From: an uncultured Pseudomonadales bacterium
GTDB lineage: Bacteria > Patescibacteriota > Microgenomatia > UBA1400 > PJMF01
Reading direction: 5' to 3'
Assembly: GCA_964404025.1 (NCBI GenBank)
Contig: CAYOIJ010000001.1
Location: 22,685-86,684 of the forward strand
Length of the DNA: 64,000 nucleotides
Both the position numbers and the translations under genes were made by a program. A model generated the notes under the pieces. That model did no database searches. It was not told the origin of the DNA and was given only the letters and a program-made list of their open reading frames with translations. This document shows positions 1 through 64,000 of this stretch, one piece after another; position 1 is the first letter of the stretch, and the number at the start of each line of letters is the position of its first letter.

Positions 1-696
1 GGGGCAAATCAAAACCCTGATGTTAATCCTGAAATTAATTACTCACCAGCTAGAAAAAAACGTATTCAAGAATATTTAAAAAGTATTCCAGAAAACGATG
101 AGAAACTTGATGATTGGGATCATCATTATAAACAAAAAACTCAGGCTTTAATTGCCAATTATGATCAAGTTAAGGTTCGAGCTGAGAACATTTCCGTTAA
201 ACAAGGGGAAGAGACGAGTAAGCCACAGCTTAAAACAAGAATTCGTAAATTGAAAAACTTAAAAGAGGTTCAAGAAAAAAATGTTCAAGATAATTTGCAA
301 AATGAGATAGGGGTAAATGAGGAAATAATTAATTTAGAAAACAAACAAACAACCAACTACAGCTTAAGCGCAAATAATCCCCCCAACAAACAGCTAGAAA
401 ACAAAAGTGTTGATGAAAATAAATTAGAGCCAGAGCAAGCCAACCAATTAGTTGGAAGAGTGACTGATTCACAAGGGCAAAGTGTTAATAATGCTTTGCT
501 GGAAATATTTGCTAATGATCAAGATCAAGCCTTGCGCATCATTAAAACCAACGCTGCTGGTCAATTTTATATTAAAACAGCCCTTCCTAACGGAGAATAT
601 TTGATCAAAACTGAGGCCGAAGGCTTAGTGTTTTCTCCATTAAGTATTAGGTTGACTGGAAAAATAGTTCCAAGCATAAAAATTATTGCTGATTAA
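1..696 (+). CDS. C-terminal part of a protein whose 5' end lies outside the window. The C-terminus has a carboxypeptidase-regulatory-like / Cna-B-like beta-sandwich motif (GRVTDSQGQSV...NDQDQALRIIKTNAAGQFYI...LPNGEYLIKTEAEG)
   Basis: Frame 1 is open from nt 1 to the stop at 696. The ORF-track Met at 250 is internal. VTD..G.PV..A...TDANG.Y.I..LP.G.Y pattern by eye. Lies directly upstream of the VirB4-like pair. Confidence 0.4.
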   Translation, partial: GANQNPDVNPEINYSPARKKRIQEYLKSIPENDEKLDDWDHHYKQKTQALIANYDQVKVRAENISVKQGEETSKPQLKTRIRKLKNLKEVQEKNVQDNLQNEIGVNEEIINLENKQTTNYSLSANNPPNKQLENKSVDENKLEPEQANQLVGRVTDSQGQSVNNALLEIFANDQDQALRIIKTNAAGQFYIKTALPNGEYLIKTEAEGLVFSPLSIRLTGKIVPSIKIIAD

Positions 697-749
697 AAAT
701 TAAGACTCTTTTACTAAGGGTCAAAATCTAGTAAACTTAAACAAGACTC

Positions 750-1844
750 ATGAGTGATAACACTATTAGCTCTACTACGCAAGAATTTCTTGATGTTTTT
801 GATATTACCAACGACATGGTAATCCTTAAAGATGGTGTGGTATCCATCATTATGCAAATAGGCACCATGAACTTTAGTTTATTAGCAGAACAAGAACAAG
901 ATGCCATTATGTATACCTATGGTGCCTTGCTTAATTCTCTCAACTTCCCCATTCAAATTAATATTCAATCCAACATCAAAGACGCAACTAGATACCTAAG
1001 ATTACTCGAAAACCAGGCTAGACAAGCTAAATCTAGAGAGAAGGCTAAATTAATTGAAGAATACCGAGATTTTGTAGCTAATTTAATTCGCGAACGCAAT
1101 GTTTTAGAAAAAAAATTCTTTGTAGTTATTCCCACCAATGCTGGAGAAATGGGTTTATACACCGCAGAAAGCGTACTACCTGGTAAAACTAAATTTAACA
1201 TTAATAATTTTGAAAAAACCATCCTAATCGAAAAAGCCTCTACAATACTAGATCCTCGTAGAGATCATTTAATAGCTCAATTTAATAGGATTGGTTTATT
1301 CGCTAGACAACTAGATACTCAAGAAATTATTCAAAATTTTTATATTAACTACAATCCAGAATCAACAGAAGGACAAGAAGTTACTAATAGTGAAAGCTAT
1401 ACAACTCCTATGGTTAGGGCCAGTCTAACAAGCAATCAAAAACTTAGCACAGTAGAACAAGATAATGTCCAAGCTCAGACGCAGACTCAAGCTCCGGCCC
1501 CAAAACAAACACCAGCACAAACACCAGTTTCAGCGCCCAAGCCAGCACCAATACCGACATCACCACCAACACCGGCATCGTCACCAGAGATAACCACTGA
1601 ACCAACTGAAAGCTTTGTACCAAGCGAGATACCAAAAACCGACACCAATCCAACAAACTTCAGTGAAGAAATTGCGCAACTTCAAACAACAAGCCCCGAA
1701 CCAAATCAACCCTCACTAATAAATAATGATGCTCAAGAAACAAACTTAAACGTCCAAAACAATCAATTTAATCAAAAAATGATGCCACCTAGCTCAATCA
1801 ATCAAGTATTAAATAAAAATGAGTCAGGGCCCGTGGAGCTTTAA
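750..1844 (+). CDS. VirB4 N-terminal-domain-like protein with no Walker motifs and a Pro/Thr/Gln-rich low-complexity tail. Translationally coupled (TAATG overlap) to the downstream VirB4 ATPase
   Basis: N-terminus QEFLDVFDITNDMVILKDGVVSIIMQIGTMNFSLLAEQEQDAIMYTYGALLNSLNFPIQINIQ resembles the N-terminal signature of VirB4/TcpF/TraE ATPases (KDG...inf.l.s.eEq..i...f...ln.l....qi). No TM segment. Its stop overlaps the start of the next gene. Confidence 0.4.
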   Translation: MSDNTISSTTQEFLDVFDITNDMVILKDGVVSIIMQIGTMNFSLLAEQEQDAIMYTYGALLNSLNFPIQINIQSNIKDATRYLRLLENQARQAKSREKAKLIEEYRDFVANLIRERNVLEKKFFVVIPTNAGEMGLYTAESVLPGKTKFNINNFEKTILIEKASTILDPRRDHLIAQFNRIGLFARQLDTQEIIQNFYINYNPESTEGQEVTNSESYTTPMVRASLTSNQKLSTVEQDNVQAQTQTQAPAPKQTPAQTPVSAPKPAPIPTSPPTPASSPEITTEPTESFVPSEIPKTDTNPTNFSEEIAQLQTTSPEPNQPSLINNDAQETNLNVQNNQFNQKMMPPSSINQVLNKNESGPVEL

Positions 1845-4039
1845 TGTCAATTTTAGATTTTAACCTACCATTTCTTAACAAGAAAAAACCCAGCATCGAC
1901 CCTGTAGAACAAAAACAAATTGATGCAGAACAATACACCCAAGAAAAATTGAGAGATTTTTCTCGAGGCCTTGTTACCATTCAAGACATTATTGCTCCAG
2001 AAGCAATTGAGGTGGACTTCACCTATCAAAAAATTAATTCTACCTATACTAGAACTCTTTTTGTAGCTGGCTATCCCAGGAGTGTTCCTGCTAACTGGCT
2101 GTCCCCTCTAATTAATTTTCCTACTCAAGCCAATATTTCAATGTTTATTTTTCCTTCAGACACTAGTGAAATTTTAGACAACTTGAAGAGAAAAATTACC
2201 GAAATGGAGGCTGAGATTACCTCCGATGTCAGGGCGGGTAAAATTAGCAATATTAATACTGAAATTAAACTAAATGATGCTCGAGTTATGCGTGAACAGC
2301 TTGCTGCCGGATCAGAAAGATTTTTTCAATTTAGCTTATATGTCACCATCAAGAGTGAAAGTAAAGAGCAGTTAGAAAAAACCACTAAAGCTATTCAATC
2401 TGCTCTAGGATCTTTATTAATTGTTTCCAAAAAGTCAGCCCTACAAATGGATGAGGGCTTTAAAACAACCATTCCCATGGGTGTAGATCGCCTACTTGTT
2501 ACCAGAAACATGGACACCACTTCTCTTGCCACTACCTTTCCATTTACCTCCTCAGAACTAACCATGGAAACTGGTATTGTTTATGGGATTAACGAGCACA
2601 ATGACTCTCTGGTTATATTTGATCGCTTTCAAATGGAAAACGCCAATATGGTTATTTTTGCTAAGTCTGGAGCTGGTAAATCTTATACGGTTAAACTAGA
2701 AATTTTGCGACAGCTTATGTTCGACACAGAAATTATTGTTCTTGATCCAGAGCATGAGTATGAAGAGCTTTGTAAAATGGTGGGCGGAGAATACATTAAT
2801 TTTACTTTTGGTTCAAAAGCTAAGATTAATCCTTTCGATTTGTCCAACCTATATGAAGAAGGAGAAAACGAGCTTGGACAAAAAATTCTTTCACTTCACG
2901 GCTTGCTAAAAGTAATGTTGGGCGAAATGACTCCCCAACAAGAAGCAATACTAGATCGCGCTATTGTTGCTAGTTACAAGGCTAAAGGCATAACTCCAGA
3001 TCCCAACACACAAACCAACACTCCCCCACTAATGGAGGATCTTTATAAAGCCTTAATTGGCATGGAGCAAGATGAAAGCGCCGACTTAGCTGCTCGTTTA
3101 GAAAAATTTATTACCGGTTCTTTTCGCGGTATTTTTGATAAAGCTTCAAACATAGATATTAAATCTCCCTTCACAGTATTTAGTGTTAAAGAAATGGAAG
3201 AAGAACTGCGACCAATAGCAATGTATGTGATTCTTGACTTTATTTGGACAAAAATTAAGAAAGATCTCAAAAGAAGAATTTTGGTTATTGATGAGGCCTG
3301 GTACTTTATGATGCATCAGGACAGTTCAGCTTTTGTTTATTCAATGGTTAAAAGAGCGCGAAAATATTATTTAGGAATTACCACTATTACTCAAGACGTA
3401 GAAGACTTTTTACGAAATGATTATGGGCGAGCTATTGTTTCCAACTCCTCCATCCAGTTTTTAATGAAACAATCCACATCTTCAGTTCCTCTTTTAGCTC
3501 AAACTTTTTATCTGTCTGAAGGTGAAAGACAGCTCTTGGTTACTTCAGATGTTGGTGAGGGAATCTTTTTTGCTGGACAAAACCACGTGGCACTACGGGT
3601 AATTGCTTCTGATAAAGAACATCAGGTAATTACTACTGATCCAGAGGAAATTTTGAGTCAAAGAAAACAAGCTAGTGCTGAAAGAGAATTACGCCGCCAA
3701 AGACTTGAACAAAGCTCATCTGTAGAAACGCCAGAAGAAAAAGTTGGATCCTTTGAGACACCAAGTAAAATTCCCTGGCAAGGAGAAGAAATTAATTTTA
3801 CAACAGACGTATTGGAAGACGCAACAAATAAAGCAGAAAAAAATCTAAAACAAAATCCAGTGTTACCTCAAATTAAAAATATTTTTGATGGCGAAGGTCA
3901 TGCACAAACAGAATCTCAAAATATAGAGACTAAAAACCAAAATGCAAATCCTGATAGTCCTACAAGCACGGAGAGCGAAGAATCAAACAATAAACAGCAC
4001 TTTGGCTATTCAATTGACGACTATCAAGCTCCAAAATAA
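1844..4039 (+). CDS. virB4: VirB4/TraE/TcpF-family (AAA_10) type IV secretion / conjugative transfer ATPase
   Basis: Walker A VIFAKSGAGKSYTVK, Walker B RRILVIDEAWYFM, GITTITQDVEDF motif. VirB4-type N-terminal region (IAPEAIEVDFTYQKINSTYTRTLFVAGYPRSV). 731 aa with an unusual roughly 130-aa low-complexity acidic/polar C-terminal tail. Confidence 0.8.
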   Translation: MSILDFNLPFLNKKKPSIDPVEQKQIDAEQYTQEKLRDFSRGLVTIQDIIAPEAIEVDFTYQKINSTYTRTLFVAGYPRSVPANWLSPLINFPTQANISMFIFPSDTSEILDNLKRKITEMEAEITSDVRAGKISNINTEIKLNDARVMREQLAAGSERFFQFSLYVTIKSESKEQLEKTTKAIQSALGSLLIVSKKSALQMDEGFKTTIPMGVDRLLVTRNMDTTSLATTFPFTSSELTMETGIVYGINEHNDSLVIFDRFQMENANMVIFAKSGAGKSYTVKLEILRQLMFDTEIIVLDPEHEYEELCKMVGGEYINFTFGSKAKINPFDLSNLYEEGENELGQKILSLHGLLKVMLGEMTPQQEAILDRAIVASYKAKGITPDPNTQTNTPPLMEDLYKALIGMEQDESADLAARLEKFITGSFRGIFDKASNIDIKSPFTVFSVKEMEEELRPIAMYVILDFIWTKIKKDLKRRILVIDEAWYFMMHQDSSAFVYSMVKRARKYYLGITTITQDVEDFLRNDYGRAIVSNSSIQFLMKQSTSSVPLLAQTFYLSEGERQLLVTSDVGEGIFFAGQNHVALRVIASDKEHQVITTDPEEILSQRKQASAERELRRQRLEQSSSVETPEEKVGSFETPSKIPWQGEEINFTTDVLEDATNKAEKNLKQNPVLPQIKNIFDGEGHAQTESQNIETKNQNANPDSPTSTESEESNNKQHFGYSIDDYQAPK

Positions 4040-4050
4040 AAAATTGCCCC

Positions 4051-4080
4051 TTGTCAAATGTGGAAAACACTGTGTATAAC
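4051..4080 (+). promoter_or_regulatory. Putative dnaA promoter. A TTGTCA -35-like element and a TATAAC/GTATAA -10-like element overlap two DnaA-box-like 9-mers (TGTGGAAAA 4059-4067, TGTGTATAA 4071-4079)
   Basis: Read directly. Each 9-mer has one mismatch to TGTGGATAA (the reverse complement of TTATCCACA). 60-90 nt upstream of the dnaA ATG. Confidence 0.3.
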
Positions 4081-4143
4081 TATGAGTGTTAAATTTCTTT
4101 TGTAGTTTCAAATTCTGCCCCAGAAAGATGTCTAAGGATTAGT

Positions 4144-5652
4144 ATGTCAGAACAAGCTTATGATTCTCAAACCATAGAACAAATTTGGCAAATGGCTAAA
4201 AATGATCTAGAAAGCAGCTTAAGTCCAGCAATTTTTAATACATGGATTCTACCTAGCCCACTCACCCAACTGAGAGTTATTGATGAATTAAAAGCTGAGG
4301 CAACAATAAATTGCATGACTGCATTTCACGCAACCAATCTAAAATCCAATCTTTATTTACCAATTAAAACCGCTTTAGAAAAATATGTAAATCGACCGCT
4401 AGAAATAAATTTTGTGGTGGGTGATGGTAAAAAAACAGAAAAGCAAAACGACGGTTTTGTTCAAACCGACCATCGCCTCAGTTCTAAAAAAAAACAGACT
4501 CACAAAACAAATGAAAGTACAGACGGACCAGGACTAGTTTCCCCCACCGTAGACGAGTTGTTTTCTTACTCAAATATTGAGAATAATGCTATTGATAGGT
4601 TTAATTTAAGAGCTAAACAAATAGGTCTTAAAAACGATTTTACTTTTAACAATTTTGCTGTTGATCCTAGCAACCAAATGGCTCATGCCGCTGCTACCAA
4701 GGTTGCCAGTAGTCCCGGTTCAAGCTACAACCCTCTCTTTTTATATGGCGGGGTGGGCGTGGGCAAAACACATCTTATGCACGCCATTGCCAACTACATT
4801 TTAAAAAACGATCCAGACATCAATATTGTTTTCTGTACTGGCGAACAATTTACTAACGAAATTATTCGCTCAATTCAAAACAAAAACTCAGCTCAATTCC
4901 GCAATAAATATCGACGCGCTGAATTATTACTATTAGACGACATCCAATTTATTGCTGGTAAAAAAAGTGTTCAAGAGGAATTTTTCCATACTTTTAATGC
5001 TTTGACTGGAAATAATTCGCAAGTTATTTTAACCTCCGACCTTCCTCCCCACGAAATTAGTTTGCTAGAGGATAGAATTCGCTCACGCTTTGAGGCTGGT
5101 CTAATGATTGATATTCAACAACCAACTCTAGAACTTCGTACAGCAATTTTACTACTCAAAGCACAATCTAATCACATCAACATTCCCAACCACCTCGCCC
5201 AAAGAATTGCTGCTCAAGTTGACAGTGCTAGACGAATTGAGGGAATTATTAAAAAAATTCGCAGCGCCGTTGAACTACAAGGAGCAGAGATCAATGTTGA
5301 GTTAATCGACTTAATTCTTAAAAAAGAAATTAGACATAATCATAAAAAAATGCTCAAGGTTAAGCCACAAGACATTATTCAAAGCGTTAGTAACCACTTT
5401 CACCTTAAGCAAAGCGCTATTAAGGGTGGAAGGCGCAATAAAGAGTTGGTTAAGGCTCGCCATATTGCCATGTACCTTTTAAGACAGGAACTAAATAGCT
5501 CTCTTGAAGAAATTGGCCAGTGGTTTGGTGGTCGTGATCACACCAGCGTTATCCATGCCGTTAAAAAAATTGAAAAGGAGTTGTTGGTTGATGAGACAAT
5601 CATTCAAGATGTTTCTGCTTTAAAAATGTCTTTAGTAGCCATTTCTAAATAA
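4144..5652 (+). CDS. dnaA: Chromosomal replication initiator protein DnaA
   Basis: AAA+ Walker A LFLYGGVGVGKTHLMHAIANYI, Walker B LLLLDDIQFIAGK. C-terminal DnaA HTH (IAMYLLRQELNSSLEEIGQWFGGRDHTSVIHAVKKIE). 502 aa. Confidence 0.95.
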   Translation: MSEQAYDSQTIEQIWQMAKNDLESSLSPAIFNTWILPSPLTQLRVIDELKAEATINCMTAFHATNLKSNLYLPIKTALEKYVNRPLEINFVVGDGKKTEKQNDGFVQTDHRLSSKKKQTHKTNESTDGPGLVSPTVDELFSYSNIENNAIDRFNLRAKQIGLKNDFTFNNFAVDPSNQMAHAAATKVASSPGSSYNPLFLYGGVGVGKTHLMHAIANYILKNDPDINIVFCTGEQFTNEIIRSIQNKNSAQFRNKYRRAELLLLDDIQFIAGKKSVQEEFFHTFNALTGNNSQVILTSDLPPHEISLLEDRIRSRFEAGLMIDIQQPTLELRTAILLLKAQSNHINIPNHLAQRIAAQVDSARRIEGIIKKIRSAVELQGAEINVELIDLILKKEIRHNHKKMLKVKPQDIIQSVSNHFHLKQSAIKGGRRNKELVKARHIAMYLLRQELNSSLEEIGQWFGGRDHTSVIHAVKKIEKELLVDETIIQDVSALKMSLVAISK

Positions 5653-5713
5653 ACACATTAAAAAAACTGATTTATGCTTATTTTTTAAACAAAAACAAAC
5701 ATAAACAATACAC

Positions 5714-5722
5714 TTTTCCACA
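5714..5722 (+). promoter_or_regulatory. DnaA box, one mismatch (TTTTCCACA)
   Basis: Read directly. 15 bp upstream of the perfect box and in the opposite orientation. Confidence 0.5.
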
Positions 5723-5736
5723 AACCTGAAAAACTC

Positions 5737-5745
5737 TGTGGATAA
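5737..5745 (-). promoter_or_regulatory. Perfect DnaA box (TGTGGATAA on +, which is TTATCCACA on -)
   Basis: Exact 9-mer read at 5737-5745. Confidence 0.75.
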
Positions 5746-5860
5746 AGTATGAATAAACTGTGAAAAAGCTTGAATAATTATTAACCCCTTGTTTATTAAA
5801 CTTAAACTTATGCTAAGTTCTTCTAAAAAGCTCACAAGGAAATTCACTACTTTATGCCAT

Positions 5861-5869
5861 TTATTCACA
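5861..5869 (+). promoter_or_regulatory. DnaA box, one mismatch (TTATTCACA)
   Basis: Read directly. Confidence 0.5.
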
Positions 5870-5937
5870 AAAAAATTAGACCTAAAAAGAACATTTTTTT
5901 TGAGTAATTTCATCGTTTTCGTGAATAAATTTTCACT

Positions 5938-6005
5938 TTCCCACCACACCTACTACTACTATTACTATTTATATATAAATTAATTATAGAAATTAAAATT
6001 TATCA
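5938..6005. repeat. GC-cluster (CCCACCACACC), then six tandem trinucleotides TAC TAC TAC TAT TAC TAT (5951-5968), then an AT-rich tract (5969-6005). This architecture resembles DnaA-trios followed by a DNA unwinding element
   Basis: Read directly. The order DnaA box, GC cluster, 3-nt periodic repeat, AT-rich region matches the described bacterial basal unwinding module. Confidence 0.5.
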
Positions 6006-6011
6006 GTTACA

Positions 6012-7160
6012 ATGAAGTTTATGAAAATAATCGCTCTACAAGAAAATATTAAACAAGAACTTGTTTATTTACAAAAAATTATACCAAGTAGACCACAATT
6101 ACCAATTTTATCTTCTATTTTTCTTAAATCCCAGGATAATAAATTAGTTCTGGCCGCAACAGACCTATATCTAGGTATGCGGTCTAGCACAGTGGTTGAG
6201 GTTAAAGAAAAAGGATCTCTAGTTGTTGATGGTGATACTTTTCGTAGTTTAATTTTTTCCCTTTCTCCTGGAAAAATTACTCTAGAGTTAGTAGACTCTG
6301 TTTTGAAAATAACCCAGGGTAAAACAAAAATTAAATTAAGCTGTCAATCTACCGAAGAATATCCTAAATTTCCTGATGTCAGTGGTGACTCTTTTAAGTT
6401 ACAAACAACAGATTTGGAAAAGATTCAAAAATTAGTAATCTTTGCTACTAGCACTGATCAAACAAGACCGGTTCTAACATCGTTATTAATGAAATTTTCT
6501 GACAAAGGTTTGACCGTTGTCGGAACAGATGGTTTTAGATTAGCCAACCTTGAGCTTAATGAACTCAAATTCTCTTTTAATAAAAATCTAATGGTTCCGG
6601 CCAAAGCACTAAGTGAATTGTTGAGAATAGCTAAGCAGTGCCAGAGTGACGAAGTGGAAATAATTGTAGCTGAAGAATTAAAACAGCTTTTATTTAAGGT
6701 TAATGGTATTGAGTTTTTTGTCAGATTAATCGAGGGAGATTATCCACCCTATCAAAAAATTATTCCTCCAAGCTTTCGCTTAAAAGCACAAATTGATGGC
6801 GAGGAGTTTCTAGATCAACTTAAAAGAGCACAAATTTTTTCAAGAGAGAGTTCGAATATTGTTCGCTTGTCATTTAAAAATGAAAATAAAAACAATTATT
6901 TGATAATAAAATCAATCTCCCCAACTTACGGAGAATATGTTGGAGAGATGTCCATTGAGATAGATACTGAAATTTTAAAGCAAGAATTAAACGAACTACA
7001 AATAGCTTTTAATGTTTTGTACTTAATTGATTTCATTAACGCAGTTGACACAGAAAAAATATCTTTAAGCGTAAACGAAAGCTTAAAACCCGCGAAATTT
7101 ACCAATCCATCAGATAAAAACTATTTATATATTAGCATGCCGTTCAGAGTCAACGAATAA
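6012..7160 (+). CDS. dnaN: DNA polymerase III beta sliding clamp
   Basis: Position after dnaA. 382 aa. The N-terminus MKFMKIIALQENIKQELVYLQKIIPSRPQLPILSSIFLK...LAATDLYLGMRS matches the DnaN N-terminal signature (R.TLPILSN.L....L.L.ATDLE). Confidence 0.85.
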   Translation: MKFMKIIALQENIKQELVYLQKIIPSRPQLPILSSIFLKSQDNKLVLAATDLYLGMRSSTVVEVKEKGSLVVDGDTFRSLIFSLSPGKITLELVDSVLKITQGKTKIKLSCQSTEEYPKFPDVSGDSFKLQTTDLEKIQKLVIFATSTDQTRPVLTSLLMKFSDKGLTVVGTDGFRLANLELNELKFSFNKNLMVPAKALSELLRIAKQCQSDEVEIIVAEELKQLLFKVNGIEFFVRLIEGDYPPYQKIIPPSFRLKAQIDGEEFLDQLKRAQIFSRESSNIVRLSFKNENKNNYLIIKSISPTYGEYVGEMSIEIDTEILKQELNELQIAFNVLYLIDFINAVDTEKISLSVNESLKPAKFTNPSDKNYLYISMPFRVNE

Positions 7161-7181
7161 GTCATGTTATAATAATCGCTT

Positions 7182-7328
7182 ATGAAAAGAACCTGGAATC
7201 CTAAGAAAAAAAAGCGTTTAAGAATGCATGGCTTTTTAAAAAGAATGTCTACTTTGGGTGGTCGAAGAATTTTAGCTAGACGCAGAGCAAAAAAACGAAA
7301 AAAACTGACCGTAATTAAAAAAGCCTAA
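7182..7328 (+). CDS. rpmH: Ribosomal protein L34
   Basis: Not in the ORF track because it is only 48 aa. Hand translation gives [48 protein letters not shown], the classic L34 sequence. Directly precedes rnpA. Confidence 0.85.
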
Positions 7329-7370
7329 ATTTTTAACAATTTTTCTTTTTTTAGAGTAAAATTAAATTTA

Positions 7371-7736
7371 ATGTTGGCAAAAAAATATCGCCTCAATTTA
7401 ACTTTGACAGAAAATAGTCAAATGTTTAAGAGTGGCTTAAGCCAACAATTTACAGGCAAAAGCTTGTTGTTTTATTATCGGCCAAATAAAACTAAATTGA
7501 AGATCGCTGCCCTAGCCCCCTCAAGAATCTTCCCAAAAGCTTATCAGCGTAATCGCTACAGACGGCTACTTTACAACTTAATTATTAAAAAAAATAAAGA
7601 AATGTCGGGGGCTGGAAAATACAATCTATTTGATAAAAAAATTGATTTAATTATTGTTTACAAAGATCGCAATTTTAAAAATAGTGATTTAGAAGAAGAT
7701 TTAAATAAATTTTTAGAGAAATATGCGGATATATAA
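7371..7736 (+). CDS. rnpA: RNase P protein component
   Basis: 121-aa basic protein immediately after rpmH. Conserved RNR..RRL segment (YQRNRYRRLLYN). Canonical rpmH-rnpA synteny. Confidence 0.75.
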   Translation: MLAKKYRLNLTLTENSQMFKSGLSQQFTGKSLLFYYRPNKTKLKIAALAPSRIFPKAYQRNRYRRLLYNLIIKKNKEMSGAGKYNLFDKKIDLIIVYKDRNFKNSDLEEDLNKFLEKYADI

Positions 7737-7905
7737 GCTTTTAAGCACAATTAGACACAATATTATGTATAGTGTTTTTGGCTATTCCTCGGTGTGTGGT
7801 CAGACACCAAGCTGTAGTCAATATACTGCTCTAGAAATAAAAAAGAATGGTACAATTATCGGGTTAGCGAAAGGAATTTGGCGAGTGCTTAATTGTCGCC
7901 ACTAA
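7723..7905 (+). CDS. yidD: Membrane protein insertion efficiency factor YidD
   Basis: 60 aa with the YidD Cys motif (GQTPSCSQYTALEI...GTIIGLAKGIWRVLNCRH). Overlaps rnpA by 14 nt and precedes yidC. Confidence 0.7.
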   Translation: MRIYKLLSTIRHNIMYSVFGYSSVCGQTPSCSQYTALEIKKNGTIIGLAKGIWRVLNCRH

Positions 7906-7912
7906 GAGAATT

Positions 7913-8935
7913 ATGGGATTTTTAATTACTTTTTTCAGTGAAGTTTTATTATTTTTTAATGGCGCGCTGGGCAGTGTTGGTCTAGCTCTTATAGTTTTTA
8001 CTATAATTATTCGTTTGTTAATTTTGCCATTGACCCTACCAAGCATCAAGTCAAGTCAAAAAATTAAAAAACTTCAACCAGAATTAAAGAAAATTAAAGA
8101 AAAATTTAAAGGAGACAAACAGGGTTATGCTCTTGCTCAATCTCAGCTTTATAAAAGTTATAATATTAATCCCCTAGCTGGTTGTTTACCTCAAATAATT
8201 CAGCTAGTTATTTTAATTATTTTGTATCGGGCAATTATTGGCTTATTTGATCAATCAAATAGCCTAAACTTTAATTTTTTATGGACTGACCTTAGTCAAC
8301 CAGATAAACTATATATTTTCCCAATTTTAGCAGCACTTAGTCAATTTATTTTATCCTTGATGATTTCTCCAGCTACTCAAACTAGAGATGTAGTGTCAAA
8401 CAAAACCCAGGACGAGCTGTTGAAAAAAGCTAATGAAAAGGAAGAGGACATTGCTGAAATGGCTTCTACCATGCAACAGCAAATGATGTTTTTAATGCCA
8501 ATTATGACAGGTGTAATTGCTTTAAGGTTGCCATCAGGCCTAGCCCTTTACTGGATAATGGGAACTATTTTTAGTATTGTTACTCAGTATTTTGTGTCTG
8601 GATTGGGAGGAATTGCTGTTTTTTGGAATAATAATATTGCTAAAAAAGGGCTTTTTGGAGCTAAGCTTTTACCAGAAGAACAAGGCAAGAACTTTTTGCT
8701 AGAAGAAAACAAGCAAGAAAAGATAGTTAAAGAAGCTCCTTTAAAAAAACTATTAAAAAAAAGTGGTACCAGCAAAGAAACCACAGAACTAGCTGAACTT
8801 TTAATAAAAAAAGGAGCCAGCACAGAGGCTTTACCAGCAAAAAACACTAGGGCAACTAAAACAAAGGCTCAGGAAAAAATTAAAAAAAACCGTCGGCAAA
8901 AAAAACGAGCAGCTAAAAAAAAGAAACGCTCTTGA
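7913..8935 (+). CDS. yidC: Membrane protein insertase YidC/Oxa1 family with a Lys-rich C-terminal tail
   Basis: YidC core motif YNINPLAGCLPQIIQLVILIILY. Multiple TM segments. Basic ribosome-binding tail. Ends with a TGA stop. Confidence 0.85.
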   Translation: MGFLITFFSEVLLFFNGALGSVGLALIVFTIIIRLLILPLTLPSIKSSQKIKKLQPELKKIKEKFKGDKQGYALAQSQLYKSYNINPLAGCLPQIIQLVILIILYRAIIGLFDQSNSLNFNFLWTDLSQPDKLYIFPILAALSQFILSLMISPATQTRDVVSNKTQDELLKKANEKEEDIAEMASTMQQQMMFLMPIMTGVIALRLPSGLALYWIMGTIFSIVTQYFVSGLGGIAVFWNNNIAKKGLFGAKLLPEEQGKNFLLEENKQEKIVKEAPLKKLLKKSGTSKETTELAELLIKKGASTEALPAKNTRATKTKAQEKIKKNRRQKKRAAKKKKRS

Positions 8936-8944
8936 AAGACTAAT

Positions 8945-9400
8945 ATGAAAATTGAAGAATATTTAAGTAGGTTAATTGAATATCTTGGAATTGAGGGAGA
9001 AATTGAAATTAAAATTGAAGAGGGAGAGGAAAGAGTTCAAATAGATGTTCAAACAGATGAAAAAGATACAGCTCTATTAATTGGTAGTCGAGGGGAAACC
9101 CTTAGCGCCATTGAGCTTCTAACTAAGTTAAGCTTTAAAGACGATTACGAAGATAAGCGAATAACTTTAGACATCAATGGCTATAAGTTGCGACAAGAGG
9201 AACGATTAAAAGAAAAGGCTCTAGATTTAGCTCAAAGGGTTTTAGAAACTGGACAGCCCTATGAGTTTCGTTATTTAAACTCTTATGAGAGACACCTAGT
9301 TCATGAGGTGATTGCCAAAGAAACAGGTTTGGAAAAAATAAATACTCATTCTGAGGATAGAGATTTGGGTAGAGTCTTAATAATTGAGGTTAAAAATTAA
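8945..9400 (+). CDS. jag: Jag/KhpB-like RNA-binding protein (KH and R3H domains)
   Basis: KH-like DTALLIGSRGETLSAIELL. R3H-like YEFRYLNSYERHLVHEVIAKETGL. Canonical position after yidC. Confidence 0.7.
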   Translation: MKIEEYLSRLIEYLGIEGEIEIKIEEGEERVQIDVQTDEKDTALLIGSRGETLSAIELLTKLSFKDDYEDKRITLDINGYKLRQEERLKEKALDLAQRVLETGQPYEFRYLNSYERHLVHEVIAKETGLEKINTHSEDRDLGRVLIIEVKN

Positions 9401-9467
9401 GCTACTTGAGGTTGCAATAATTATGCGCTAATTATGCGTTAATAGTTTTCAACTTTGAGCTTTTTAT

Positions 9468-9896
9468 ATGGGAAAGAAAATAAAAATTTATACTGATGGC
9501 GGGTCAAGAGGTAACCCTGGAATAGCGGGCGCTGGAGTTTATATAGAAGATGCTTTTGGTAAAAAAATTTACCATGAAGCTAAGTTTTTAGGTACTAAAA
9601 CTAATAACGAGGCAGAATATTTAGCCTTTCTATTGGCGATTAATTTTTTATTACGTTATGAAATTAAAAACCCTGGGTTGGTAGAAAGTGCTGAGTTCTT
9701 CTTAGATTCAAAATTAGTGGTTGAACAAATTAATCGACGTTGGAAAATTAAGAAGGCGGAGTTAAGAGATTTAGCAGAAACTTCTTGGGAAAATCTAAGT
9801 AGCCTCCCCTACCCAATAACCGTCAAACACTTGCTTAGAGAAAACAATAAAATTGCTGATCAACTAGCCAACGAAGCTATGGATCGAGCTTGTTAA
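9468..9896 (+). CDS. rnhA: Ribonuclease HI
   Basis: IKIYTDGGSRGNPGIAGAGV N-terminal motif. C-terminal ENNKIADQLANEAMD. 142 aa. Confidence 0.75.
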   Translation: MGKKIKIYTDGGSRGNPGIAGAGVYIEDAFGKKIYHEAKFLGTKTNNEAEYLAFLLAINFLLRYEIKNPGLVESAEFFLDSKLVVEQINRRWKIKKAELRDLAETSWENLSSLPYPITVKHLLRENNKIADQLANEAMDRAC

Positions 9897-9930
9897 TTGC
9901 TTGGGCTTTAATTTACAATGTTGTTTACAA

Positions 9931-12900
9931 ATGATTGGTCAAAAACAACATTTAACAAGTGAATTGGTTGAGGATAGACCTGTTGTTTTTTTATTAGTTG
10001 AAGAAAAAAATCCATTTACCGATAGTTTAATTAGTTTTTTTAATTATTGTTCGCTAGACGCAAGGCTATTACTCCTGGATTCTTTTGTAGATCCTGCTCA
10101 AGCTTTAAAGCAATATCAGGCTATTAAAAAGGTTGAGGTCTATAAGCTATTAGTTGTGGGAGGTTTTAAAAAGACCTATGTAAAAAATCCAGACTTTCTT
10201 TTGCAGGTGCTACGAGCTTTTGAACGAGCTTTTGCAGAAGATGGTCGACTAATTTCAATATTTTTTTTGTTAAACTACTCTAGTCCCATTTCACCCATGG
10301 ATTTTGAGTTGCTTAATTTTAAAACTTTCTGGTTTAGGCAAGAGAGTTTTTTAAATCAAGCGCTAAAGGCTTTTCCCTTAGCTCAATTTTGTTTAGTAGA
10401 AGATCTTTTAGATTTGGATTTTGACTTTAACTTAAAGTTTAATTTATTTTTTAGTCCTTTTAAAAAACAACTGCTTTTGGATAGCCAGAGTAATTGTTGT
10501 TGGCAGACACAAGACGGTTTTTTAAGAAACTTTAGGACTTTATTTTTTCAGAGTAAGCCTGGGGAAAAACACTTGCTGCGAGGTCAGAAAACCCATAGCA
10601 CAAAGTTTGTGTTGGATGCTAAAGATTTGTGTAGTAGATATTTCTTACAGCAATTTGACATCCTAGATTTATTTCTACAGTCGGGCAAAGAAAATTATTT
10701 TTTGGCAGATTTTATAAAAGTTTATAATTCTGATGATAAAGTGTTGGAAATTTTAGATGAAAAAATTCGTCAACTTCCCCTTTCTTTAAATAAAGAGCTA
10801 ACTTTAGATCAAAATAGCTTGCAAACGATTGAGACACAAAAAACAGCCAAAGAGCTGTTGTTAAAATCAATCCCAGCAAGCAGTGATGAAAAGCTGGAAA
10901 AAGACGATAAGAGCTTGTCTAAGCTTAATAAAAAAACAGCTGCTACTGTACAAAGCGAAAATCATTTGAAGCAAGAAACTCAAAAAACAGATTTATTAGC
11001 AGGACAAAACAATATAAAGACTGATAAATCAAGCAATATAGATAAAACATTGCAAGATATTTTCCGTAAAGAACAAAAAACAAGGCACAAGCAACGTTTT
11101 AAACAAAATTTAAAAGGAGCAAAGAAAATTGTTAAAAAGAGCAAGTATCGTCGCTTTTCTTTTTATTTTGGAATTCTTCTTTCTTTAATTGGAACTTTAG
11201 TTCTAATTTTATTTGTAAATTTTTATTTTACTCAAAAGCTTTTTGAAAAAAATTTATTGGCTATTATGGAGGAAGATTTGTCCAACACCAATATTACGCA
11301 GGTTTCTCCTCCAAATAAGAGAGATTATCAATTCTTTAAATGGCAATTGGATAATTATGGAGAGCTTATTGGTGAAGAAATTTTTTCTACAGCTAATAAT
11401 TATTGGAAAATTTTTGAACACTTACAGAACCAAGCTAGCTTAACTGAAGGCTTGGAAAATGAGACCTTCCAGCTTTATCAGGCGATTTTAAAAACTGATG
11501 GAGATCTAAATATAAATTGGTCTAGCTATTTAAGTAAAAGACAGGAAATGTATCAGTTCAAACAAGAATTAAGTGGTCTTTTAGATCAATTAAACCCAGA
11601 TATTTTGCCAAAATCCCAGGCTGAAATTTTAGCTCAATACAAGAGTCAAACCCTAAAAGAGTTGATGTCTCAACAACGTTCAACACTTTTTTTAGATTCT
11701 TTGAGCAAATTTTTATTAAGCCCTGCAAGGAGTAATGTTGTAATTTTAATTCAGGACAGCAGTGAATTGAGGTCAAGTGGTGGTTTTCTGGTTTCGCTAG
11801 TAAGCTTGAGTTTTGAAAAAAGCCATTTATTGGATTGGCGAGTGTATGACGTGACTGATCTTGACCAAAGAATTTATGGAGAAAGAGAAGCGCCCGAGGA
11901 ATTAAAAAGTTTATTGGTGAGTGATAAACTCTTATTAAGAGACGCTAATTGGCCAGCTAGTTTTGCTGATGCAAGCTCCAACATTACTTGGTTTATAGAG
12001 CAAAGTTTAAATTTAAGTCCCGACCTTATTTTAACTTTAAATACTAAAGAAATTCATGATTTTCTAGAACTACTCTCCCCCCTTGTAGTCAATGATTTAG
12101 AGCTAAATCAAAATAATTTTTTTGAAGAGTTGCTGCGTCAAGAAAAGCTAAGTTTTAGTTTGGTTGTAGAGAACTTATTTAAACGCTTAATGACAGCATC
12201 AAAAGAAGAAATTATTTATATTTTAAAACAAGTAAATTTAGCTTTAGACACAAGAGAGATCTTTTTATACAGCAACATTGATCAATTACTTAGTGTTTTA
12301 AAGAATAATTTGTGGTCTGGAGAAATCTTGGAAACCCCTTGTCCAAGTGAGTTTGCTAGCGCTGGTGATGAATGTTTTACAGATGGAATTTTTCAACTAG
12401 AAAACAACGTGGGTTTAAATAAAGTTAACCGTTTAGTCACACAAGAAATTGATCATAGTTTAGGGATTAGCGAAAAGTTTATTCGTCATAAACGGGTGAT
12501 CCGTTTAGAAAACTTCAGTCGTCAAAACTTCTGGCCAGAAGGAAATTATCAAACTTATTTAAAATTTTACTTGCCAAAAAGCGCTAATTTAGAAAAAATT
12601 ACACTGAATGGGAAAGCCGTTAACCCCAGCGCTTATCGATGGTTTGAAGAAAAAAACAAGCGAGTCTTAGCCCATCGCCTTGTTGTCCCAGTACTTTCCA
12701 CTGCTACTTTAGAAATTATATATCTAGTTCCCCATCAATTAACTCCTCCTTTTTCTTATGTTTTCCTTGATCAAAAACAAGCGGGTCTATTTGACAAACA
12801 GACTAACTATAAAGTGTTATTTGCTGAAAACTTCTTACCAACTCTGATTGCACCTCAGGCTAATTATCAAGACAAAGTAATTGAATTTAGTAATGACAAT

Positions 12901-12933
12901 CAGGATAACTTTTTATTTGCGGTTGCTTTTTAG
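9931..12933 (+). CDS. Large single-pass membrane protein. Roughly 430-aa cytoplasmic N-terminal domain, one TM helix (FSFYFGILLSLIGTLVLILFVNFYF), roughly 540-aa extracytoplasmic domain, possibly DUF4012-like. Function unknown
   Basis: Roughly 1000-aa ORF. The track starts at a TTG at 9901; the first in-frame ATG is at 9931. The extracellular segment contains DSSELRSSGGFLVSLVS, reminiscent of the E.R..GGF motif of DUF4012 proteins. This is recalled from memory, not verified. Confidence 0.5.
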   Translation: MIGQKQHLTSELVEDRPVVFLLVEEKNPFTDSLISFFNYCSLDARLLLLDSFVDPAQALKQYQAIKKVEVYKLLVVGGFKKTYVKNPDFLLQVLRAFERAFAEDGRLISIFFLLNYSSPISPMDFELLNFKTFWFRQESFLNQALKAFPLAQFCLVEDLLDLDFDFNLKFNLFFSPFKKQLLLDSQSNCCWQTQDGFLRNFRTLFFQSKPGEKHLLRGQKTHSTKFVLDAKDLCSRYFLQQFDILDLFLQSGKENYFLADFIKVYNSDDKVLEILDEKIRQLPLSLNKELTLDQNSLQTIETQKTAKELLLKSIPASSDEKLEKDDKSLSKLNKKTAATVQSENHLKQETQKTDLLAGQNNIKTDKSSNIDKTLQDIFRKEQKTRHKQRFKQNLKGAKKIVKKSKYRRFSFYFGILLSLIGTLVLILFVNFYFTQKLFEKNLLAIMEEDLSNTNITQVSPPNKRDYQFFKWQLDNYGELIGEEIFSTANNYWKIFEHLQNQASLTEGLENETFQLYQAILKTDGDLNINWSSYLSKRQEMYQFKQELSGLLDQLNPDILPKSQAEILAQYKSQTLKELMSQQRSTLFLDSLSKFLLSPARSNVVILIQDSSELRSSGGFLVSLVSLSFEKSHLLDWRVYDVTDLDQRIYGEREAPEELKSLLVSDKLLLRDANWPASFADASSNITWFIEQSLNLSPDLILTLNTKEIHDFLELLSPLVVNDLELNQNNFFEELLRQEKLSFSLVVENLFKRLMTASKEEIIYILKQVNLALDTREIFLYSNIDQLLSVLKNNLWSGEILETPCPSEFASAGDECFTDGIFQLENNVGLNKVNRLVTQEIDHSLGISEKFIRHKRVIRLENFSRQNFWPEGNYQTYLKFYLPKSANLEKITLNGKAVNPSAYRWFEEKNKRVLAHRLVVPVLSTATLEIIYLVPHQLTPPFSYVFLDQKQAGLFDKQTNYKVLFAENFLPTLIAPQANYQDKVIEFSNDNQDNFLFAVAF

Positions 12934-13081
12934 TTTCACGTGCAAAAAGCCCTTTTTTTAAAAAATAAACTGATTCATTAGTCTTTTTTTAGTGTTTTTT
13001 TCTTAATTATTATTTTTCAAATGATAGCTTTCCTTCGCTGCTTTTTCGGTTTTAGCTCTCTTAGAGATTTTTCAAGCTTTG

Positions 13082-13090
13082 TGGTAGAAT
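13082..13090 (+). promoter_or_regulatory. Extended -10 promoter element TGgTAGAAT, 65 nt upstream of rplY
   Basis: Read directly. No strong -35. Confidence 0.3.
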
Positions 13091-13154
13091 GAGAACCTAT
13101 TTTGCTTCTAGAAATAGATAATCTTAAATTTTTAAAATTACAGAAAAGATATTT

Positions 13155-13877
13155 ATGACAAAAATTACATTTAAAGTAGCTAAACGTTCAAATAAGAAAG
13201 CTAAACAATTGCGCCGCCAAGGGGTGTTACCAGCTAATGTTTATATTCCAAAAAAAGATTCAATAGCTCTGGAAGTTAATCCCATAAATTTCGCCAAGCT
13301 TTACGACGAAGCAGGGGAAACTGGCCTAATTTATTTAAATATTGAAGGGGAGTCTCAAGCGATACCAGTCTTAATTGATCAAGTTGATATGGATTATTTG
13401 GGTAGTAGCTTTGAACACGTAGTTTTTAGAGGTGTAAACTTAAAAGAAAAAATTACAGCTAATGTACCAGTTGAAGTAATAGGGGAGTTTGATGTTCCAG
13501 AAGCAGTTTTAATTACTGTCCAAGATGAAGTTGAGGTCGAGGCTTTACCAGCTAACCTTCCAGAAAAATTTGTTTTTGATGTTAGTAGTTTGAAAGCCAT
13601 TGGAGATGCTTTTACTTTAGCTGACTTAGAATATGACAAGGATGAAGTTGAATTAGTTCTAGCCGAAGATGAGGATCCCGGCGAAAGAGTGTTGGTTTCT
13701 GTTCAGGCCCAAGAGGAAGAGGAAATTATAGAGACACCTGATGAGTTGGTTGAGCCAGAACTAGTTGGGGATGACGAGAAAGCTGAAATAACAGAAGACG
13801 GTGAAAAACCACAGGCTGAAAAGCCGGGCGCTGGAGAAAATGCAGCTGCTGAAGAAAAATCAAGCGACTCTAAATAG
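13155..13877 (+). CDS. rplY: Ribosomal protein L25 / general stress protein Ctc form, with an acidic C-terminal extension
   Basis: AKRSNKKAKQLRRQGVLPANVY, then the L25 beta-barrel pattern and a Glu/Asp-rich tail. 240 aa. Confidence 0.8.
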   Translation: MTKITFKVAKRSNKKAKQLRRQGVLPANVYIPKKDSIALEVNPINFAKLYDEAGETGLIYLNIEGESQAIPVLIDQVDMDYLGSSFEHVVFRGVNLKEKITANVPVEVIGEFDVPEAVLITVQDEVEVEALPANLPEKFVFDVSSLKAIGDAFTLADLEYDKDEVELVLAEDEDPGERVLVSVQAQEEEEIIETPDELVEPELVGDDEKAEITEDGEKPQAEKPGAGENAAAEEKSSDSK

Positions 13878-13928
13878 AAACCACCAAGGTTAACTCAGGG
13901 TAATTTTTAGATTTTTAAAGTGAACTAT

Positions 13929-14360
13929 TTAATAATTAGGGTCTAATTCCCAGGATTGTTGAAATTTTTCTTGAGCTATTTTGGAATCTTCAAGTTCTAA
14001 CAATTTTGCAAGGTTAAACAATATGTCTCGACTGTGTCTTTGTTTTACTTCCAATGATAAATAAAATTTTTTTAGCGTTTCGATTTCTATTTGATCTAGA
14101 GTAAGTAAAATTTCTCCAGGATTTTGACTAACTGCTTCTTTTAATTTAATTTCTGGAGTTTTATTTTTTTGCCAGAGCTGCCAATTAATTAACCAAATTA
14201 ACAGTAAAAGAAATAATAAGATGGGGGTTATTTCTTTTTTTAATTTAAGTTTGAGTAAGAGATATTGAGCACCAAATACACAGAGATTATAGAGAAGTTT
14301 TATGATTAAAAAACAAAACAGTATAAAAGTGGTAATTTTTTTTAACATTAAGCTGGCCAA
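13929..14360 (-). CDS. Hypothetical small membrane protein
   Basis: 143-aa ORF with two hydrophobic segments. Overlaps the 3' end of valS by 13 nt. No recognisable family. Confidence 0.35.
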   Translation of the reverse strand: MASLMLKKITTFILFCFLIIKLLYNLCVFGAQYLLLKLKLKKEITPILLFLLLLIWLINWQLWQKNKTPEIKLKEAVSQNPGEILLTLDQIEIETLKKFYLSLEVKQRHSRDILFNLAKLLELEDSKIAQEKFQQSWELDPNY

Positions 14361-16678
14361 GGACTACTCATTAATAATTTGTCTTTAACTAGTTTTTCTT
14401 GGTACAAAATCTGCCAAATGGTTTCAGTGACAAAGGGAATAAAAGGATGAAACATTTTTAAAAATATTATTAGTCCTTCTAAGATTTTTTCCTGACTTAT
14501 CAGTTTATTTTTTGATTCTTCTATGCATTCATCACAAAACCAATGCCAAAATTCATTATGTAAAGTTTCAGCAGCTAAGCCGAGTTGCTGTTGTTCTAAA
14601 TTACGAGTGATTATAGATTGAAGTTTTTTGAGTTTTTTATCAAATTCTTTATCTAATCGGCCCTGGCCTTTACTTTTAGCTGGAGAAGTTTCTGCTTCTC
14701 TTTGCAACAAGATGAAACGAGCAGCATTCCAGATTTTATTGTTAAGGTTGCGCATTGCTTTAAAATCAGCATCGCTAATGCTTTTGTCTAATCCAGCACT
14801 AGAACGAATAACAATAGCTATTCTGAGCGCATCTATACCGTATTTTTCGCCAATTTCTAGTGGATCGACAACATTGCCCTTACTCTTACTCATTTTCTGG
14901 CCCTTGCCGTCTCTAATGAGGCCGTGCAAGTAAACTTTTTTGAAAGGCAATTGTTGGGTGCTGTATAAGCCCATCATTAGCATGCGCATTACCCAAAACA
15001 TTAAAATATCATAAGCAGTTTCCATAATGCTAGTCGGATAAAAACGCTCAAAGTCTCCAGATTTATTGTTTTTTAGAGCAACTACTGGCCACTGGCTTGA
15101 AGAAAACCAAGTGTCAAAAGTGTCGGTTTCTTGTAAATATTGCTTAGTATTATCTGGTTTAGTGGTGCCAAGTAAATATTGAGCGTCAATGGGGGCAGCG
15201 AGGTTTTGTAAACCCTTTTCTATTTCCTCAAAAGAATATTTTTTAAGTAAGTTTTTGATGAGATCAGTAATTCTTTGTCCATCTTTATCTAAAAAAGTAA
15301 TCCGTAAATTTGGATTACTGTCAACTTCATACCAGACTGGCATACGAATACCCCAAACAACCTGTCGACTAATATTCCAATCTTCTAAGTTTTTTAACCA
15401 GTGTTTAAGAATTTTGTCATAACCAGCGCCATATATTGTCAGTTCTTTTTTCTGAATTTTCTGTAAAACAGCTTCTGTTAAGGATTTAACTCGAACATAG
15501 AATTGGGGTAGAGGAAGGGGTTCTATGGGGTTGTTGCAGCGATAGCATTTGGCTAAATTGTGTTGATATTGTTCGTCAATTTTTTCTAATAATTGATTTT
15601 GTTCTAAATCTTTAACAATGCTCTCTCGAGCAATATGCGTTTTGAGCCCAGCATATTTGCCGGTAAATTTGGTGAGTCGACCATCAAAACCAACTGCTAT
15701 AGCAGGTAATTTTTCTTCTTCCTTGCTTAGATTTTTTTCTTTTATTAATTGTTTTTTTAAATCAATATAACCAAGCTCATTATTATCAATAGCTTCTTGT
15801 AATTGATCTTGGTGCTTCTGCCAGAAAGCAAAGTCATTAAAGTCATGGAAGGGGGTAATTTTGACTGCACCAGTGCCAAATTCCGGATCAACAAAATCAT
15901 CAGCAATCACTTTAAGTTTAACTAAGCCCAATAAACCCTGAAATTCAATAGTTTTGCCATGATAAGCGCTGTAGCGCTTGTCCTTTGGGTGAACAGCAAT
16001 AGCTACATCGGCAAAGATAGTTTCTGGTCGAGTTGTAGCAATACTAATTGGCCCATACTTTAAATAATAAAGAGGACTTTCTTGTTCAGCATGATTAATT
16101 TCGAGATTACTGAAACCAGTGCCACATTTGGGACAGTAGTTTACTAAGCGATTAGCTCGATAAATCAAATCATCTTTTGCCATTTGTTTAAAAGTTTCGA
16201 TAACGTCTTCAACGATGTCTGGATCTAGAGTAAATTTAAAACGACTCCAATCGGCGCTAGCTCCTAGTTGCTTAATTTGTTGAACAGCTGTTTGAGTGTT
16301 TTTATCAACATAGTCCCAGATCATTTGATAAAGGGTATCGCGGTCAAAGTTAAAACGACTTTGCTTTTCTTTTTTTAGTTTTTTTTCAAAAACAAATTGA
16401 GTTTCAATACCAGCATGATCAGTGCCAGGAAGCCATAGTGTATCGTGACCTCTCATGCGAGCGAAACGAACCATAATGTCTTCTAAAGTCACAACACAAG
16501 CGTGACCCAAATGAAGAGGATCGTTGGCGTTTGGAGGAGGCATAACAATGGAAAAACTTGATAAATCATTATTTTTTAACTGTTGGTTAATTTTACTATC
16601 GGGATTAAAAGCATCGGCTTTTTCCCAGAGCTGATAAATCTTTTGCTCGTAAGTTTTGGCTTGGTAGTGTTTGTCCAT
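14348..16678 (-). CDS. valS: Valyl-tRNA synthetase, short form lacking the long C-terminal coiled coil
   Basis: Class I HIGH (PPPNANDPLHLGHA) and KMSKS (KMSKSKGNVVDP). ValRS-specific LWLPGTDHAGIETQ. 776 aa. Confidence 0.9.
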   Translation of the reverse strand: MDKHYQAKTYEQKIYQLWEKADAFNPDSKINQQLKNNDLSSFSIVMPPPNANDPLHLGHACVVTLEDIMVRFARMRGHDTLWLPGTDHAGIETQFVFEKKLKKEKQSRFNFDRDTLYQMIWDYVDKNTQTAVQQIKQLGASADWSRFKFTLDPDIVEDVIETFKQMAKDDLIYRANRLVNYCPKCGTGFSNLEINHAEQESPLYYLKYGPISIATTRPETIFADVAIAVHPKDKRYSAYHGKTIEFQGLLGLVKLKVIADDFVDPEFGTGAVKITPFHDFNDFAFWQKHQDQLQEAIDNNELGYIDLKKQLIKEKNLSKEEEKLPAIAVGFDGRLTKFTGKYAGLKTHIARESIVKDLEQNQLLEKIDEQYQHNLAKCYRCNNPIEPLPLPQFYVRVKSLTEAVLQKIQKKELTIYGAGYDKILKHWLKNLEDWNISRQVVWGIRMPVWYEVDSNPNLRITFLDKDGQRITDLIKNLLKKYSFEEIEKGLQNLAAPIDAQYLLGTTKPDNTKQYLQETDTFDTWFSSSQWPVVALKNNKSGDFERFYPTSIMETAYDILMFWVMRMLMMGLYSTQQLPFKKVYLHGLIRDGKGQKMSKSKGNVVDPLEIGEKYGIDALRIAIVIRSSAGLDKSISDADFKAMRNLNNKIWNAARFILLQREAETSPAKSKGQGRLDKEFDKKLKKLQSIITRNLEQQQLGLAAETLHNEFWHWFCDECIEESKNKLISQEKILEGLIIFLKMFHPFIPFVTETIWQILYQEKLVKDKLLMSSPWPA

Positions 16679-16735
16679 TGAGAGTTAATTATAGCACCGA
16701 AGCAGACCTGACTCTAGTTTATAACTTTTGTTTTT

Positions 16736-17380
16736 TTGTCTGTTAAAATAACGAGGATGAACAACAATTTGGTGGATTACAAGCGAGTAAATTTAGTTAA
16801 TGATCAAGATGAAATTATTGCTAGTGCTGATAAGCTTGAAGCTCATTTGGGAGAAGCCATGCTTCATCAAGCAATTTCTTTCTTTTTGTTTAGAAGAAAT
16901 AAGGCTGGTCGTTTTCAATTGTTACTGCAAAAACGCAGTGATAAAAAAATTGTAGGAGCTAGTCAATGGGCTAACACACTGTGTGCCAACGTGGCGATGG
17001 GAGAAAATCATCGACAATGTTTGCAGAGGCGCTTGAAAGAGGAGTTGGGGATCAGTTTACCTAAGGGTCTTCGTCAAAAGGTAAGAGAAGTTTTTGTTTT
17101 AAATTATCAAGTGCCTTGTAATCAGCGCTATAGCGAAAGAGAAATTGATCATATTTTTGCCTTATTTTTAAATTATCAAGAATTTAAAAAACTATTAATA
17201 AAAATCAACCCTGAAGAGGTGGATGAGGTAGCTTGGTTTGACTGGTTAAACTTAATTAATAAAAAGGGATTAGTAAATAAGAAAAAAGCTCCTTGGTTCC
17301 AGCTTTTTTTAGATGATGCGCGAGTAAAAGGAGCAATCAATCTTTTTTTAGAAAATAATATAATTAGTATGGAGAAATAA
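16736..17380 (+). CDS. idi: Isopentenyl-diphosphate delta-isomerase, type 1 (Nudix)
   Basis: LVNDQDEIIASADKLEAH...LHQAISFFLFRR..GRFQLLLQKRSDKKIVGASQWANTLCA...GENHRQCLQRRLKEELGI parallels the E. coli Idi core. The track start is a TTG; an in-frame ATG lies at 16757. Confidence 0.65.
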   Translation: MSVKITRMNNNLVDYKRVNLVNDQDEIIASADKLEAHLGEAMLHQAISFFLFRRNKAGRFQLLLQKRSDKKIVGASQWANTLCANVAMGENHRQCLQRRLKEELGISLPKGLRQKVREVFVLNYQVPCNQRYSEREIDHIFALFLNYQEFKKLLIKINPEEVDEVAWFDWLNLINKKGLVNKKKAPWFQLFLDDARVKGAINLFLENNIISMEK

Positions 17381-17394
17381 GTTAGTATGGAAAA

Positions 17395-18111
17395 ATGAGT
17401 ATGAAATCAAATAGGGTTCCTCGACACGTTGCCATCATTATGGACGGTAATCGGCGTTGGGCAAAAAAACAAGGATTATCAATTATTAAAGGTCATCGCA
17501 AAACTGCCGAGGAAACAATAGAAAGATTAGCTGATTACGCAATTAGCGTTGGCATTCAATTTTTGACTCTTTGGGCTTTTAGTACTGAAAATTGGCAGCG
17601 TGATGATAAAGAGCTAGAGGGAATCATGAGTTTATTTCGTGAAACTTTTAGTACTGCTGCTGAGCGCTTACATGAAAAAGGAGTGCGAGTACATACTATT
17701 GGCGATTTAAGTCGTTTTCCTCAAGATATTAAAGAAGGTGCTGAACACTGGAAAAAAGAGACGCTCAATAACAAGGGCCTTGTTGTTACTTTTGCGCTTA
17801 ATTACGGTGGTCGAGATGAAATAATTAGGGCTGTTAAGCGTCTGATCGCTCAAGAAAAAAACTTAGCTGAGCAAAAAATTACTCAAGATCTTCTCGAAAA
17901 ATATCTCGATACTAAATTTGAGTTAAATTTACCCGATCCAGATTTAATTATTAGACCTGGCGGAGAACAACGTTTATCTGGATATTTACCCTGGCAGGGG
18001 GTGTATAGTGAACTTTATTTTTGTTCGACACTAATGCCAGATTTTAATGAAAAAGAATTTGCCAAAGCTTTGGTTGAATTTTTTAAGCGCCAAAGACGCT
18101 TTGGACAATGA
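17395..18111 (+). CDS. uppS: Undecaprenyl diphosphate synthase (cis-prenyltransferase)
   Basis: HVAIIMDGNRRWAKKQGL...GH...LTLWAFSTENWQR signature. 238 aa. Confidence 0.9.
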   Translation: MSMKSNRVPRHVAIIMDGNRRWAKKQGLSIIKGHRKTAEETIERLADYAISVGIQFLTLWAFSTENWQRDDKELEGIMSLFRETFSTAAERLHEKGVRVHTIGDLSRFPQDIKEGAEHWKKETLNNKGLVVTFALNYGGRDEIIRAVKRLIAQEKNLAEQKITQDLLEKYLDTKFELNLPDPDLIIRPGGEQRLSGYLPWQGVYSELYFCSTLMPDFNEKEFAKALVEFFKRQRRFGQ

Positions 18112-18121
18112 TCATTAAAAA

Positions 18122-18553
18122 TTAGTTTTCAATCCAATTTTTTTCTGAGCCTGGAATGATAAATGATTTAATCATCTCAATGCCAGTGAAATTAGCGATC
18201 AGATTAATGATAATAAAAGCCGACAGGGCTAAAATTAGGCCAATAATAGCAAAGGTAATAGTATTCTTAGACTTTTCTACTTCTTGGCTTTTTCCAGCTG
18301 ATAACAATAGATTAAAAGCTGCGTAAATAATCATCACAAATCCTGCTATGCCAATTAATGTTAAAACAATGGAAAGAGTATTGGCCAGTAAACACCCAAT
18401 GCCTTGAACAGTGGCTACTCCTTCGATAGTGCAATTGGTGTTGATTTCATCCCATTTTTTAGTTTGTGCTTGGACAGGTTTAACAAGAGGAAAAAACGAA
18501 AGGGTTTGAATCATCATGGATTTGATTATAGCAATAAAAAACTCTCTTTCCAA
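18122..18553 (-). CDS. VirB2/TrbC-like pilin paralog 1 of 7
   Basis: Signal peptide ending VQAQT. Two TM helices flank the conserved loop LLSAGKSQEVEKSKNTITFAIIGLILA. C-terminal tail ...IIPGSEKNWIEN. Confidence 0.6.
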   Translation of the reverse strand: MEREFFIAIIKSMMIQTLSFFPLVKPVQAQTKKWDEINTNCTIEGVATVQGIGCLLANTLSIVLTLIGIAGFVMIIYAAFNLLLSAGKSQEVEKSKNTITFAIIGLILALSAFIIINLIANFTGIEMIKSFIIPGSEKNWIEN

Positions 18554-18590
18554 GCAAATGAAAAGAGAGTTTTTTAGTATTTAAATTTAA

Positions 18591-18992
18591 TTAGGGTTTA
18601 TTAATAGTGCCTACGTTTTGAAAAACTTCATTAAAGCTACCAAAGCCTAAGAAGTTTACAATTAAGTTAATTATGGCGTAGGAAGCTGCTACGACAATTA
18701 AACCAATGATGGCGGCCGTAATCTTGTTGCGAGCTTCTTCAGCTTTTCCCTTATCTCCTCCTGAAGTAATCCATTGAATACCTCCAAAAATTAGATAGGC
18801 AAAAACCAAGATAGCTGCAAGCAACATCACCACATTCAAAATAGAACTAAACATTTTGCCAAAATCAGTGGCGTAACCAGTACCTGGAGTGACTTCAATG
18901 TCATCAAAAGCTGCCATTACCAGCTTGGCTTGAAGAAGAATTCCACTTAAAGCACTGCCACTAGCCAGAGCAATTTTTTTAGTTAATTTCAT
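18591..18992 (-). CDS. VirB2/TrbC-like pilin paralog 2 of 7
   Basis: Signal peptide. TM hairpin with loop WITSGGDKGKAEEARNKITAAIIGLIVVAASYAI. RBS AAAAGGAGAC. An extended -10 lies upstream. Confidence 0.65.
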   Translation of the reverse strand: MKLTKKIALASGSALSGILLQAKLVMAAFDDIEVTPGTGYATDFGKMFSSILNVVMLLAAILVFAYLIFGGIQWITSGGDKGKAEEARNKITAAIIGLIVVAASYAIINLIVNFLGFGSFNEVFQNVGTINKP

Positions 18993-19028
18993 AAAAGTCT
19001 CCTTTTAAATTTTTTTATCTAACTTTTT

Positions 19029-19037
19029 ATTATATCA
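19029..19037 (-). promoter_or_regulatory. Extended -10 promoter (TGATATAAT on the minus strand) upstream of pilin paralog 2
   Basis: Read on the reverse complement of 18993-19063. About 37 nt from the start codon, with a strong RBS between. Confidence 0.4.
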
Positions 19038-19063
19038 AGTTTATTAGTCTTTAGCAAAAAAAT

Positions 19064-19405
19064 CTAGACGAATTTTATTACAGTGATACCAAGGAAACTG
19101 GCTACCAGACTAAAAATAGCCATAGTGGCTGCTAGAACTATTAAGCCAATAATAGCCGTAGTGATTTTGTTGCGGGCAAATTCTATTTTACTTTTATCTC
19201 CGGAAGAAGTTATCCATTCAATCGCTCCCCAAATAATTAAGCCTAAACAAGCAACAACCCCCAGAACCATAGCTACTCTTAAAATGTTGCTGAGCCAATT
19301 GCCGAATCCACCATCAGCTGTTTGAGACTCCTCAGCTCCATATAGACCCTGCTTAACAGCTTCCTCAGCTATGTCTAAAGTAACTTGTGCGATTTGTTTA
19401 CTCAT
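19064..19405 (-). CDS. VirB2/TrbC-like pilin paralog 3 of 7
   Basis: TM hairpin with loop WITSSGDKSKIEFARNKITTAIIGLIVLAATMAI. 113 aa. Confidence 0.65.
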   Translation of the reverse strand: MSKQIAQVTLDIAEEAVKQGLYGAEESQTADGGFGNWLSNILRVAMVLGVVACLGLIIWGAIEWITSSGDKSKIEFARNKITTAIIGLIVLAATMAIFSLVASFLGITVIKFV

Positions 19406-19430
19406 ATTTGATTTTTCAAAATTATTAATG

Positions 19431-19859
19431 TTAATTTACACCTGGAATAGTGAGTCTTAATAGGTCAAATTCACCACCAAACAGTAATTTACTCATAAAG
19501 CCTAGTAAAACAAAGGAGCTAACCAATAAAACCAAGCCAATAATGGCGTGAGTCATTTGATTGCGTGCTTTTTCAAGTTTGCTTGTATCTCCTCCTGAAG
19601 TAATCCAAGTGAAGGCTCCCATGAGAAAATAGGCGATAACAGCTAGTGAGCCAATAGTTATAGAAGCCCTCCACAGATAAACTGTATATTCAATAAATTT
19701 GCCACCACTGGTTACAGTGGCATCGTGTTGTCCAAGGTCACCAGTCACTGGGTTGTTAATTTGCGCCTGAACTATTTGTGGCTGAACGATGAAGCTTAAT
19801 AAAAGCAAATAAAAAAAACTTAGTTTTTGATACAGGTTTGAATATAAGATTTTTTTCAT
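19431..19859 (-). CDS. VirB2/TrbC-like pilin paralog 4 of 7
   Basis: Signal peptide ending VQAQI. Loop WITSGGDTSKLEKARNQMTHAIIGLVLL. C-terminal ...LTIPGVN. Confidence 0.65.
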   Translation of the reverse strand: MKKILYSNLYQKLSFFYLLLLSFIVQPQIVQAQINNPVTGDLGQHDATVTSGGKFIEYTVYLWRASITIGSLAVIAYFLMGAFTWITSGGDTSKLEKARNQMTHAIIGLVLLVSSFVLLGFMSKLLFGGEFDLLRLTIPGVN

Positions 19860-19865
19860 ATAAAT

Positions 19866-20255
19866 TTAACTGTTTCCAGGAATAATTTCTTGTATCATCT
19901 TGGCTGGCTCTAGTAAGTCTAAGCCTATAATGCCGCCAATAAGACCGATAATTGCATAAGTGGCAACAATTAAAATCAGGCCTAAAGTGCTCCAAACCAG
20001 ACGATCTTTGGCCTTTTCAACTTTGCCTGTGTCGCCGGCAGCGGTAATCCAGCTAAATGCAGCAATAAAAGCATAGACAATAAAAAATAAGGTACCCAAA
20101 ACAGTAATTACCCCGATAATGTCACTGATCCATAACTCTAGGGTTGACAATACAACAGTAGCGTCTTCTAAATTGGCTGGTTGACGAGCTTCACTAACTG
20201 GTTTTATTGAGCCAATATTGACATCTTTAGCAAGAAGAGTATTAATTTTTGACAT
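19866..20255 (-). CDS. VirB2/TrbC-like pilin paralog 5 of 7
   Basis: Loop WITAAGDTGKVEKAKDRLVWSTLGLILIVATYAI. C-terminal ...IIPGNS. Confidence 0.65.
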   Translation of the reverse strand: MSKINTLLAKDVNIGSIKPVSEARQPANLEDATVVLSTLELWISDIIGVITVLGTLFFIVYAFIAAFSWITAAGDTGKVEKAKDRLVWSTLGLILIVATYAIIGLIGGIIGLDLLEPAKMIQEIIPGNS

Positions 20256-20263
20256 AATTTTAT

Positions 20264-20704
20264 TTATATTATTGGACTTGGTATTTTGGGGTTAATTATA
20301 AAGCTAGCATCACCAAATAGAATTAAACCGATAACAGCGGCGATGGTGTAAGAGGCAACAATGATAGCGAGCCCAACAACGCTTAGAGTAAGTTTGGAGC
20401 CAATTTTTTCTATAGCTCCTGAGTTGTCGGCACTAGTGATATAGGTAAAACCAGCTAAGATAAAATTAAGCATGGTCCACAATCCAGCCACAATTGAGAT
20501 CAGTTTAATCAAGTTAGAAAAGAAAAGAATAAGGCCAATACCACTATCTGATTGTTGATTTAACTCAGCCACGCCAGGAGGAGCATCAATATTACCAAAA
20601 ACAGAAGCGGGTTTAGCGCTTGGGGTTTGGGCAAAGGTTTGATTATTTAAAAAGATGCTTGATGCAATAAGTAGAAAAAGTAGTCCTAAAATTATTTTTT
20701 TCAT
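20264..20704 (-). CDS. VirB2/TrbC-like pilin paralog 6 of 7
   Basis: Signal peptide ending FAQT. Loop YITSADNSGAIEKIGSKLTLSVVGLAIIVASYTI. Confidence 0.6.
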   Translation of the reverse strand: MKKIILGLLFLLIASSIFLNNQTFAQTPSAKPASVFGNIDAPPGVAELNQQSDSGIGLILFFSNLIKLISIVAGLWTMLNFILAGFTYITSADNSGAIEKIGSKLTLSVVGLAIIVASYTIAAVIGLILFGDASFIINPKIPSPII

Positions 20705-20733
20705 TTCAAATTTCCATTATACCTGGCTCTTTT

Positions 20734-21150
20734 TCAAAAGCCAATATCTGCTCCAGTAAATGTTTTGATTATTTGCATAATCCAATAAGCAGCGAAAATA
20801 ACTAAGAATCCGATGAGAGCCGAAGTCATGGTAGTTTTAGCTTTTTCTTTACTTTCTGACTCACTTCCGGCAATCATAGCTAAACCTGAAATAACGATCA
20901 TGGCAAAAAGAATTAAGCCAACTAAGACAAAGACAACTCTTACCAAAAGATTAACCATGTCTGCTGGCGTGCTAAAAACATCACTAACTTTTTGGCCGTC
21001 ACTAAGAACCAAGTATTCTGCAAGATCTATCTCAACAGCGTTAGTATCAGCTTGAGCTGTAAATTGAATGGATGAAAAATTAAAAATTAAAAAATTTGAA
21101 GCTAGAACTGACATTATTAATATAATTGTCATCAAGATTTTTTTCATCAA
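20734..21150 (-). CDS. VirB2/TrbC-like pilin paralog 7 of 7
   Basis: Signal peptide ending TAQA. Loop MIAGSESESKEKAKTTMTSALIGFLVIFAAYWI. Confidence 0.6.
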   Translation of the reverse strand: MMKKILMTIILIMSVLASNFLIFNFSSIQFTAQADTNAVEIDLAEYLVLSDGQKVSDVFSTPADMVNLLVRVVFVLVGLILFAMIVISGLAMIAGSESESKEKAKTTMTSALIGFLVIFAAYWIMQIIKTFTGADIGF

Positions 21151-21197
21151 AGCTAATTATAAAATAAAATTTTCTGATATGATAGGGTAGTTTGATC

Positions 21198-21755
21198 ATG
21201 AAGCGTTTTATCGGATTTACAGACGAGCGAGTTTTAGTTGAAGCCATCAAAAATGGTCATGAATTGGCCATCGAATATTGGTTTAAGCATTACTATAAAA
21301 AATTATTAACTCTAGCTTTACAAAAATTACCCAATTCAGCTGTAGCTGAAGAAATTGTGCAAGAAACCTTTGTTAATTGTTTGCGGGCAATCAACTTATT
21401 TAAGGGAAATAGTTCGTTGTTAACATACATGCAGAGTATTTTACGTCATGAAATTAATGATTTTTATCGTAAACGGTATGCAAAAAAATTTATCAAAACG
21501 ATTCCTCTCTCTGAGGTTTTTTTAGAGCATGAGTTTAAAGATGCTCATGAAACTGCTGTCATGGTTAAATTAGTTTTAAAAAAAATGGCTAGAAGATCTA
21601 GAGAGTTGCTAATGCAAAAATATGTAGATAAAAAAAGAGTAAAAGATTTGGCTCGAGAACTAGGTAGAACCGAAAAGGCTATCGAATCTGAATTGTTTAG
21701 GGCCAGAAAAGAATTTCGTTTGCTGTGGGCAAATATTAGTCAAACAATTGATTGA
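21198..21755 (+). CDS. ECF-type sigma-70 family sigma factor
   Basis: Region-2-like AVAEEIVQETFVNCLRAINLFKGNSSLLTYMQSILRHEINDFYRKR. Region-4 HTH RELLMQKYVDKKRVKDLARELGRTEKAIESELFRARKEFR. Divergent from the pilin array with only a roughly 45-bp spacer. The track start at 21192 is a TTG; the first ATG is at 21198. Confidence 0.75.
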   Translation: MKRFIGFTDERVLVEAIKNGHELAIEYWFKHYYKKLLTLALQKLPNSAVAEEIVQETFVNCLRAINLFKGNSSLLTYMQSILRHEINDFYRKRYAKKFIKTIPLSEVFLEHEFKDAHETAVMVKLVLKKMARRSRELLMQKYVDKKRVKDLARELGRTEKAIESELFRARKEFRLLWANISQTID

Positions 21756-21767
21756 TTAAAATATTGA

Positions 21768-21995
21768 TTGAATTCAAAAAAACACATGCAGAAAAATAAC
21801 AATCAAGAATTTTTAAGAAAACTAAAGACAGAAGCTAAATTAATCAGTTCACTCGAAAAAGAAAAATTTATTCCTGACCAATTGAGTGTTTTAGCTAATT
21901 TTGTTGCCACCCACGCTTGGCAAATATTATTAATTTTAGCTTTTATTACATCTTTACTCTGGGAATTATTACTTTATCAGGGAAATAATGGATAA
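21768..21995 (+). CDS. Small single-TM protein, candidate anti-sigma factor
   Basis: 75 aa. Charged N-terminus then one TM (WQILLILAFITSLLWELLLY). Immediately downstream of the ECF sigma. Assignment is by position only. Confidence 0.3.
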   Translation: MNSKKHMQKNNNQEFLRKLKTEAKLISSLEKEKFIPDQLSVLANFVATHAWQILLILAFITSLLWELLLYQGNNG

Positions 21996-22296
21996 GACGG
22001 GGATTGTTACATCAATGATTTATTCGCTGGGTCAAATTACTTTAGGTTTGTTTTTACACCCTTATCAGAGTATGCAAAACCTAGTCCGTGATCAGGTTTT
22101 TATACCACTAATGCTGTTGCCTACGCTTTTGGCAGGTCTGTTTTATGTTCTGTTTGCTTGGTGGTTGTTAGCCCTGTTTTATGATGGGTCAATAGTATTT
22201 AGATTGGTTTATCGTTCTTTTTTCTTTTTCTTTTTGTTTTGGCAAATTTTATTAGTTTATTTATTTTGGCGTTTTAAACGTGCTTTTAGTAATTAA
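21988..22296 (+). CDS. Hypothetical small polytopic membrane protein
   Basis: 102 aa, 3 hydrophobic segments. Overlaps the previous ORF by 8 nt. Confidence 0.3.
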   Translation: MDKTGIVTSMIYSLGQITLGLFLHPYQSMQNLVRDQVFIPLMLLPTLLAGLFYVLFAWWLLALFYDGSIVFRLVYRSFFFFFLFWQILLVYLFWRFKRAFSN

Positions 22297-22316
22297 TTAT
22301 AAAATGATTTTAATTT

Positions 22317-23438
22317 ATGTTATTGCGTAAGTTAGCTCTGCAAAATTTTCGAAATTTTGCTAATCAAAGTTGGAGTTTTGATAAAACCACAATTATTGTT
22401 GGTGATAATGGTAGTGGTAAAACCTCTCTTATAGAAGCAATTAATCTTTTAGCTAGTGGTGATAGTTTTCGAGCTAGTCGCATTGAAGAAATGATTCGTT
22501 TGGGAGCTGAACTGGGTCGAGCACAGGCCCTTTTTGATTTAGAGGATTTTACTTTTGCAAATGAAGAGGCCAAACAAGCCAATAAAGAAATTCAAGATTT
22601 AGAGCAATTAAAATTAGAAATAATGCTTACCAGAGGCATGGTTGCTGGTAAAAAAAGCCAGTATCGTCTGTTTACTGTTAATGATATTAGGCGGCGGCGT
22701 GCTGATTTTGTTAAAAACTTATCGGTAGTGGTTTTTCGTCCTGAGGATTTACGTTTGGTGGAAGGTAGCCCCCGCCGCCGCCGCTTATTTCTTGATCAAA
22801 CTTTATCGATGTTAGATTGGGAATATCAACGATCTCTTCAGCAATACGAAAAAACCCTAAAACGTCGTAATTTATTGTTGCAAAAAGTTCGCGAAGGGGA
22901 AGAAGACAGGAGTATTTTGTCTTTTTGGAATTTGAATTTAGCCAAACAAGGTCAGTTTTTGCAGGGAGAGAGAAGTAAATTTATTGATTTTATTAGAGAA
23001 GTAATTTTTCCCTTTGAACTAAATATTGAATATTTACCCTCTTTAATTAGTGATGATCGTTTAACAAAGTATTTAAATAGAGAAATTGCTGCTGGGCACA
23101 GCTTGCTTGGACCTCACAAAGATGATTTTTTAGTTAAATTTTCTCTACCTGAAAAAGGAATTGAAGATTTGAGTCTACTAGCTTACGGTTCTCGGGGCCA
23201 GCAGCGCTTGGGAGTTTTATGGCTAAAAGTTGCAGAACTGCAATTTTTGCACAGTCAGATTGATTATCAACCGCTTTTACTTTTGGACGATATTATGTCT
23301 GAACTAGATGAAGATAGTAAGAAAATGGTTTTAGGCCTACTAAATAATTATCAAACTGTGGTGACTACAGCTGATGAGGATTTAGCGAACGAACTAGAAA
23401 AAAGCATTCAACTTAGTAAACTAATTAAATTATCTTAA
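22317..23438 (+). CDS. recF: DNA replication and repair protein RecF
   Basis: LALQNFRNFANQSWSFDKTTIIVGDNGSGKTSLIEAINLLASGDSFRA (Walker A). C-terminal LLLLDDIMSELDEDS (Walker B / D-loop). 373 aa. Confidence 0.85.
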   Translation: MLLRKLALQNFRNFANQSWSFDKTTIIVGDNGSGKTSLIEAINLLASGDSFRASRIEEMIRLGAELGRAQALFDLEDFTFANEEAKQANKEIQDLEQLKLEIMLTRGMVAGKKSQYRLFTVNDIRRRRADFVKNLSVVVFRPEDLRLVEGSPRRRRLFLDQTLSMLDWEYQRSLQQYEKTLKRRNLLLQKVREGEEDRSILSFWNLNLAKQGQFLQGERSKFIDFIREVIFPFELNIEYLPSLISDDRLTKYLNREIAAGHSLLGPHKDDFLVKFSLPEKGIEDLSLLAYGSRGQQRLGVLWLKVAELQFLHSQIDYQPLLLLDDIMSELDEDSKKMVLGLLNNYQTVVTTADEDLANELEKSIQLSKLIKLS

Positions 23439-23468
23439 AATAATGATTTTTGAATTTTTAATTATTCT

Positions 23469-23861
23469 TTAAGACGTCAGGGTATTGCCTTGTTCTTTTA
23501 ATTCATTAAACCAAGTAAATTGTTCTAAAACCCCCACCATGTATTCAGCTCTTGAATGATGAAATTGATGCAGTGAACTATTAAAACCCGATTGTAATTG
23601 TTTACAAATGGTCCTTGATTCTCTCAGAGCGATAACCAAGTCTAATATGAAGTCCAGATCTTTATCATACAGGTTTGTATCAATTTCATCTAATATTTTT
23701 TTAAAATCTAATAACGATACATTTTTATATCTATTAATAATAACTTGTGACGCACCCATGTTTATTTCTAAATTGGTTTTGGGATTTGTGTTTAAACTGG
23801 CGTTCTCCCGCTCGGTTTTATCAATATTAATAGATGAAGTTTTTATTTCTTTTTGACTCAT
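23469..23861 (-). CDS. Hypothetical protein
   Basis: 130-aa ORF with no recognisable motif. Confidence 0.3.
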   Translation of the reverse strand: MSQKEIKTSSINIDKTERENASLNTNPKTNLEINMGASQVIINRYKNVSLLDFKKILDEIDTNLYDKDLDFILDLVIALRESRTICKQLQSGFNSSLHQFHHSRAEYMVGVLEQFTWFNELKEQGNTLTS

Positions 23862-23965
23862 AATTTTCTAACTGTGCTGTGTTTGTATTTAAATTGCTGT
23901 TTATTAAAAATAATTTAAAATTATTTGCAGCAAACCTGCTCATTTTACTTTTTTTCTCTAATTTT

Positions 23966-24844
23966 TCAAGTTTTGTCTTGAATTGCTTGCCATAATACTT
24001 GGGGGATTTTTCCTACTAAATCACTAGTATTAAAATAAGGACCAACATTTTTATAGAGGGAATCTCCAGTTTTTTTATTAATATAGCTAGCAATAATAGC
24101 ACTCACTAAAGCCTCATTTTTGCAATAGAGAGCGGCTAATAATCCAGCTAAAACATCTCCTGTACCGCCTTTGGTCATGCCAGCATTACCTCCACTGATT
24201 GTAATTACCTTTACTTGCGGATAATTTTTTCCAGGAAAAATTTGATCAGTTTGGCCCTTCAACAAGCAAGTGGGCAGTGCCTGATATTTTTCAGGATTAA
24301 AGTCGTTGTTTTTCTTAATCAGGACCTCCATTTCTTGATGATGTGGTGTAATAATACAGTTGCTATTAAAAAGGTCAGGGTTAATCATTTGTAAGGCACC
24401 CGCATCAATCACCCATTTTTTCTCTGGATATTTACTCAGTAAATGATCGCTTAGTTGAGCAGTATAGGAACTTCTTTCCATCCCTGGTCCTAATAAAACG
24501 CAGTCAGCCTCTTTCAAATAAGTCTCAATTTCTTTACGACTAACAACAATTCCTTGCCAAAAATTAGCTTTTGCTTCTTGATTAAGTTTTTTATCTGATT
24601 CTCTTTTTTGCCATCGTTTAATTAATGTGTTGTTGCTAGGCACCGAGCTGTAGAAAACCATATCAACAATTTTGCTAGCAACATCAAGACTCCATTTGCT
24701 AGCAGCATGAAATAACTCTGAACCACCAATAATTAGTAGTTTGCCGTTTTGACCTTTATGAGAATTTTCTTTAGCAATTTCCAGCTTTTGAAAAGCTTCT
24801 TTAATTGCTTTTTGAGATTCTAGTGTCTGTTCCTGATTGTACAT
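23966..24844 (-). CDS. nnrD: ADP-dependent (S)-NAD(P)H-hydrate dehydratase (YjeF C-terminal / carbohydrate-kinase-like)
   Basis: GKLLIIGGSELFHAASKWSLDVA...GPGM...GGNAGMTKGGTGDVLAGLLAALY motifs. Confidence 0.8.
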   Translation of the reverse strand: MYNQEQTLESQKAIKEAFQKLEIAKENSHKGQNGKLLIIGGSELFHAASKWSLDVASKIVDMVFYSSVPSNNTLIKRWQKRESDKKLNQEAKANFWQGIVVSRKEIETYLKEADCVLLGPGMERSSYTAQLSDHLLSKYPEKKWVIDAGALQMINPDLFNSNCIITPHHQEMEVLIKKNNDFNPEKYQALPTCLLKGQTDQIFPGKNYPQVKVITISGGNAGMTKGGTGDVLAGLLAALYCKNEALVSAIIASYINKKTGDSLYKNVGPYFNTSDLVGKIPQVLWQAIQDKT

Positions 24845-24955
24845 GATGTTCTTATTCTACTATGTTTTGAAACTCTGTGTTTTACTTTTCCTTAAAATAA
24901 ATTTGCATAATTTGCAAAAATAACTCTTGTTTTAGCAATCAAACTATGCCAAAAT

Positions 24956-26068
24956 ATGACTTTAATGTACGAGCCCCAATTTCAAATCAGCAACAACTTA
25001 TTGAGCTATATTTCTGCGATCGAATCAGCTAAAGCAGTAATTGATAATTCACCACTTGTGCCTGCTTGGGAAGCTAAATTTCGTGATGAAGCATTAGCTC
25101 GCAGTGTTCATTATGGCACCAGAATTGAGGGTAATGATTTAAGTGCTGCTCAAGCTGGGCAGGTTTTATCTTTAGAAAAAATTGATACTGTGCAATCAGT
25201 GCTTGATCAGACTGGCATAATTGCTCGTGAAAGAGATATTCAAGAAGTAATTAATTATCGCAATGTCTTGGCTTGGATAGACCAGCAGCCATTGTTAAAA
25301 AAAAGCCAAGATCAAGAAGATTCTTTACTCAATCTTGCAACCCTAAACCTATTGCACCGCTTAACAATGAACAATTTACTAGAAGAAGGTAGAATTGCTG
25401 TTTTGCGTGATAAGCAAGTTATTGTCAGAGGTGCAAGAGATGGACAGGTAGTTTTTCGTCCCCCAGTAGCTGCTGAAGTTCCATTTTTATTAGACGATCT
25501 TTTCACTTGGTTAAAGGGGGAAGAGAGTCAAAACTTACACCCAATTTTGCGAGCAGCAATTGTTCACTATCAACTAGTCTATATCCATCCCTATGTAGAG
25601 GGGAATGGTCGCACTGCTCGAGCTTTTGCTACTCTTGCTCTTTATGAGTCTGGCTATGATTTCAAGCGTTTTTTTTCAATTGAAGAGTATTTTGACAGCA
25701 ATGTTGACGCCTACTATCAAGCACTTTTATCTGTTCAGCAAAATGCTAAACACGATTTAACTTATTGGTTGGAGTATTTTGCCTATGGTTTGGCGCTGGA
25801 AATTGATAAGGTTAAACTAAAAGTAGCCAAGCTTTCACAAGATTTGAAGCTCAAGCGCGAGCTTGGACAGCAAGTAGCCCTATCTGAGCGACAAATTGTT
25901 TTATTAGAACTGCTACAAAATCAAGGGACTATGACCTCTGACGATGCCCAAAAAGTCTTACCCAATGTTTCGGTTGATACTATTCTGCGAGATCTTAAGG
26001 ACTTGATTGCCAAGGGTGTGGTTAAGAAACATGGGGTAACCAAGGGGGTTAGCTATAGTCTTAATTAA
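24956..26068 (+). CDS. Fic/DOC family protein with a C-terminal winged-helix domain
   Basis: Canonical Fic motif HPYVEGNGRTARAFATLALY (HPFx[DE]GNGR). C-terminal wHTH-like DLKDLIAKGVVKKHGVTKGVSYSL. Confidence 0.85.
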   Translation: MTLMYEPQFQISNNLLSYISAIESAKAVIDNSPLVPAWEAKFRDEALARSVHYGTRIEGNDLSAAQAGQVLSLEKIDTVQSVLDQTGIIARERDIQEVINYRNVLAWIDQQPLLKKSQDQEDSLLNLATLNLLHRLTMNNLLEEGRIAVLRDKQVIVRGARDGQVVFRPPVAAEVPFLLDDLFTWLKGEESQNLHPILRAAIVHYQLVYIHPYVEGNGRTARAFATLALYESGYDFKRFFSIEEYFDSNVDAYYQALLSVQQNAKHDLTYWLEYFAYGLALEIDKVKLKVAKLSQDLKLKRELGQQVALSERQIVLLELLQNQGTMTSDDAQKVLPNVSVDTILRDLKDLIAKGVVKKHGVTKGVSYSLN

Positions 26069-26132
26069 TTTTTTTGGTGAATGTGACTTGGTTTTTCTCA
26101 CTGATTTGACATAATATGTTCGAAGGAATTTT

Positions 26133-27959
26133 ATGCTTTTTAATCGATTAACCCAATATTTGCTCAATTTAGAAAAACTTAGTTCTCGTCTGGAAATGAC
26201 AGAATTATTAGCTGAAGTTTTTAAAGAGCTTGGTGAAGAAGAAATCGCGCCAGCTAGTTATTTATTGCAAGGAGGTTTGGTCCCTAGCTATCAATCTCTA
26301 GAGTTTCAATTATCCAATAAAATGTTGGTGCGCTCTCTAGCCAATTTTTATCTTCGTTATGAAAATTCTCTAAAAGATAAAGGTCGAGAGCTATTTTCAG
26401 AGCAAAATTTGTTTGGCGCTGACAATCAAGAGCTAATTGTTAAGAGGTTAAACAAACAATACAAAGAAATGGGTGACTTGGGAGATTTGTTTTATCAAAC
26501 ATTAGATAATTTTTCAGAATTACTAAATAATGATAAAAATTTAAATATTTTGGAAGTTCATCAAAAACTAGAAGATATTGCCAGGGTTGGAGGACTAGGT
26601 TCTCAGGATAAAAAAATCAATCTTTTGGCTGATTTATTAAGTCAGGTTAGTCCCTTATCAGGTAAGTTTATAGCGCGGATTATTTTGGGGAAAATGCGTT
26701 TGGGTTTTTCTACTATGACCATGTTGGACGCATTGTCATGGGTAAAAACAGGGGACAAAAGTGAGTCTCCGGCTTTGGAGGAAGCTTTTCAAAAAAAAGC
26801 TGATTTTGGTTTGTTGGCAAAACTATATCTTTTTGAAAAAGATCTTAATGCTAAAGAATTAGCCAGTCGTTACAAAATGGAGCTGGGCATTCCAGTAGTG
26901 CCAGCACTATGCCAAAGACTGAATAGTTCTCAAGAAATTATTGATAAAATGGGTGAACTTATAGCTGAACCAAAATATGATGGTTTACGTATCCAAATCC
27001 ATCTCAATAAAGCTGGCTTTGCTGATGGTAGCCGATATAAAGCTTATACTCGCAATTTAGAAGAAGTATCAGCGATGTTTCCAGAATTAGATCAATTATT
27101 GGAAGAATTTCAGGGTGAAACAGCTATTTTAGATAGTGAGGCTGTCGGTATTAATCCTGATTCTGGGAAGTTTGTTGCTTTTCAAGAAACCATTTCTCGT
27201 AAACGTAAATATGAAGTTGATGCTAAAGCCTTGGAGTTACCCATTCGCTTTTATGTTTTTGATTTATTGTATTTGAATGATGAGTCTCTAATTGATGAGC
27301 AACTACTTGATCGTAAAAAAAAGCTCAGCAAGGCAATTAATGACTCACAAGTGGTTAAAATAACTGATTACCAAATTATCAGTGATCCAATTGTTTTAAC
27401 TAATTATCATGAAAAACAATTAGACCTTGGTTTAGAGGGCGCAGTAATGAAAAAACCAGAATCTGCTTATGTGGCTGGTCGTAAAGGTTGGCGTTGGGTA
27501 AAAATCAAGGAAGCTGAGGGTAAACGAGGTAAATTAAATGATACTCTTGACTGCATTATGATGGGTTATTATCGAGGCAAAGGTAAGAGACAAAGCTTTG
27601 GTATTGGGGCGCTGTTAGTTGGTGTTTTAGATGAAGTCAGTGGCAAAATTAAAACTTTATCTAAGATTGGTACTGGTTTAACTGATGAGCAATTTCGCAA
27701 AGTTAAGAATTTGGCAGATCAGCACTTGACCAGCAATCATGAGCCTAACTCAAAATATGATTTTAAAAAAGAATTGGCAGCTGATGTGTGGATTGAGCCA
27801 AAATTAGTCTTGGAAATTGCAGCTGATGAAATTTCCAAATCTCCGAGCCATACTGCTACGGTGGCCCTGCGCTTCCCTCGTTTGATAAAAATTAGGGGCG
27901 ACAAGGATTGGCAACAAGCAACTACCCTTCAGGAATTAAAAAATATTAGTCAGGCTTAA
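26133..27959 (+). CDS. lig: ATP-dependent DNA ligase (Lig1-like, with N-terminal DNA-binding domain)
   Basis: Motif I AEPKYDGLRIQIH (KxDGxR). LDSEAVGI (motif III). EGAVMKK (motif IV). RKGWRWVKIK (motif V). 608 aa. Confidence 0.8.
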   Translation: MLFNRLTQYLLNLEKLSSRLEMTELLAEVFKELGEEEIAPASYLLQGGLVPSYQSLEFQLSNKMLVRSLANFYLRYENSLKDKGRELFSEQNLFGADNQELIVKRLNKQYKEMGDLGDLFYQTLDNFSELLNNDKNLNILEVHQKLEDIARVGGLGSQDKKINLLADLLSQVSPLSGKFIARIILGKMRLGFSTMTMLDALSWVKTGDKSESPALEEAFQKKADFGLLAKLYLFEKDLNAKELASRYKMELGIPVVPALCQRLNSSQEIIDKMGELIAEPKYDGLRIQIHLNKAGFADGSRYKAYTRNLEEVSAMFPELDQLLEEFQGETAILDSEAVGINPDSGKFVAFQETISRKRKYEVDAKALELPIRFYVFDLLYLNDESLIDEQLLDRKKKLSKAINDSQVVKITDYQIISDPIVLTNYHEKQLDLGLEGAVMKKPESAYVAGRKGWRWVKIKEAEGKRGKLNDTLDCIMMGYYRGKGKRQSFGIGALLVGVLDEVSGKIKTLSKIGTGLTDEQFRKVKNLADQHLTSNHEPNSKYDFKKELAADVWIEPKLVLEIAADEISKSPSHTATVALRFPRLIKIRGDKDWQQATTLQELKNISQA

Positions 27960-29106
27960 TAGTTTTTGTATTTTCGTTAAGTTTATTTTTATTGAGATAT
28001 TGATCAATTTCTTTAATTAAGATATTTGCTGATTTTTGATTGTATTCTTTAAGTTTTTTTAGACTTATTTGGAATTTTTCAAGTTTTTGAGGTTTATCAA
28101 TGAGGTTTAGTAGTTTTTGATTAGCTGCTTTGGCTTTTTCTTCTACAAAGCCCAGTTTATATTCCTTAATAATTTCTAAATTACCAGCCTCTTGAGCAAT
28201 GTGGGTGATGGCAAAAAATGGAGTAAGAGTTGCCACACTTTCAAATAGGCTATTGGGGCCAGCTTTACCAATAATTAAATCGGCTACTTGCATGTAAAGA
28301 TGCAAGTCTTTGGTAAAAGTCAAAGGTGTTATAAGAGCTTTGGACTGACTAAACATGTTTAAACTTTTTTTAATACCTAAAATATTGTTGTAAAGACTAC
28401 GATTATTACCACAAGCAATAAAAACCCTTACAGGTTTGGGGCAATTAATGAGTGCAGCTAAAACTTTCAATATGGCTGCTGAACCATCGGAGCCTGAAGC
28501 GATTAAAAAAACCAAATTCTCTTTAATTTTTAATTTTTTTCTCACTTCTTTTTTTTGATAATTTTCTTCGAATTTTTTACCAATAAACCAACCAGAGGCT
28601 TTCGCCTGACAGAGTTTTTGATATTCTGCTAAATTTTTGTTTTCAAAAAAGAAATTAGCTTCAGCCTCATGAGCAATTTGCCAAGGATGAATAGTTCGTG
28701 GATCAGTAATGATATTAAGAAATGGAATATTCTTATTTTTTTTAATTTTTTCGAGAGCGGGGATGAAGGGAAAATAACAATTGACTGCTAAATCGATCTT
28801 TTTATCCTTAACAAAACGATTGGTTGGCTCATAAGTGTATTGAAAAAAGATATTAAAAATTAGTTTGCTTAGTTCTGCATCTTTTTCTATTGCTTTTACG
28901 GATAAATCATAGGGTAGTTTTAAGATGCTCGGTGCCAAGCGATAAAGAGATTCGTAAGCTGTTTCAAAAATTTGTTTGATATAAAATATCTCTACTCTAT
29001 ATCGATCTCCCGCTTGGTGCTCAATTTTTTCTTTAATTGCTTCAGCAATGCTTTGATGACCTTGTTTGGTGCTGAAAATACCAATGTTTTTTTTCATCTC
29101 TTGCAT
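27946..29106 (-). CDS. MGDG-synthase/UgtP-like diacylglycerol glycosyltransferase (GT28 family)
   Basis: N-terminal IGIFSTKQGHQSIAEAIKEKIE and NIITDPRTIHPWQIAHEA parallel B. subtilis UgtP (NYGNGH...TDFCLHKIWVH). C-terminal GT-B half. Confidence 0.55.
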   Translation of the reverse strand: MQEMKKNIGIFSTKQGHQSIAEAIKEKIEHQAGDRYRVEIFYIKQIFETAYESLYRLAPSILKLPYDLSVKAIEKDAELSKLIFNIFFQYTYEPTNRFVKDKKIDLAVNCYFPFIPALEKIKKNKNIPFLNIITDPRTIHPWQIAHEAEANFFFENKNLAEYQKLCQAKASGWFIGKKFEENYQKKEVRKKLKIKENLVFLIASGSDGSAAILKVLAALINCPKPVRVFIACGNNRSLYNNILGIKKSLNMFSQSKALITPLTFTKDLHLYMQVADLIIGKAGPNSLFESVATLTPFFAITHIAQEAGNLEIIKEYKLGFVEEKAKAANQKLLNLIDKPQKLEKFQISLKKLKEYNQKSANILIKEIDQYLNKNKLNENTKTIKPD

Positions 29107-29153
29107 TATAACTGTAAAAACTTTAAAAGGGATAAAATGTTAGAATAGAGCTT

Positions 29154-29687
29154 ATGAAGATTTATGTGGGATTAGGTAATCCTGGGGAAAAATACCAAAA
29201 AACTCGTCACAATGCAGGCTTTATGTTTGTTGATACTATGGCTGAGGAGTTGGGCTTATCTTTTAAATTTGAAAAAAAATTTAACTCAGCATTAGCTGTA
29301 AAAAGAGATGATCTTTTTTTACTTAAGCCTCAAACTTTTATGAATAATTCTGGTCAGGCCCTAGGGGCGTTTTTAAATTATTTAAAAATTGACCTTAAAG
29401 ATTCACTTTCTGGTCCGGAAGATCTAGTTGTAGTTCATGATGACTTAGACTTAGCTTTAGGCACCTTTAAGTTGCAAAAAGCAGTTGGGCCTAAGGAACA
29501 CAATGGCTTACAATCAATCTATCAACATCTGGGAACTAAAGATTTCTGGCATTTGCGCTTGGGCGTGGACTCTAGACAAGGCCTGAGAAATATTCCTCCG
29601 GCAGACTATGTCTTGCAAACTATGCCACAACCTGAGCGTCAAATTTTTTATAAAACAGTAAAAGTGCTTTTGCAGGATTTGCTCTAG
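29154..29687 (+). CDS. pth: Peptidyl-tRNA hydrolase
   Basis: MKIYVGLGNPGEKYQKTRHNAGFMFVD signature. 177 aa. Confidence 0.9.
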   Translation: MKIYVGLGNPGEKYQKTRHNAGFMFVDTMAEELGLSFKFEKKFNSALAVKRDDLFLLKPQTFMNNSGQALGAFLNYLKIDLKDSLSGPEDLVVVHDDLDLALGTFKLQKAVGPKEHNGLQSIYQHLGTKDFWHLRLGVDSRQGLRNIPPADYVLQTMPQPERQIFYKTVKVLLQDLL

Positions 29688-29708
29688 CTAGATTATACTT
29701 AACTATCG

Positions 29709-30941
29709 ATGAAGCTGCCCAAGTTATCTTTCCAGAAAAACCAGAACTTAAAACATCTTTATGTAATTCGTTTATTTCGTGAATTAGTCAATAAATTGGT
29801 AATGTTTTTTTTACCAATTTACTTTTTTAATTTACACTTACCTTTTTGGGATCAAATTAATTGGGCTTTAAATCAGCGTGGACAGAATGTATTAACTGCT
29901 TTGCAGATAGGTATTTTTAATATAGCCATTTTGCACCTTCTCTCACGTCTAGTAGCTTTTATCTCTGCTATTTGGGTAGCTCAGCAGACTATTAAGTTGG
30001 GAACTAAACACGCCTTTATTATGGGGCATATTTCATATGCCTTGTTTGTAGCTTTTTTATTTTTATCACAAAGCAATCCTTATTGGATATTTTTGGCAGT
30101 AATGATAGATGGTTTTCAAATAAATTATTTTTGGAATAGTTATCATTATTCTTTGAGTCGCAACAGTAATCATCACAAAATGGGTAGTAATTTAGGTATT
30201 ATTAATTTTTTACTTAATCTAGTGACAATGATTTCGCCAGCCATAGGAGGCTTGGTAATTTCTGTTTTGGGATACGGGAATTTATTTTTAATGGGTTTAC
30301 TATTGATCGGGGTGGGTTTGATTTTTACAATTTTATTGGACAACGTTAAAGTGAGAGATAAAATTTCTTGGGAGGAGTTCGCTTCTTGGATGAGTGAACC
30401 GGGCTTTAGACGCTTGGGTTTAACATTTGCTGGTCGTTATTTTAATGATGGGATGTTAAGTCTTTGGCCACTGTATATTTTTATTTTGTTAGGTACGAGC
30501 GCTAAAGTGGGCTCTCTGTATAGTTTTTCTTTATTAGTGGCAATGGGTATTAGTTACTTGGTTGGATCAGTAATAGATAAGCGTAAAAGTCGCAAACCCT
30601 TCATGATGTCAGCCAGTGTTTTATCCTTTTTTTGGATAATTAGGTCTTTCGTAGTGGGTTTTTGGTCAATTGTGATTGTTAATACCCTAGATCGTGTGGC
30701 GTCTAGCTTTCATTGGTTATTTTTTGATCGAGTGTGGATGGTGAGGGGCAAGGGTCGAGAAGGTCTTTCTTATTTTACTTATCGACAAATGATTAGTAGT
30801 GTGGCTGCAATTGTGTTTTGGTCTCTGGTTTTCTTCTTGTTTTATTTTTTTGGCAATGCCTGGACCAGTTTATTTGTGATAGCTGCAGTTGGTGTTCTAT
30901 TAACTTTGCTGGTCAAAGAGCATCAAGACCCTAAGTTTTAG
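29709..30941 (+). CDS. Polytopic membrane protein, possibly an MFS-type transporter
   Basis: About 10-12 predicted TM helices. No diagnostic motif beyond topology. Confidence 0.4.
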   Translation: MKLPKLSFQKNQNLKHLYVIRLFRELVNKLVMFFLPIYFFNLHLPFWDQINWALNQRGQNVLTALQIGIFNIAILHLLSRLVAFISAIWVAQQTIKLGTKHAFIMGHISYALFVAFLFLSQSNPYWIFLAVMIDGFQINYFWNSYHYSLSRNSNHHKMGSNLGIINFLLNLVTMISPAIGGLVISVLGYGNLFLMGLLLIGVGLIFTILLDNVKVRDKISWEEFASWMSEPGFRRLGLTFAGRYFNDGMLSLWPLYIFILLGTSAKVGSLYSFSLLVAMGISYLVGSVIDKRKSRKPFMMSASVLSFFWIIRSFVVGFWSIVIVNTLDRVASSFHWLFFDRVWMVRGKGREGLSYFTYRQMISSVAAIVFWSLVFFLFYFFGNAWTSLFVIAAVGVLLTLLVKEHQDPKF

Positions 30942-30953
30942 TTTAATCTTTAA

Positions 30954-32054
30954 TCAGTGTTGACGAGAACGAGCAAAATCTAAAATTTCCAGAAGCAGTT
31001 CTTGTAAATTTTTATTTTTCAACTGATTAATTAGGGTCTGCGCTTCCAGATTTAATTGATCCAAGAGTTGATTGACTTGTTTTAAGCTGTGGTTTTCAAA
31101 TAATTTTTGAATGGCTGAATATTGATTTTCTTTAATATTTTGTTTGGCAAAACAGTTGTTTAGTAATTCTCTTTCTTGTTTTCTGAGAGTTTTGTCTTTA
31201 ACCAGATAATAGTAAAAAATAGTTTTTTTGCCTTCTTTTACATCAGATAGGATTGGTTTGCCAGTCTTTTGATTATTGCCAAAAATGCCTAGATAATCGT
31301 CTCTAATTTGAAAGATAAGACCGATTTTTTCTCCAATTTCACTAAGTTGATTGCTGTCCTTAAATTTATTGGCGAGTTTTGCGGCGAGTATTAGGGGTAG
31401 AGAAAAACTGTAGCGAGCAGTTTTGTACAGATTCATTTCTAAGATTTGTTCCAGCGAAGGTAATGTTTCTTGCATTGCTAACTGACTATCAAGCATTTCA
31501 GCCAAAATTACTTGGCTAATTTCTCGATTAATCAAATTCTGAATGCCTAAAAACTGCTCTCTATTTAGTTTAATTTGTGAGTCTGAATTATTAGTGCTTT
31601 CCAAGACTAATTGATTGGCTAGAAAAAAACATATATTGCCTAAGCAAATTGCTTGGCTTTTTCCATAGTGTTGGTTTGGAGTTTGGTTTTGTTTAGAGTA
31701 ATATTGCCAGATAGAATCTTGTCCTCTTCGCTGCTGATCTTGATCAATAATATCATCATGAATCAACAATCCAGCCTGAATTAATTCAAGGGCGCTAGCC
31801 AAGGGCAATAAAATCTCTTCAAAGATTTTTTCTCTTTTTTGTGGTTCAAATATTTCATAAGCGAGGATGAACAAATTAGCTCTTGTCATTTTACCCAGCA
31901 CTACAAAGTTTTTTAGAGTTTCGAAGACATCATCATCCAAGCTTATTTTTTTTAATGCCTGTTTTTCTTGATCTAAAGATTTTTGAAGATAGTTGCTAAT
32001 ACTCGTTCTATATTTACTTAAAATGGACATCGATTTAGTCATGTTAAGTATCAT
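30954..32054 (-). CDS. Polyprenyl diphosphate synthase (trans-isoprenyl diphosphate synthase, FPP/GGPP-synthase family)
   Basis: First DDxxD LLIHDDIIDQDQQRRG. Second DDxxD FQIRDDYLGIFG. 366 aa. Confidence 0.85.
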   Translation of the reverse strand: MILNMTKSMSILSKYRTSISNYLQKSLDQEKQALKKISLDDDVFETLKNFVVLGKMTRANLFILAYEIFEPQKREKIFEEILLPLASALELIQAGLLIHDDIIDQDQQRRGQDSIWQYYSKQNQTPNQHYGKSQAICLGNICFFLANQLVLESTNNSDSQIKLNREQFLGIQNLINREISQVILAEMLDSQLAMQETLPSLEQILEMNLYKTARYSFSLPLILAAKLANKFKDSNQLSEIGEKIGLIFQIRDDYLGIFGNNQKTGKPILSDVKEGKKTIFYYYLVKDKTLRKQERELLNNCFAKQNIKENQYSAIQKLFENHSLKQVNQLLDQLNLEAQTLINQLKNKNLQELLLEILDFARSRQH

Positions 32055-32119
32055 ACTATGAAATTGCTAATTAAGTAATTTTGCGTGATTTCTTGAAAAA
32101 ATCCGACTAATAAATTGTT

Positions 32120-33016
32120 ATGGAGGTTCCAAGACATTGGCGTTTACAAAAAACTCGTTATGGCAATGGGGAGGGAGAGCTAAAATTTGCTGTCTGTCCA
32201 GTTTGTGGTGAAAAAATATTTCCACCAAACCGACCAATTTGCACTCGTTGCAGTTCTTCAATGACGGAGAACATTGTTTTTCAATCAGATGCTGTAGGAG
32301 TGGGCGCTTTAACCTTTGTAGCTACAGAAAAAGGGTTAAAGCTTCTATTTTTTGACGATGTTGATAGTAACCATTCAGATGATGAAAGTAGAAAAAAAGA
32401 AAGAATTATTTATCCTGAAAATCAAAATAAACTTGGCCAGAACCTAGCAGTTCAACGTCGGCTTAATAAGCAAGAAGATGTTTTTACTAGGCCAACTGGT
32501 ATCAACACGGTCACTGGTAGGGTAGAAAATGAGTCAGAACTCTTATTAGATTTTCTAGACGATAATGAAGACCTTGAGTCTTTAAGTTTTAAACAATTGC
32601 CACCAGCTTTTGTTAATGCTTTGTTTTTCAGCATGTTGCGAGAAATTGAAGAAGAAGTGCCGGGTCTATCATCGGCTGATTTAAGAGATAAGGTGCATTT
32701 TTTCTCTAAGTCTTCTTTTAGAATTGAACAAATTAGACCACTTGAAGGTTCTAATCAAGAGTTAGCACTTTATAATTTTGTAGTTTTTGTTTTAGCAATT
32801 TTAATTAATGAAGAAGAGTTAGCAAAAATTAAAAGGGAGGGCTGGCGACTTTATTCTCCAAAGGAATTATCAAGCATGGATAAAAAAGAATTTCGAAAAG
32901 CGACTTTGGCGGTTTTAGACTTTTTACCAGCAGCTTTATTATTTTTGGCAGAAGAAGGTAAAATTCCTCAAGAAGAGTTGGCAAGATTATTACCCCAACA
33001 AGTAGAAATTAATTAG
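32120..33016 (+). CDS. Zinc-ribbon protein (CPVC...CTRC), possibly with a DUF35-like N-terminus, and an acidic C-terminal region. Function unknown
   Basis: N-terminal ELKFAVCPVCGEKIFPPNRPICTRCSS, then SDAVGVGALTFVATE, resembling the Zn-ribbon plus OB start of DUF35 proteins. The remaining 200 aa are unassigned. Confidence 0.45.
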   Translation: MEVPRHWRLQKTRYGNGEGELKFAVCPVCGEKIFPPNRPICTRCSSSMTENIVFQSDAVGVGALTFVATEKGLKLLFFDDVDSNHSDDESRKKERIIYPENQNKLGQNLAVQRRLNKQEDVFTRPTGINTVTGRVENESELLLDFLDDNEDLESLSFKQLPPAFVNALFFSMLREIEEEVPGLSSADLRDKVHFFSKSSFRIEQIRPLEGSNQELALYNFVVFVLAILINEEELAKIKREGWRLYSPKELSSMDKKEFRKATLAVLDFLPAALLFLAEEGKIPQEELARLLPQQVEIN

Positions 33017-33025
33017 AAAATATAA

Positions 33026-33826
33026 ATGAAAAAAAATCTTACTTTAATTAAGCTCGGTGGTTCAATTATTACTGATAAAGAAATTCCTATGTCTTTGAGA
33101 GGATCAATTCTTAAGCGCTTGGTCGGTGAAATTGCTAGCGCTAGACAAGAAAAACCTGATCAATTACTAATAATTGGTCATGGTCAGGGTAGTTTTGCCC
33201 ATGTTCCAGCTAGTCAATATAAAACAATGGCTGGATTTATCAATGATGAAAGTGTTTTGGGGATGGCTATTGTTCAAGATAGTGCTGCTTCACTCAATCG
33301 TTTAGTTGTTCATGAGTTTTTAAAACACGAGTTAGCAGCGGTTTCTTTTTATGCTAGCAATACAATTGTTACGAAAAAAAGAAAATTATTGAATTTTTGT
33401 GCTGATGCTATCGATCAATATTTACAAAAAGGCTTATTGCCAATTACTTGTGGAGACGTCTTAGTTGACAGTGACCAGGGTTGCACGATCTGGTCAACAG
33501 AAAAAATCTTAGCTTTTTTAGCTGATTATTTTTTAGAAAAAGGAATGCAAGTGAACAAGATTATCCATGTAACAGAAGTAGCTGGTTTTTTAGATAAACA
33601 AGGCCAGCTTGTACCAGAAATTACAGCCAGTACTTGGCCTCAAATCAGTAAAGATTTACGCCATACTAGAGGTTTTGATGTGACTGGGGGCATGGGTTTA
33701 AAAATTGAGAAGTCGCTGGATTTAGCAAAAAAAGGGATTGAGTCAGTAATAATTTCTGGAATGATGAAAGACAATTTATTTTGGGCACTCAGTGGTCAAG
33801 ACTGTGTTGGTACTACTATTCATTAA
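33026..33826 (+). CDS. ipk: Isopentenyl phosphate kinase (amino-acid-kinase fold), archaeal-type
   Basis: LTLIKLGGSIITDK, IIGHGQGSFAH and GFDVTGGMGLKI align with the archaeal IPK motifs ILKLGGS / HGGGAFGH / DVTGGM. Confidence 0.75.
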   Translation: MKKNLTLIKLGGSIITDKEIPMSLRGSILKRLVGEIASARQEKPDQLLIIGHGQGSFAHVPASQYKTMAGFINDESVLGMAIVQDSAASLNRLVVHEFLKHELAAVSFYASNTIVTKKRKLLNFCADAIDQYLQKGLLPITCGDVLVDSDQGCTIWSTEKILAFLADYFLEKGMQVNKIIHVTEVAGFLDKQGQLVPEITASTWPQISKDLRHTRGFDVTGGMGLKIEKSLDLAKKGIESVIISGMMKDNLFWALSGQDCVGTTIH

Positions 33827-34286
33827 TTGTTGTTTTATCTTCATCTAAACTAGATTTTTCTTTTTCTAAATTTTTTTCAACAGATTTCTGTTGCCAATCA
33901 TCTACCACTGCTTTGCAGTAAATATATTGACCATATTCAAAAGCTTTTTCACCAAGTTTCTTTTCTTCTAATTCGTTTGTTTGGATGGATTCTGAAACAA
34001 ATTCTTGAGCGACTTTTCCAGCTTCTAGAGCTTTTTGTGCACTTATTTTAATTTGTTCTCCTGCGTCACCACTTAATTTATTTAATTGTAAATTTAATTC
34101 TTCTTGATTTTGAAAAGAATTTATAAAATCTTGCCAATTCTGGATTTTGCCTGATTGAAACTTTTCAATTTGAGCTTGAAGTGGATGGTTTTTGAGCAAG
34201 CCTTTTTGGTAAGCAAATGCGCTTAAGGCCAATAAGATTAAAATAATAATCAATAATTTTATTAGTTTAATAATTAGTTTGATCAT
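33816..34286 (-). CDS. Hypothetical N-terminally membrane-anchored coiled-coil protein
   Basis: Hydrophobic N-terminus (IIKLIKLLIIILILLALSAFAY), then a polar, helix-prone region. 156 aa. Confidence 0.4.
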   Translation of the reverse strand: MIKLIIKLIKLLIIILILLALSAFAYQKGLLKNHPLQAQIEKFQSGKIQNWQDFINSFQNQEELNLQLNKLSGDAGEQIKISAQKALEAGKVAQEFVSESIQTNELEEKKLGEKAFEYGQYIYCKAVVDDWQQKSVEKNLEKEKSSLDEDKTTINE

Positions 34287-34290
34287 AGGG

Positions 34291-34364
34291 TGCGTGTGCT
34301 AGGACTTGAACCTAGAACCGCCAAGGTATAAGCTTGGTGCTCTAACCAATTGAGCTACACACGC
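34291..34364 (-). tRNA. tRNA with anticodon UAU. Ile-type, reading AUA, is inferred from the anticodon and D-arm only. 74 nt, with CC encoded after the discriminator A
   Basis: Hand-folded cloverleaf. Acceptor GCGTGTG/CACACGC is a perfect 7 bp. U8 A9. D-stem GCTC/GAGC with loop AATTGGTTA. Anticodon stem CCAAG/CTTGG with loop C-U-UAU-A-C. Variable loop CGGTT. T-arm CTAGG-TTCAAGT-CCTAG. Discriminator A. Confidence 0.8.
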
Positions 34365-34405
34365 GCTTGAAATGCATTATAGCAAAAAACCAAGGAAAAC
34401 TAACT

Positions 34406-35323
34406 TTACAAAAGTAGTAGTAGCAGTGCGCCAAAGCCAAGAACACCGAGTCCAGCTTTTAGGTAATTAAACCAATCGGCAAATCCTGATTCGGTTGGCA
34501 CAAGGGCTGGTCTCTCAATAACATTATTACCATCTGGCAAGCGACAGTTAACATCAGTTGGATTAACATCAAGACGACATAGTCCCTCATAACAAATGTG
34601 ACTGACATTGTCGCAGTCAGTATTTTCACTACAACTTTCATTACAACCAACAGTGGTAATTACTTGAGTTAAAACAGGAGTTGGCTCTTCTTTGGGAGGA
34701 GTAGTTACCGTAGTAGGTGTTGGAGTGGCAACTGGCTTATCGGTGGGAGTAGGTTCTGGAGTTTGAGTTGGGCTGGGAGTTCCTGTTGGTTCTGGAGTTG
34801 GAGTGAGTGTTAAAGATGGGGTTGGCGTGGTAGTTGGCTCAACACTAGGAGTGGGAGAGGGAGTAATGCTAATTGTTGGCTCCACACAGCAAGAGTCATA
34901 ATCACGCTGATTACGGCACTCATCAGTTTGTGAAGCTAAGCCACAAATACCAACTGCAATGGCCACTCCTTCATTTGGAGCGCCTTGTATACAAACATAA
35001 TCTTCTTGACAATCATTATCATCAGCGCAGCCACTTTCGGCACAGCTTAAGTTTAAAGGAACACTAAAGGTAGTGACACAAGATTCTTCTACAGGAATAT
35101 ATGCTTCTGGTTGAGATTGTGGGACGTTGGGAGCTACTGGTCCTGGTTCTAACTCTTGTTTGCGACTAATCAAAATAACACTAGCTGATCCCACGATAAA
35201 AAGTAGCAGAGTAAAAAACAATAGTACAGTTTTAAGTGGGTTTTTGCTCTTTTTTGTTTTAGAATCACCAGCACTCGGTGCTTTTGCATATTTGACTGGT
35301 TGGTAATTATTGTTTTTGTCCAT
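34406..35323 (-). CDS. Cys-rich, Thr/Pro-linker surface protein, paralog A. N-terminal signal-anchor and a shared C-terminal domain ending in a hydrophobic tail
   Basis: N-terminal basic region plus TM. Many Cys. PT-rich linker (TPSPTPSVEPTTTPTPS...). The roughly 95-aa C-terminal domain VITTVGCNESCSENTDCDNVSHICYEGLCRLDVNPTDVNCRLPDG...VPTESGFADWFNYLKAGLGVLGFGALLLLLL is near-identical to paralog C. Confidence 0.6.
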   Translation of the reverse strand: MDKNNNYQPVKYAKAPSAGDSKTKKSKNPLKTVLLFFTLLLFIVGSASVILISRKQELEPGPVAPNVPQSQPEAYIPVEESCVTTFSVPLNLSCAESGCADDNDCQEDYVCIQGAPNEGVAIAVGICGLASQTDECRNQRDYDSCCVEPTISITPSPTPSVEPTTTPTPSLTLTPTPEPTGTPSPTQTPEPTPTDKPVATPTPTTVTTPPKEEPTPVLTQVITTVGCNESCSENTDCDNVSHICYEGLCRLDVNPTDVNCRLPDGNNVIERPALVPTESGFADWFNYLKAGLGVLGFGALLLLLL

Positions 35324-35334
35324 TTTCTTATTTT

Positions 35335-36417
35335 TTATTCCAAGCTTGCCTCTTTAATTTCTGGGTTGGTCCATTCTTGGCAAGAATCTAAGCCTGTACA
35401 TAAGCGACATTCAGCAATAAAATCCCCACCTTCTTTAATTAAATAATCCGCAGAAGTATTGGCAATACTAAGTCTTTCTTCAAGAAAGACTACTTCTCCG
35501 TTTGGTTCTAAGACAGCAAAATCAAAGCGCTCAATTAAGTCATCAGGATTTCCGCTAGATGCTAGTTTACCAGAACATCTAAACCTAATAATGCTAACTC
35601 CAGGTATAAATTCTTGATCTGCATCTCCGGTTAAAACTTGATTATTTTGATCTAGAATTTCAACTTTGCGACACATTGGAACAGGAGTGGGTGTTGGTCC
35701 AGTAGTGGGTGTTGGTCCAGTGGTTGGAGTGGGACCGGTAGTTGGAGTGGGTCCAGTGGTGGGTGTTGGTGTTGGAGGACGTGGAGTGTTAGTTGGTTGA
35801 GGCGTATTGCCACACTCTCTTAGCGAAGTTTCATAATGCTGACAGCTCGAGTTAACATTGCAGTAGGTGTTTGAGTTGTTAACAGCATCAATTTGCCAGC
35901 ATTGAGGGTAGTTTGAGCTTCTGGCTTTATTCAGTAGGGTACTACAGTTTCCAAACTCCCAATAAGAACTAGGGTCAGACTCAGAGCATTTTCCAGGAAC
36001 TAGAATACCTTTTGGACAGTTGATGAGCACACATTTACCCTCCCAAGTACCTGAAGTATTTCGACAAGAACTTCCATAATGATAGGAATTACAGCTAAAA
36101 CCAGAACTATAAGCTTGTTGTCTGGTGTCTTGACGCTGTTTCATTAAAATTAAACCCGCAGCACTACTAGCCAGTAGGAAGAAAAGCAAGACAATTGCTA
36201 GTATATTGGTTTTATTTTTAGTCAAGTTGTCTTGTGGATTTTTAGAGCCAGAATCTTTACTAATCAGATTAGGTGGGGTTTTTTCTGTTTTAACTTCATT
36301 TTTCTTATCAAAATTATTACGTCTATTCAGGAAAAAAGTATTAGATTCTAGCTTATCAGGCTGACTCGGTATTGTTTCATTGTGAACTGGTGAAAAACGA
36401 TTGCTAGTGTCAGTCAT
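35335..36417 (-). CDS. Cys-rich, Thr/Pro-repeat surface protein, paralog B. It has a different C-terminal domain and no C-terminal hydrophobic tail
   Basis: N-terminal cytoplasmic stretch plus TM (ILAIVLLFFLLASSAAGLIL). Post-TM motif MKQRQDTRQQAYSS shared with paralog C (KRAQDLRQQAAYQ). (TGPTP)n repeats. Confidence 0.6.
   Translation of the reverse strand: MTDTSNRFSPVHNETIPSQPDKLESNTFFLNRRNNFDKKNEVKTEKTPPNLISKDSGSKNPQDNLTKNKTNILAIVLLFFLLASSAAGLILMKQRQDTRQQAYSSGFSCNSYHYGSSCRNTSGTWEGKCVLINCPKGILVPGKCSESDPSSYWEFGNCSTLLNKARSSNYPQCWQIDAVNNSNTYCNVNSSCQHYETSLRECGNTPQPTNTPRPPTPTPTTGPTPTTGPTPTTGPTPTTGPTPTPVPMCRKVEILDQNNQVLTGDADQEFIPGVSIIRFRCSGKLASSGNPDDLIERFDFAVLEPNGEVVFLEERLSIANTSADYLIKEGGDFIAECRLCTGLDSCQEWTNPEIKEASLE
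35690..35800. repeat. Tandem 15-nt coding repeat encoding (PTTGPT)n within surface protein paralog B
   Basis: GTGGGTGTTGGTCCAGTAGTGGGTGTTGGTCCAGTGGTTGGAGTGGGACCGGTAGTTGGAGTGGGTCCAGTGGTGGGTGTTGG read directly. Confidence 0.7.
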
Positions 36418-36522
36418 AAAAAGACTATGAATAAGGCATTACAAGTATTATCTTTAGATAAGCATACTCTATTTTTTGAGGCTTTAGCAAGAGTAATTTT
36501 TTATATTCCATTCTAGAATTAA

Positions 36523-37626
36523 CTAAAATAGAAGTAACAATAAGGTTCCAAGTCCTAGCGCACCCAAACCAATTTTAATGAAATTAAACCAATCAGCAAA
36601 ACCTGTTTCAGTTGGAATTTCTACTGCTCGCTCAATGATAGTACCACCATCTGGCAAGCGACAGTTAACATCAGTTGGGTAGACATCTAGACGACAAAAG
36701 CCTTCATAGCAAATATGGCTAATATTGGCACAATCAGCGTTTTCATTGCAACTTTCATTACAGCCAACAGTGGTAATTACTCTAGTTACGACTGGAGTTG
36801 GTTCTTCTGGTTTGTTAGTTGGCTGGATACTTGACGTGGGACTAGTAGTGGCTGTGGGTTCAGTGGTTGGGCCGGTGGTTGGCTCGGATGTTGGCCCAGT
36901 GGTTGGTCCGGTGGTAGGCTTAGTAGTTGGTTCGATTGTAGGTTCAGTGGTAGGTTCAGTGGTAGGTTCAGTGGTAGGTTCAGTAGTTGGTTCGATGGTG
37001 GGTTCAGTGGTTGGCTCGGATGTTGGCCCAGTGGTGGGTCCAGTGGTGGGTTTGGTGGTAGGCTCAGTGCTGGGTTTGGCTGTGGGTTGAGGAGAACTTT
37101 GACAATAATCTCCACCTCCTCCAGTACTAATACAAGTTCTTGGGCCACCATTTCCACCACAATTAGTAGTAATCCAACAATCGTGAGTATAGCACTTGGT
37201 ATACAAAAGATACCAATCCTTACAATAAGAACCTCCTTTGTTAGAACAACTACTAATCTGACTAGAGGTACAGATGATGTCCTGATAGGCAGCTTGTTGT
37301 CTCAGGTCTTGAGCTCTTTTAATTAAAAATAAAGAAGTTAAGGTGCCAATTACCAGTAATAAAAGTAAAATACCTAGCAAGATTGTTTTCTTTTGTTTAG
37401 GTGTTTTTTTTTGCTTGTTTTTTGTAGGTGCTTTACTTTTACCACTGTTGTTACCTGATTGAGATGTATTTACTGGATTTGTTTGAAGAATTGGGTTATT
37501 AGTAGAGGCATTTGTTGTTGAAGGCCCGTTAGGTCTAACCATCGGAGGCTCGCTAGGCTTGCTAGCTTGATTCTCATGAGGTTTTTGTTGGTATTTATTT
37601 GGTAAATATTTACTTAAGTCAGACAT
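36523..37626 (-). CDS. Cys-rich, Thr/Pro-repeat surface protein, paralog C, with the shared C-terminal domain and hydrophobic tail
   Basis: N-terminal Lys-rich region plus TM. Cys/Gly-rich segment. Roughly 80-aa (PTTE/PTTG/PTTK) repeat. C-terminus VITTVGCNESCNENADCANISHICYEGFCRLDVYPTDVNCRLPDGGTIIERAVEIPTETGFADWFNFIKIGLGALGLGTLLLLLF. Confidence 0.6.
   Translation of the reverse strand: MSDLSKYLPNKYQQKPHENQASKPSEPPMVRPNGPSTTNASTNNPILQTNPVNTSQSGNNSGKSKAPTKNKQKKTPKQKKTILLGILLLLLVIGTLTSLFLIKRAQDLRQQAAYQDIICTSSQISSCSNKGGSYCKDWYLLYTKCYTHDCWITTNCGGNGGPRTCISTGGGGDYCQSSPQPTAKPSTEPTTKPTTGPTTGPTSEPTTEPTIEPTTEPTTEPTTEPTTEPTIEPTTKPTTGPTTGPTSEPTTGPTTEPTATTSPTSSIQPTNKPEEPTPVVTRVITTVGCNESCNENADCANISHICYEGFCRLDVYPTDVNCRLPDGGTIIERAVEIPTETGFADWFNFIKIGLGALGLGTLLLLLF
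36845..37085. repeat. Tandem 12-nt coding repeat, about 20 units (GGTTCAGTGGTA-like), encoding (PTTE/PTTG/PTIE)n in paralog C
   Basis: Near-perfect 12-nt periodicity read directly. The antisense ORF-track entries here are frame artefacts of the repeat. Confidence 0.8.
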
Positions 37627-37756
37627 AGATTATTATATGTAATAAAACTACTTACACTCTAGTTTAATACACTGAGGCAATACTTGGCAAGCAGAAAAAC
37701 AAATCTCGATATATTTTGATCTATTAAAGGCAAATTGCTGATAAAATTTAATAAAT

Positions 37757-38401
37757 TTAAATCATTTTTAACAATTGATACCAAATTATTTGAAAAATTA
37801 AAAAATATTGTTGCCTTAAATTTAAAGAAAGAGTATCTTGTTCAAGTTTTTTCCAAGCTTGTAAGCTTGTGTGCCTTTCATTATCTAGCACCCACAAAGA
37901 AAAAAGACCTGGTTTTACTTGATGTCTCCACAAGCACCAATTAGGATCAATTTTTTTTAAAGCATTAGCTTCATTGACGGGTAGTGGTCTAGGACCGACT
38001 AAAGCCATTTGACCTTTTAAGACGTTAATTAATTGAGGAAGTTCATCAAGTCCGCTATGAGATAAAAACTTGCCAATTTTCAAAAAGCGAGGGTCGTCAC
38101 CAATTTTAAACATTGGTGTTGGGGCATAGTTTAAGTCAACAAGTTGTTGGTGGTTTTTAGAGCGAAGTGATTCAGCATTTTTAACCATAGTGCGTAATTT
38201 ATAAACGGTAAAAGTTTTTTTATATTGGCCCATTCTTTTTTGTTTAAAAATAATGGGACGACCAATTTTCCATAATAAAAATGGCCAAGTGATGATAGAT
38301 ATTGGTAATAAAATTATTATAAGTATTATTACTAAGACTAGGTCAACTGTTCTTTTAGATTGTTTGTTGAAACTAGGATGAAGGAAATTAATTTTTCTCA
38401 T
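37757..38401 (-). CDS. Polyprenyl-phosphate sugar phosphotransferase (Bac_transf / WbaP-PglC-like priming transferase)
   Basis: N-terminal TM. FKQKRMGQYKKTFTVYKLRTM and the diagnostic ALVGPRPL motif. 214 aa. Confidence 0.8.
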   Translation of the reverse strand: MRKINFLHPSFNKQSKRTVDLVLVIILIIILLPISIITWPFLLWKIGRPIIFKQKRMGQYKKTFTVYKLRTMVKNAESLRSKNHQQLVDLNYAPTPMFKIGDDPRFLKIGKFLSHSGLDELPQLINVLKGQMALVGPRPLPVNEANALKKIDPNWCLWRHQVKPGLFSLWVLDNERHTSLQAWKKLEQDTLSLNLRQQYFLIFQIIWYQLLKMI

Positions 38402-38485
38402 CTTAAAGATTATCTAAAATAATATTTAATCATTCTATCGAAAAATTTAATTAAAGATAGTCTTAATGTTTTTTTATGTTATCAT

Positions 38486-39331
38486 TTGAATGTTTTAAAA
38501 GGAAATGATTTTTTAGAAAATAGAATGAAATTTAGTAAAAAACAGTGTTATTGGTTAGATTTTTTATCGGCAATGACACAAAAAGAAATTAAAGCACGTT
38601 ATAAACGAGCTACTTTCGGTTTTCTATGGATAATATTAAATCCTCTTTTACAGATGTTGGTCTTGGGTTTTGTTTTTCAGTTTTTTGTTCCAATCCGAGT
38701 TGACAATTATTTTCTATTTTTATTTGCAGGATTGTTGCCTTGGAATTTTTTGTCTCAGAGTTTAACTAAAACAACACCAGCTTTTTTTTATGAAAGAAAT
38801 TTAATTAAAAAAGCTAAATTTCCTAGAGAAGGAATTGTTTTATCAATTATTTTTTCCAACTTTTTTCATTTTTTGGTAGCTTTATCTCTGCTTTTGGTAG
38901 CTTTAATTGGTGATAAATTATTGATTGAAAGTTACGGTTTTGTACAAATAATTTTTTACATGTTAAGAATGTTATGGCTTTTACCGGCGATGTTACTATT
39001 AATAGTTTTTACCACTGGTTTATCCTTAATTACCTCATCTCTTAATGTCAGATTTCGTGACATAAATTTTATTGTTCAATTAACAGTAATGCTGTGGTTT
39101 TATGCCACACCAGTGATTTACACATTAAATTTATTGCCAGAATTTTTGTGGCCGATTTTTTATTTAAATCCGATGACTGCTATAATTGAATTGTTTCATC
39201 ACGCATTGATGGGTCTACCGATTACAATAACCAGCTTTATTTGGATGACGGTTGGAGTAATTTTCTGTTTTTTTTATTTTGGTTTACGAATTTTTAGCAG
39301 AGAAAGTAAAAATTTTGATGATTGGTTGTAA
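38486..39331 (+). CDS. wzm: ABC-2 family polysaccharide export permease (Wzm/TagG-like)
   Basis: Six TM segments. KEIKARYKRATFGFLWIILNPLLQMLVLGFVF signature of ABC-2 permeases. Paired with the following ATPase. Confidence 0.7.
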   Translation: MNVLKGNDFLENRMKFSKKQCYWLDFLSAMTQKEIKARYKRATFGFLWIILNPLLQMLVLGFVFQFFVPIRVDNYFLFLFAGLLPWNFLSQSLTKTTPAFFYERNLIKKAKFPREGIVLSIIFSNFFHFLVALSLLLVALIGDKLLIESYGFVQIIFYMLRMLWLLPAMLLLIVFTTGLSLITSSLNVRFRDINFIVQLTVMLWFYATPVIYTLNLLPEFLWPIFYLNPMTAIIELFHHALMGLPITITSFIWMTVGVIFCFFYFGLRIFSRESKNFDDWL

Positions 39332-39343
39332 TTTTGGAAAAAT

Positions 39344-40054
39344 ATGACTGTTTTACAAGAAAAGACAATAAAAAAACGCAAAGTAAGCAATGAGGTTGCT
39401 ATTTCTTTATCTAATATTGGAAAGAAATATACCATTACTCACGAAAAACCAACTCTTGTAGAGGATGTTAGTAGAATATTACATTTTCAAAAAAAACAAG
39501 AATATTGGGCATTAAAGAACGTTGACTTAAAAATTTATAAAGGGGAAAAAGTTGGCCTTTATGGACCTAATGGAATTGGGAAGACTACGATATTGAAGAT
39601 TATTGCTGGTATTAGTGCTCCTACTGAGGGCAAAATAAAAACTAAAGGACGAACTGTTTCTTTAATAGACTTGGAAGCTGGTTTTCATCCTGATCTAACT
39701 GGACAGGAAAACATCTTTTTAAACGGCTTAATTATTGGTATGGAAAAAAATGAAATAAAAGAAAAATTTAATAAGATTGTTGATTTTGCTGGTATTGGTG
39801 ATTTTATTACCGCACCTTTGTACACCTACTCTAGTGGCATGAAGTTGAGATTGGGTTTTAGTGTGGCAATTCATTCTAATCCGGAAATATTACTTCTTGA
39901 TGAGGTAATCAATGCAGGAGATGAAAAATTTCGAGAAAAAGTTTGGAACGTTTTATTAAAAATGTTTGATGAAGAAATTACAGTGTTGATGGCCAGTCAG
40001 TGGTTGGAGATACTAAACAAACACATGTCGAAGATTATAAGTTTGTCTAAATAA
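39344..40054 (+). CDS. wzt: ABC transporter ATP-binding protein (Wzt/TagH-like, short form without a C-terminal glycan-binding domain)
   Basis: Walker A GLYGPNGIGKTT. Signature YSSGMKLRLGFSVA. Walker B ILLLDE. 236 aa. Confidence 0.85.
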   Translation: MTVLQEKTIKKRKVSNEVAISLSNIGKKYTITHEKPTLVEDVSRILHFQKKQEYWALKNVDLKIYKGEKVGLYGPNGIGKTTILKIIAGISAPTEGKIKTKGRTVSLIDLEAGFHPDLTGQENIFLNGLIIGMEKNEIKEKFNKIVDFAGIGDFITAPLYTYSSGMKLRLGFSVAIHSNPEILLLDEVINAGDEKFREKVWNVLLKMFDEEITVLMASQWLEILNKHMSKIISLSK

Positions 40055-40066
40055 TTGTTTTATTTT

Positions 40067-41113
40067 TTAATCGTTTATTAAAACCTTATAAGCTGATAAA
40101 AAGAAAACCTCCTTTTTTCTAAATCCACTTTTTTTTAAAACACTAATAAAATCTGTAATTTTATAAAATTTATACCAGTTCTGGTTAAAATTTAACTTTA
40201 ATATTGATTTTTTCAGCGAAAGAAACAAGTAGCCATATTCAATATCCTTGGTTGAGGAATCGGGAGTAAAGTGAATAAAAGTAATTTTTTCATTCTTAGT
40301 TTTCAATAAGGAGTAACTTTTATCCAATGCTTTTGGTTTTTTTTGACTCAAATACAGGCAATACACTGTTTGTTCTACTAAGTGAATCTGATATAAAAAT
40401 TCTACGCCTCTGTAGTAGTCTCTAATTATTCTTTCATACAAGGCATTACCAATGTTTTCTAACCAGTGATTTAAGTTTTTAAGGGTTCGCTGAGGATTTA
40501 CTGATTCTCTATTTATGCATAGCAAGCCACTATTTAATTGCTGAGGTAGGTTTTTCATTTTTAAATACTTTTGTGCCTCAATCGGTGAAATTACTTTAAA
40601 GTTCAAGTAATCCTGCAAGTACAATGAAAATAAATTTTTTGCATCTTTATCATTTACCCAGTCGATAATTTTTTTAGGAGAAGAAAAAAATAAACAGTCG
40701 GCATCTATAACAATGATTTTCTTGTATTGAGATAAAATTGGAGTGAATAATTTTTTTCCTGCCCAGGTTTTTTGATACATCTCCTCTGCAATTGAATGTT
40801 TTTTAAGCAGCGTTAGTGTTTGGGAATTAAGTTTTTCTAATAATTCAAATTCAGAACCCATTAATTTTATAAGCTTTTTGTGAAACTTTGTAAGTGATCC
40901 GTCATTGACGAAAATGATTTTGACATTTTTCACGAATTTTTTAAAACTAATTGCACTCAAAATTCCTAAATATATGTATTGATTGCCAACAGTAATAAAA
41001 GCAGCGGTGTTTTTTATTAATTTATTTTTAGAATTTTTCTTAAAAGAAATAATTAATACATTGACAAATATGGCAGTATTGACAATGTATCTTTTTAAAC
41101 GATGTTTGATCAT
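40067..41113 (-). CDS. Hypothetical protein, possible nucleotide-sugar-dependent glycosyltransferase (DxD-like KIIVIDADCLFF)
   Basis: 348 aa. N-terminal hydrophobic segment. Only weak motif evidence. Confidence 0.35.
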   Translation of the reverse strand: MIKHRLKRYIVNTAIFVNVLIISFKKNSKNKLIKNTAAFITVGNQYIYLGILSAISFKKFVKNVKIIFVNDGSLTKFHKKLIKLMGSEFELLEKLNSQTLTLLKKHSIAEEMYQKTWAGKKLFTPILSQYKKIIVIDADCLFFSSPKKIIDWVNDKDAKNLFSLYLQDYLNFKVISPIEAQKYLKMKNLPQQLNSGLLCINRESVNPQRTLKNLNHWLENIGNALYERIIRDYYRGVEFLYQIHLVEQTVYCLYLSQKKPKALDKSYSLLKTKNEKITFIHFTPDSSTKDIEYGYLFLSLKKSILKLNFNQNWYKFYKITDFISVLKKSGFRKKEVFFLSAYKVLIND

Positions 41114-41248
41114 AAGTTGTTGTGTTTTAAGTTTTAGTTTTTATAAGTAAATAATAGACTAATCTTTTACCAGCAGGGTTCAGGTAATGATATACTATGT
41201 GCAATTATTCTACAATAAAGGCATGGGAATTATTTTTCGATATAAATT

Positions 41249-42625
41249 ATGAAAACAAAGGTTATTTTTGTTAATCCACCATTTTATAGGTCAGAAAATT
41301 CAAACGCATCCAATAACTTCAAGGTGGATGGACCGAGATTTCACAAGATATATAGGAACATCCCTCAATTATTAAAAATTTGGAATAAATTTAGAGATCC
41401 TACGGTTAGATTTGGTGTAAGAGCTGGGTCTAGATGGCCGTGGACTTGGGATCAGCCCCTAGAACCAATTCACTATCCATTTATGATGGCTTATGCAACT
41501 TCATATTTGATTTCAAAAGGAATAGAATCAAAATTAATTGATTCTATCGCTGAAGAAGACTACTCTTATTCTAACTTTCTCAAAAAAATAAAAAAGGAAA
41601 AAGCAGATATTGTTGTCATGGAAACCTCTATGATTTCTTTGGACATTGATATGTGGTTGGCTAAAAAAATTAGTAGCTTTAGCGAGGTAGGAATAGCTGG
41701 CTCTTATGTAACTTATTATGCTCAAAGTATGCAAAATAAATATCCTTTTATCAGCTATTTGTTGCCAGGAGAATATATAAAATCATCTTTTAAAATGGCA
41801 GTCAAGAAACAAAAGGGTGTTTATAAATCAGAAATTATAAGTGACTTGGATGCATTGCCTTTTCCATACAGAGACTATCCAGAGTCAATAAAGTATTACG
41901 ATCCTACGATGCCAACCCCCAAGCCTCAACTGCAAATTTATGGGAGCAAGGGTTGTCCCTTCAAATGTTCGTTTTGTCTTTGGACTCAAACCATGTATTT
42001 TCATAAGTTCACACTGAGAGACCCTAAGAGAATTGCCGAAGAAATTAAGCATTGTGTAAAAAAATATAAATTTAAAAGTATTTTTTTTGATGATGACACT
42101 TTTAATATTGGCAATGAACGCATAAGTGAATTATGCGACCTATTAAAAGAAATTAATTTACCATGGACGATGATGGGGAGACTAGATTGTTCTCCTGATT
42201 GGTTGATTGACAAAATGGTTGCTTGTGGCTGTGTTGGCATGAGGTTTGGTTTGGAGACTTTTAATAAAAAAGTTAGTAAAAGAGTAGATAAGGGATTGGT
42301 CGATCAGAATCTTTACAAGAAAATAAAAAGATTGAGTGATAAGTATCCTAAATTAATGTTGAGAATATTCATGATGAAAGATTTACCAGGTCAGACAAAT
42401 CAAATGCATCAATCTGATATGAAAAAATTACAAGGTCTAGGATTTAAAGAATTTGGTGATAAATATAGACAAATTCAAGTATCTGTTTGTGCGCCTTTTC
42501 CCGGAACTAAACTGTTTGAAGAAATTAAGGACAAAGTTGATTCTGATAAATTAGACGATTATCGTTTATATGATGGGCACTTAAATACAATAATGAAATA
42601 TTTTAATAAAAATAATTCAAACTAG
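41249..42625 (+). CDS. B12-binding-domain radical SAM enzyme
   Basis: CxxxCxxC cluster YGSKGCPFKCSFCLW. N-terminal roughly 180 aa consistent with a cobalamin-binding Rossmann-like domain (ADIVVMETSM...). 458 aa. Confidence 0.7.
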   Translation: MKTKVIFVNPPFYRSENSNASNNFKVDGPRFHKIYRNIPQLLKIWNKFRDPTVRFGVRAGSRWPWTWDQPLEPIHYPFMMAYATSYLISKGIESKLIDSIAEEDYSYSNFLKKIKKEKADIVVMETSMISLDIDMWLAKKISSFSEVGIAGSYVTYYAQSMQNKYPFISYLLPGEYIKSSFKMAVKKQKGVYKSEIISDLDALPFPYRDYPESIKYYDPTMPTPKPQLQIYGSKGCPFKCSFCLWTQTMYFHKFTLRDPKRIAEEIKHCVKKYKFKSIFFDDDTFNIGNERISELCDLLKEINLPWTMMGRLDCSPDWLIDKMVACGCVGMRFGLETFNKKVSKRVDKGLVDQNLYKKIKRLSDKYPKLMLRIFMMKDLPGQTNQMHQSDMKKLQGLGFKEFGDKYRQIQVSVCAPFPGTKLFEEIKDKVDSDKLDDYRLYDGHLNTIMKYFNKNNSN

Positions 42626-42636
42626 TATTTTCAGTT

Positions 42637-43494
42637 ATGAAAATTTTAATTGTTGGGGCTTCAGGATTTATCGGTTCAGCACTACATTTTTCTTTGGCAA
42701 AAAAAACAAAGGTGATAGGTACTTATTACAAAAACTACGTTCCTGGCACTTATTATTTAGATGCCAATAGTCCTGATAATATAAAAAACTTTTTAAAAAA
42801 ACATACAGATATTGATTTTATTATTTTGAGTCATGGTGTTAAAGATTTAGTAAAGTGTGAAAATGATTATTCGTTGGCTTATCAAAACAACGTTCAACAA
42901 ACAATTAACATTGTTGAATCATTAAAATGCTTTAATAATAAAGCTAGGGTTATATATATATCATCTAATTATGTTTTTGATGGAAAAAAAGGTTTATATA
43001 AAGAGTATGATAAAAAAAATCCAAGAACTATTTACGGCAAGACTAAGTCTTTGGCAGAAGACTATTTAATTAGCCAGGATGTTCCTTGGACAATTATTAG
43101 AACGTCTTCTGTCATAGGTTTAAAAAGTAGTTTTATTAGCTATGTTAAACGGGAGTCTTTGAAAAAGAATAAAATATTTCTCTATAAAAATGTAAACATT
43201 AACCCGACTCCAGCAACAATGTTGATGGATTTTTTTGATTTACTAGTCTTTGATAGTGATTTAAACAGTACTAAAAATCAAATCCTTCATTTTGTAGATA
43301 AAAAAATTGAAAGCAAATATAGCTTTGTTATAAATAACTACAAAGTATTGAGTTTAGAAGTTGAGATAGAGCCAATAATAAGTGAGAGTCCACTTTATTT
43401 TGAGAATTTAACAATGAAGGTTACTGATAAATTTTACTCTCAACTAAGCTCATCTTATGACAAATATTTAAGAGAATCACTAACTGAAAACTAA
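42637..43494 (+). CDS. NAD(P)-dependent sugar-nucleotide reductase, RmlD-like (dTDP-4-dehydrorhamnose reductase family)
   Basis: MKILIVGASGFIGSAL Rossmann motif. YISSNYVFDGKKGLYKEYDKKNPRTIYGKTKSLAE matches the RmlD S.DYVFDG...Y.E.D...P...YG.SK pattern. 285 aa. Confidence 0.6.
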   Translation: MKILIVGASGFIGSALHFSLAKKTKVIGTYYKNYVPGTYYLDANSPDNIKNFLKKHTDIDFIILSHGVKDLVKCENDYSLAYQNNVQQTINIVESLKCFNNKARVIYISSNYVFDGKKGLYKEYDKKNPRTIYGKTKSLAEDYLISQDVPWTIIRTSSVIGLKSSFISYVKRESLKKNKIFLYKNVNINPTPATMLMDFFDLLVFDSDLNSTKNQILHFVDKKIESKYSFVINNYKVLSLEVEIEPIISESPLYFENLTMKVTDKFYSQLSSSYDKYLRESLTEN

Positions 43495-43496
43495 TT

Positions 43497-44690
43497 TTAT
43501 TTCAATAATGAATTGACTATATTAACTAGTTTTTTGATTTCGATGTCCATATTAGCTTGTTCAGTCACATACTTGTAACCTTTTTCTATTATTTTTTCTT
43601 TTAAATCTGGATTCTTTAAATAAAAAGATATTTTTTTTTCTAGATCTCTGTTGCCACTACTGACTATTAGTTTGTTGTGCAGAGAGTGTTTTTTATTAAT
43701 AAATCTTGCATCGGTAATCACAAATCCCTTGCAAGCTAACGCTTCCAATGTTCTAAGAGTAACAACATTCAATCTTAAATGATCTAGGGCTGTAAAATTC
43801 AAACAAATTTTACTTGAATTATATAGACTTCTTACATGAGCTTGTGATATTTTTCCTCTGGATATTTGAGAAAAAATTGAACTGTCATAGTAGGTATAAC
43901 TATAAATGTTTGCAATTATTCTGACTTTTAAATTATTTATTTCAATTTCTAATTTTTGTTTTTTGTCTTCTATTTTTAAAATGAAATTATTGGCTATCTT
44001 TTTTAGATGTCTGAATTTATTTTTTAAATATATCAGCACAGCTTTAAAATTACGTTTATCTGAAGCAAAATTTTTAATACTTATTTTAATTTTTTTATAT
44101 ACTTTTAACTGTTTTGATTCTTCTTTTTTTATAATTTCTTTAGAGTTGGCTTGATTCCAGCCTCCAAATAATCCAAACTTGAATTTTAATGGTGGAAGCA
44201 GATATTTTTCTGTATGTTCTTTATTTTTAATATTATTCCCAACATAAACGACATCATAAGAATTCTTTTTTACTTTTTTCTCAGGGAAAAATATTTCTGT
44301 ATCTACACAAAAAGGGAAATAAAATACTTTTTTATTTTTTAATTTAGTTTTGTATGATTCATACAATTTTTTTGAAACAAATATATAGGCATCGTATTTA
44401 TATTTGCTAATTTTAAACAAAATCTTTTCAGATTTTTCTTGATAAGGATCTTGCAAATAGAGAACGTGTTTTTTTGCCCAATTTTTGTTTAAAGGCGTTT
44501 CGTCCAGATAGATCATCAAATCAATCTTTTTTAAGGGTAGATTGATGGCAGAATATAATCTTGCACGAATCTTATTAGGTTTATTAATTCTTTTACATAG
44601 TGATTCTGCATACAACTCATCTCCAACAACATAGTTATTGTTTTTTAGAGATCCTGTATGGTATTTTGTATAGAAACCAATATTAATCAT
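43497..44690 (-). CDS. CgeB-like glycosyltransferase (Glyco_trans_1_2 C-terminal domain)
   Basis: C-terminal LRLNVVTLRTLEALACKGFVITDA...KKISFYLKNPDLKEKIIEKGYKYV fits the R.FEa.acG...kl.yyl.np..r motif of CgeB-type GT-B enzymes. Confidence 0.5.
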   Translation of the reverse strand: MINIGFYTKYHTGSLKNNNYVVGDELYAESLCKRINKPNKIRARLYSAINLPLKKIDLMIYLDETPLNKNWAKKHVLYLQDPYQEKSEKILFKISKYKYDAYIFVSKKLYESYKTKLKNKKVFYFPFCVDTEIFFPEKKVKKNSYDVVYVGNNIKNKEHTEKYLLPPLKFKFGLFGGWNQANSKEIIKKEESKQLKVYKKIKISIKNFASDKRNFKAVLIYLKNKFRHLKKIANNFILKIEDKKQKLEIEINNLKVRIIANIYSYTYYDSSIFSQISRGKISQAHVRSLYNSSKICLNFTALDHLRLNVVTLRTLEALACKGFVITDARFINKKHSLHNKLIVSSGNRDLEKKISFYLKNPDLKEKIIEKGYKYVTEQANMDIEIKKLVNIVNSLLK

Positions 44691-45616
44691 TATTGAAATT
44701 GTTCTTTTGTTGAATGATAGTTTGCTATAGTTAAACCTTTAACAATTTCATAAGTTTTTTTACTGAATTTTAAAAAGTTTTCCTTTACAGTTTTATAATG
44801 ACAAAAATTAAAAATATTTTTAAAATCTGAATAAACATATTTAAGATTTTCATTCAATACTTGCTTGCTTAATTGATGGTCAAATTTACCAATATAACTA
44901 TAACAAGCAATTTCTCCGCCAAGATAAGATAACTTTAATTTTTGATGCTCCTTTTTTGTTAGCCACCTATTGTGGTGCAAAATTATCTTGGGTTCATAAA
45001 GTATAGTTTTTTTGTTTATCAGAGCTCTCAGTGCTATTTCTGCATCTTCAGCACTTTTGGTTCTTGTTCCAGGTCCCAGCCATTCTTTAAAACCTCCATG
45101 TTTTTTAAAAAAACTGCTTTTCCAAGCCATGTTGTTGCCAAAACCTATGTTTTCCCAATGTTTACATGGTTTACTAATATATCTTTTTTGATTTTTTAAA
45201 AAAACTGCTGGGCAAACCAAACCGTTATTAATATTTTTTTTGTAAGGCAATGTTTTACCAAAGACAGCGACTATTTTTTTGTCATTTTGCAGGGTTGATT
45301 TAATATTTTTTAGCCAATTGAAGCTTGGTAAACAGTCATCATCAGTAAAAGCAATTATTGGAGTGGTGCTTAGTTTAATTGCGAGATTTAAGGCTTTAGA
45401 TTTACCTTCATTACTTGTATAAATATAGCGACAATTTTTTATTTTTTTAATTTCTTTTTTTAAGGCATGGCTCATCTTTTTTGAGCAACTTTGATCTACA
45501 ATAATTAATTCAAAATTATTAAAATTGCCATTATTTAAAGCCTGTAGACAATTAGTTAATTGTTTTTGACGATTTTTTGTTGCGATAATGAGAGATAATT
45601 CTGTTGACGTTGACAT
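44690..45616 (-). CDS. Glycosyltransferase family 2
   Basis: SLIIATKNRQKQLTNCLQAL...ELIIVDQSC...GKSKALNLAI...IIAFTDDDCLP (GT-A DxD). Confidence 0.8.
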   Translation of the reverse strand: MSTSTELSLIIATKNRQKQLTNCLQALNNGNFNNFELIIVDQSCSKKMSHALKKEIKKIKNCRYIYTSNEGKSKALNLAIKLSTTPIIAFTDDDCLPSFNWLKNIKSTLQNDKKIVAVFGKTLPYKKNINNGLVCPAVFLKNQKRYISKPCKHWENIGFGNNMAWKSSFFKKHGGFKEWLGPGTRTKSAEDAEIALRALINKKTILYEPKIILHHNRWLTKKEHQKLKLSYLGGEIACYSYIGKFDHQLSKQVLNENLKYVYSDFKNIFNFCHYKTVKENFLKFSKKTYEIVKGLTIANYHSTKEQFQ

Positions 45617-45634
45617 TGATATAATATTTTTGTA

Positions 45635-46051
45635 TTAGAGGCTATAATATTTTTTTTGCACTGAACCGAGAAAAGGTCCTTGTTTGACTTCAAATATTTC
45701 AGCTTGTGTTAACAGTTCGAAGCTATGACCCAAAGATCTTTGAAATAAAATATCCCCCTTTTTTAAAATTTCAGTTTGAAATAATTTCCCTTGCTTGTTG
45801 TAGAAATTTACTTTAACTTTTCCCTTAACAATGTAAAAAACCTCCTGCAAGCTATCCACAGAACATTTTTGAAAGCAATGGTAATGAGCTTTTAATTTAG
45901 CACCTTTGGGCTTTTTATGATAACCAACTTGCAAATAATCTTCCTTTTTTGAAAAAAAATCCAAATTATCAATTGGAAACTGTGCCCTCACAATATAAGC
46001 AATTTCTTTGTTGTTGTAGAGGATTTTTTTGATGTTTTCTGTTTTTGACAT
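45635..46051 (-). CDS. Cupin-fold WxcM/FdtA-like protein (possible sugar-nucleotide ketoisomerase)
   Basis: 138 aa. GYHKKPKGAKLKAHYHCF... resembles the WxcM-like C-terminal cupin domain. Lies in a glycan locus. Confidence 0.5.
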   Translation of the reverse strand: MSKTENIKKILYNNKEIAYIVRAQFPIDNLDFFSKKEDYLQVGYHKKPKGAKLKAHYHCFQKCSVDSLQEVFYIVKGKVKVNFYNKQGKLFQTEILKKGDILFQRSLGHSFELLTQAEIFEVKQGPFLGSVQKKYYSL

Positions 46052-46242
46052 ATTTGGTTAAAAACTAGCGGTGTAGATTAAATACAAAATACAAATAAAA
46101 AACACTAATAGCAACCAGTATTTAATTTCGATCAATTTATGACATAATATACCAGATAATCAACATTTTATTTATTAGAGCTTTTACTCTTTTGAGGTTT
46201 AGATTTATTAAACTTCACTGTTAGAAATTATTAAAAAAATCA

Positions 46243-47409
46243 ATGGATATAATTTTTTCAACCTATGAGGCTAAAGAAATTGGTGGAAGTTATTTGCGTT
46301 CCTTGTCTTTAGCGCAGGGATTAACTGAGCTAGAACATCAAGTGACTTTGTGGACTAGTGCTAAAAAAATTAGTTTCTTACCAAAAGTAAGTTATGAAAA
46401 GGGTGTAAAGGTTGTAGAATCAATAGGCTTAATGCCTTATCGTTTTCGAAAAGGGGGAAATGACATTTTTGATATTTGTTTTAGAAGTTTGGCTATTTTC
46501 TTTTCAAAATGTGATGTTATTCAAAGTTTTAATCATCGGCCAGCAGCGACTATTCCTGCTTTGATTAAGTCTCGCTTTTTTCCAAAAACAAAGTGGTTTT
46601 TGGATTGGGCTGACCTCTGGGGAAGAGGAGGTATAGCAGATCGTCGTTATGGACCTTTTAGTTTTTTAACAGTGAATTTTGATCATTATACTGAGCGTCT
46701 TTTTATTCGTTTAGCTTTTGCTGTTACAGTAATTAGTGATGATTTAGTTAAAAAAGCTAAATTAATTAGAAAAAAAAAGAACAATGTATTTTTTCTAGGT
46801 GTTGGAGCTAATATTCAAGGCATTAAGACGATGTCTAAATTTCTTGCGAGACGCAAACTGGGTTTGAGTCAAACAAAAAAAATACTAGTTTATTTATATG
46901 TTGGTACTTATGATGAAGAGTTATTGGCTAAAACTTTTATAGAGTTAAACCATTTAAGGAAAGATGTGCTATTAATGTTGTTGGGTCCTCCAATACCAGC
47001 TTTCGAGAAAGAAATAAACGTTCATAAGAGTTTAAACAATAAGGTTATATATCAAGGAGTTGTTGATAGAGATTTGCTAAGTTTATATTTGTCGGCTGGC
47101 GATTTAATGCTTTTACCTTTTGCAGATAAAGAAATTAATAGAGGTAAATTTCCCAATAAACTGGGAGATTATTTGGCAGTTGGCAGACCCACGATTGCTA
47201 ATCCAACCGGCGAAGTTAAGAAATTATTGACTCAGGAAAAAGTTGGAATTTTAGCTCCAGAGACACCAAAAGAGTTTGCTTCTGCGATAAATAAAAGTCT
47301 TAAACAAGTAAGCAAATTAAGACAGCTGGGTAAAAATGCTAGGATATTAGCTGATAAACTATCTTGGCGCACTATTGCTCAAGAGCTTGAAGCTTTTTAC
47401 ATTAAATAG
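46243..47409 (+). CDS. Glycosyltransferase family 1 (GT4-like, GT-B fold)
   Basis: C-terminal LMLLPFADKEINRGKFPNKLGDYLAVGRPTIANPTGEV (E..G.P.KL.EY.A.G.P.I motif). Confidence 0.75.
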   Translation: MDIIFSTYEAKEIGGSYLRSLSLAQGLTELEHQVTLWTSAKKISFLPKVSYEKGVKVVESIGLMPYRFRKGGNDIFDICFRSLAIFFSKCDVIQSFNHRPAATIPALIKSRFFPKTKWFLDWADLWGRGGIADRRYGPFSFLTVNFDHYTERLFIRLAFAVTVISDDLVKKAKLIRKKKNNVFFLGVGANIQGIKTMSKFLARRKLGLSQTKKILVYLYVGTYDEELLAKTFIELNHLRKDVLLMLLGPPIPAFEKEINVHKSLNNKVIYQGVVDRDLLSLYLSAGDLMLLPFADKEINRGKFPNKLGDYLAVGRPTIANPTGEVKKLLTQEKVGILAPETPKEFASAINKSLKQVSKLRQLGKNARILADKLSWRTIAQELEAFYIK

Positions 47410-48222
47410 GTTTTTTCTAAAAAACCAAATATTTTTTTCTTGATTGAAATATATGCTTGGACTTAACTTACATAAGTGAACAAGTTTTGTTATCTGTCTC
47501 CATATAACTTTAATTATTGTTGCTAAGACAATTGGTGTTTTATCGTTTATTTCGGCGTAATATTTTCGGTGTTGATCATTGTTTTTTCGATTAGGATTGA
47601 GTCGATATGAGGCCAAACAGGCATCAACACAATAGAGTTGACTGTGTTGTGCAAATTTTTGCCAAAGCTTCATGTCCATTGAATAAGGCACTTCATCTAA
47701 TTTACCTCCAGTTTTTTCCCATAGTGATCTTCGCCAAAAAGTTCCCTCTTGCATAATAAAACCCAATAGTTTTCTGGTATATAATCCTTTTTTAATTAAA
47801 GACCTTATGTACAGAGGTTTTCTAGCTAAATATATGAGGTGTCCAGTTTCGTTTATGGTAGATGGCAAACTTGTTAGCCAATCTATTTCTGGAAATTTTG
47901 CAAAAATGCTAGCTACTAGCTTGAAGGTGCCTGGTTTAATAATGTCGTCACTATTAATCCAAGCCATAATTTCACCGTTAGTTTGTGCAAAACCCTTGTT
48001 AATGGCATGAGATTGTCCTCGATCTTTTTTGCTCTCAAAATAATCAATTTTTTTTTGATATTTTTTGATAATTTCCAAACTTTGATCACTTGAACCCCCA
48101 TCTATTATTAGATATTCAAAATTGGGATAATCTTGATTTAAAACTGATTGAATTGTTTCTTCAATAAATTCTCCTTGATTGTAAGATGGAGTGACAATAG
48201 AAATTTTAGGCAATTTCTTCAT
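47359..48222 (-). CDS. Glycosyltransferase family 2
   Basis: KISIVTPSYNQGEFIEETIQSVLNQDYPNFEYLIIDGGSSDQSLEII, classic GT2 N-terminus. 287 aa. Confidence 0.85.
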   Translation of the reverse strand: MKKLPKISIVTPSYNQGEFIEETIQSVLNQDYPNFEYLIIDGGSSDQSLEIIKKYQKKIDYFESKKDRGQSHAINKGFAQTNGEIMAWINSDDIIKPGTFKLVASIFAKFPEIDWLTSLPSTINETGHLIYLARKPLYIRSLIKKGLYTRKLLGFIMQEGTFWRRSLWEKTGGKLDEVPYSMDMKLWQKFAQHSQLYCVDACLASYRLNPNRKNNDQHRKYYAEINDKTPIVLATIIKVIWRQITKLVHLCKLSPSIYFNQEKNIWFFRKNLFNVKSFKLLSNSAPR

Positions 48223-48247
48223 AGAAAAGTGTTTCTAGTAACAGACA

Positions 48248-49114
48248 TCAATTTTCTTCAACTGATATAATTTCACCGAGAACACTTACCTGATCAAAAT
48301 TTAACCACAAGTTTTCACCGACCAACAAGCTTTCCTTTTTACGATAAAAATAATAATCATTAATATTCTCAGCTAATAGATTCACATGTAGATAGACTTG
48401 GGTTCTTTCTGGATCTATGATTTTTACAATACCGCTTGTACTTGTAAGCTCTCTTTCTCCAGGCTTTTTTTCTACCTTAGTGACTTCTACCAAATTGGTA
48501 TTTTCACTATCTTTTACTGTGATACCTTTTTTTAGAAGATCGGCAATGTGATTGTCTATTCCCTTAATCAACACTTGACTGTTATTTACGTAATCAACCT
48601 TTGCTTCATTTTCTTTGATTTTTAAAACCAATTTAAAACTTTTTAAATCTCTTTTCTTTTCAAAAAGATCAATAATTTCTCCACTAATAAGCAAATCTTT
48701 TACTTTAAAAGATCTAACGTCATGTATTAGTAGTGGAATGCCCTCGTAAAGATATTGTTTAGTTACCTTATTTTGAAGAGCCTTAATCTTTAAAGTAACA
48801 TAAACATCATTAAAAACATAAGCATTGGGGTAGCTATAAACATCAGCAATTTCTATCAGAGTTTCACCTAATTGATTTTTTTGTGATTTTCCTGGAATGA
48901 TTTGTTCTACGTACCATGCTTTTGGCTGATTAGTATCAATGTAGTTTTCAGGATATTCATGATTAAAAAGTCTAATGGTGATATATAAGTACTCTGTTTT
49001 TCTACTGAATAAAAAATAAATACTGGCTGTAATAAAGAAGATAGCAAATAGAGCTATTAGATCAAAGATTTTATGTTTATTTTTGTTGTTTTTTTTAAAT
49101 AGTTTTTTTTTCAT
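48248..49114 (-). CDS. Hypothetical N-terminally membrane-anchored protein
   Basis: 288 aa, single N-terminal TM. No recognised family. Confidence 0.35.
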   Translation of the reverse strand: MKKKLFKKNNKNKHKIFDLIALFAIFFITASIYFLFSRKTEYLYITIRLFNHEYPENYIDTNQPKAWYVEQIIPGKSQKNQLGETLIEIADVYSYPNAYVFNDVYVTLKIKALQNKVTKQYLYEGIPLLIHDVRSFKVKDLLISGEIIDLFEKKRDLKSFKLVLKIKENEAKVDYVNNSQVLIKGIDNHIADLLKKGITVKDSENTNLVEVTKVEKKPGERELTSTSGIVKIIDPERTQVYLHVNLLAENINDYYFYRKKESLLVGENLWLNFDQVSVLGEIISVEEN

Positions 49115-50576
49115 AGTGTGTTAATGAGACTCCAATTAGGAATAAAGTATTTAATAAATTTCTTTCTGGATGAAAAAGCATTATTATAAAACTTCCTATT
49201 ATTCCAGAGTATAACATTGTTTTATTGATGCTGCTAATAGCATCCAATTTTATTAGATGTTTTAAAAAGTAATAAAAAAACAATAAATATACTAATAAAC
49301 CAAAAATACCTCTTTCTATCATAAACAGCAAGAAACCCTGATGAACATTCTCTGGAAAGTAGCTAACAACTCCCTTTGGAAAAAGTTGGTAAGCAATGGG
49401 AACAAACATTTGATCGCCAATACCTAGAAATGGACTTTTCTTAAATATTTCCCAAGCTTCTTGATATTGTATTAATCTAGTGCTGAAACCTCCCCAATCA
49501 CTAAAACTATAGATTGAATTAAGTAAGCGACTACTAAATTTGCTAAATAGAAAAAGTGCAATCAATAAAAATAAAAACCTATGGGCCCTACTAGTCTTAG
49601 TTAACTTTTTTTTCCAATTTGAAAATTGATCATTAAAAAATTTTGGGTGTCTGAAACAAACAAATAGAGCGCTGATTATCAAAGCTAAATAAGCGGCTCT
49701 ACTCAAAGAAAGAAATATAACAACTATTGAACCTAAGATTGTCCAATTAACAAAGTCTTTAAAGGGAGCTGCTAGCTTTTTTAAATAAAATTTAATAAAA
49801 GCCAATAAGAATATGTAAATGAGATGTTTATTAGCTAAGCCATTGGGGTGATAGGCTAGGCCGAAAGGTCTAAATCCACCCGAGCCCTCGTCTGCTCCTA
49901 GGCCAAAAATTGGAGCCGTTTTTGTAGTTTCTACGATTAAGCCAATTGGTCGTTTAAATAATACTTGTGCTAAGACAAGAATACTTTCGTAGTTGACTAA
50001 AATGAGCCATATAAATAAAAAAGTAGTGAGCAATCTATAAAACTCTTTTTTATTTAAATTATTTTTTAATAAGATCAAATAATAGGCCCAAATCACTGAT
50101 AAAAAACTATTAAAAACAAAAAAAAGGCTAATTTCTAATAATACGGCCCCATAAATAGCAGATAAAAATCCACTAGCAGCTACAATAATTATTAATTTCT
50201 CATGAATTAACAATTTCACTTTGTTTTTGTATATTCTTTGCCAAAATGGAATTAGAAGTAGAGCAACAGTGGCAATCATTAAGTAAGGAGTAAAAGTCCA
50301 AGATAAGTGTCGACCTTCAAAATATTGATGAACAACTATGGCTTTTGCAGGAACAACTAGAGTCGAATGGGATTGACCTATCCAAAGAGTAGTTAATATA
50401 GGTGCGACATAAATGATTGCTTTACTAAAAGAGTAGCGCCAAGTTAAAAAAAATAAAAATACAAAAGATAGGGCAAAAAAACTTTTTACATTAGGTAACA
50501 GGCTAGTAACTAATAAAAACAGCAAACAGGATAAGACCGCAAGCAAATCAGTTGATTTTTTAATTTTTTGCCACAT
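49095..50576 (-). CDS. Polytopic membrane protein, possible O-antigen polymerase/ligase (Wzy-like)
   Basis: About 11-12 TM helices with a larger loop near the C-terminal third. Context within the glycan locus. Confidence 0.4.
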   Translation of the reverse strand: MWQKIKKSTDLLAVLSCLLFLLVTSLLPNVKSFFALSFVFLFFLTWRYSFSKAIIYVAPILTTLWIGQSHSTLVVPAKAIVVHQYFEGRHLSWTFTPYLMIATVALLLIPFWQRIYKNKVKLLIHEKLIIIVAASGFLSAIYGAVLLEISLFFVFNSFLSVIWAYYLILLKNNLNKKEFYRLLTTFLFIWLILVNYESILVLAQVLFKRPIGLIVETTKTAPIFGLGADEGSGGFRPFGLAYHPNGLANKHLIYIFLLAFIKFYLKKLAAPFKDFVNWTILGSIVVIFLSLSRAAYLALIISALFVCFRHPKFFNDQFSNWKKKLTKTSRAHRFLFLLIALFLFSKFSSRLLNSIYSFSDWGGFSTRLIQYQEAWEIFKKSPFLGIGDQMFVPIAYQLFPKGVVSYFPENVHQGFLLFMIERGIFGLLVYLLFFYYFLKHLIKLDAISSINKTMLYSGIIGSFIIMLFHPERNLLNTLFLIGVSLTHYEKKTI

Positions 50577-51567
50577 AACCTAATAAGTAGTGTCTTTCAA
50601 AGTTTTTAATCAAGCAAGTAGCAAAAATTTTTTTAAAAAAAGAATTACATTCTATATGTTCTTTATATTTTTGATAATCTTTAACAAAATTTTTAATGGC
50701 ACGTAAAAAAAATAATAAGAATAATTGGTTTTTTAGATTAACTAAATTATCGTTGAGTTTCCACTTATCGTTTAAGTATTTGGCTAATTTCCCACGGTGA
50801 AAAGCTCGGCATTTAAATCTAGCAAAAGAATCAGTTTCTTCGTGATAAATTAACATTTTTGGAGTATAAGCTCCTTTAACACATCCTTTTTTAACTTGAA
50901 AATCTAAATCAAAATCAGCTGAATCATAATATAAACTTTGACATTTTTCATCAAATTTTAATTTCTTTTTTTTGAAAAAAGTAGCGTCAAGCAATAGGTT
51001 TTTAGTATCTAATAATTGGCCATTATATTCTTTCCAAAAGTTGTCTCTAGCGTGTTGAGCAATAGCAAAAATATTTTGGGTATTTAATAATTTAGTAATT
51101 CCTAAGACATATTTTGATTTTGTATCAGAGATTGTTTCTAGAGCTTTTTTAAGCCAGTTCTTGTCTGCTACGCAATCATCATCAATAAAGGCTAGATAAG
51201 GACTTTGATTAAATTTCATTGCTTGATTGCGGCAAGCAGGCACAGTTTTTTTGGGTAAATGATGGTACTCAATTTTTAACTTGTTGAACAATTCGTCTTG
51301 GGCGATTGGAAGTGCAGATTGCTTATCATCATTATCCACAATAATGATGGTGAACAATTTAAAACTTTGTTTTTTTAAGCTTAATAAACATCTCTTTAAC
51401 TTGATCGGTCTATTTTTGGTTATGATAGCAATGCTGACTGGTAAGACTGAATTTTTCATTAGAATTGTTATTATAATATAATAAACCAATGCTAAAGAAT
51501 GCTTTAATCTTAATTCCTGATTTATCTGGAGGACAACAAGTTTGTGATTTTGTTTGGCAAACAGCAC
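50560..51567 (-). CDS. Glycosyltransferase family 2
   Basis: VSIAIITKNRPIKLKRCLLSLKKQ...TIIIVDNDDKQS...LAFIDDDCVADKNW. Confidence 0.75.
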   Translation of the reverse strand: MLFAKQNHKLVVLQINQELRLKHSLALVYYIIITILMKNSVLPVSIAIITKNRPIKLKRCLLSLKKQSFKLFTIIIVDNDDKQSALPIAQDELFNKLKIEYHHLPKKTVPACRNQAMKFNQSPYLAFIDDDCVADKNWLKKALETISDTKSKYVLGITKLLNTQNIFAIAQHARDNFWKEYNGQLLDTKNLLLDATFFKKKKLKFDEKCQSLYYDSADFDLDFQVKKGCVKGAYTPKMLIYHEETDSFARFKCRAFHRGKLAKYLNDKWKLNDNLVNLKNQLFLLFFLRAIKNFVKDYQKYKEHIECNSFFKKIFATCLIKNFERHYLLGYVAKN

Positions 51568-52607
51568 TGGGTTTATCTAAAAACAATCAAGTTTATATTA
51601 TTAATTTTAATCAGCAAGAATTTAAGAAAAATAAAAACATAAGGCAGATAAAGCCTTTTAATTGTTTACCATTTAGTAGATTTACTCTTATTAAAAAAAT
51701 AAATCAGCATTTATACAAATTCTTATTAGGACTTTGGTTTTCTTTGAAATTTCCTTTAAAGAGACGTTATCTATGGATCTTTTTTCCTCAATTGGCAGAT
51801 TTATTAAGTTTGAGATTTTTTGCTTTTTCAATTGTTTTTGATATTGTTGACTTTCACTTTTCTTTTGATTCTGATGCTTATCAAAAACTACAAACACAAA
51901 AGAAAAAAATACTGGACAGCGCTGATTATATTTTTTCTATATCAAAAAGTTTAAAAAAATTATATGAAAATGAAACTGATAAAGAAATTCACTTGGTAAA
52001 ACAAGGGTTCGATTATCAAACTTTCAAAAAAAGAGCCAAAAAGAGTGTTAAGGTACCTGGTAGTAAGCCAATTATAGGTTTTGTGGGACAGATAAGCATG
52101 CGTTTAGATTTTTCATTATTAGATGATTTGCTTAAGGATAATCCAAATCTAAACTTTGTTTTTATTGGTCCTTTGCACTATGAGCCCAACGTTAGCCAAG
52201 ATTCAGGCTTATTACTTTTAAAAGAAAAATTTAATCAGCTTTTGACTCATTCAAATTTTTTTCATTATGATAAGCAAGAGAGAAATAAAATTTTATCCTT
52301 TATTGAGACCTTTGATCTTGCAATTATTCCTTATGACGCATCTTTAGTATTCAATCGCTATTGTTATCCAATGAAATTATTCGAATATTTTTATGCTGGT
52401 AAGCCGGTGGTCAGCAGTAATATTAAGGAGCTACAAAAATTTCCTAATTTTGTTAAAATTGCTTATTCACGAGATGATTGGCAAAAGCTGATTTTGCAGT
52501 TACTAAACCAGGATTGGTCAAAAAAACAACAGCAAAAGCAAAGGAAAATAGCTTTAGTAAATTCTTGGGAAAATAAATTGAATGAGATGATGTCTATCAT
52601 CGATTAA
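51489..52607 (+). CDS. Glycosyltransferase family 1-like (GT-B)
   Basis: C-terminal FDLAIIPYDASLVFNRYCYPMKLFEYFYAGKPVVSSNIKEL. Confidence 0.6.
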   Translation: MLKNALILIPDLSGGQQVCDFVWQTALGLSKNNQVYIINFNQQEFKKNKNIRQIKPFNCLPFSRFTLIKKINQHLYKFLLGLWFSLKFPLKRRYLWIFFPQLADLLSLRFFAFSIVFDIVDFHFSFDSDAYQKLQTQKKKILDSADYIFSISKSLKKLYENETDKEIHLVKQGFDYQTFKKRAKKSVKVPGSKPIIGFVGQISMRLDFSLLDDLLKDNPNLNFVFIGPLHYEPNVSQDSGLLLLKEKFNQLLTHSNFFHYDKQERNKILSFIETFDLAIIPYDASLVFNRYCYPMKLFEYFYAGKPVVSSNIKELQKFPNFVKIAYSRDDWQKLILQLLNQDWSKKQQQKQRKIALVNSWENKLNEMMSIID

Positions 52608-52615
52608 AAGATAAA

Positions 52616-53614
52616 ATGAAACATAATAAAAACAAGAAAACTAAAAAAACAAAAATTTTAATTACTGGGGCTGGTGGTTTTATTGGTGGTCATTTAGTTA
52701 ATTATTTTGATCTTCAACAAAATACAGAAATTAGAGCGGTAGATATTAAACCTCTGGCTGAGTGGCAACAAGTTAATAAAAATGCAGAAAATTTAATTTT
52801 CGATCTGAAAGATTTCAAAAATTGCCAAATTGTCAGTGAGGGTATTGACGAAGTTTATAATCTAGCTGCTGATATGGGTGGCATGGGCTTCATTGAAAAC
52901 AATAAGGGCTTGTGTATGCTTAATGTTTTAATTAATACTCATATGTTGATGGCAGCTGCTGATTCTGGAGTAAAAAGATTTTTTTACTCTTCTTCAGCTT
53001 GTATTTATCCTTTAAATAAACAATCCAACAGTAGCGTTATTGAATTAAAAGAGAGTGATGCTTATCCAGCTATGCCAGAAGATGGATATGGTTGGGAAAA
53101 GCTTTTTTCTGAACGAATGTGTCGTCATTTTAGTGAAGATTTTAATTTAGTAACAAGAGTGGCTCGTTTTCACAATGTTTATGGACCTTTTGGTGAGTAT
53201 AAAGGTGGTCGAGAAAAAGCACCGGCTGCTTTATGCAGGAAAGTAATAGAAGCCAAAATTAATAAAAAGAAAGATATCGAAATTTGGGGTGATGGTCAAC
53301 AGACAAGAACCTTTATGTATATGGACGATTGTGTTAAAGGTATTGATTTAATCATGCATAGTGAAATTGATGAGCCAATTAATTTAGGTAGAAGTGAGTT
53401 GGTAACAATCAATGAATTATTGTCAATAATAGAAAAAATTGCTGAAATTAAATTGAATCGTCAATATAACTTAGAAGCTCCGCAAGGGGTTCGTGGTAGA
53501 AGTAGTGATAATACTTTGATTAAAAAACACCTTGATTGGGAACCAGAAGTTGATTTGCACGAGGGTATGAAAAAAACTTATGAATGGATAGAAAAAAAGG
53601 TGATGAACAGATAG
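52616..53614 (+). CDS. GDP-mannose 3,5-epimerase homolog (plant GME-type extended SDR)
   Basis: Near-collinear similarity, recalled by eye, to plant GME. NLAADMGGMGFIENN / RFFYSSSACIYP / ESDAYPAMPEDGYGWEKL (YxxxK) / RFHNVYGPFGEYKGGREKAPAALCRK / IWGDGQQTRTFMYMDDCV / GVRGRSSDNTLIKKHLDWEP. Confidence 0.75.
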   Translation: MKHNKNKKTKKTKILITGAGGFIGGHLVNYFDLQQNTEIRAVDIKPLAEWQQVNKNAENLIFDLKDFKNCQIVSEGIDEVYNLAADMGGMGFIENNKGLCMLNVLINTHMLMAAADSGVKRFFYSSSACIYPLNKQSNSSVIELKESDAYPAMPEDGYGWEKLFSERMCRHFSEDFNLVTRVARFHNVYGPFGEYKGGREKAPAALCRKVIEAKINKKKDIEIWGDGQQTRTFMYMDDCVKGIDLIMHSEIDEPINLGRSELVTINELLSIIEKIAEIKLNRQYNLEAPQGVRGRSSDNTLIKKHLDWEPEVDLHEGMKKTYEWIEKKVMNR

Positions 53615-53635
53615 AATTTTTGCGAAGTTTATTTT

Positions 53636-55168
53636 TTAAAGACAATGCGTATATACCCTAGTAAAATCATAATCTGGCCCTTCTTGATACCATAGACAAC
53701 TTTTTTCTGAGTTAATAAAATTTCCTAGCCGGTATAGCCCAATTGACTCATACCAACTTCTCAAGGAATTGTCGTATTCTCCATAAATCCCCCAGTCCAA
53801 CAAATTGTTATAGGGAATTATAACTTTTGTATTATGCATTTTTTCATATTCAACGATACTATTTGCTAAATTATCCTGGTTGCTAATTTTTTCAATATTT
53901 TTTACAGAGATTAGAGAAATATTTGAATTATTTTTGTAATAGTATTCTAATGTTTCTGGATAGGGAGATAGAATGACGTATTGTTGTTGATCTTTTTGTA
54001 TTTTGTTTTGAATACTTTGTGCTGTTGAATAATCGTGACTACAAAAAACATATTGATTGTTTACAGTAAAATTTGGAAGAATTTTCCAAAAATTAATTAT
54101 GCAGATTACTAGCGTGATAACAATTAATATCTTTTTAAAATTGTTTTTTAGATTTTTTACAGCAAGGGTTGTCGATAAAACAAAGCTAAATATCACAGGA
54201 GTAAAATATCTTTCTAAATAAGCAGGAAATAAAGTATGAAAAACTAAAAACAACCCACTAAATAGTAGAGTTGTTTTGATTAAATTATTATTTTTATTTT
54301 TATTAAAATTATATTTTTGTAAAAAAAATATTAATAAATAAAAAATAACACTAATAAAAATAATAATTAAATTTGGCTTGGCATATAAATAATTTTCATT
54401 ATAGAAAAGAGTAAAAGGGAAATTACTTATGAATCTTAATTCTGGAATATCTCCTGATCTTTGAAACAACTCGACTAAAAAAGGAGTATTTAAGAAATTC
54501 CTAGAATAATTTCTAGTCATTAGCACAGTCAATATAACTGTGGCTGGAATAAAAAATACTATAATTTTTTTAATCAAATTTACTAAATTGCGCTTGTTCA
54601 AGAAATCAATAAGAATAAGGCTTATAAATAATAAAATAGATTCATATCTAATTAATATTCCTAAAGCAGTCAAAAAACTAGCTAAAAGAATCTTTTTCTT
54701 CCATACCAAAAAGAAGATAAATAAGCTAAACATGGAGAATAACACTTCAGAATTATTGGAAACTGCAGATTTAAATACTATTGGGTTTGATATTAAAAAT
54801 AATATGGCTAAACCGGCATGCCATATATCTCTATCTTTTTTTAAAATGAAATAAACCAAAAGAATGGCTGCGGTCATAGTAATAGCATTGATTAACAAAG
54901 CGACTTCAATTTCAGTCAAAAAAGCAGATAATACTTTTGAAAAAATGCCAATTAATATCGGGTTTGCAGGTAAAGATTGGATTGTTGGTGGTAATTGAAA
55001 CTTTAAATAAAAGTTGCTATCTCTTAAAAACTGAAAAAAATCTGGATCAACATGACGCTGTGGACCAATTAACTGTACTAAAAAAGCAAAATATATAAAA
55101 ATAATTGTATAAAAAATAATGTTAAATAATTTAACTATTTTTATGTTTTTAGTTTTTTTATTTTGCAT
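53636..55168 (-). CDS. Polytopic membrane protein, GT-C-like (ArnT/PMT-type glycosyltransferase candidate)
   Basis: 510 aa, about 12-13 TM helices. Topology resembles GT-C fold transferases. No definitive motif. Confidence 0.3.
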   Translation of the reverse strand: MQNKKTKNIKIVKLFNIIFYTIIFIYFAFLVQLIGPQRHVDPDFFQFLRDSNFYLKFQLPPTIQSLPANPILIGIFSKVLSAFLTEIEVALLINAITMTAAILLVYFILKKDRDIWHAGLAILFLISNPIVFKSAVSNNSEVLFSMFSLFIFFLVWKKKILLASFLTALGILIRYESILLFISLILIDFLNKRNLVNLIKKIIVFFIPATVILTVLMTRNYSRNFLNTPFLVELFQRSGDIPELRFISNFPFTLFYNENYLYAKPNLIIIFISVIFYLLIFFLQKYNFNKNKNNNLIKTTLLFSGLFLVFHTLFPAYLERYFTPVIFSFVLSTTLAVKNLKNNFKKILIVITLVICIINFWKILPNFTVNNQYVFCSHDYSTAQSIQNKIQKDQQQYVILSPYPETLEYYYKNNSNISLISVKNIEKISNQDNLANSIVEYEKMHNTKVIIPYNNLLDWGIYGEYDNSLRSWYESIGLYRLGNFINSEKSCLWYQEGPDYDFTRVYTHCL

Positions 55169-55169
55169 T

Positions 55170-56669
55170 TTAGTTTTGAAAAACTATGTATTCGATATTT
55201 TGTAATTGAAATTTTAATAAAATTTTTTCTTTGGAAAGATAAGCTGTATTTGTTTGATTGTAATCTGTATTTCGCCAACATAGTAAAACAGTGTTGTTGT
55301 TTTTTAAAGTTATTTGACTATTAAAATCATCAAATAAAAAATAGGGTTCTTCTTTCTGAAAATACCAATACATTCTTGATTCCCAATAAAAATTGTTTAT
55401 GGTGTTTTTGCAAAATTCACCACCATCAATAATGCTTGAATCAGGGAGATATTGATGGATTGTGTCACTCACTTGCAGATGGTGTCGATAAGAAATATTA
55501 CTAGGCATTTTTTCTTGTTCAAAAGATTTGCCACTGATTAAAATAGTTAAGGATAATAATAAAAAAGCTAACTTGTTTTTTTCTAAAGTAATTTTTAAAC
55601 CACAAGCTAGTAAAGCAGCTAAGAAAAAATAAATATTATTTAAATAATGACTCAATGGGTTTTCATGAATATTATAAAAAACATAGTGCAATATTAAGGC
55701 AAAAAGAGAAATAAATGTAAATTTATTTAAATGTTTGTTTTTACTAATCAAACCGATGATAATTATTAGGCTATATATTAAATACATAATAAGTGTTAAT
55801 TTCGGGTGAACCATATTGATTGTTAAATCAACAGTTTTTAAAAAATTTTCAATTCTAAAGTTAGAAAAATTAAGTTGATTGGTGCCAGCGCCAAGTAATT
55901 GTTGGTGTATATCGCTTAAAGCCAGATCTTTTATAATTTGTGAATAAAATATTAAAAAAGAGAGTAAACCACTAATTCCAAAAGTTATTAATTTAAGTAA
56001 ATTTTTTATTTTTAATTGTTTAAAATTAAAACTTAAAACATATATCATTAAATATATTGGCCAGATAAAAATAGCTCCATACCAGAAGCTACTAGCTAGT
56101 GAAAGTAAAGTGGCGCTGATTACTAAATTAATTGTATTGTTGTTTCTAATTGCTGACTGAAAAAACAATAATGATGTAAGAACAATTATTACACTGTTTG
56201 AGGCAGTTGTTTGCACAATGCTAAAATCTATAAATATTGATGAAAGAGCATAAAAAAGGCTTATGATTAGTGCTGGAAGGCTGGAGAATTCCTTTTTAAT
56301 AATTAAGAAAACCAAAACAATACCTAAGGATTGATAAAATATTATTAATCCAGAGATATAGTCGTAGTTTCCTTTAGCGATTAAAGTTAATAGTGCAATG
56401 AAATAGTAATAAATAGAGGGGTAGGTAGAACCAATACCAGTATTCCATGGTCCATATTGAGAACTCATATTTTTAAAAGCAATCAGATATCCGGCTAACA
56501 TATCTCTAGCAACATCACCAAGCCACACACTATTTGTTGAGTAGAGGTATAGCCTAATAAAAAATCCCAAGCAAAATATCAAAATAATTGTCAAAATGTC
56601 AAATTTTTGTTGTTGTTCTTGGTAAGTAGAAATTATTTGTGACAATTTCTTTTTGTTTTTGATTTTCAT
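55170..56669 (-). CDS. Polytopic membrane protein, GT-C-like (ArnT/PMT-type glycosyltransferase candidate)
   Basis: 499 aa. The first extracytoplasmic loop carries an acidic WLGDVARD motif after TM1, reminiscent of the D-containing loop of GT39/GT83 enzymes. About 11 TM helices. Confidence 0.35.
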   Translation of the reverse strand: MKIKNKKKLSQIISTYQEQQQKFDILTIILIFCLGFFIRLYLYSTNSVWLGDVARDMLAGYLIAFKNMSSQYGPWNTGIGSTYPSIYYYFIALLTLIAKGNYDYISGLIIFYQSLGIVLVFLIIKKEFSSLPALIISLFYALSSIFIDFSIVQTTASNSVIIVLTSLLFFQSAIRNNNTINLVISATLLSLASSFWYGAIFIWPIYLMIYVLSFNFKQLKIKNLLKLITFGISGLLSFLIFYSQIIKDLALSDIHQQLLGAGTNQLNFSNFRIENFLKTVDLTINMVHPKLTLIMYLIYSLIIIIGLISKNKHLNKFTFISLFALILHYVFYNIHENPLSHYLNNIYFFLAALLACGLKITLEKNKLAFLLLSLTILISGKSFEQEKMPSNISYRHHLQVSDTIHQYLPDSSIIDGGEFCKNTINNFYWESRMYWYFQKEEPYFLFDDFNSQITLKNNNTVLLCWRNTDYNQTNTAYLSKEKILLKFQLQNIEYIVFQN

Positions 56670-56716
56670 GAGGCTCTACAACTATAATAAAATAAATCAC
56701 AACTAACAAGTTATTT

Positions 56717-58891
56717 ATGAAAGACTTTTTGTTTAAGCTGTTTTATCCGTTTTTTTCAATACTTATTTTATTATCAATTTTTTTAATGGAAACTGAATAT
56801 AAGTTTTATCTATTTGCCTTGTGGTCATGCTTTCTACTATTTTATAGTTTTATGATAGGAGACAAAAAAACCAGATCTTCGACTTCAGACTTGAACCAAA
56901 ATCAGACTTCATTACTAAAGATAAAAAAACCATTTTTGCGCAAAATTCACTTTTTTAGTTTCCTTTTTTTGTTTTTGGCTCTAATCAGTAGTGTTTTTTC
57001 TCATCACAAGCCTCTTTCTTTAGAAAAGTACTTATTTTATTTGGTAGCTATCAGTATTTTTTTGTTTTTTTTACAAATTAAAAAAAAGTTTTTTAAAGCC
57101 AAATTATTTGTTGAATACTTGTTGTTAATTACTTTTATATTAAATATCTTGGTTATTATTTTGAGCTTTGTTAGTAATTCTAGGGAATTTTTTCAAGGTG
57201 TGAATCTGTTAGTTAGGAGTTATGGACACAATCACTATGTAGCTTTTTTACTCTTAGTTTTACCTTTGATCTGGTGGCATTTGTTAGAAGAAACTCCTTC
57301 TTATTTTCTAACGAATAAGGTAAAAGTATTTTTCGATATTTTTTTATTGATTAGTTCTTACTTATTACTATTAATTAGCTTATCTCGTTGGGCTTTATTT
57401 ATTAGTATTATTCAGTTTTTCTTAATTTTTTTATTAGTAAAAAAAGTTTTTTTTAATTTATACAAAAAAAAAGCTGTTTATTTTTTAATTAAGAGCGCGA
57501 TTTTGAGTTTTTTATCTCTTGCTTTAATTTTTTTGTTTTTATCTTTGCCTCTGTCGATCAATGATAAAGAGAATTGTTTTTTGCGCTTGTACGGTAAAGA
57601 TTTATGTACACCAATAGAACAAAATAGCCGTTTTTTTTATTGGCGACAGGCTTGGTTAAGTTTCAAAAATTACCCAATTGTCGGTTATGGTTTAGGTTCT
57701 TTTAAATATGCAGCTCGTCGTTTCCCAATAATTAATCAACAAAATAGTGCTTATGCTCATAATATTTTTTTACACAATTTGGCCGAAATGGGCGTTTTGG
57801 GTGGAGGAAGTTTTATTTTATTTATCATATATATTTTTTATCAATCTGGACTTTTAGTTTTTAAATCAAAAAATCCATTGGCTAAATTTCTATATTTAGC
57901 TGCCATAAGCTCTTCAATCAACGCCATGTTAGATTTTGATTGGCATTTTTTTATTATTTTTTTGTTAACACTCATTTTTTTGGCTTTCATTTTATCTGAC
58001 TTTGCTAAAATTAATGATAACCAAAGACTAAGGAATTCGAAGTCGAGTTTTTTGTTTATATTAGCTTTTTTTACCTTTATATTGGTTGTTGCTGATATTT
58101 TAACTGTTAGTTGGCAATCAAAAAAACCAGAATATTGGTTAAAATTTACTCCGTTTTTAAATTTTGCTGCTAATGCAACGCTCGAGGAGTCAGTAATCAA
58201 TGTTAGTAATTATGAAAGTTTGTACAACTGGTATCGTTATGATACAGGATTTATAAATCGCTTCTTAAATTTAGAAGAACTAGACGATGAGCGTGAGAAA
58301 CAGCTGTATTTAGATTTAGCTGAGATAGATCCAGTAAGTTTTATGGCCAAAATTCATTTTAAAGATAGATCTTTAGAAGAAGCTGAGATTTTATTGAAAG
58401 AATTATTAAGAATTATAGATAGTTATCAGGCATTTAATGACTATTATTTTATTAGTTATCAGCAGCGAATTGATTTGGCTGAACAAATTTATAGTTTAGG
58501 ACAAAACGCTTATTTACAAAGTGATTGGTCAAGGGCTAGCTATTTTTATCAATCAGCGCATTTTTTTGATCCTTATATTTTCTTTAACGAACGAGCAATC
58601 TTTTTAGATGAAGACAACTTAGATCGACTTTCATTATTTTTTTTAAATTTTCAAGATTTTTCACCACATGAGAGTGGAGATTATTATCATTATCTATTTT
58701 TATATAGACAGGTGATAACTAAGCTTTTTGAAGATAATCAGTTGTTAGAATTTAAGCAGTTAGTAGGGGCAATGCTTGATCAGGAGCCAGAGTCAAAAGA
58801 TTATCTAACTAATCATTTACAAGAATTAGTGATCAGTGAAGAGCAAGCACAAGCTCTTATTTATGTTGAAGAAAATTATAAATCTAATTAA
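56717..58891 (+). CDS. O-antigen ligase (Wzy_C) domain membrane protein fused to a C-terminal soluble helical/TPR-like domain
   Basis: TM-rich N-terminal half with the Wzy_C signature IVGYGLGSFKYAARRF...AHNIFLHNLAEMGVLGG. A roughly 270-aa C-terminal soluble domain rich in Y/F/L/E/D. Confidence 0.6.
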   Translation: MKDFLFKLFYPFFSILILLSIFLMETEYKFYLFALWSCFLLFYSFMIGDKKTRSSTSDLNQNQTSLLKIKKPFLRKIHFFSFLFLFLALISSVFSHHKPLSLEKYLFYLVAISIFLFFLQIKKKFFKAKLFVEYLLLITFILNILVIILSFVSNSREFFQGVNLLVRSYGHNHYVAFLLLVLPLIWWHLLEETPSYFLTNKVKVFFDIFLLISSYLLLLISLSRWALFISIIQFFLIFLLVKKVFFNLYKKKAVYFLIKSAILSFLSLALIFLFLSLPLSINDKENCFLRLYGKDLCTPIEQNSRFFYWRQAWLSFKNYPIVGYGLGSFKYAARRFPIINQQNSAYAHNIFLHNLAEMGVLGGGSFILFIIYIFYQSGLLVFKSKNPLAKFLYLAAISSSINAMLDFDWHFFIIFLLTLIFLAFILSDFAKINDNQRLRNSKSSFLFILAFFTFILVVADILTVSWQSKKPEYWLKFTPFLNFAANATLEESVINVSNYESLYNWYRYDTGFINRFLNLEELDDEREKQLYLDLAEIDPVSFMAKIHFKDRSLEEAEILLKELLRIIDSYQAFNDYYFISYQQRIDLAEQIYSLGQNAYLQSDWSRASYFYQSAHFFDPYIFFNERAIFLDEDNLDRLSLFFLNFQDFSPHESGDYYHYLFLYRQVITKLFEDNQLLEFKQLVGAMLDQEPESKDYLTNHLQELVISEEQAQALIYVEENYKSN

Positions 58892-58902
58892 AAGTTTTTA
58901 AA

Positions 58903-60219
58903 CTAGTTGGAGATTAAAGCATCAATTCCGGGCAACTCTTTACCACTCAAAAACTCTAAGGCAGCTCCGCCAGCAGTAGATATATGGGTAAATTGTTCGT
59001 GTAATCCTGTTCGATTAATAACACTATTGCTTTCTCCACCACCTACTAGTGAAATGGCGCCTTTTTGAGTGGCGCGCGCAATTGCGCGCGCTACCTCTCG
59101 ACTACCACGAGCAAATGTGGGATTTTCAAATACTCCCATGGGACCATTCCAAACAATGGTTTTTGCTTCTTGTAAGATATATCGATAAAGCCTGATAGTT
59201 TCTGGACCAATATCCAAATATTTAATGTCGCGATCGTTATCTGTGTCTGCAACATCTGATAATAAACTAATCTTTTCACTTGTTTTAGTTTCAGCATCTT
59301 TAGCTGCTAGCACATCAATTGGTAAAATAATTTTAGGAAGAGGTAGATTTTTGCGGTCTTTACCAAGATCCTCAAACAAAACTCGTTCTGTGGCGTGTTC
59401 AATCAGTATTTCTTTTGCCATATTCATGATTTTTTCTACTTCTTCTGCTTCTTTTTTTTCATCTGCACCAATAAAAGATCGATGTGTTTCAATTCCACCA
59501 GCCCTGAGCATGGCATTGGCAATTCCGCCTCCCACCAAAACCACATCTGCTAGGCGAGATAAATTTTGCATAGTAGTTACTTTATCGGAAATTTTTGCAC
59601 CACCCATTACTAAAACTAAAGGGCGTTTAATATTTTCTAAAGCTTTATTGAAGTGTTCAACTTCTCGTTTAAAATTAAAACCAGCAAAGCTAGGTAAACG
59701 TTTGGCTAAGCCAACTACGCTGGCATGTTCTCGATGGCTAGCGCTAAAAGCTTCATTAATAAAAATGTTTGCCCCACTATCTTTGATTAATTGTTTAGTG
59801 AAATTGAGATTATTTGCTTCTTCTCCAGGATAGAAACGCAAGTTTTCTAATAGTAGAGCTTGACCACCAATCAATTTTTTTGTTTTTTCTGCAACTTTTA
59901 TTCCAACACAATCGTCAACGAACTCAACGGGTAAATCTAAATTATTTTTCAAAAATTTGGCCACTGGTAACAAGCTCAAGTCGTGGTTTTTTTTACCTTT
60001 AGCTCTGCCAAGATGTGAGATTAAAATTACTTTTGCTTTGTGATCGAGTAAAAAATTAATAGTTTCCAGTGCGCTACTAATTCTGTCATTATCAGCCACC
60101 CTCCAAACTGCACTTTTACCTCCAGCTTTACCAGCAACTAATTTTAGGGGAACGTTGAAGTCGACTCTTACCAAAACTCTTTTATTTTTAATGTCTTTAG
60201 TTTTAGGGCAGTTAATCAT
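58903..60219 (-). CDS. pgk: Phosphoglycerate kinase
   Basis: N-terminal KRVLVRVDFNVPL. C-terminal GGGESNSVINRTGL...ISTAGGAALEFLSGKELPGIDAL. The likely start is the MINCPKT Met at 60219; the ORF track extends to 60255. Confidence 0.9.
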   Translation of the reverse strand: MINCPKTKDIKNKRVLVRVDFNVPLKLVAGKAGGKSAVWRVADNDRISSALETINFLLDHKAKVILISHLGRAKGKKNHDLSLLPVAKFLKNNLDLPVEFVDDCVGIKVAEKTKKLIGGQALLLENLRFYPGEEANNLNFTKQLIKDSGANIFINEAFSASHREHASVVGLAKRLPSFAGFNFKREVEHFNKALENIKRPLVLVMGGAKISDKVTTMQNLSRLADVVLVGGGIANAMLRAGGIETHRSFIGADEKKEAEEVEKIMNMAKEILIEHATERVLFEDLGKDRKNLPLPKIILPIDVLAAKDAETKTSEKISLLSDVADTDNDRDIKYLDIGPETIRLYRYILQEAKTIVWNGPMGVFENPTFARGSREVARAIARATQKGAISLVGGGESNSVINRTGLHEQFTHISTAGGAALEFLSGKELPGIDALISN

Positions 60220-60307
60220 AGCTTCTATTTTGCCATCTTTTTCTAGAGGAAACAACTAGATACTTGTGTTACAATACACAGATCAAAAAGAAAGGAACTA
60301 TTTTGAT

Positions 60308-61417
60308 ATGGCTAAGAGTATAAAAAAAATGAGTATGGAGGAGCTTTTAAAAGCTAATGCTGATAAATTAGTTGTCCCTCACAAAGGTGACACAATAACT
60401 GGTGTTATCGTTGAAAAAAATAAGAAAAATTTAGTTATTGATTTAGGATCTAAAACAGAAGCTTATGTGGCTGACAAAGAATTTGAGTTTGCTAGTGATT
60501 TTATTGATGACTTAAAAGTTGGTGATGAAATTAAAGCAATTGTTGTTTCTACTGATTATGAAAATGGTCAAGTGCTTTTATCTCTGAAAGGAGCAGCTTC
60601 TGACGCTAAGTGGGAATATTTTGAGGAAGCGCTTGATAAAGATCAAAGTATAGAAGCCAAAGGAGTAGAGTTGAATCGTGGTGGATTAATTGTTTTGGTT
60701 AATGGAGTGCGAGGTTTTGTACCTTCTAGTCAATTTGGACGTCAATACATGGGTAAAATTGCCTCCCTTAAAGGAGAAACGTTTAAAGTTAAGGCTATTG
60801 AGGTTGATCGAGAAAAAAATCGTTTAATTTTTTCTGAGCGTCACGTAAGTGAGGCCAAAGAACTAGCTCAAAAAGATTTGGCAGTTGAAAGTGTCAAAGA
60901 AGGTGAAGTCTATGAGGGAGTAGTTTCCGGAGTTATGCATTTTGGCTTGTTTGTTACGGTAGAGGTGCCCGTTAAAGATGAGGACGATAAGGACAGTACT
61001 GGTTACATTGAAGGCCTAATTCATATTTCTGAAATTTCATGGGAAAAAGTTAATCATCCTAGAGATTACCATAAAGTTGGTGACAGAATTAAAGTCAAAG
61101 TTTTAGGCATTGATGAGCGAACCAATAAACTAAATTTATCTATTAAGCAATTAGAGGAAGATCCTTGGACCACTTTAGAATCACGTTATGCGGCTAGTAC
61201 TACCTTTACCGGTAAGGTTACTCGTATTGAACCATTTGGAGTCTTTGTTAATGTGGAAAAGGGTGTTGATGGTTTAATTCACTCTACCAAGCTAGATCCA
61301 AGTAAGGAGCTCAAAGTTGGTGACGAAGTGACAGTTAACGTAGAAAATGTAGTTCCAGAACAACGTCGGATGAGCTTATCCATTGTTCAGACAGATTTGC
61401 CAGTTGCTTATAAGTAA
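60308..61417 (+). CDS. rpsA: 30S ribosomal protein S1 (four S1 domains)
   Basis: Repeated S1 OB-fold motifs (GDTITGVIVEKNKKNLVIDLG, GGLIVLVNGVRGFVPSSQ, GEVYEGVVSGVMHFGLFV, TFTGKVTRIEPFGVFVNV). RBS AAAGGA 8 nt before the ATG at 60308. The track start at 60266 is a GTG. Confidence 0.85.
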   Translation: MAKSIKKMSMEELLKANADKLVVPHKGDTITGVIVEKNKKNLVIDLGSKTEAYVADKEFEFASDFIDDLKVGDEIKAIVVSTDYENGQVLLSLKGAASDAKWEYFEEALDKDQSIEAKGVELNRGGLIVLVNGVRGFVPSSQFGRQYMGKIASLKGETFKVKAIEVDREKNRLIFSERHVSEAKELAQKDLAVESVKEGEVYEGVVSGVMHFGLFVTVEVPVKDEDDKDSTGYIEGLIHISEISWEKVNHPRDYHKVGDRIKVKVLGIDERTNKLNLSIKQLEEDPWTTLESRYAASTTFTGKVTRIEPFGVFVNVEKGVDGLIHSTKLDPSKELKVGDEVTVNVENVVPEQRRMSLSIVQTDLPVAYK

Positions 61418-61523
61418 ATTTTAGTAATTTCTTAATTGTTAAAACTAGCAGAATATATAGTTGAAAAATACCCTATATTTCAGTAAAAAAATAGTCTTTA
61501 AACTAGATTTTTTTCTCGACTAA

Positions 61524-61532
61524 TGCTATAAT
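61524..61532 (+). promoter_or_regulatory. Extended -10 promoter TGcTATAAT, placing a TSS within a few nt of the ATG at 61541 (probable leaderless transcript)
   Basis: Read directly. Confidence 0.4.
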
Positions 61533-61540
61533 GAGGGTCT

Positions 61541-61693
61541 ATGGCGAAACAAAGAATGATCGTTACTGACGACCAATTATTAATCGATATGGAATTGTTG
61601 TTTAATGCAATTCGAGAAGTTGATGGTGATTGGGAACAGGTGGAAAAAGAAATGAATCAATACTTGGCCGCTGTGCAAGCTATGGCCGAGTAG
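61541..61693 (+). CDS. Small hypothetical protein (50 aa, MAKQRMIVTDDQLLIDMELLFNAIREVDGDWEQVEKEMNQYLAAVQAMAE)
   Basis: ORF translated by hand, below the ORF-track size cutoff. It sits immediately downstream of a consensus extended -10 with no room for an RBS. Confidence 0.25.
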   Translation: MAKQRMIVTDDQLLIDMELLFNAIREVDGDWEQVEKEMNQYLAAVQAMAE

Positions 61694-61711
61694 TTAATAA
61701 AAAAAGGTTTC

Positions 61712-62401
61712 ATGAGCAAAAGTAATCAAACAGCTCAGTCTGCAGACTATCAATCAGTACCTTTGGTGATTGCAGATGGTGATGAGGGGGTACAACTCAA
61801 TCATGGTCGCCGTTTTGCTTTTTTGGGCTCTGGCTTTCGCTTACCACATTTTTCTCAAGTAATTGAGGTTTTACAAAAAACAATTATTGAGAATTTCCCA
61901 AAAGAACAGTTAAACAAGAAATTGAAAATTGCTGCTAGTGAAGAAAATGCTTGGTTTAAACAAGAACTTAAACTCAATGATTGGGATGAAACTAATGCTA
62001 GTGCTCAACAGCACCTAGCTGCTTTAGCTGATAAATTAAAACTCAAATATGTAGGAATTTTGCCTTTTGCCGATCCTAAAGAATTAGAAGCAGAAGTCAA
62101 AGGACACATGGTTCGTCCTCACAACATGCATCTAGCCAATAAAGCTTGTTTTACAGTTGCTGGGGGAGAAGAAGTTTATAATTTAGGACAATATTTAATA
62201 AGTGCCGATTGGCTAGCTGATTTTACCAATAGTGGTAAGAAAAATATGTCTCAAGCTAAAGAGTTATTGCGAAGTCAATTAGATTTTTATCAAAACCTAG
62301 CGGGAGAAACTAAACTAGAAATTATTATTGAAGAACAGGGGTTGTTTAGTGAAGAATTAGTTAAAAAGAATCATCAAGTTTTAGATAAAATTTTAGCTTA
62401 G
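61712..62401 (+). CDS. Hypothetical protein
   Basis: 229 aa, soluble. No recognised motif. Confidence 0.4.
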   Translation: MSKSNQTAQSADYQSVPLVIADGDEGVQLNHGRRFAFLGSGFRLPHFSQVIEVLQKTIIENFPKEQLNKKLKIAASEENAWFKQELKLNDWDETNASAQQHLAALADKLKLKYVGILPFADPKELEAEVKGHMVRPHNMHLANKACFTVAGGEEVYNLGQYLISADWLADFTNSGKKNMSQAKELLRSQLDFYQNLAGETKLEIIIEEQGLFSEELVKKNHQVLDKILA

Positions 62402-62432
62402 TTTAATTCAATTTAGGTTTATCAAATTTTTT

Positions 62433-62846
62433 ATGTCTGTTAAAAAACATAAAAGTCAAAAACAAGTTGAAAAGACTAGAATTGTTGAACAAACTCTATT
62501 TGACAATTTCCAAAAAAGTGAAAAGCTTGAATCAAAACAGCAACAGAGCGTTAAAAACGAGGGTTTTAGTGCTGTGGCTGAATTATTAACAAAACACTCA
62601 ATTAAACAAAATAATAAATATATTAGTCGGGAATTTCAGGCTTTTGGTTGTCATATGGCCACAGTTTTAGGGGATCAAGCTCATACCTCACTTTATATTA
62701 AACTAGCCAAAACTTATCCACGTGCCCTATTAGAACAAGCCCTGTCTTTTGTTAGTGATGCTGAAAATGCTAAAAGTAAGGCTAAGTTGTTTATGTGGAA
62801 GTTGGATTTATTGAAAAAAGCTAAAGATAAAAAGCCGAAAAACTAA
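62433..62846 (+). CDS. Hypothetical basic protein
   Basis: 137 aa, Lys-rich termini. Confidence 0.35.
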   Translation: MSVKKHKSQKQVEKTRIVEQTLFDNFQKSEKLESKQQQSVKNEGFSAVAELLTKHSIKQNNKYISREFQAFGCHMATVLGDQAHTSLYIKLAKTYPRALLEQALSFVSDAENAKSKAKLFMWKLDLLKKAKDKKPKN

Positions 62847-62877
62847 AAAAGACAATTTTCATTTCTAATGTAATAAT

Positions 62878-64000
62878 TTATTCGATCGTATTGAGTTCAA
62901 TTTTTAAGACCAAATCTTCTTTAAAGGAAGGTGATTGAAGAAAATGGCGACCAGAGCTTAATTGTTGATCACTAACTACTTCACCAGTTTTGGGATTTAG
63001 CCATTGTAAGTCTCCGTTCTGTTCAAGATTGATTTCAAAAGTAAAACTTGTTTCGAAACCATTGTGAGCAAAATGGTAGGCGTAAGCGATCCACTCTCTT
63101 TCTGAAGTAAGGGTATAAATTCTAGTATCATTTGTTTTTAGATTAGTAATGAAAGATTTTTTTTCCAATTGTGAACTAAGTTTTTTGGTAAAATCAGAAA
63201 TGATTTTCATATATTGTCTTTCTTCTACTCCAATATATTGATTAGCATTGTTAAAAGCTTCATTGTAAAAATCTTTGGAATGACTTGAGTTCCAAAAGAT
63301 TAAACTAGCACCATTAAACAAAGAGGTCCAAGCTCTGACACGCATAATTAAAGCTGAATCTTCATTCCAGTTTTTTGTACCATTACCAATTTCTCCAAAA
63401 ATAATAGGTTTTTGATATTCTTCAAACTTATTGATTTCTCTCAAAATCTCTGTATCAGCGATTATAGGCAGACTGGTTGAATACCAATGAGGAGAAATAA
63501 TATCAACTTCTTCTAGTTGTGGTTTTTCCCAACTAATACTTAAAGGTTTGTTTGGTTCAAGAGTTTTTAATTTGTTCAGGTATTGAGTGGCGGTTTTGTC
63601 ATCTAGTACTCCTTCGTTAGTTAATTCCCAAACAGATGTATAAGCTCCATAACGAGCTACCATGTATTCTAAATAATGATTAATAGCAAGTTCTCCTTGA
63701 GGACTTTGTGGATCACCAGGTAGTCCCCAGGCAAACAAGGTTAAATATATCTGAACATCTCTTTGATAGAGGTTCTCTAACAGAGAGTCGGCCAGCTTAG
63801 AATTTGCAATAGAATAATCATTCTCTGGATACTTAATGTTTCCGGCAATAAAAAACTGGTAGTTTCCTGGACTCCAACGAAAAGTGTTGAATCCGCTTTC
63901 CTCATAATAAACATCTAAGTATTCTTCAAGATCAACTATTTTATTTTCTTGTTCTTCGCCTATGTAAAAATCATCAAAATAATTGCTATTGTAGTTAAAA
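62878..64000 (-). CDS. Glycoside hydrolase family 5-like protein (N-terminus outside the window)
   Basis: Frame open to the window edge. WELTNEGV (NE acid/base) and IIFGEIGN (nucleophile Glu) are spaced as in GH5 (beta/alpha)8 enzymes. Confidence 0.55.
   Translation of the reverse strand, partial: FNYNSNYFDDFYIGEEQENKIVDLEEYLDVYYEESGFNTFRWSPGNYQFFIAGNIKYPENDYSIANSKLADSLLENLYQRDVQIYLTLFAWGLPGDPQSPQGELAINHYLEYMVARYGAYTSVWELTNEGVLDDKTATQYLNKLKTLEPNKPLSISWEKPQLEEVDIISPHWYSTSLPIIADTEILREINKFEEYQKPIIFGEIGNGTKNWNEDSALIMRVRAWTSLFNGASLIFWNSSHSKDFYNEAFNNANQYIGVEERQYMKIISDFTKKLSSQLEKKSFITNLKTNDTRIYTLTSEREWIAYAYHFAHNGFETSFTFEINLEQNGDLQWLNPKTGEVVSDQQLSSGRHFLQSPSFKEDLVLKIELNTIE

Follow-up and report, generated by a model that had tools for sequence, protein, structure and literature searches.

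Two of three neighboring surface-protein genes, here termed A, B, and C, encode proteins (A and C) whose C-terminal tail, as judged by comparison with its relatives, is a degenerate, lineage-specific derivative of the LPx[ST]G sortase-type signal found widely among CPR bacteria. The genes belong to an ultra-small, uncultivated CPR bacterium and lie in a window of 64,000 nucleotides, which is the whole stretch of DNA analyzed. Three observations argue for this derivation: the canonical LPx[ST]G in the majority of the related modules, the scores close to the cutoff of the LPXTG model TIGR01167, and the pilin-like isopeptide and DUF11 domains of distant relatives. The comparison defines a large unannotated family with an atypical but recognizable sortase signal and a conserved two- to three-gene cassette. 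CPR bacteria (Patescibacteria) are thought to live attached to host cells.

An ORF check confirmed that A, B, and C are adjacent genes on the minus strand, as stated in the first-pass annotation (Table 1), with 11 bp between the stop codon of B and the start of A. Each protein has the basic N-terminal stretch and the TM anchor that had been described before, the latter being a hydrophobic helix of about 20 residues. The N-termini consist of a basic tail of 30-80 aa, a helix of 20-22 residues, and a conserved polar motif that lacks an AxA site. Since the N-terminal helix lacks an obvious signal-peptidase site, the mature topology of the three proteins is uncertain, which counts against the explanation favored below. 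The motif behind the helix that had been noted for two of the proteins was recovered as RQQAAY in C (37285-37302) and as RQQAY in B (36109-36123), and A contains PVAPNVPQSQPEAY (35102-35140) instead. Both versions are found family-wide as N-terminal frames, type 2 (QDxRQQA) in B and C and type 1 (PVAPxAPxSxPxA) in A, and neither frame matched any Pfam or NCBIfam model. P65, P68, A74, and C82 of the type-1 frame were invariant in 30 relatives. The PT-rich linkers are real and correspond to tandem DNA repeats detected with TRF, with 14 copies of a 12-nt period in C and 4.9 copies of an 18-nt period in B (35682-35770). In close relatives (L002, L003), the N-proximal Cys module of C is swapped for other Cys modules. 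Overall, the view of A, B, and C as exported, membrane-anchored, disulfide-rich surface proteins with PT linkers was supported. The C-terminal domain of B had a single match in a word-indexed search of 5.8 billion proteins, and AF2 gave no usable model of it.

Table 1. Features of the A-B-C locus (positions in the window; labels such as L001-L040 denote related loci compared with this locus).
Feature	Position	Strand	Basis
Gene C, 367 aa: type-2 N-terminal frame, small Cys-rich module, long PT repeat, C-terminal Cys module and tail	36523-37626	-	ORF, architecture
C N-terminal TM helix, residues 81-102, after 80-aa polar/basic cytoplasmic tail	37321-37386	-	sequence, regex
C juxtamembrane type-2 motif QDLRQQAAY	37285-37311	-	Q-D-[VIL]-R-Q-Q-A after TM helix in dozens of family members
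C N-proximal Cys-rich module, residues 119-175, 8 Cys	37102-37272	-	sequence
C PT-rich linker, tandem 12/24/36-nt repeats, TEPT/TGPT units	36854-37076	-	TRF; weak Pfam PT repeat match
C conserved 79-aa C-terminal module (6-Cys domain, linker, terminal helix)	36526-36762	-	alignment, motif counts
C hexapeptide IPTETG, where relatives have LPx[ST]G	36601-36618	-	alignment
C terminal amphipathic/hydrophobic helix FADWFNFIKIGLGALGLGTLLLLLF, no basic tail	36526-36600	-	sequence
Gene B, 360 aa: type-2 N-terminal frame, Cys-rich module, PT linker, C-terminal beta-rich domain, no tail	35335-36417	-	ORF
B N-terminal TM helix, residues 72-92	36142-36204	-	sequence
B juxtamembrane type-2 motif QDTRQQAY	36109-36132	-	sequence
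B Cys-rich module, residues 104-205	35803-36108	-	equals N-terminal half of single fused proteins in L004-L007, L009
B C-terminal 116-aa domain, residues 245-360	35338-35685	-	homologous to C-termini of tail-less partners, L011 and L013 (phmmer 1e-10)
Gene A, 305 aa: type-1 N-terminal frame, Cys module, PT linker, C-terminal Cys module and tail	34406-35323	-	ORF
A N-terminal TM helix, residues 33-52 (AF2 helix 29-58)	35168-35227	-	sequence, AF2
A juxtamembrane type-1 motif PVAPNVPQSQPEA, then C82-x-T-F-x-V	35102-35140	-	family-wide motif
A Cys-rich module 1, residues 82-146	34886-35080	-	AF2 pLDDT about 80-90 over residues 90-150
A conserved 79-aa C-terminal module, 6-Cys domain C227-C260	34409-34645	-	AF2 pLDDT 93-98
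A hexapeptide VPTESG, residues 275-280, low-confidence linker between Cys domain and terminal helix	34484-34501	-	alignment, AF2
A terminal helix FADWFNYLKAGLGVLGFGALLLLLL, residues 281-305 (AF2 helix 281-304)	34409-34483	-	sequence, AF2

The C-terminal module shared by A and C is real, comprises 94 aa, and contains six cysteines, but its earlier description as near-identical was an overstatement, the identity being 76%. Both copies contain [VI]PTE[ST]GFADWFN followed by a hydrophobic end without basic residues, as had been claimed (VPTESGFADWFN / IPTETGFADWFN), with A ending in LLLLLL and C in LLLLLF. In A, 25 residues follow G280, and the hydrophobic segment is located right behind the motif at the extreme C-terminus. 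AF2 placed the hexapeptide of A in a flexible linker (pLDDT about 65) between the Cys domain (pLDDT 93-98) and a helix starting at residue 281. This predicted position, in an exposed low-confidence linker ahead of a terminal helix, would be the expected place of a sorting or cleavage site. The cysteine pattern C227/C231/C237/C244/C249/C260 was invariant in 30 relatives.

In an exhaustive profile search, at least 240 cluster representatives with this C-terminal module reached E<=1e-3, 137 of them even E<=1e-10, and all of these originate from uncultivated bacteria. The module-bearing proteins are 170-1504 aa long, and the module almost always forms their extreme C-terminus. Together with its motif it recurs in 12 GTDB genomes, 36 metagenome contigs, and at least 150 cluster representatives, which is far beyond chance. 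The family pattern comprises a CN-x2-C-x2-N-x-DC-x-N-x2-HIC-x4-CRL...C domain, x[STA]G, [PF]x[DE]WxNxLK, and a Gly-rich helix whose last residues are Leu; it is found in A and C, from which the profile was built, and the module was present in all matches listed. Every named member bears the annotation 'hypothetical protein', and the family is not represented by any Pfam or NCBIfam model. The tail always occurs together with the same 6-Cys domain, and therefore a freely portable signal is not supported.

At the aligned position, 113 of the 176 distinct modules have LPx[ST]G, 26 have [VI]PTx[ST]G, 16 have xPx[STA]G, and eight have LPxAG, and none of the 176 has K, R, or H within the last 10 residues. 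The clade of A and C consists of 26 modules of exactly 79 aa each, in which the hexapeptide [VI]PTx[ST]G replaces LPx[ST]G. Within this clade the motif is kept, with T and G invariant and P retained in 20 of the 21 distinct sequences; the six residues upstream of the hexapeptide are variable, with three to six different residues at each position.

Canonical family members reached 13.8-15.5 bits with TIGR01167 (LPXTG_anchor; cutoff 15.9), some of them thus only 0.4-2 bits below the cutoff, and the match covers model positions 1-28 of 34, that is all but the basic tail. The novel signal proposed in the first pass is not an unrelated one, in view of these scores and of the predominance of the canonical LPx[ST]G. 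Distant members carry TIGR04226 isopeptide-forming fimbrial domains, DUF11, bMG10, or a GBS104-like tip-pilin Ig domain. Domains of this kind are typical passengers of sortase substrates. Like an LPXTG signal, the motif of A and C ends with [ST]G just before the terminal hydrophobic helix, the passengers of the relatives are adhesin- or pilin-like, and the lineage is reported to encode sortase (PMC6744442). In contrast to such a signal, A has VPTESG and C has IPTETG instead of the pentapeptide, a positively charged tail is absent family-wide, conservation is strong in GPxDWxNWLKAGL after the G, the signal invariably follows a fixed 6-Cys domain, and the N-terminus resembles an uncleaved signal anchor that bears a conserved motif of its own. 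A and C did not match TIGR01167 or PF00746 at E<=10, and PF00746 matched none of 87 family members. Two further features speak against the sortase reading. The L-P register is broken in the A/C clade, either by a one-residue insertion (alignment A7) or by a deletion of about 10 residues (alignment A4), and in the clades nearest to A and C the segment G[PF]x[DE]WxN[YFW]LK behind the putative cut is more conserved than LPxT. Such post-cleavage conservation is unusual for sortase signals, and a basic tail is considered necessary to retain classical sortase substrates.

The tail had previously been said to resemble, without matching, LPXTG, PEP-CTERM, and PGF-CTERM signals. No PEP-CTERM or PGF-CTERM model matched; the resemblance to LPXTG reflects a kinship, as judged from the relatives. 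With PEP-CTERM, PGF-CTERM, and GlyGly-CTERM signals the tail shares its layout, in which secreted proteins end in a short motif and a Gly/Leu/Ala-rich terminal helix. The PEP-CTERM/exosortase class was rejected, as there is no PEP motif, basic tail, or NCBIfam match (E<=10) and no EpsH-type protein among the scanned window ORFs. The same applies to PGF-CTERM/archaeosortase A (no PGF motif, no NCBIfam match at E<=10, and a bacterial genome encoding bacterial-type Pth, DnaA, DnaN, and Bac_transf) and to GlyGly-CTERM/rhombosortase (no GG motif, no basic cluster, no rhomboid-type gene seen in the window). The dedicated sortase- or exosortase-like enzyme that had been suggested is encoded neither in the window nor in the surroundings (about 10 kb) of 53 related loci, and no sortase gene was found in 624 kb around family members. 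Exosortase, archaeosortase, and rhombosortase domains and an EpsH-type protein were absent from about 50 window proteins scanned. A sortase family, fam000526, was described as 'near ubiquitous in Microgenomates' (PMC6744442).

The gene order is conserved in relatives. A type-2 gene without tail followed by a type-1 gene with tail, i.e., a B-like partner directly upstream of an A-like protein, was present in at least 12 loci, and the full triad order was seen again in L002, L018, and L040. Orthologs of A were found in L001, L002, L008, and L011-L013 and orthologs of C in L002, L003, and L018. Sister lineages contain single-gene B-A fusions (L004-L007, L009, L020-L029). The conserved gene order and these fusions suggest that B is a partner of A. 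Constant neighbors are genes for a 156-aa TM protein, tRNA-Ile, isopentenyl-phosphate kinase, a sugar transferase, and an ABC-2 exporter. The syntenic relatives carry the labels Woesebacteria or Pacebacteria, both members of the Microgenomates group.

We see an even chance that the locus is a CPR surface cassette with a degenerate LPx[ST]G signal, putative sortase cleavage, a membrane-wall bridge, and an A-B complex. A, B, and C would then represent one copy of a conserved CPR/Patescibacteria surface-protein cassette with Microgenomates-type relatives. Each protein might be inserted by its long basic cytoplasmic N-tail and signal-anchor helix, followed by the juxtamembrane motif, and the ectodomain would be a string of small disulfide-bonded modules spaced by extended PT-rich linkers. 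At the end of A and C, the fixed 79-aa module would provide a 6-Cys knot, a short exposed linker, and the terminal helix, which might keep the C-terminus membrane-bound. A housekeeping sortase encoded elsewhere in the genome could cut after the [ST] of [VI]PTx[ST]|G and join the protein to peptidoglycan, resulting in a protein that bridges the membrane with its N-terminus and the wall with its C-terminus. The tail-less B, a partner whose place upstream of A is conserved, is probably found in a complex with A at the cell surface, and the likely role of the cassette would be envelope architecture or adhesion. Processing of the tail would widen the range of known sortase substrates, and the tail would then be a handle for predicting the CPR surface proteome. 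It appears unlikely that the family is a previously undescribed, CPR-wide surface-protein system with two signals of its own, namely a juxtamembrane QDxRQQA or PVAPxAPxSxPxA motif and a charge-less G[PF]x[DE]WxNxLK segment with a Gly-rich helix, in which the A/C clade lost the LP of LPxTG and kept the tail. Such a system would imply that a sortase has a new specificity for the hexapeptide or that the helix is recognized by an enzyme acting independently of sortase.

Alternatively, the sortase site might have decayed in the A/C clade and the terminal helix might be a TM segment that is not cleaved. In that case both ends of A and C would be fixed in the membrane, the ectodomain would form a loop on the outside, and [ST]G[FP]A[DE]W would be a helix cap or an interfacial segment rather than a cleavage site. 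We consider such a permanent second anchor possible, albeit doubtful. It is in accord with the loss of L-P in this clade, with the degenerate pentapeptides of the nearest sister clades (QPVAG, QPIAG, NYDSG, EYVTG, PPEPG) ahead of a constant WxNYLK-G-G-G-LLLLL, with the absent basic tail, with the one continuous helix that AF2 predicts from directly behind G280, and with the lack of a nearby sortase in the window and the related loci. However, P-T-x-[ST]-G is nearly invariant in the 21 distinct sequences, whereas the adjacent linker varies freely, and most of the wider family has kept the canonical LPx[ST]G across deep divergence, although a plain TM anchor needs none. Furthermore, sortase was reported to be near-ubiquitous in the lineage (PMC6744442). 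If the tail is indeed unprocessed, it would exemplify the conversion of a sorting signal into a simple anchor.

The strong form of the lineage-specific-signal idea assumes a dedicated membrane enzyme that recognizes the G[PF]x[DE]WxN[YFW]LK-Gly-rich helix, perhaps together with the N-terminal juxtamembrane motifs, and then processes or attaches the proteins without a sortase. We regard this as improbable, because most members have the canonical LPx[ST]G, which speaks for sortase, the genes have no candidate enzyme as a conserved neighbor, and the scanned window proteins lack the domains of the three enzyme types named above. Nevertheless, the conservation is strongest downstream of [ST]G, the charged tail is never present, the two family-wide N-terminal frames lack a model match, named members are all hypothetical proteins, and we found no paper describing such a C-terminal signal in CPR. 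Polymerization of A, B, and C by sortase into a pilus or fiber, as in Gram-positive bacteria, is highly improbable. As in the pilus loci of these organisms, adjacent surface-protein genes (here three) have related C-terminal signals, V or I is tolerated at the first motif position, and distant family members possess RrgB-like isopeptide domains and a tip-pilin Ig domain. The motifs of the pneumococcal pilins RrgA, RrgB, and RrgC are YPRTG, IPQTG, and VPDTG. Unlike such subunits, A, B, and C have disulfide knots and PT linkers and no pilin, isopeptide, or DUF11 domain according to Pfam and NCBIfam; B, the middle gene, lacks a sorting signal; a conserved pilin-motif lysine is missing, the type-1 motif position being K, R, or Q; no class-C or other sortase is adjacent; and the N-terminal anchors, which look uncleaved, do not fit polymerization. 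The Gram-positive sortase-assembled pilin class was rejected for A, B, and C, which have no isopeptide/CnaB-type Ig domains, TIGR04226 being confined to distant members.

Among known systems, the MdbA/VKOR-dependent surface proteins and pilins of Actinobacteria may be a purely contextual analogy, as they also are exported Cys-rich proteins in a sortase-using monoderm. An MdbA/VKOR-like disulfide-forming system was reported to be enriched in CPR (PMC6744442).

The genes A, B and C lie next to each other on the minus strand, with 105 bp between C and B and 11 bp between the stop codon of B and the start codon of A. At the N-terminus of each product, 30-80 basic and polar residues precede a hydrophobic helix (20-22 residues), behind which the sequence reads KRAQDLRQQAAY in C, KQRQDTRQQAY in B and SRKQELEPGPVAPNVPQSQPEAY in A. 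The ectodomains then consist of Cys-rich modules and PT-rich linkers, and the linker DNA is made up of true tandem repeats, with a 12-nt period and 14 copies in C and an 18-nt period and 4.9 copies in B. The triad of Cys-rich, membrane-anchored PT-linker proteins described by the first-pass annotation was thus accurate in architecture, as ORFs, repeats and module are all present. A and C share a C-terminal module of 94 aa, which comprises a six-Cys domain (GCNESC-x5-C-x6-C-x4-CRL...C), a short linker, the hexapeptide V/I-P-T-E-S/T-G followed by FADWFN[YF][LI]K, and a Gly/Leu-rich end with LLLLL[LF] running right up to the stop codon. These C-terminal domains had been called near-identical, which overstates an identity of 76%; the likeness was clear in the MAFFT alignment and went unreported by BLASTP with composition adjustment. 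B has a 116-aa domain at its C-terminus and lacks the hydrophobic tail. ORFs in other frames at 36725-37090 (+), 36786-37160 (-) and 34459-34650 (-) were rejected as genes; such by-products of the PT repeats have Gly/Val- or Leu/Pro-rich translations. A scan for promoters and terminators gave nothing above shuffled sequence.

Features of the window discussed in the text
Feature	Position	Strand	Remark
TraG/VirB4-type P-loop ATPase	1844-4039	+	
Seven tandem small paralogs	18122-21150	-	113-146 aa
TM protein	33816-34286	-	156 aa, N-terminal TM helix, no Pfam match
tRNA-Ile(TAT)	34289-34364	-	41 bp downstream of A
A	34406-35323	-	ORF, 305 aa
B	35335-36417	-	ORF, 360 aa
C	36523-37626	-	ORF, 367 aa
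Juxtamembrane motif of A	35102-35140	-	type 1
Juxtamembrane motif of B	36109-36132	-	type 2
Juxtamembrane motif of C	37285-37311	-	type 2
Glycan biosynthesis/export locus	37757-58891		about 21 kb, right of the trio

Pfam and NCBIfam gave only noise-level matches for A, B and C. An AF2 model of A based on a 30-sequence alignment (mean pLDDT 72) predicted a TM helix at residues 29-58, a confident Cys domain at 218-272 (pLDDT 93-98), a linker of lower confidence at 273-280 containing VPTESG, and a single helix at 281-304. Foldseek comparison of this model with the PDB revealed nothing at E ≤ 0.001, the best matches being weak likenesses to small disulfide-rich domains. The AF2 model of B was unusable (mean pLDDT 40).

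A profile built from the 94-aa module (alignment A2) was run exhaustively with HMMER against 1.84 billion cluster representatives. It matched at least 240 of them at E ≤ 1e-3, 137 of these even at E ≤ 1e-10, in proteins of 170-1504 aa, and the match nearly always reached the last residue. The expectation that a C-terminal HMM would find relatives with a conserved motif position was thereby borne out. A word-indexed homolog search with the module had found a single protein, P0001, the family surfacing in the exhaustive profile search, and a 44-aa tail profile returned only 3 fragments from 949 candidates. All named members are annotated as "hypothetical protein". The tails of the profile matches follow the consensus ...QPxLPxELPx[TS]GPxDWxNWLKAGLxxLGxGAxLLLLL, in which the residues after [ST]G are unusually conserved.

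We tallied the motif aligned with the window hexapeptide in 176 distinct modules from proteins, loci and the window. LPx[ST]G was present in 113 (median length 86), LPxAG in 8 (median 89), xPx[STA]G such as QPVAG or APVSG in 16 (median 78) and another motif in 11 (median 87); two modules were unassigned. The remaining 26 carried [VI]PTx[ST]G, which defines the window clade, and all had a length of exactly 79. Not one of the 176 modules has K, R or H among its final ten residues. Canonical members scored 13.8-15.5 bits on TIGR01167 (LPXTG_anchor; cutoff 15.9), covering positions 1-28 of 34, i.e., everything except the basic tail. Several of them also have isopeptide-forming fimbrial domains (TIGR04226) and repeats of DUF11, and a Pfam analysis of 87 members detected DUF11 in 19, bMG10 in 15, DUF7927 in 8 and PF00746 in none; a GBS104-like tip-pilin Ig domain and Fibrinogen_C were among the domains seen once. 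Since LPx[ST]G forms the majority, the TIGR01167 scores lie near the cutoff and pilin-like passenger domains occur in relatives, the tail descends from a sorting signal of the LPXTG type, in a form from which the charged end is systematically missing. The signal had been put forward as putatively novel; it reduces to a degenerate version of a known type.

How the hexapeptide arose differs between our two MAFFT alignments: in A7, [VI]P-T-E[ST]G is related to LP-Q[ST]G by a one-residue insertion and an exchange of L for V/I, whereas A4 places there a loss of about ten residues including LP. The classical L-P-x-T-G register is broken in either case. Among 21 distinct window-clade sequences the length is constant, T and G are invariant, and P is found in 20 and replaced by D in one; position four is E, Q or V and position five S or T. 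Because T, G and nearly always P are kept while the six preceding linker residues vary (3-6 different residues per column), the hexapeptide is more conserved than its surroundings, and in the model of A it is exposed where a processing site would be.

Among known systems, the LPXTG/sortase pathway of Gram-positive bacteria comes closest in function. Since A and C lack three of its defining features (the canonical pentapeptide, a basic tail and an HMM score that reaches the cutoff), we place them outside the LPXTG class, as a variant derived from it. Membership of the window proteins in the PEP-CTERM, PGF-CTERM or Gram-positive pilin families was also tested, and the defining features of these groups were absent. 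In the searchable literature we found no description of the family, of a sorting signal specific for CPR (Patescibacteria) or of a charge-less CPR variant of LPXTG. The analysis brings to light a CPR surface-protein scaffold and gene cassette, widespread and unannotated, whose atypical signal can be tested directly.

The first-pass annotation had suggested that a dedicated sortase- or exosortase-like enzyme may handle the signal. No sortase was detected by Pfam among about 50 window ORFs, by a regular expression for TLxTC-type catalytic motifs in the window and related loci, by phmmer with an approximate S. aureus SrtA query against 923 ORFs (624 kb; window plus 53 loci), or beside the distant pilin-like members P0060, P0063 and P0086. 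Two weak phmmer matches to SrtA proved on inspection not to be sortases. As all these searches were negative, the tail appears to have no dedicated linked enzyme. According to Meheust et al. (2019, PMC6744442), over half of CPR genomes contain a sortase family that is "near ubiquitous in Microgenomates", and CPR show an enrichment of VKOR and of an MdbA-like oxidoreductase; a complete Microgenomates genome is reported to encode a sortase (PMC7143001). Given this near ubiquity, a putative unlinked housekeeping sortase is plausible for the present genome.

In the mechanism that we consider most likely, A, B and C would be inserted N-in through the signal anchor, the Cys modules would be oxidised outside the cell, and the PT linkers would form extended, possibly glycosylated spacers. 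The terminal helix would keep the C-terminus in the membrane, a sortase would cut after [ST] and join A and C to peptidoglycan, and B would stay N-anchored and pair with A. As a whole, we give this mechanism an even chance of being correct. The conservation of the hexapeptide is compatible with continued recognition but falls short of proving it, and a helix-capping or interfacial role could likewise explain it if, in the window clade, the terminal helix were an uncleaved second membrane anchor. This main alternative to sortase anchoring is possible, though in our judgement rather unlikely. Handling of the LPXTG-derived tail by an enzyme other than a sortase we consider improbable.

The motifs behind the TM helix are family-wide and not limited to A, B and C, as two frames recur among 150 listed representatives. 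In the type-2 frame the helix is followed by x(3-5)-Q-x-Q-[DE]-[VIL]-R-Q-[QK]-A, and in the type-1 frame by RQ..., P-V-A-P-[NT]-A-P-x-S-x-P-x-A with a C-[ST]-L-x-F-x-V strand behind it. A comparison of 30 relatives showed no variation at P65, P68, A74 and C82 of A. The QDxRQQA and PVAPxAPxSxPxA + CxLxFxV motifs were matched by no model and are unlike any signal-peptidase site; they may serve in processing, docking or the recognition of partners.

Scanning the window and 53 loci (624 kb) revealed a recurring order in which a tail-less type-2 protein is encoded directly upstream of a tailed type-1 protein, as for B and A. Such pairs were found in L002, L011, L013, L016, L018, L034, L035, L040, L042, L052 and L053, and by eye also in L014. 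L040, a relative of 55% identity with tails ...ETPQSGP and ...ELPVSGP, keeps the full C-B-A order ([type-2 + tail][type-2, no tail][type-1 + tail]), and L052 contains the three protein types in a different order. For the C-terminal domain of B, phmmer identified homologs at the C-termini of the tail-less proteins of L011 and L013 (1e-10), with a weak match to the corresponding protein of L016. In L004-L007, L009 and L020-L029, the Cys module of B and the Cys module and tail of A occur in one gene, a B-A fusion, which argues that B and A act together. Compared with its counterparts in L002 (9218-10285) and L003 (698-1741), C has wholly different passenger Cys modules and retains only the N-terminal frame and the C-terminal module, although flanking genes are >90% identical; the L002 ortholog has an A-type module in place of the Cys module of C. 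This indicates rapid shuffling of passenger modules, as would be expected under diversifying selection on surface proteins.

In twelve GTDB genomes the module occupies the chromosomal position that it has in the window, with sugar transferase/ABC-2 genes on one side and the 156-aa TM protein and a kinase on the other. In the nearest relative, L002, the trio is likewise present and flanking genes are 94-96% identical. The glycan locus, with a GC content of 24-30% compared to 33-40% elsewhere in the window, encodes Bac_transf, an ABC-2 permease and ATPase, several GT2/GT4 proteins, two Wzy_C and two PMT_2-like GT-C proteins, a radical SAM enzyme and an RmlD-like enzyme. Since the counterpart of window 38486-46051 is missing or replaced in L002 while its flanks are 91-96% identical, a strain-variable glycan cassette seems to adjoin the surface-protein genes. 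The invariable adjacency of the sugar-transferase/ABC-2 locus and its Wzy_C and PMT_2-like genes are the reason for considering the PT linkers as possibly glycosylated, and this locus may be responsible. A tRNA-Ile with TAT anticodon lies directly downstream of the tailed gene in all seven syntenic loci tested (L002, L004, L005, L011, L013, L020, L034). Genes for a UAU tRNA-Ile are uncommon in bacterial genomes, a CAU tRNA modified with lysidine being the usual solution. Just beyond the tRNA, every syntenic locus (L001-L013) contains the 156-aa TM protein (38-76% identity), the only uncharacterised gene always accompanying the family there.

The window also contains dnaA, dnaN, rnpA, yidC and jag as well as genes for peptidyl-tRNA hydrolase, a polyprenyl synthase and an isopentenyl-phosphate-kinase-type AA_kinase. 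The seven tandem paralogs share W-[IT]-[TS]-[SA]-G-G-D-x-x-K-x-E-x-A-[RK]-N...AIIGL and look like a VirB2-like pilin gene cluster of a Patescibacteria T4SS. Labels of the syntenic genomes include Candidatus Woesebacteria, Pacebacteria and Paceibacterota; the Woesebacteria are part of the Microgenomates group of Patescibacteria. CP011212.1 (L011) bears the label "candidate division TM6", and "uncultured Pseudomonadales" occurs among L002, L003, L005, L006, L008, L012 and L013; these look like placeholder or outdated taxonomy, because gene order and sequence resemble the CPR loci labelled Woesebacteria or Pacebacteria. The AA_kinase, a ChsH2-type zinc-ribbon protein and the polyprenyl synthase are encoded at 32120-33826 and 30954-32054 of the window, and in L001 (1102-5223) MVD-like and GHMP kinase genes join this set, which suggests that this CPR lineage makes isoprenoids by a mevalonate-type route.

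Follow-up and report, generated by a model that had tools for sequence, protein, structure and literature searches.

A 21-kb glycan locus in a small-genome bacterium of the Patescibacteria (CPR) directly adjoins three genes for Thr/Pro-rich surface proteins, and by analogy its design matches that of the S-layer glycosylation (slg) clusters of Gram-positive bacteria. The three proteins are plausible, though unproven, targets of the sugar chain of the locus. An outline pathway of priming, extension, export and ligation can be drawn with good confidence; protein O-glycosylation as the end point of the locus is tentative, its chances being rather less than even. Within the window (the whole 64,000-nucleotide stretch of DNA analysed), the surface-protein triad lies at 34406-37626 and the glycan locus at 37757-58891, and every element of this arrangement named in the original prediction was found in its place. 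All ORFs of the locus could be assigned using Pfam or NCBIfam. They comprise a priming phosphoglycosyltransferase, a Wzm/Wzt exporter, 6-7 cytoplasmic glycosyltransferases, sugar-tailoring enzymes, two Wzy_C proteins and two GT-C enzymes, and neither database recognised a Wzx/MOP flippase among them. The G+C content of the locus (24-32%) is lower than that of its flanks (33-37%).

The surface-protein triad and its neighbourhood

The triad consists of the following genes.

34406..35323, minus strand: surface protein A (305 aa); N-terminal TM anchor, Cys-rich domain, Thr/Pro-rich linker (~residues 150-210)
35335..36417, minus strand: surface protein B (360 aa); N-terminal TM anchor, Cys-rich domain, (PTTG/PT)n linker, C-terminal beta-rich domain
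36523..37626, minus strand: surface protein C (367 aa); N-terminal TM anchor, Cys-rich domain, ~90-residue (EPTT/GPTT)n linker

Each protein has a Lys-rich N-terminus, one TM helix and an ectodomain with 14-15 Cys, and the linkers are 63-83% Thr+Pro over 30-90 residues. Proteins A and C share a C-terminal Cys-rich module, followed by a short motif (the degenerate LPXTG-like 'VPTESG' in A, 'IPTETG' in C) and a hydrophobic tail, while B has no C-terminal anchor; its orthologues are likewise the middle gene in the related loci L008, L010, L020, L021, L026, L029, L030 and L035. The family (245 clusters) is restricted to Patescibacteria. Its members mostly terminate in an LPXTG motif, of which the window has a degenerate form, and 108 of 141 members have Thr/Pro-rich linkers. 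Pilins had also been proposed as targets, a suggestion that finds no support: those of the window belong to a T4SS and have no Ser/Thr-rich tracts. The genes in question, at 18122-21150, match PF18895 and encode T4SS (VirB2/TrbC-type), not type IV, pilins.

The priming transferase gene is on the same strand as the triad and precedes the gene for surface protein C by 130 bp. The gaps from this gene through the triad are 130, 105 and 11 bp, there is no terminator-like site on the minus strand, and the same gene order occurs in L010-L014. Glycan genes are found just upstream of triad proteins in 12 of 17 informative loci from divergent Patescibacteria (the window, L008, L010, L012-14, L019, L020, L026, L027, L029 and L030), with protein identities of 35-85%. 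Adjacency is not a strict rule. No glycan genes neighbour the triad in L023 and L033, where it is flanked by PGK/S1 on one side and a HlyD-MacB transporter on the other, and L005, L036 and L037 have the ligase locus and no triad within 10 kb. From the shared S1-PGK backbone, some of the adjacency would reflect inherited synteny or a hotspot for a variable island.

The triad proteins may also be partners of the glycan instead of its substrates, their Cys-rich modules binding the polymer after export or organising it on the cell surface. A parallel would be the SLH proteins, which bind secondary wall polymers made by genes that adjoin S-layer genes. The conserved adjacency to Wzm/Wzt and the conserved Cys-rich modules, which have no Pfam match, are consistent with such a role. 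However, no similarity to any carbohydrate-binding family is detectable with Pfam or NCBIfam, and the triad family also occurs without glycan genes nearby; we regard this explanation as improbable.

Genes for assembly and export

The genes for priming, export, extension and sugar tailoring are as follows.

37757..38401, minus strand: polyprenyl-phosphate phosphoglycosyltransferase (priming), 214 aa, one N-terminal helix (Pfam Bac_transf, 1e-44)
38486..39331, plus strand: Wzm-type ABC-2 permease (Pfam ABC2_membrane, 6e-15)
39344..40054, plus strand: Wzt-type ABC ATPase, short at 236 aa (Pfam ABC_tran, 5e-24)
40067..41113, minus strand: soluble 348-aa protein with DxD (weak Mannosyl_trans3 match, E 0.018)
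41249..42625, plus strand: radical SAM enzyme (Pfam Radical_SAM, 9e-11)
42637..43494, plus strand: RmlD-like NAD(P)-dependent sugar-nucleotide reductase or epimerase (Pfam RmlD_sub_bind, 4e-32)
43497..44690, minus strand: GT-B-type glycosyltransferase (Pfam Glyco_trans_1_2 / DUF3880)
44690..45616, minus strand: soluble GT2 glycosyltransferase, 308 aa (Pfam)
45635..46051, minus strand: WbuC-family cupin (NCBIfam TIGR04366, 3e-8, below cut-off)
46243..47409, plus strand: GT1/GT4 glycosyltransferase, 388 aa (Pfam), where the conserved core of the locus begins
47359..48222, minus strand: GT2 glycosyltransferase, 287 aa (Pfam)
50560..51459, minus strand: GT2 glycosyltransferase, 299 aa (Pfam), most likely starting with the ATG at 51459
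51489..52607, plus strand: GT1-type glycosyltransferase, 372 aa (Pfam)
52616..53614, plus strand: NAD-dependent sugar-nucleotide epimerase/dehydratase (Pfam Epimerase, 2e-41)

The priming transferase also matches the NCBIfam EPS_sugtrans/WbaP C-terminal domain, and the Wzt-type ATPase is without a C-terminal glycan-binding extension. Five to six GT2/GT1 enzymes had been predicted. There are three GT2 and three GT1/GT4-type enzymes, and a weak GT-A-like candidate brings the total to 6-7; this is the 40067..41113 product, probably a GT-A-type glycosyltransferase judging from its sequence, with homologues adjoining Wzt in L007, L027 and L030. The 46243..47409 enzyme has 94% identity in L003/L010, and the orthologue of 51489..52607 directly adjoins the triad in L008. 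For the GT2 gene at 50560, the GTG at 51567 given by the ORF lister is the less likely start, as gene calls have the ATG. The radical SAM enzyme presumably modifies sugars.

Ligases, GT-C enzymes and the acceptor

Five further genes of the locus, four of them for polytopic or ligase-type membrane enzymes, are listed here.

48248..49114, minus strand: 288-aa protein, one N-terminal TM helix and an external domain (weak DUF4330 match)
49095..50576, minus strand: polytopic Wzy_C protein, 493 aa (Pfam Wzy_C, 4e-20)
53636..55168, minus strand: GT-C1, GT-C-fold membrane glycosyltransferase, 510 aa (PMT_2 just under the curated cut-off; fold comparison)
55170..56669, minus strand: GT-C2, remote paralogue of GT-C1, 499 aa (PMT_2 just under the curated cut-off)
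56717..58891, plus strand: WaaL/PglL-type ligase, 724 aa (Pfam Wzy_C, 1e-12)

Both predicted O-antigen-ligase-like proteins are thus borne out by their Wzy_C matches. Profiles and a structural model place the 724-aa protein in the WaaL/PglL ligase superfamily. R224, R305, H348 and D406 are invariant in its family alignment, and all 57 proteins of the family (about 700 aa) have a C-terminal extension; in the profile, residues 555-675 match TPR proteins. The AF2 model (pLDDT 86.5) has 13 helices and a helical-repeat domain, and its top fold match is the WaaL structure 7tpg. At profile level, the membrane part matches 7tpg and the PglL-type O-oligosaccharyltransferase 9rmk about equally (E about 1e-5 to 1e-6), and D406 aligns with E404 of 9rmk. 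The distribution of Lys and Arg in the loops predicts that the C-terminal TPR-like domain of ~250 residues faces outward. TPR domains are protein-interaction modules. Among protein O-oligosaccharyltransferases, WsfB and PglL are reported to have an outward TPR domain (PMC2943079), and the combination of a 13-helix ligase with such a domain is described for PglL, PglS and WsfB (PMC2943079, PMC12800693).

The 493-aa protein, with R293, R367 and H412 invariant in its alignment, would be a second ligase or a polymerase-like enzyme; a PDB search gave no sequence-level match. The 288-aa protein always accompanies it, a pairing kept in L003, L005, L006, L008, L010, L019 and L020.

On its fold GT-C1 is a true GT-C enzyme, and GT-C2 is confirmed as one by a 98.5% profile-profile match to GT-C1 and by PMT_2 matches in 4 of 5 relatives, in agreement with the prediction of two such proteins. 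'RHVDPDFFQ' is invariant in the first external loop of GT-C1, and its C-terminal alpha/beta domain is external as well. Its nearest folds, ALG12, Pmt4 and ArnT, are near-equal and point to no single acceptor class. The ligase classification is compatible with the prediction. GT-C1 is as near to ALG12, ArnT and AftB as to the PMTs; a resemblance to ArnT, put forward as grounds for refutation, is one of several near-equal matches and so is not decisive.

Should GT-C1 and/or GT-C2 act like actinobacterial Pmt, they would place single sugars from polyprenyl-phosphate donors on linker Thr of proteins emerging from the membrane, leaving the Wzy_C ligases to serve another polymer. PMT_2 is the best Pfam match of both enzymes, and the Thr/Pro-rich linkers would suit this role. 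However, the scores are under the cut-off, PMT_2 also takes in ArnT-like enzymes, and ALG12, ArnT, GPI-MT-I, ALG3 and AftB score in the range of the PMTs. In addition, the window has no polyprenyl-phosphate sugar synthase for GT-C enzymes, Ppm1-like or other, and GT-C1 homologues are also found in loci without the triad. Single-sugar transfer of this kind is unlikely.

We infer a pathway of the following order, with an ABC-dependent route of export. At the inner membrane face, the 37757-38401 enzyme would load a sugar-1-phosphate onto polyprenyl phosphate, and the soluble glycosyltransferases would lengthen the lipid-linked sugar, drawing on nucleotide sugars that the RmlD-like, epimerase, cupin and radical-SAM enzymes have modified. 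As the locus has no Wzx-type flippase, Wzm/Wzt would export the finished lipid-linked chain. Outside, a WaaL/PglL-family ligase, with the 724-aa enzyme as main candidate, would move it en bloc to the acceptor, and GT-C1 and GT-C2 would add more sugars from polyprenyl-monophosphate donors. The acceptors, the most conjectural element, may be Ser/Thr of wall-associated proteins, within their Thr/Pro-rich stalks; the triad would supply the first candidates.

This slg-like pathway is favoured because a priming transferase, Wzm/Wzt and a Wzy_C/TPR protein adjoin candidate target genes in DNA of low G+C, and because the priming gene is co-directional with the triad, directly upstream of it, in an adjacency that recurs. 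It is weakened by the equal scores of WaaL and 9rmk, by the lack of PglL_A and Wzy_C_2 domains in the locus (Pfam), by the missing sugar synthase, by the usual role of GT-C enzymes in Gram-positive wall-polymer loci, which is to decorate polymers, and by the non-obligatory adjacency; moreover, Thr/Pro-rich stalks are common generic spacers of wall-anchored proteins, glycosylated or not. No feature of sequence or fold can tell a protein O-oligosaccharyltransferase from a ligase with a lipid, glycan or wall acceptor, so decoration of the adjacent proteins is only partly supported: ligase type, slg architecture and adjacency are in its favour, and the ligase profile matches WaaL about as well as 9rmk. 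An ending on surface proteins is possible, a little short of an even chance.

The main rival reading, in which the product is a polysaccharide or lipoglycan of the cell envelope and its acceptor is not a protein, has about the same chance. Cytoplasmic assembly and Wzm/Wzt export would be the same; the Wzy_C enzymes would then act as polymerases, or as ligases that attach the chain to the wall or to a glycolipid of the membrane. Extracellular side sugars would come from the GT-C enzymes, the way multi-component transmembrane glycosylation modifies teichoic acids and rhamnose polysaccharides. The adjacency to the triad would then be inherited synteny or an envelope-gene hotspot alone, in keeping with the separation of triad and glycan genes in several genomes. 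The best fold match, WaaL, which does equally well in the profile comparison, is a ligase with a lipid acceptor. An MGDG-synthase-like glycolipid transferase is encoded in the same window (27946-29106), and relatives differ greatly in the genes they carry upstream of the conserved ligase, in the manner of serotype loci. NCBIfam ties GT-C1 to families of 'cell surface glycopolymer formation', and in relatives its homologues adjoin a small GT2 (about 224 aa) and a DUF2304 protein, a GacI/GacJ-like pair (PMC8035078). Against a non-protein acceptor stand the outward TPR domain, the position and direction of the priming gene, and the lack of an LCP transferase or LCP-type wall ligase in the locus or window (Pfam, NCBIfam). 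The classical WaaL acceptor would also be missing, since Patescibacteria are regarded as without LPS.

Comparison with known systems

Actinobacterial and eukaryotic PMTs (GT39) resemble the system in the GT-C fold and the Thr/Pro-rich candidate substrates, but GT-C1 is no nearer to them than to ALG12, ArnT or AftB and has no MIR domain, and no polyprenyl-phosphate-mannose synthase is nearby. Gram-positive multi-component systems (CsbB/GtcA/YfhO; GacI/GacJ/GacK/GacL) likewise have GT-C-fold enzymes within a wall-glycan locus, where these usually decorate polymers (PMC8035078), and the gene pair beside GT-C1 homologues in relatives recalls GacI/GacJ; the window, in contrast, has neither the GT2/DUF2304 pair nor a GtrA-type flippase. 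WaaL and the ABC-dependent O-polysaccharide pathway share the ligase fold, the catalytic residues and Wzm/Wzt export of a chain completed on its lipid carrier. The differences are that a lipid A-core acceptor is not expected in this lineage, and that the 724-aa ligase has an extra helix and the external TPR-like domain, which 7tpg WaaL cannot hold because its chain is too short (413 aa).

Known PglL/PilO/PglS enzymes prefer low-complexity Ser/Ala/Pro-rich regions. These Gram-negative enzymes, PglL, PilO(TfpO) and PglS, share with the 724-aa ligase the Wzy_C/WaaL-like 13-helix fold, an extracytoplasmic C-terminal domain and a conserved catalytic His, Arg and acidic residue, E404 of PglL corresponding to D406 (PMC12800693). 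The likeness is at profile level alone, no better than that to WaaL, and the locus differs in having neither PglL_A nor Wzy_C_2 by Pfam and in having Wzm/Wzt where those systems use Wzx-flipped short glycans; the pilins of the window are T4SS, not type IV, pilins.

The slg clusters of Geobacillus stearothermophilus NRS 2004/3a and Paenibacillus alvei (WsaP/WsfP, Wzm/Wzt, WsaB/WsfB) differ in their five-helix, WbaP-type priming enzyme, where the window has a small one-helix form, and in their S-layer targets, where the window has small Cys-rich, Thr/Pro-rich, N-terminally anchored proteins with LPXTG-like ends. The present locus has two Wzy_C and two GT-C proteins and belongs to a Patescibacterium. 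In both, however, a Bac_transf-family transferase that primes the lipid carrier, a Wzm/Wzt exporter in place of Wzx and a Wzy_C transferase with a C-terminal TPR domain, as in WsfB, are encoded beside a surface-protein gene in DNA of lower G+C than its flanks (PMC2943079), and relatives of the window locus carry an asparagine-synthase homologue comparable to wsfA.

Composition and setting of the glycan locus

The window has a G+C content of about 33%, with the glycan locus (37757–58891) at 24–32% versus 33–37% in its flanks. Besides this locus and the surface-protein triad, its gene content includes dnaA, dnaN, a VirB4-like ATPase, mevalonate/polyprenyl genes and many small hypothetical genes.

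Features of the window
1844–4039, VirB4-like ATPase
4144–5652, dnaA
6012–7160, dnaN
9901–12933, DUF4012 membrane protein (1010 aa) with a long Lys-rich low-complexity region
17395–18111, undecaprenyl-diphosphate-synthase-like gene
18122–21150, six tandem small T4SS-type pilin genes (PF18895), each having a signal/anchor helix and W(I/L)TSxGD as its conserved core
27946–29106, MGDG-synthase/GT28-like glycolipid transferase
30954–32054, polyprenyl synthase
33026–33826, isopentenyl-phosphate-kinase-like gene (called AA_kinase in the syntenic locus L009)
34406–35323, minus strand, surface protein A
35335–36417, minus strand, surface protein B
36523–37626, minus strand, surface protein C
37757–38401, priming transferase
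38486–39331, Wzm
39344–40054, Wzt
48248–49114, DUF4330-like protein
49095–50576, Wzy_C protein of 493 aa
53636–55168, GT-C1
55170–56669, GT-C2
56717–58891, Wzy_C ligase of 724 aa

The VirB4-like ATPase and the pilins represent a T4SS-like apparatus near the replication origin. Since these pilins are of the T4SS type, the suggestion that they are glycosylation targets was rejected. The four lipid genes (the undecaprenyl-diphosphate-synthase-like, MGDG-synthase/GT28-like, polyprenyl synthase and isopentenyl-phosphate-kinase-like genes) together provide for the supply of lipid carriers and possibly for a glycolipid anchor.

Every ORF from 37757 to 58891 was assigned to glycan synthesis (Pfam/NCBIfam), confirming the original prediction that the triad lies beside a 21-kb glycan locus with GT-C and Wzy_C proteins. 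The transferases comprise a small Bac_transf priming enzyme, three GT2, three of GT1/GT4 type and one weak GT-A-like, while tailoring enzymes are represented by a radical SAM protein, an RmlD-like protein, a WbuC-cupin and an epimerase/dehydratase. The membrane proteins are Wzm (with its partner Wzt), the DUF4330-like protein, the two Wzy_C proteins (493 and 724 aa) and two polytopic proteins whose PMT_2 matches fall below the threshold. The ABC-2 permease Wzm and the ATPase Wzt are encoded side by side, as in the ABC-transporter-dependent pathway, and neither a Wzx/MOP flippase nor an LCP transferase was found among all ORFs of 37757–58891. From this gene content, together with established knowledge of these families, a pathway of five steps is very probable: the glycan would be primed on polyprenyl phosphate, elongated in the cytoplasm, exported by Wzm/Wzt and transferred en bloc by the WaaL/PglL-type ligase, with extracytoplasmic additions made by the GT-C enzymes. 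For one GT2 gene, the ORF lister placed a GTG start (50560–51567, 335 aa) that produces an overlap with the divergent gene at 51489–52607; the gene calls of public assemblies use an ATG start (50560–51459, 299 aa), and the overlap disappears.

Exact window proteins were also found on one NCBI contig and a few short-read assemblies. All relatives found for the genes studied come from metagenome-assembled Patescibacteria, under record titles such as Candidatus Pacebacteria, Woesebacteria, Paceibacterota and 'Patescibacteria group', with many others called 'uncultured Pseudomonadales'. Patescibacteria-type triad and glycan genes are borne by numerous MAGs titled Pseudomonadales, and also by L020 (CP011212.1), a complete genome of 853 kb that goes under the name 'candidate division TM6'; these labels are probably misassignments.

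Ligase and GT-C enzymes

The 724-aa protein belongs to the WaaL/PglL superfamily by its Wzy_C domain (48.2 bits, Pfam curated cut-off 31.7), its fold and its conserved residues. It has 57 homologues of about 700 aa, all with PF04932 and a C-terminal extension, and the two most distant of them carry explicit TPR Pfam domains. No variation is seen at R224, R305, H348 and D406 across 40 sequences; in the alignment the catalytic His corresponds to the 'HN' His of both 7tpg and 9rmk, and D406 to E404 of 9rmk. The roles of the conserved His, Arg and acidic residues in this superfamily have been described (PMC12800693). The AF2 model (pLDDT 86.5) shows 13 helices and a helical-repeat domain (470–724), its top Foldseek match being WaaL (7tpg_B, TM-score 0.54 on the target), and the family profile matches TPR proteins over residues 555–675. 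With the full-length profile, 9rmk (610 aa, 'oligosaccharyltransferase') scores better (E 1.9e-6, WaaL 9e-3), and with the membrane domain only, WaaL does (8e-6, 9rmk 4e-5); the two are comparable, and their rank swaps with the profile used. 9rmk itself appears to be a PglL-type enzyme, judging only by how its depositor named it, by its length and by the E404 numbering, which fits Neisseria PglL. PglL_A and Wzy_C_2 were not detected in the 724-aa protein (Pfam, E up to 1); these accessory domains occur in many proteobacterial O-oligosaccharyltransferases and are not universal. The Lys/Arg-rich loops (48–71, 121–127, 241–251 and 428–435) all fall on one side, which by the positive-inside rule would place the catalytic loop (277–349), the DFD motif and the TPR-like domain outside; the C-terminal domain is accordingly predicted to face outward.

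A role in transferring a lipid-linked glycan to Ser, Thr or Tyr of proteins is plausible. Sequence and fold do not separate O-oligosaccharyltransferases from other ligases, and this counts against a protein acceptor. The 493-aa Wzy_C protein also keeps an Arg/Arg/His set and is constantly paired with the DUF4330-like protein. It has no PDB match, either as a single sequence or as a family profile, and single-sequence PDB searches gave nothing useful for any of the two GT-C and two Wzy_C proteins. NCBIfam has no family for either Wzy_C protein.

GT-C1 has only 17 detectable relatives, all of Patescibacteria type, and its family profile gave no PDB sequence match. A model built from the family alignment (AF2, pLDDT 85, pTM 0.85) shows the GT-C fold, with Foldseek matches to ArnT, the AglB/PglB/STT3 oligosaccharyltransferases, ALG12/ALG9, GPI mannosyltransferase I and AftA. 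An acidic motif, RHVDPDFFQ, lies in the first external loop directly after helix 1; D43 is invariant and D41 nearly so, and by comparison with other GT-C enzymes the motif is likely to be catalytic. GT-C2 is a remote paralogue of GT-C1 (hhalign probability 98.5%, E 2e-15, 307 columns), a relationship that BLASTP between the two did not detect and that needed profile–profile comparison.

Direct mannosylation of the PMT kind has in its favour that four of five GT-C2 relatives match PMT_2. However, the two window proteins score 24.8 and 21.4, below the cut-off of 26.1, and ALG12, ArnT, GPI-MT-I, ALG3 and AftB reach scores similar to those of Pmt4 and Pmt2, so there is no specific PMT affinity. 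A partner polyprenyl-phosphate-sugar synthase is likewise missing from the 64-kb window by tblastn with the GT2/DUF2304 pair found next to GT-C1 homologues, and PMT-like mannosylation is improbable. Of the classes proposed for these proteins, a WaaL/PglL-type ligase and two GT-C enzymes were borne out, and a specific affinity to PMTs was not.

The pair used as query, a small GT2 (~224 aa) and a DUF2304 protein, adjoins GT-C1 homologues in three more distant relatives (L005 11521–14487, L006 8931–13759, L007 14748–17846), where a 640–680-aa asparagine-synthase-like amidotransferase is also encoded; all three genes are absent from the window. The pair resembles GacI/GacJ of multi-component transmembrane glycosylation systems (PMC8035078). 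The asparagine-synthase homologue (wsfA) is also part of the P. alvei slg cluster, and is shared with it by these relatives but not by the window.

The surface-protein triad and its variable neighbour

The triad is encoded by three minus-strand genes in 34406–37626, with products of 305, 360 and 367 aa. Each protein has a Lys-rich N-terminus, one TM helix, a Cys-rich ectodomain (14–15 Cys) and a linker that is 63–83% Thr+Pro; they have no S-layer or SLH domain, nor any Pfam match or NCBIfam family, and the exact sequence of protein C is not on record. Direct alignment shows that A and C share a Cys-rich module at the C-terminus, about 60 residues long and followed by a hydrophobic tail. BLASTP between the two missed this obvious module, probably because of composition correction. 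A word-indexed protein search with the module found two proteins only, the family becoming visible by genome scan and by exhaustive HMMER, which recovered only 245 clusters among 1.84 billion representatives with the module of protein A. The family is apparently restricted to Patescibacteria.

Tail and linker statistics were taken from the best 150 of these 245 clusters (P0084–P0233). In this set, 118 members have [LQT]Px[STA]G about 30 residues before the end, followed by a Gly-rich hydrophobic stretch; the pentapeptides include LPQTG (30), LPETG (20), LPQSG (18) and LPESG (12). Lys or Arg stands at the very end in only 4 of the 150, and a stretch of at least 50% Thr+Pro occurs in 108 of the 141 members that are at least 200 aa long. 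In most family members the pentapeptide is followed by GPxDW..WLK and the Gly-rich hydrophobic stretch, with no basic tail. By these statistics the family looks like sortase-type wall-anchored proteins, the tail reading as a sortase sorting signal of an unusual form. Window proteins A and C (34406–35323, 36523–37626) do not show LPXTG with a hydrophobic stretch and basic tail; their pentapeptide is degenerate, VPTESG in A (C-terminus 34406–34500) and IPTETG in C (36523–36620), so that the canonical Leu-Pro has moved or disappeared. The 64-kb window contains no recognisable sortase gene.

Searching GTDB species genomes for the surface-protein module yielded 26 loci. Fifteen genome loci have upstream sequence of about 6 kb or more; with the window and the metagenome contig L008 they make 17 informative loci, and 12 of the 17 (window, L008, L010, L012, L013, L014, L019, L020, L026, L027, L029 and L030) have homologues of the window's glycan genes directly upstream of the triad, these being the priming transferase, Wzm/Wzt, or GT and Wzy_C genes, singly or in combination. 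L008 has all three triad genes in the window's order, immediately after GT2, GT1, DUF4330-like, Wzy_C and GT1 genes. In L023 and L033 the triad lies between S1–pgk and an HlyD–MacB transporter with no glycan gene between (Pfam), L035 has the same S1–pgk flank by homology only, and L025 and L034 have no homologues of the window's glycan genes at their triad loci. These loci indicate a backbone of S1–pgk, an island of 0–21 kb, and the triad. Glycan genes adjoin the triad far more often than they would a random gene. Part of this adjacency is inherited synteny, since the genomes are related, and it is obligatory in neither direction. That the triad and the glycan locus are separable in some genomes speaks against a protein acceptor. 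The triad could also bind the glycan, instead of being its target, a role that seems very improbable.

The HlyD, ABC ATPase and MacB/FtsX genes follow the surface-protein genes in L023 (10494–13528) and L033 (10460–13406) and hold a similar position in L025, L027, L029–L032 and L035; they are absent there in the window. ABC ATPases downstream of the triad in several relatives belong to these transporters and not to Wzt, and were dropped as evidence. In the window, the priming transferase is read in the same direction as the triad and starts the row 130 bp upstream of it. No terminator-like site separates the two, and a promoter/terminator scan of this region showed no difference from shuffled controls.

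The closest relative (L003/L004 and L010, the latter from the 311-kb contig listed for P0003) retains the core from the 388-aa GT1 to pgk, as well as the priming transferase and triad. The block at about 38.4–46 kb of the window (38486–46051) is replaced by unrelated genes (L003 19014–21524, L010 5180–8470), a methyltransferase and AAA kinase-like, IMPDH-like and HAD hydrolase genes standing in place of Wzm/Wzt, the radical SAM and RmlD-like proteins, two transferases and the cupin. Beyond pgk lies another Wzm/Wzt pair, in which Wzt is longer (347 aa). In its behaviour the island resembles a serotype-variable locus. Between the two genomes the cytoplasmic enzymes are 91–97% identical (the transferases 94–97%), the glycosyltransferases neighbouring the ligase and GT-C module together with pgk 90–97%, the triad 76–79% and the priming transferase 71%, but GT-C1, GT-C2 and the ligase only 63–69% (L003 4681–11524). 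The ligase divergence is uniform across its domains and looks like whole-module replacement, not local selection, which suggests that the three-gene module (53636–58891) was replaced whole by recombination. Uneven divergence of ligase and GT-C enzymes had been considered as evidence of co-evolution with protein targets, and was rejected on account of this uniformity; a change of donor glycan explains the divergence equally well, because the variable half also differs between both genomes. In the more distant genomes L005, L036 and L037, over the 10-kb flanks that the comparison covered, the order is variable glycan genes, ligase, pgk, S1 and priming transferase, so that ligase and priming enzyme are the conserved ends of a highly variable island.

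The acceptor and relation to known systems

The possible acceptors of the glycan and roles of the triad are not mutually exclusive. For protein O-glycosylation that includes the adjacent triad proteins, the slg-like design, the predicted outward TPR-like domain of the ligase, the missing LCP gene, the co-directional priming enzyme 130 bp upstream and the recurrent adjacency can be cited; the Patescibacteria lineage is also, to our knowledge, regarded as having no LPS. Structural classification and comparative genomics back this original reading, which is plausible but tentative, with somewhat less than an even chance. A non-protein acceptor deserves the same tentative weight. Besides the points on ligase specificity and separable loci, two more count against a protein acceptor: Thr/Pro-rich stalks are generic, and GT-C enzymes normally decorate polymers in Gram-positive wall-polymer loci (PMC8035078).

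Protein glycosylation of the triad would provide a concrete, testable pair, the ligase family of about 700 aa and the LPXTG-type Thr/Pro-rich family, both expressible in E. coli or Bacillus glyco-engineering strains, and would also explain the high variability of the locus between close relatives. In its most specific form, this would be a system of the Patescibacteria's own, in which a TPR-bearing ligase, conserved beside pgk and the priming transferase, loads variable ABC-exported glycans on the Thr/Pro stalks of lineage-restricted, Cys-rich, LPXTG-type wall-anchored proteins, and the GT-C enzymes add further sugars outside the cell. Such a system is rather unlikely as a whole; if real, it would give CPR their first defined pathway of protein glycosylation, and would be a likely determinant of host-cell attachment and phage evasion in these episymbionts. 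Patescibacteria/CPR are ultra-small, and most are thought to live attached to other cells; we know of almost nothing on their surface chemistry. With a non-protein acceptor, this would be a biologically ordinary envelope-polysaccharide cluster, still useful as a marker of the lineage's variable surface glycan.

Our literature search returned no paper on protein glycosylation, O-glycosylation or O-antigen-ligase-like enzymes in Patescibacteria/CPR. In slg clusters, the enzyme predicted to act as oligosaccharyl:protein transferase is of the Wzy_C/TPR kind and its target is encoded beside the cluster, C-terminal TPR being present in both WsfB and PglL (PMC2943079), while PglS and PglL have 13 helices and a periplasmic C-terminal domain (PMC12800693). 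The 724-aa ligase resembles PglS, PglL and WsfB in its 13 helices and its C-terminal TPR-like domain, predicted to face outward. The target in slg clusters is an S-layer protein; the surface-protein genes that adjoin the present locus encode products in which no S-layer or SLH domain was recognised. All components are of known kinds, and their combination is closely precedented by Gram-positive slg clusters and introduces no new principle; what is new is the presence of such a locus in a poorly studied lineage.

Follow-up and report, generated by a model that had tools for sequence, protein, structure and literature searches.

The described enzyme nearest to the one reported here is HpnJ of hopanoid biosynthesis, which is proposed to be a non-methylase and to contract BHT-glucosamine to a cyclitol ether. 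HpnJ works after a glycosyltransferase, on a sugar glycoside, and its partners are HpnI and HpnK. The reaction proposed for it is an isomerisation, for which no reductase is required. OxsB is a cobalamin-dependent class B radical SAM enzyme that likewise does not methylate: it carries out the oxidative ring contraction of a deoxyribose in a nucleotide substrate, with OxsA as its partner, and its product is an aldehyde requiring later reduction. Most characterised class B radical SAM enzymes are methylases; among these, GenK, Fom3 and MoeK5 methylate sugar or carbinol carbons and have a Rossmann-type domain ahead of the radical SAM barrel. AprD4, a diol dehydratase of an aminoglycoside cluster, has a sugar glycoside as its substrate; it binds no cobalamin (PMC12931638) and operates with the reductase AprD3 (PMC5461906). 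Because AprD4 has the class B architecture without cobalamin, this architecture alone is no proof of B12 use (PMC12931638). In the libraries and literature searched, sugar-tailoring radical SAM enzymes belong to antibiotic pathways (AprD4) or hopanoid biosynthesis (HpnJ), and none was found assigned to prokaryotic surface polysaccharide biosynthesis.

The gene analysed here lies in a 64,000-nucleotide stretch of DNA (hereafter the window) that comes from a CPR bacterium, Woesebacteria-like by its ValRS homologues, and includes a locus for a cell-surface glycan. The gene (hereafter rSAM) and the elements within it are as follows:

41249-42625, + strand: rSAM gene, an ATG-to-stop ORF of 458 aa (PF04055; HpnJ as best NCBIfam match; AlphaFold model)
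41249-41848, + strand: Rossmann-like domain (aa 1-200), homologous to B12-binding domains (model secondary structure; PF02310 matches in the family)
41414-41446, + strand: GVRAGSRWPWT loop (aa 56-66), a signature common to HpnJ and a third subfamily (family alignment)
41621-41773, + strand: putative cobalamin-tail elements, with E125-x-S127 after beta3, A150-G151 on beta4 and G174-E175 just before alpha5 (motif definitions of PMC9204698)
41924-42538, + strand: radical SAM partial-barrel core (aa 226-430), which contains C414 (PF04055 and AprD4 alignment)
41954-41977, + strand: CPFKCSFC (aa 236-243), the CxxxCxxC motif for the radical SAM [4Fe-4S] cluster (C236, C240, C243)

A chance ORF is excluded because the protein has 2018 homologues at E ≤ 1e-5, the best 120 of which are 50-59% identical over the full length. 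The original prediction, made from the DNA sequence alone, had recognised a radical SAM cluster in CPFKCSFC, and this was borne out by a Pfam match to PF04055 (Radical_SAM) at aa 233-378 (E-value: 8.8e-11; 42.7 bits, with a cutoff of 29.5). The AlphaFold model (pLDDT 92, pTM 0.91) combines a Rossmann-like domain with a radical SAM barrel. A promoter and terminator scan gave no usable signal in the AT-rich window DNA (30 sites, with 30.7 expected, and no terminators).

The best curated match to the protein is the HpnJ model TIGR03471 (133.4 bits, aa 58-429), which has an equivalog cutoff of 577.6 bits. Two other members of the family, P0025 and P0032, score 153-157 bits with this model, while true HpnJ proteins score 762-767 bits. 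The homology with HpnJ runs the full length of the proteins and includes the N-terminal domain, the G-x-S-R-W-P loop and an FFDDDTFN motif, but identity to the window protein is only 27-29%. HpnJ carries a C-terminal tail of ~60 aa that is absent from the window family, and the window family has an N-terminal insertion of ~40 aa that is absent from HpnJ (aa 14-53 of the window protein). The genetic context also differs: the family is found with a GT-B glycosyltransferase, a short-chain reductase (SDR) and a cupin rather than with HpnI and HpnK, and no hopanoid genes (hpnH, hpnI, hpnK, shc) were found near the window rSAM gene, where there are only glycan genes; the orthologous loci hold the GT-B/SDR/cupin cassette described below. 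Judged by these comparisons, the protein belongs to an unnamed family that is most simply placed as sister to HpnJ and that is claimed by no curated model; no paper on it was found in the literature searched.

Among solved structures, AprD4 is the best match both by sequence (2.2e-19, aa 197-429) and by fold (TM 0.70/0.71, full length). When the AlphaFold model was used as a Foldseek query, the full-length matches were headed by AprD4, followed by TsrM, CysS, OxsB and TokK, and also included MgmA. The methyltransferase references TsrM, TokK and CysS matched at TMq 0.55-0.62, although their C-terminal domains are absent from the window family. OxsB matched at TMq 0.54, but it is far larger (~730-745 aa, with extra domains) and has no significant sequence similarity to the window protein. 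AprD4 has the same two-domain layout as the window protein at an identity of just 17-18%, and its family model NF033070 covers the radical SAM core only (aa 194-429; 73 bits, with a cutoff of 500).

The N-terminal domain had been predicted to be B12-binding-like and the protein to be of class B, and both claims hold for the family and for the fold, whereas direct detection in the window protein failed. PF02310 is below threshold in the whole window protein (E-value: 0.33; 11.2 bits, with a cutoff of 32.1), and nothing significant was found with the N-terminal half. In contrast, 16 of 18 N-terminal domains from the family match PF02310 at E ≤ 0.01 (best E-value: 9.7e-10), and they match no other family. 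A profile of the domain had no significant match among PDB sequences. In the AlphaFold model, the domain has five strands in an alternating beta/alpha arrangement, and the full-length fold matches listed above are to two-domain enzymes of this kind. By homology and by modelled fold, the N-terminal domain is of the B12 type all the same.

Three motifs contact the tail of base-off cobalamin: a Ser/Thr on the beta3-alpha3 loop, a Gly on beta4 and a Gly-Glu at the start of alpha5 (PMC9204698). The family appears to keep the Ser, Gly and Gly-Glu of the class B methyltransferases: E125, S127, A150, G151, G174 and E175 are conserved in 88, 81, 85, 88, 87 and 88 of 88 sequences, respectively. The window protein itself has S127, G151 and G174-E175, in a register taken from predicted secondary structure and not from superposition. 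At the near-invariant positions 126, 128, 129, 130, 152 and 153, which flank these motifs, the window protein is off-consensus. Its beta3-alpha3 loop reads ETSMIS versus ECSTPT in the family, and position 153, a His in 86 of 88 sequences, is a Tyr (H153Y; local sequence AGSY). The window protein is, on this alignment, a divergent family member with apparently degenerate B12 loops.

The cluster ligands C236, C240 and C243 are found in all 88 family sequences, as are the loop residues G56, A59, G60, S61, R62 and P64; the GVRAGSRWPWT motif also occurs in true HpnJ proteins and in a group of paralogues (L005). A further cysteine, C414 at the end of beta6, is conserved in 86 of 88 family sequences, where HpnJ has Ala and AprD4 has Ile, and a role as donor of a hydrogen atom or proton is conceivable. 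We considered and rejected an auxiliary Fe-S cluster ligated by the three additional conserved cysteines (C296, C328 and C414): these residues are widely spaced along the chain, C296 is on an outer helix, C328 is at the N-terminus of beta4, and C414 alone is at the active-site end of the barrel.

In orthologous loci, rSAM is part of a four-gene cassette with the order GT-B glycosyltransferase, rSAM, RmlD-like reductase and CapF-like cupin. All four are found in the window, differently arranged:

42637-43494, + strand: RmlD-like SDR ketoreductase of 285 aa, the near-obligatory partner of rSAM (RmlD_sub_bind, E-value: 4e-32)
43497-44690, - strand: GT-B glycosyltransferase (Glyco_trans_1_2, CgeB-like, 397 aa), the cassette glycosyltransferase partner, inverted (PF13524, E-value: 8.8e-17)
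44690-45616, - strand: GT2 glycosyltransferase between the cupin and GT-B genes (PF00535, E-value: 2.2e-21)
45635-46051, - strand: small cupin of 138 aa, a remote homologue of the cassette CapF-like cupin (hhalign)
46243-47409 and 47359-48222: further glycosyltransferases

The glycosyltransferases and RmlD-like reductase that had been read as flanking rSAM are therefore indeed there, and the locus also encodes Bac_transf, an ABC-2 exporter and Wzy_C. The SDR gene begins 11 bp downstream of rSAM on the same strand. Its product scores 105.6 bits with the rmlD model (cutoff 224) and has an intact GxxGxxG motif, S109 and Y133-x-x-x-K137. The GT-B protein is 34-44% identical to the cassette glycosyltransferases and has ~72 extra Lys/Ile-rich residues; the convergent arrangement of its gene with rSAM is common to the closest clade. 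A model of a GT-B homologue (pLDDT 91.7) matches the GT4-type enzymes SPS, GlgM, MshA, PimA and BshA, so that the cassette GT-B partner has, as modelled, a complete GT4-like fold. As the stop of the GT2 gene overlaps the start of the GT-B gene by 1 bp, these two genes are probably co-transcribed. The window cupin gave only sub-threshold Pfam cupin matches, but hhalign aligned it with the cassette cupin profile (A4) at a probability of 92% (E-value: 6.7e-7), with the HYH motif in register.

The ortholog set comprises 88 loci, which collapse to 62 clusters at 90% identity and come from one archaeon as well as several bacterial phyla. For the metagenome scan a family-specific sub-alignment was used, as the full family alignment mostly drew true HpnJ proteins sharing AGSRWPWT and FDDDTFN; a scan of genome contigs with the full family alignment yielded 4 orthologues among the 80 loci listed. 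Carriers include Bacteroidota, Alphaproteobacteria, Campylobacterota, Nitrospirota, Trichlorobacter, a Ca. Limenecus MAG and the archaeon Ca. Argoarchaeum, with Helicobacter japonicus MIT 01-6451, Haematospirillum sp. H1815 and Trichlorobacter thiogenes as cultured examples. Across phyla, the rSAM orthologues are >50% identical. The GT-B gene is directly upstream of rSAM at 61 of 65 loci (45 of 47 clusters), with a 4-bp overlap at 47 loci; the SDR gene is directly downstream at 70 of 74 loci (50 of 53 clusters); and the cupin gene follows the SDR gene at 57 of 65 loci (42 of 50 clusters). A divergent version, with SDR, glycosyltransferase-like and rSAM genes together, is found on IMG/VR contigs, one of which (L175) additionally encodes a true RmlC. 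This version of the protein was not found in GenBank phage genomes. Among the 150 best-scoring relatives of rSAM, 22 are natural fusions with a GT2 glycosyltransferase, in both domain orders; fusion of these long relatives to the cassette GT-B, SDR or cupin was considered and rejected, the added domains being GT2.

Within a conserved module for sugar tailoring, rSAM encodes the radical-chemistry part. Since its almost constant neighbours are genes for a glycosyltransferase, a keto-sugar reductase and a cupin, its product most likely helps to build a rare cell-surface sugar, and the sugar tailoring originally predicted for this surface glycan is strongly reinforced by the conserved cassette and the GT2 fusions. 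Searches of the literature for the cassette, or for B12-type radical SAM enzymes in polysaccharide loci, gave nothing relevant, and the cassette appears to be undescribed.

The identities of the SDR and cupin point to keto-sugar chemistry. CapF/WbjC is a C3-epimerase and C4-reductase of UDP-4-keto-6-deoxy-HexNAc, in which an SDR is fused to a cupin. The SDR-then-cupin gene order of the cassette mirrors the domain order of CapF, although CapF/WbjC has both activities in one polypeptide and the cassette divides them between two. The cassette cupin profile matches the C-terminal cupin of Cap5F (6.5e-6), the WbjC/CapF model (positions ~252-315 of 372) and QdtA/FdtA. The cassette SDRs score 105-154 bits with the rmlD model, again below the cutoff of 224. 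The RmlC/RmlD pair offers a second parallel: the cassette SDR is RmlD-like, and the version on the putatively viral IMG/VR contigs includes, in L175, a true RmlC. The conserved core has no dedicated NAD-dependent 4,6-dehydratase, and the radical SAM enzyme takes that place; 4,6-dehydratase genes are variable or absent at the loci, whereas the reductase is adjacent in ~95%.

We favour a reading in which a non-methylating radical step on the sugar would leave a carbonyl, and the cupin and reductase would finish the conversion, by analogy with AprD4/AprD3 or OxsB; we rate it a little short of probable. In the first step, the [4Fe-4S] cluster on C236, C240 and C243 would reductively cleave SAM. 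The resulting 5'-deoxyadenosyl radical would then take a hydrogen atom from a sugar, most likely a glycoside freshly installed by the partner glycosyltransferase. Third, the substrate radical would be converted, with no methyl transfer, into a carbonyl-bearing intermediate. The favoured variant of this step would be a 1,2-diol dehydration to a keto-deoxy sugar, as in AprD4/AprD3; alternatively, cobalamin may assist an oxidative rearrangement or a contraction of the ring, for which OxsB and the proposal made for HpnJ are the precedents. Finally, the cupin would epimerise or isomerise beside the carbonyl and the SDR would reduce it, giving a rare deoxy or rearranged sugar.

The AprD4/AprD3 pair parallels the rSAM-SDR pair of the cassette, although AprD4 differs in its aminoglycoside context from an enzyme of a surface glycan locus that has an additional cupin and a dedicated glycosyltransferase. 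A strictly AprD4-like mechanism is disfavoured because the family keeps S127, G151 and G174-E175 and its similarity to PF02310, whereas AprD4 is without cobalamin. The aldehyde made by OxsB, which is reduced later, would suit the SDR partner. Further points weigh against the favoured reading. The identity with AprD4 is low and its NCBIfam score is equalled by several B12 methylases; the isomerisation proposed for HpnJ needs no reductase; and RmlA/RmlB or ManC/Gmd/Fcl genes adjoin some cassettes, so that the SDR and cupin may do no more than convert an NDP-4-keto-6-deoxyhexose from another source, in which case they would carry no information on the rSAM reaction.

The strongest competitor is the C-methylation given as an example in the original prediction. 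The protein would then be a cobalamin-dependent radical SAM C-methyltransferase that passes a methyl group from methylcobalamin to a sugar carbon radical, giving a branched C-methyl sugar, and the SDR and cupin would merely prepare a 6-deoxyhexose that is transferred and then methylated; the RmlA/RmlB or GDP-fucose genes beside some cassettes fit such a supply. The class B architecture, most of whose characterised representatives are methylases, the PF02310 matches of the family and its apparent conservation of all three cobalamin-tail motifs are as expected for a methylase. A published sequence network places HpnJ in one cluster with the sp3 C-methylases Fom3 and MoeK5, and the methylase models ApyD (93 bits), PhpK (74 bits) and Sden_1168 (72 bits) score about as high as AprD4 (73 bits). 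C-methyl hexoses do occur in O-antigens, an example being 3-C-methyl-D-mannose in an atypical H. pylori O-antigen (PMC12961483), with D1, D3 and D6 as producing strains, and a Helicobacter species carries the cassette. Against this, every methylase model is far below its cutoff with the window protein (in bits, PhpK 74/600, KedN5 20/700 and HpnR 31/650), and the closest named relatives are non-methylases, HpnJ being a proposed ring contractase and AprD4 a diol dehydratase. Class B methyltransferase systems have no tight partnership with a ketoreductase and cupin. Methyl transfer does not account for the near-obligatory ketoreductase and the keto-sugar cupin, and it leaves the adjacency of the reductase unexplained at loci where 4,6-dehydratase genes come and go. 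Nor would it need the family-specific active-site cysteine. The window copy itself has degenerate B12 loops, including H153Y, in a CPR host, and CPR bacteria typically lack cobalamin synthesis. C-methylation is thus not specifically supported, and we consider it unlikely, though a serious candidate.

It is improbable that the protein is a redox-neutral radical isomerase or epimerase with a glycoside substrate. Such an enzyme might contract the ring to a carbocyclic sugar in the manner proposed for HpnJ, or epimerise at a C-H bond with Cys414 as hydrogen-atom donor, with the SDR and cupin serving a separate donor-sugar step. HpnJ is the nearest family, with full-length homology, the SRWP loop in common and a proposed contraction of its own, and the coupling to a glycosyltransferase mirrors HpnI/HpnJ; the conserved active-site cysteine would also fit hydrogen-atom donation of the epimerase type. 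However, the HpnJ identity is low, its C-terminal extension is missing from the family, C414 is not conserved in it, and the reconstitution of its own reaction has never been achieved. The near-obligatory SDR would again be left unexplained.

A housekeeping or unrelated radical SAM enzyme (BchE, MiaB/RimO- or HemN-like) present in the glycan locus by coincidence, as the automatic JGI names of homologues ([quoted passage not shown], "YgiQ family") might suggest, is extremely improbable and effectively refuted by model scores (BchE, TIGR02026, 54.5 bits with a cutoff of 481; RimO/MiaB 24.2-24.5 bits with cutoffs of 251-357), by fold (TM 0.31 for HemN, and weaker matches to RimO/MiaB than to class B enzymes), by a gene neighbourhood conserved across phyla and by the GT2 fusions.

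Returning to the favoured non-methylating chemistry, we tentatively propose as a possible wider reading that the cassette is an undescribed, horizontally mobile pathway in which remodelling of a sugar by rSAM and transfer of that sugar go together, giving a deoxygenated or ring-rearranged (possibly carbocyclic) residue of surface glycans in bacteria, archaea and possibly large viruses. If this is true, rare-sugar biosynthesis would here begin with radical chemistry in place of the customary NAD-dependent dehydratase, and its product would be a component of glycans so far linked to no gene. The family is tight and widespread, with near-constant partners, which makes it a well-defined starting point, accessible to experiment, for finding a new rare-sugar pathway; it may tie an orphan glycan component (a deoxy, carbocyclic or C-methyl sugar) to genes. 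HpnJ, for which the chemistry has so far only been proposed, has its closest relatives in this family, and the window copy, from a CPR bacterium whose genome is reduced, provides a natural test of the function of a B12-type domain.

The radical SAM (rSAM) gene was found where the original prediction had placed it, at 41249..42625 on the + strand, with an ATG start and a product of 458 aa in which the CPFKCSFC motif occupies aa 236-243 (nt 41954-41977). The Pfam Radical_SAM model matches this protein above its gathering score (E-value: 8.8e-11). A search at E ≤ 1e-5 yielded 2018 homologues, of which the top 120 show 50-59% full-length identity and are approximately 455 aa in length. Because of this exact ORF, the domain match and the number of homologues, the gene is, judged by its sequence, real and conserved. 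An exhaustive profile search identified 841 representatives at E ≤ 1e-30. By clustering, the core family is tight, as it collapses into very few clusters at 50% identity, and a halo of more remote relatives surrounds it. No curated family in NCBIfam claims the window protein: the top match is HpnJ (133 bits compared to a cutoff of 577.6, aligned over aa 58-429), followed by ApyD (93 bits), PhpK (74 bits), AprD4 (73 bits) and Sden_1168 (72 bits). BchE, the JGI label of homologues, was rejected at 54 bits (cutoff 481), as was a RimO/MiaB identity (approximately 24 bits in NCBIfam). The public automatic names of P0001 (a homologous protein) and others, [quoted passage not shown] and "YgiQ family", are misleading.

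An N-terminal B12-binding-like domain had also been predicted, and this was borne out for the family and by structural modeling, but not by PF02310 in the window protein itself. There, PF02310 gives only 11 bits (E-value: 0.33), whereas 16 of 18 family N-terminal domains, scanned singly, match it (best E-value: 9.7e-10), and no other family was matched in these 18 scans. An AlphaFold model of the window protein built on 32 homologues is confident (pLDDT 92, pTM 0.91) and has a five-strand alternating β/α domain preceding the radical SAM barrel. When the whole model was analyzed with Foldseek, the best structural match was AprD4 (TM 0.70/0.71, E-value: 1e-19), followed by TsrM, CysS, OxsB, TokK and MgmA, then RimO/MiaB, with HemN-type housekeeping enzymes far behind. 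Class B enzymes that bind cobalamin base-off are marked by Ser/Thr on the β3-α3 loop, Gly on β4 and Gly-Glu at the start of α5 (PMC9204698). With the register read off the model's predicted secondary structure, the putative family counterparts are E125-x-S127, A150-G151 and G174-E175, and residues E125, S127, A150, G151, G174 and E175 are conserved in 88, 81, 85, 88, 87 and 88 of 88 distinct sequences, respectively. In these putative cobalamin loops, residues that are near-invariant in the family are replaced in the window copy (ETSMIS versus ECSTPT and AGSY versus AGPH), with Tyr at position 153 where 86 of the 88 sequences have His. The absence of a PF02310 match in this copy is probably due to these deviations. 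AprD4 has a Rossmann-like domain yet binds no cobalamin (PMC12931638).

The rSAM protein has class B architecture and is sister to HpnJ. The function of HpnJ itself is backed by genetic evidence only (PMC13459092). The two are homologous along their whole length and have in common a G-x-S-R-W-P loop and an FFDDDTFN motif, but HpnJ is only 27-29% identical to the family, which carries an insertion of approximately 40 aa and lacks the HpnJ C-terminal tail. Cys414, at the end of β6, is specific to the family (Ala in HpnJ, Ile in AprD4). On the HpnJ model, Acidobacteria proteins score 762-767 bits (true HpnJ) and family members 153-157 bits. A third subfamily with the same G-x-R-A-G-S-R-W-P loop is found at L005:5117-8132 (one of the fetched loci) as two tandem paralogues of 502 and 479 aa, with clear PF02310 and PF04055 matches and 271-289 bits on the HpnJ model. 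These adjoin LpxB and a GFO/IDH/MocA oxidoreductase, another glucosamine-glycolipid context.

Orthologous loci were collected from the genomes of Maribellus, Haematospirillum, Ca. Limenecus and Helicobacter japonicus, from long contigs (including a Nitrospiraceae MAG, Trichlorobacter thiogenes and the archaeon Ca. Argoarchaeum) and, for 80 further loci, from metagenome contigs picked by a family-specific peptide pattern. Gene order is almost invariant, with all genes on one strand: a Glyco_trans_1_2 protein (GT-like, ~320 aa), the rSAM enzyme, an RmlD-like SDR (~290 aa) and a cupin (~120 aa).

Occurrence of the partner genes, by locus and by cluster at 90% identity
GT-like gene directly upstream of rSAM, same strand: 61/65 loci; 45/47 clusters
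SDR directly downstream of rSAM, same strand: 70/74 loci; 50/53 clusters
Cupin after the SDR: 57/65 loci; 42/50 clusters

In 47 loci, the end of the GT-like gene and the beginning of the rSAM gene share 4 bp. In surface glycan loci, the rSAM enzyme belongs to a fixed module whose other members are a glycosyltransferase, a ketoreductase and a keto-sugar cupin. Often also present are a GT-A protein that is GnT-I-like and has an EDD motif, Wzx flippases, O-methyltransferase-like proteins, GT4s and a second SDR, which in one locus is close to GDP-fucose synthase. A protein of approximately 312 aa follows the cupin in 37 loci (such as L083:8578-9516 and L082:8615-9529); it has no Pfam or NCBIfam match, at profile level it resembles GnT-I/POMGnT1 (GT13) in the region of an invariant EDD motif, and the window has no copy of it. 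The genes immediately upstream of the cassette in the Nitrospiraceae locus (L082:563-5050) encode ManC, a dehydratase similar to Gmd and a GDP-L-fucose synthase just short of its cutoff (491 versus 500 bits). Upstream in the Trichlorobacter locus (L083) are genes for an extended SDR and an RmlA-like NTP_transferase. These upstream genes are possible clues to the sugar processed.

Coupling to glycosyltransferases is further supported by natural fusions. Among the 150 best representatives of the wider clade, 73 are at least 560 aa in length (560-1927 aa; P0283-P0409), and 22 of these join a GT2-type glycosyltransferase domain to the rSAM module in either order; several other long relatives have a second, weaker rSAM-like domain. 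The family-specific pattern also matched 15 IMG/VR contigs classed as viral (L170-L184, 17-356 kb). Ten carry a divergent trio in the order SDR, GT-like, rSAM (rSAM 294-378 bits on the family profile), and another two contain the three genes in a rearranged layout. In L175, the one IMG/VR locus run through Pfam, a true RmlC (PF00908, 199 bits), a GT2 and a GT4 then follow. This protein was not found in any GenBank phage genome.

Both flanks described in the original prediction are present in the window: the RmlD_sub_bind SDR begins 11 bp downstream of the rSAM gene on the same strand, in the usual cassette order and with no terminator-like site found between them, and several glycosyltransferases lie beyond it. 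The glycan locus (~37.7-58.9 kb) also encodes a Bac_transf initiating transferase, an ABC-2 exporter pair and a Wzy_C protein. GC content is 0.24-0.32 in 38000-58000 compared to 0.33-0.40 in the flanking housekeeping regions; low GC is usual for horizontally exchanged glycan islands.

Other features of the window
1844-4039, +: VirB4-like conjugal-transfer ATPase, CD1110 family (389 bits, cutoff 325)
26133-27959, +: ATP-dependent DNA ligase, dnl1 (archaeal/eukaryotic-like) type, 608 aa
34289-34364, -: tRNA-Ile, anticodon UAU, the sole tRNA in the window
40067-41113, -: 348-aa protein without a family match, divergent from the rSAM gene
43497-44690, inverted and convergent: GT-like gene with ~72 extra Lys/Ile-rich residues
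45635-46051, -: 138-aa ORF, remote cupin homologue (hhalign probability 92%, E-value: 6.7e-7)

The window lacks the cassette-type cupin. As the closest clade (P0004, 58% identity) has the same convergent layout, the rearrangement is a lineage variant; one contig, 99% identical at the protein level, also shares it. The 348-aa protein has a weak Mannosyl_trans3 match (E-value: 0.018) and a DAD motif (VIDADCLFF), and related proteins are again encoded close to the rSAM gene at two other loci (such as L146). Two glycosyltransferase-like ORFs (50560-51567, - strand; 51489-52607, + strand) share 79 bp at their 5' ends, and one start (GTG) is probably called too far upstream. The ValRS encoded in the window shares approximately 75% identity with Candidatus Woesebacteria proteins, which assigns the organism to the CPR/Patescibacteria. 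The VirB4-like ATPase points to a conjugative element, or one resembling type IV secretion, in a CPR genome. A tRNA-Ile with a UAU anticodon is an uncommon bacterial way of reading AUA.

The partner proteins bear on the chemistry. The model of a GT-like homologue (pLDDT 91.7) has a complete GT-B fold closest to GT4-type transferases such as sucrose-phosphate synthase, GlgM, MshA, PimA and BshA. The SDR retains the glycine-rich NAD(P) motif, S109 and YxxxK, and is RmlD-like with a score under the equivalog cutoff. The cupin profile matches the Cap5F C-terminal cupin, the equivalent part of the WbjC/CapF model and the QdtA/FdtA ketoisomerases, all of which act beside a sugar carbonyl. Our leading, if tentative, reading is that the rSAM enzyme may carry out a non-methylating radical step that would create a carbonyl on a sugar, which the SDR would then reduce. 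This would best explain why a reductase is adjacent in approximately 95% of loci, and a cupin of the CapF/RmlC/FdtA kind also points to carbonyl formation. The step could be an AprD4-like dehydration of a sugar 1,2-diol, for which there is documented precedent: AprD4 converts such a diol into a keto-deoxy sugar that is reduced by AprD3 (PMC5461906). It could otherwise be a cobalamin-assisted oxidative rearrangement as in OxsB, which would bring the conserved B12 motifs and the HpnJ kinship into line with the need for a reductase. The OxsB product is an aldehyde. Between these two forms of carbonyl formation, dehydration is slightly ahead.

C-methylation of the sugar, given as an example in the original prediction, is rather unlikely. 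In its favor are the class B architecture and the cobalamin motifs, scores of methylase models on the rSAM protein that equal the AprD4 score, RmlA/RmlB or GDP-fucose genes beside some cassettes, which could supply a keto sugar, and the occurrence of C-methyl hexoses in O-antigens. A redox-neutral, HpnJ-like isomerization or an epimerization is improbable. A housekeeping role is effectively excluded, as no grouping with housekeeping rSAM enzymes was seen (BchE and RimO/MiaB score low and HemN-type enzymes are remote by fold).

Neither this cassette nor any B12-type radical SAM enzyme from a polysaccharide locus was described in the literature searched. Radical SAM tailoring of sugars with a reductase partner was known before; what is new is the widespread, glycosyltransferase-coupled context. 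Cultured carriers make the chemistry of this rSAM family readily accessible to experiment.
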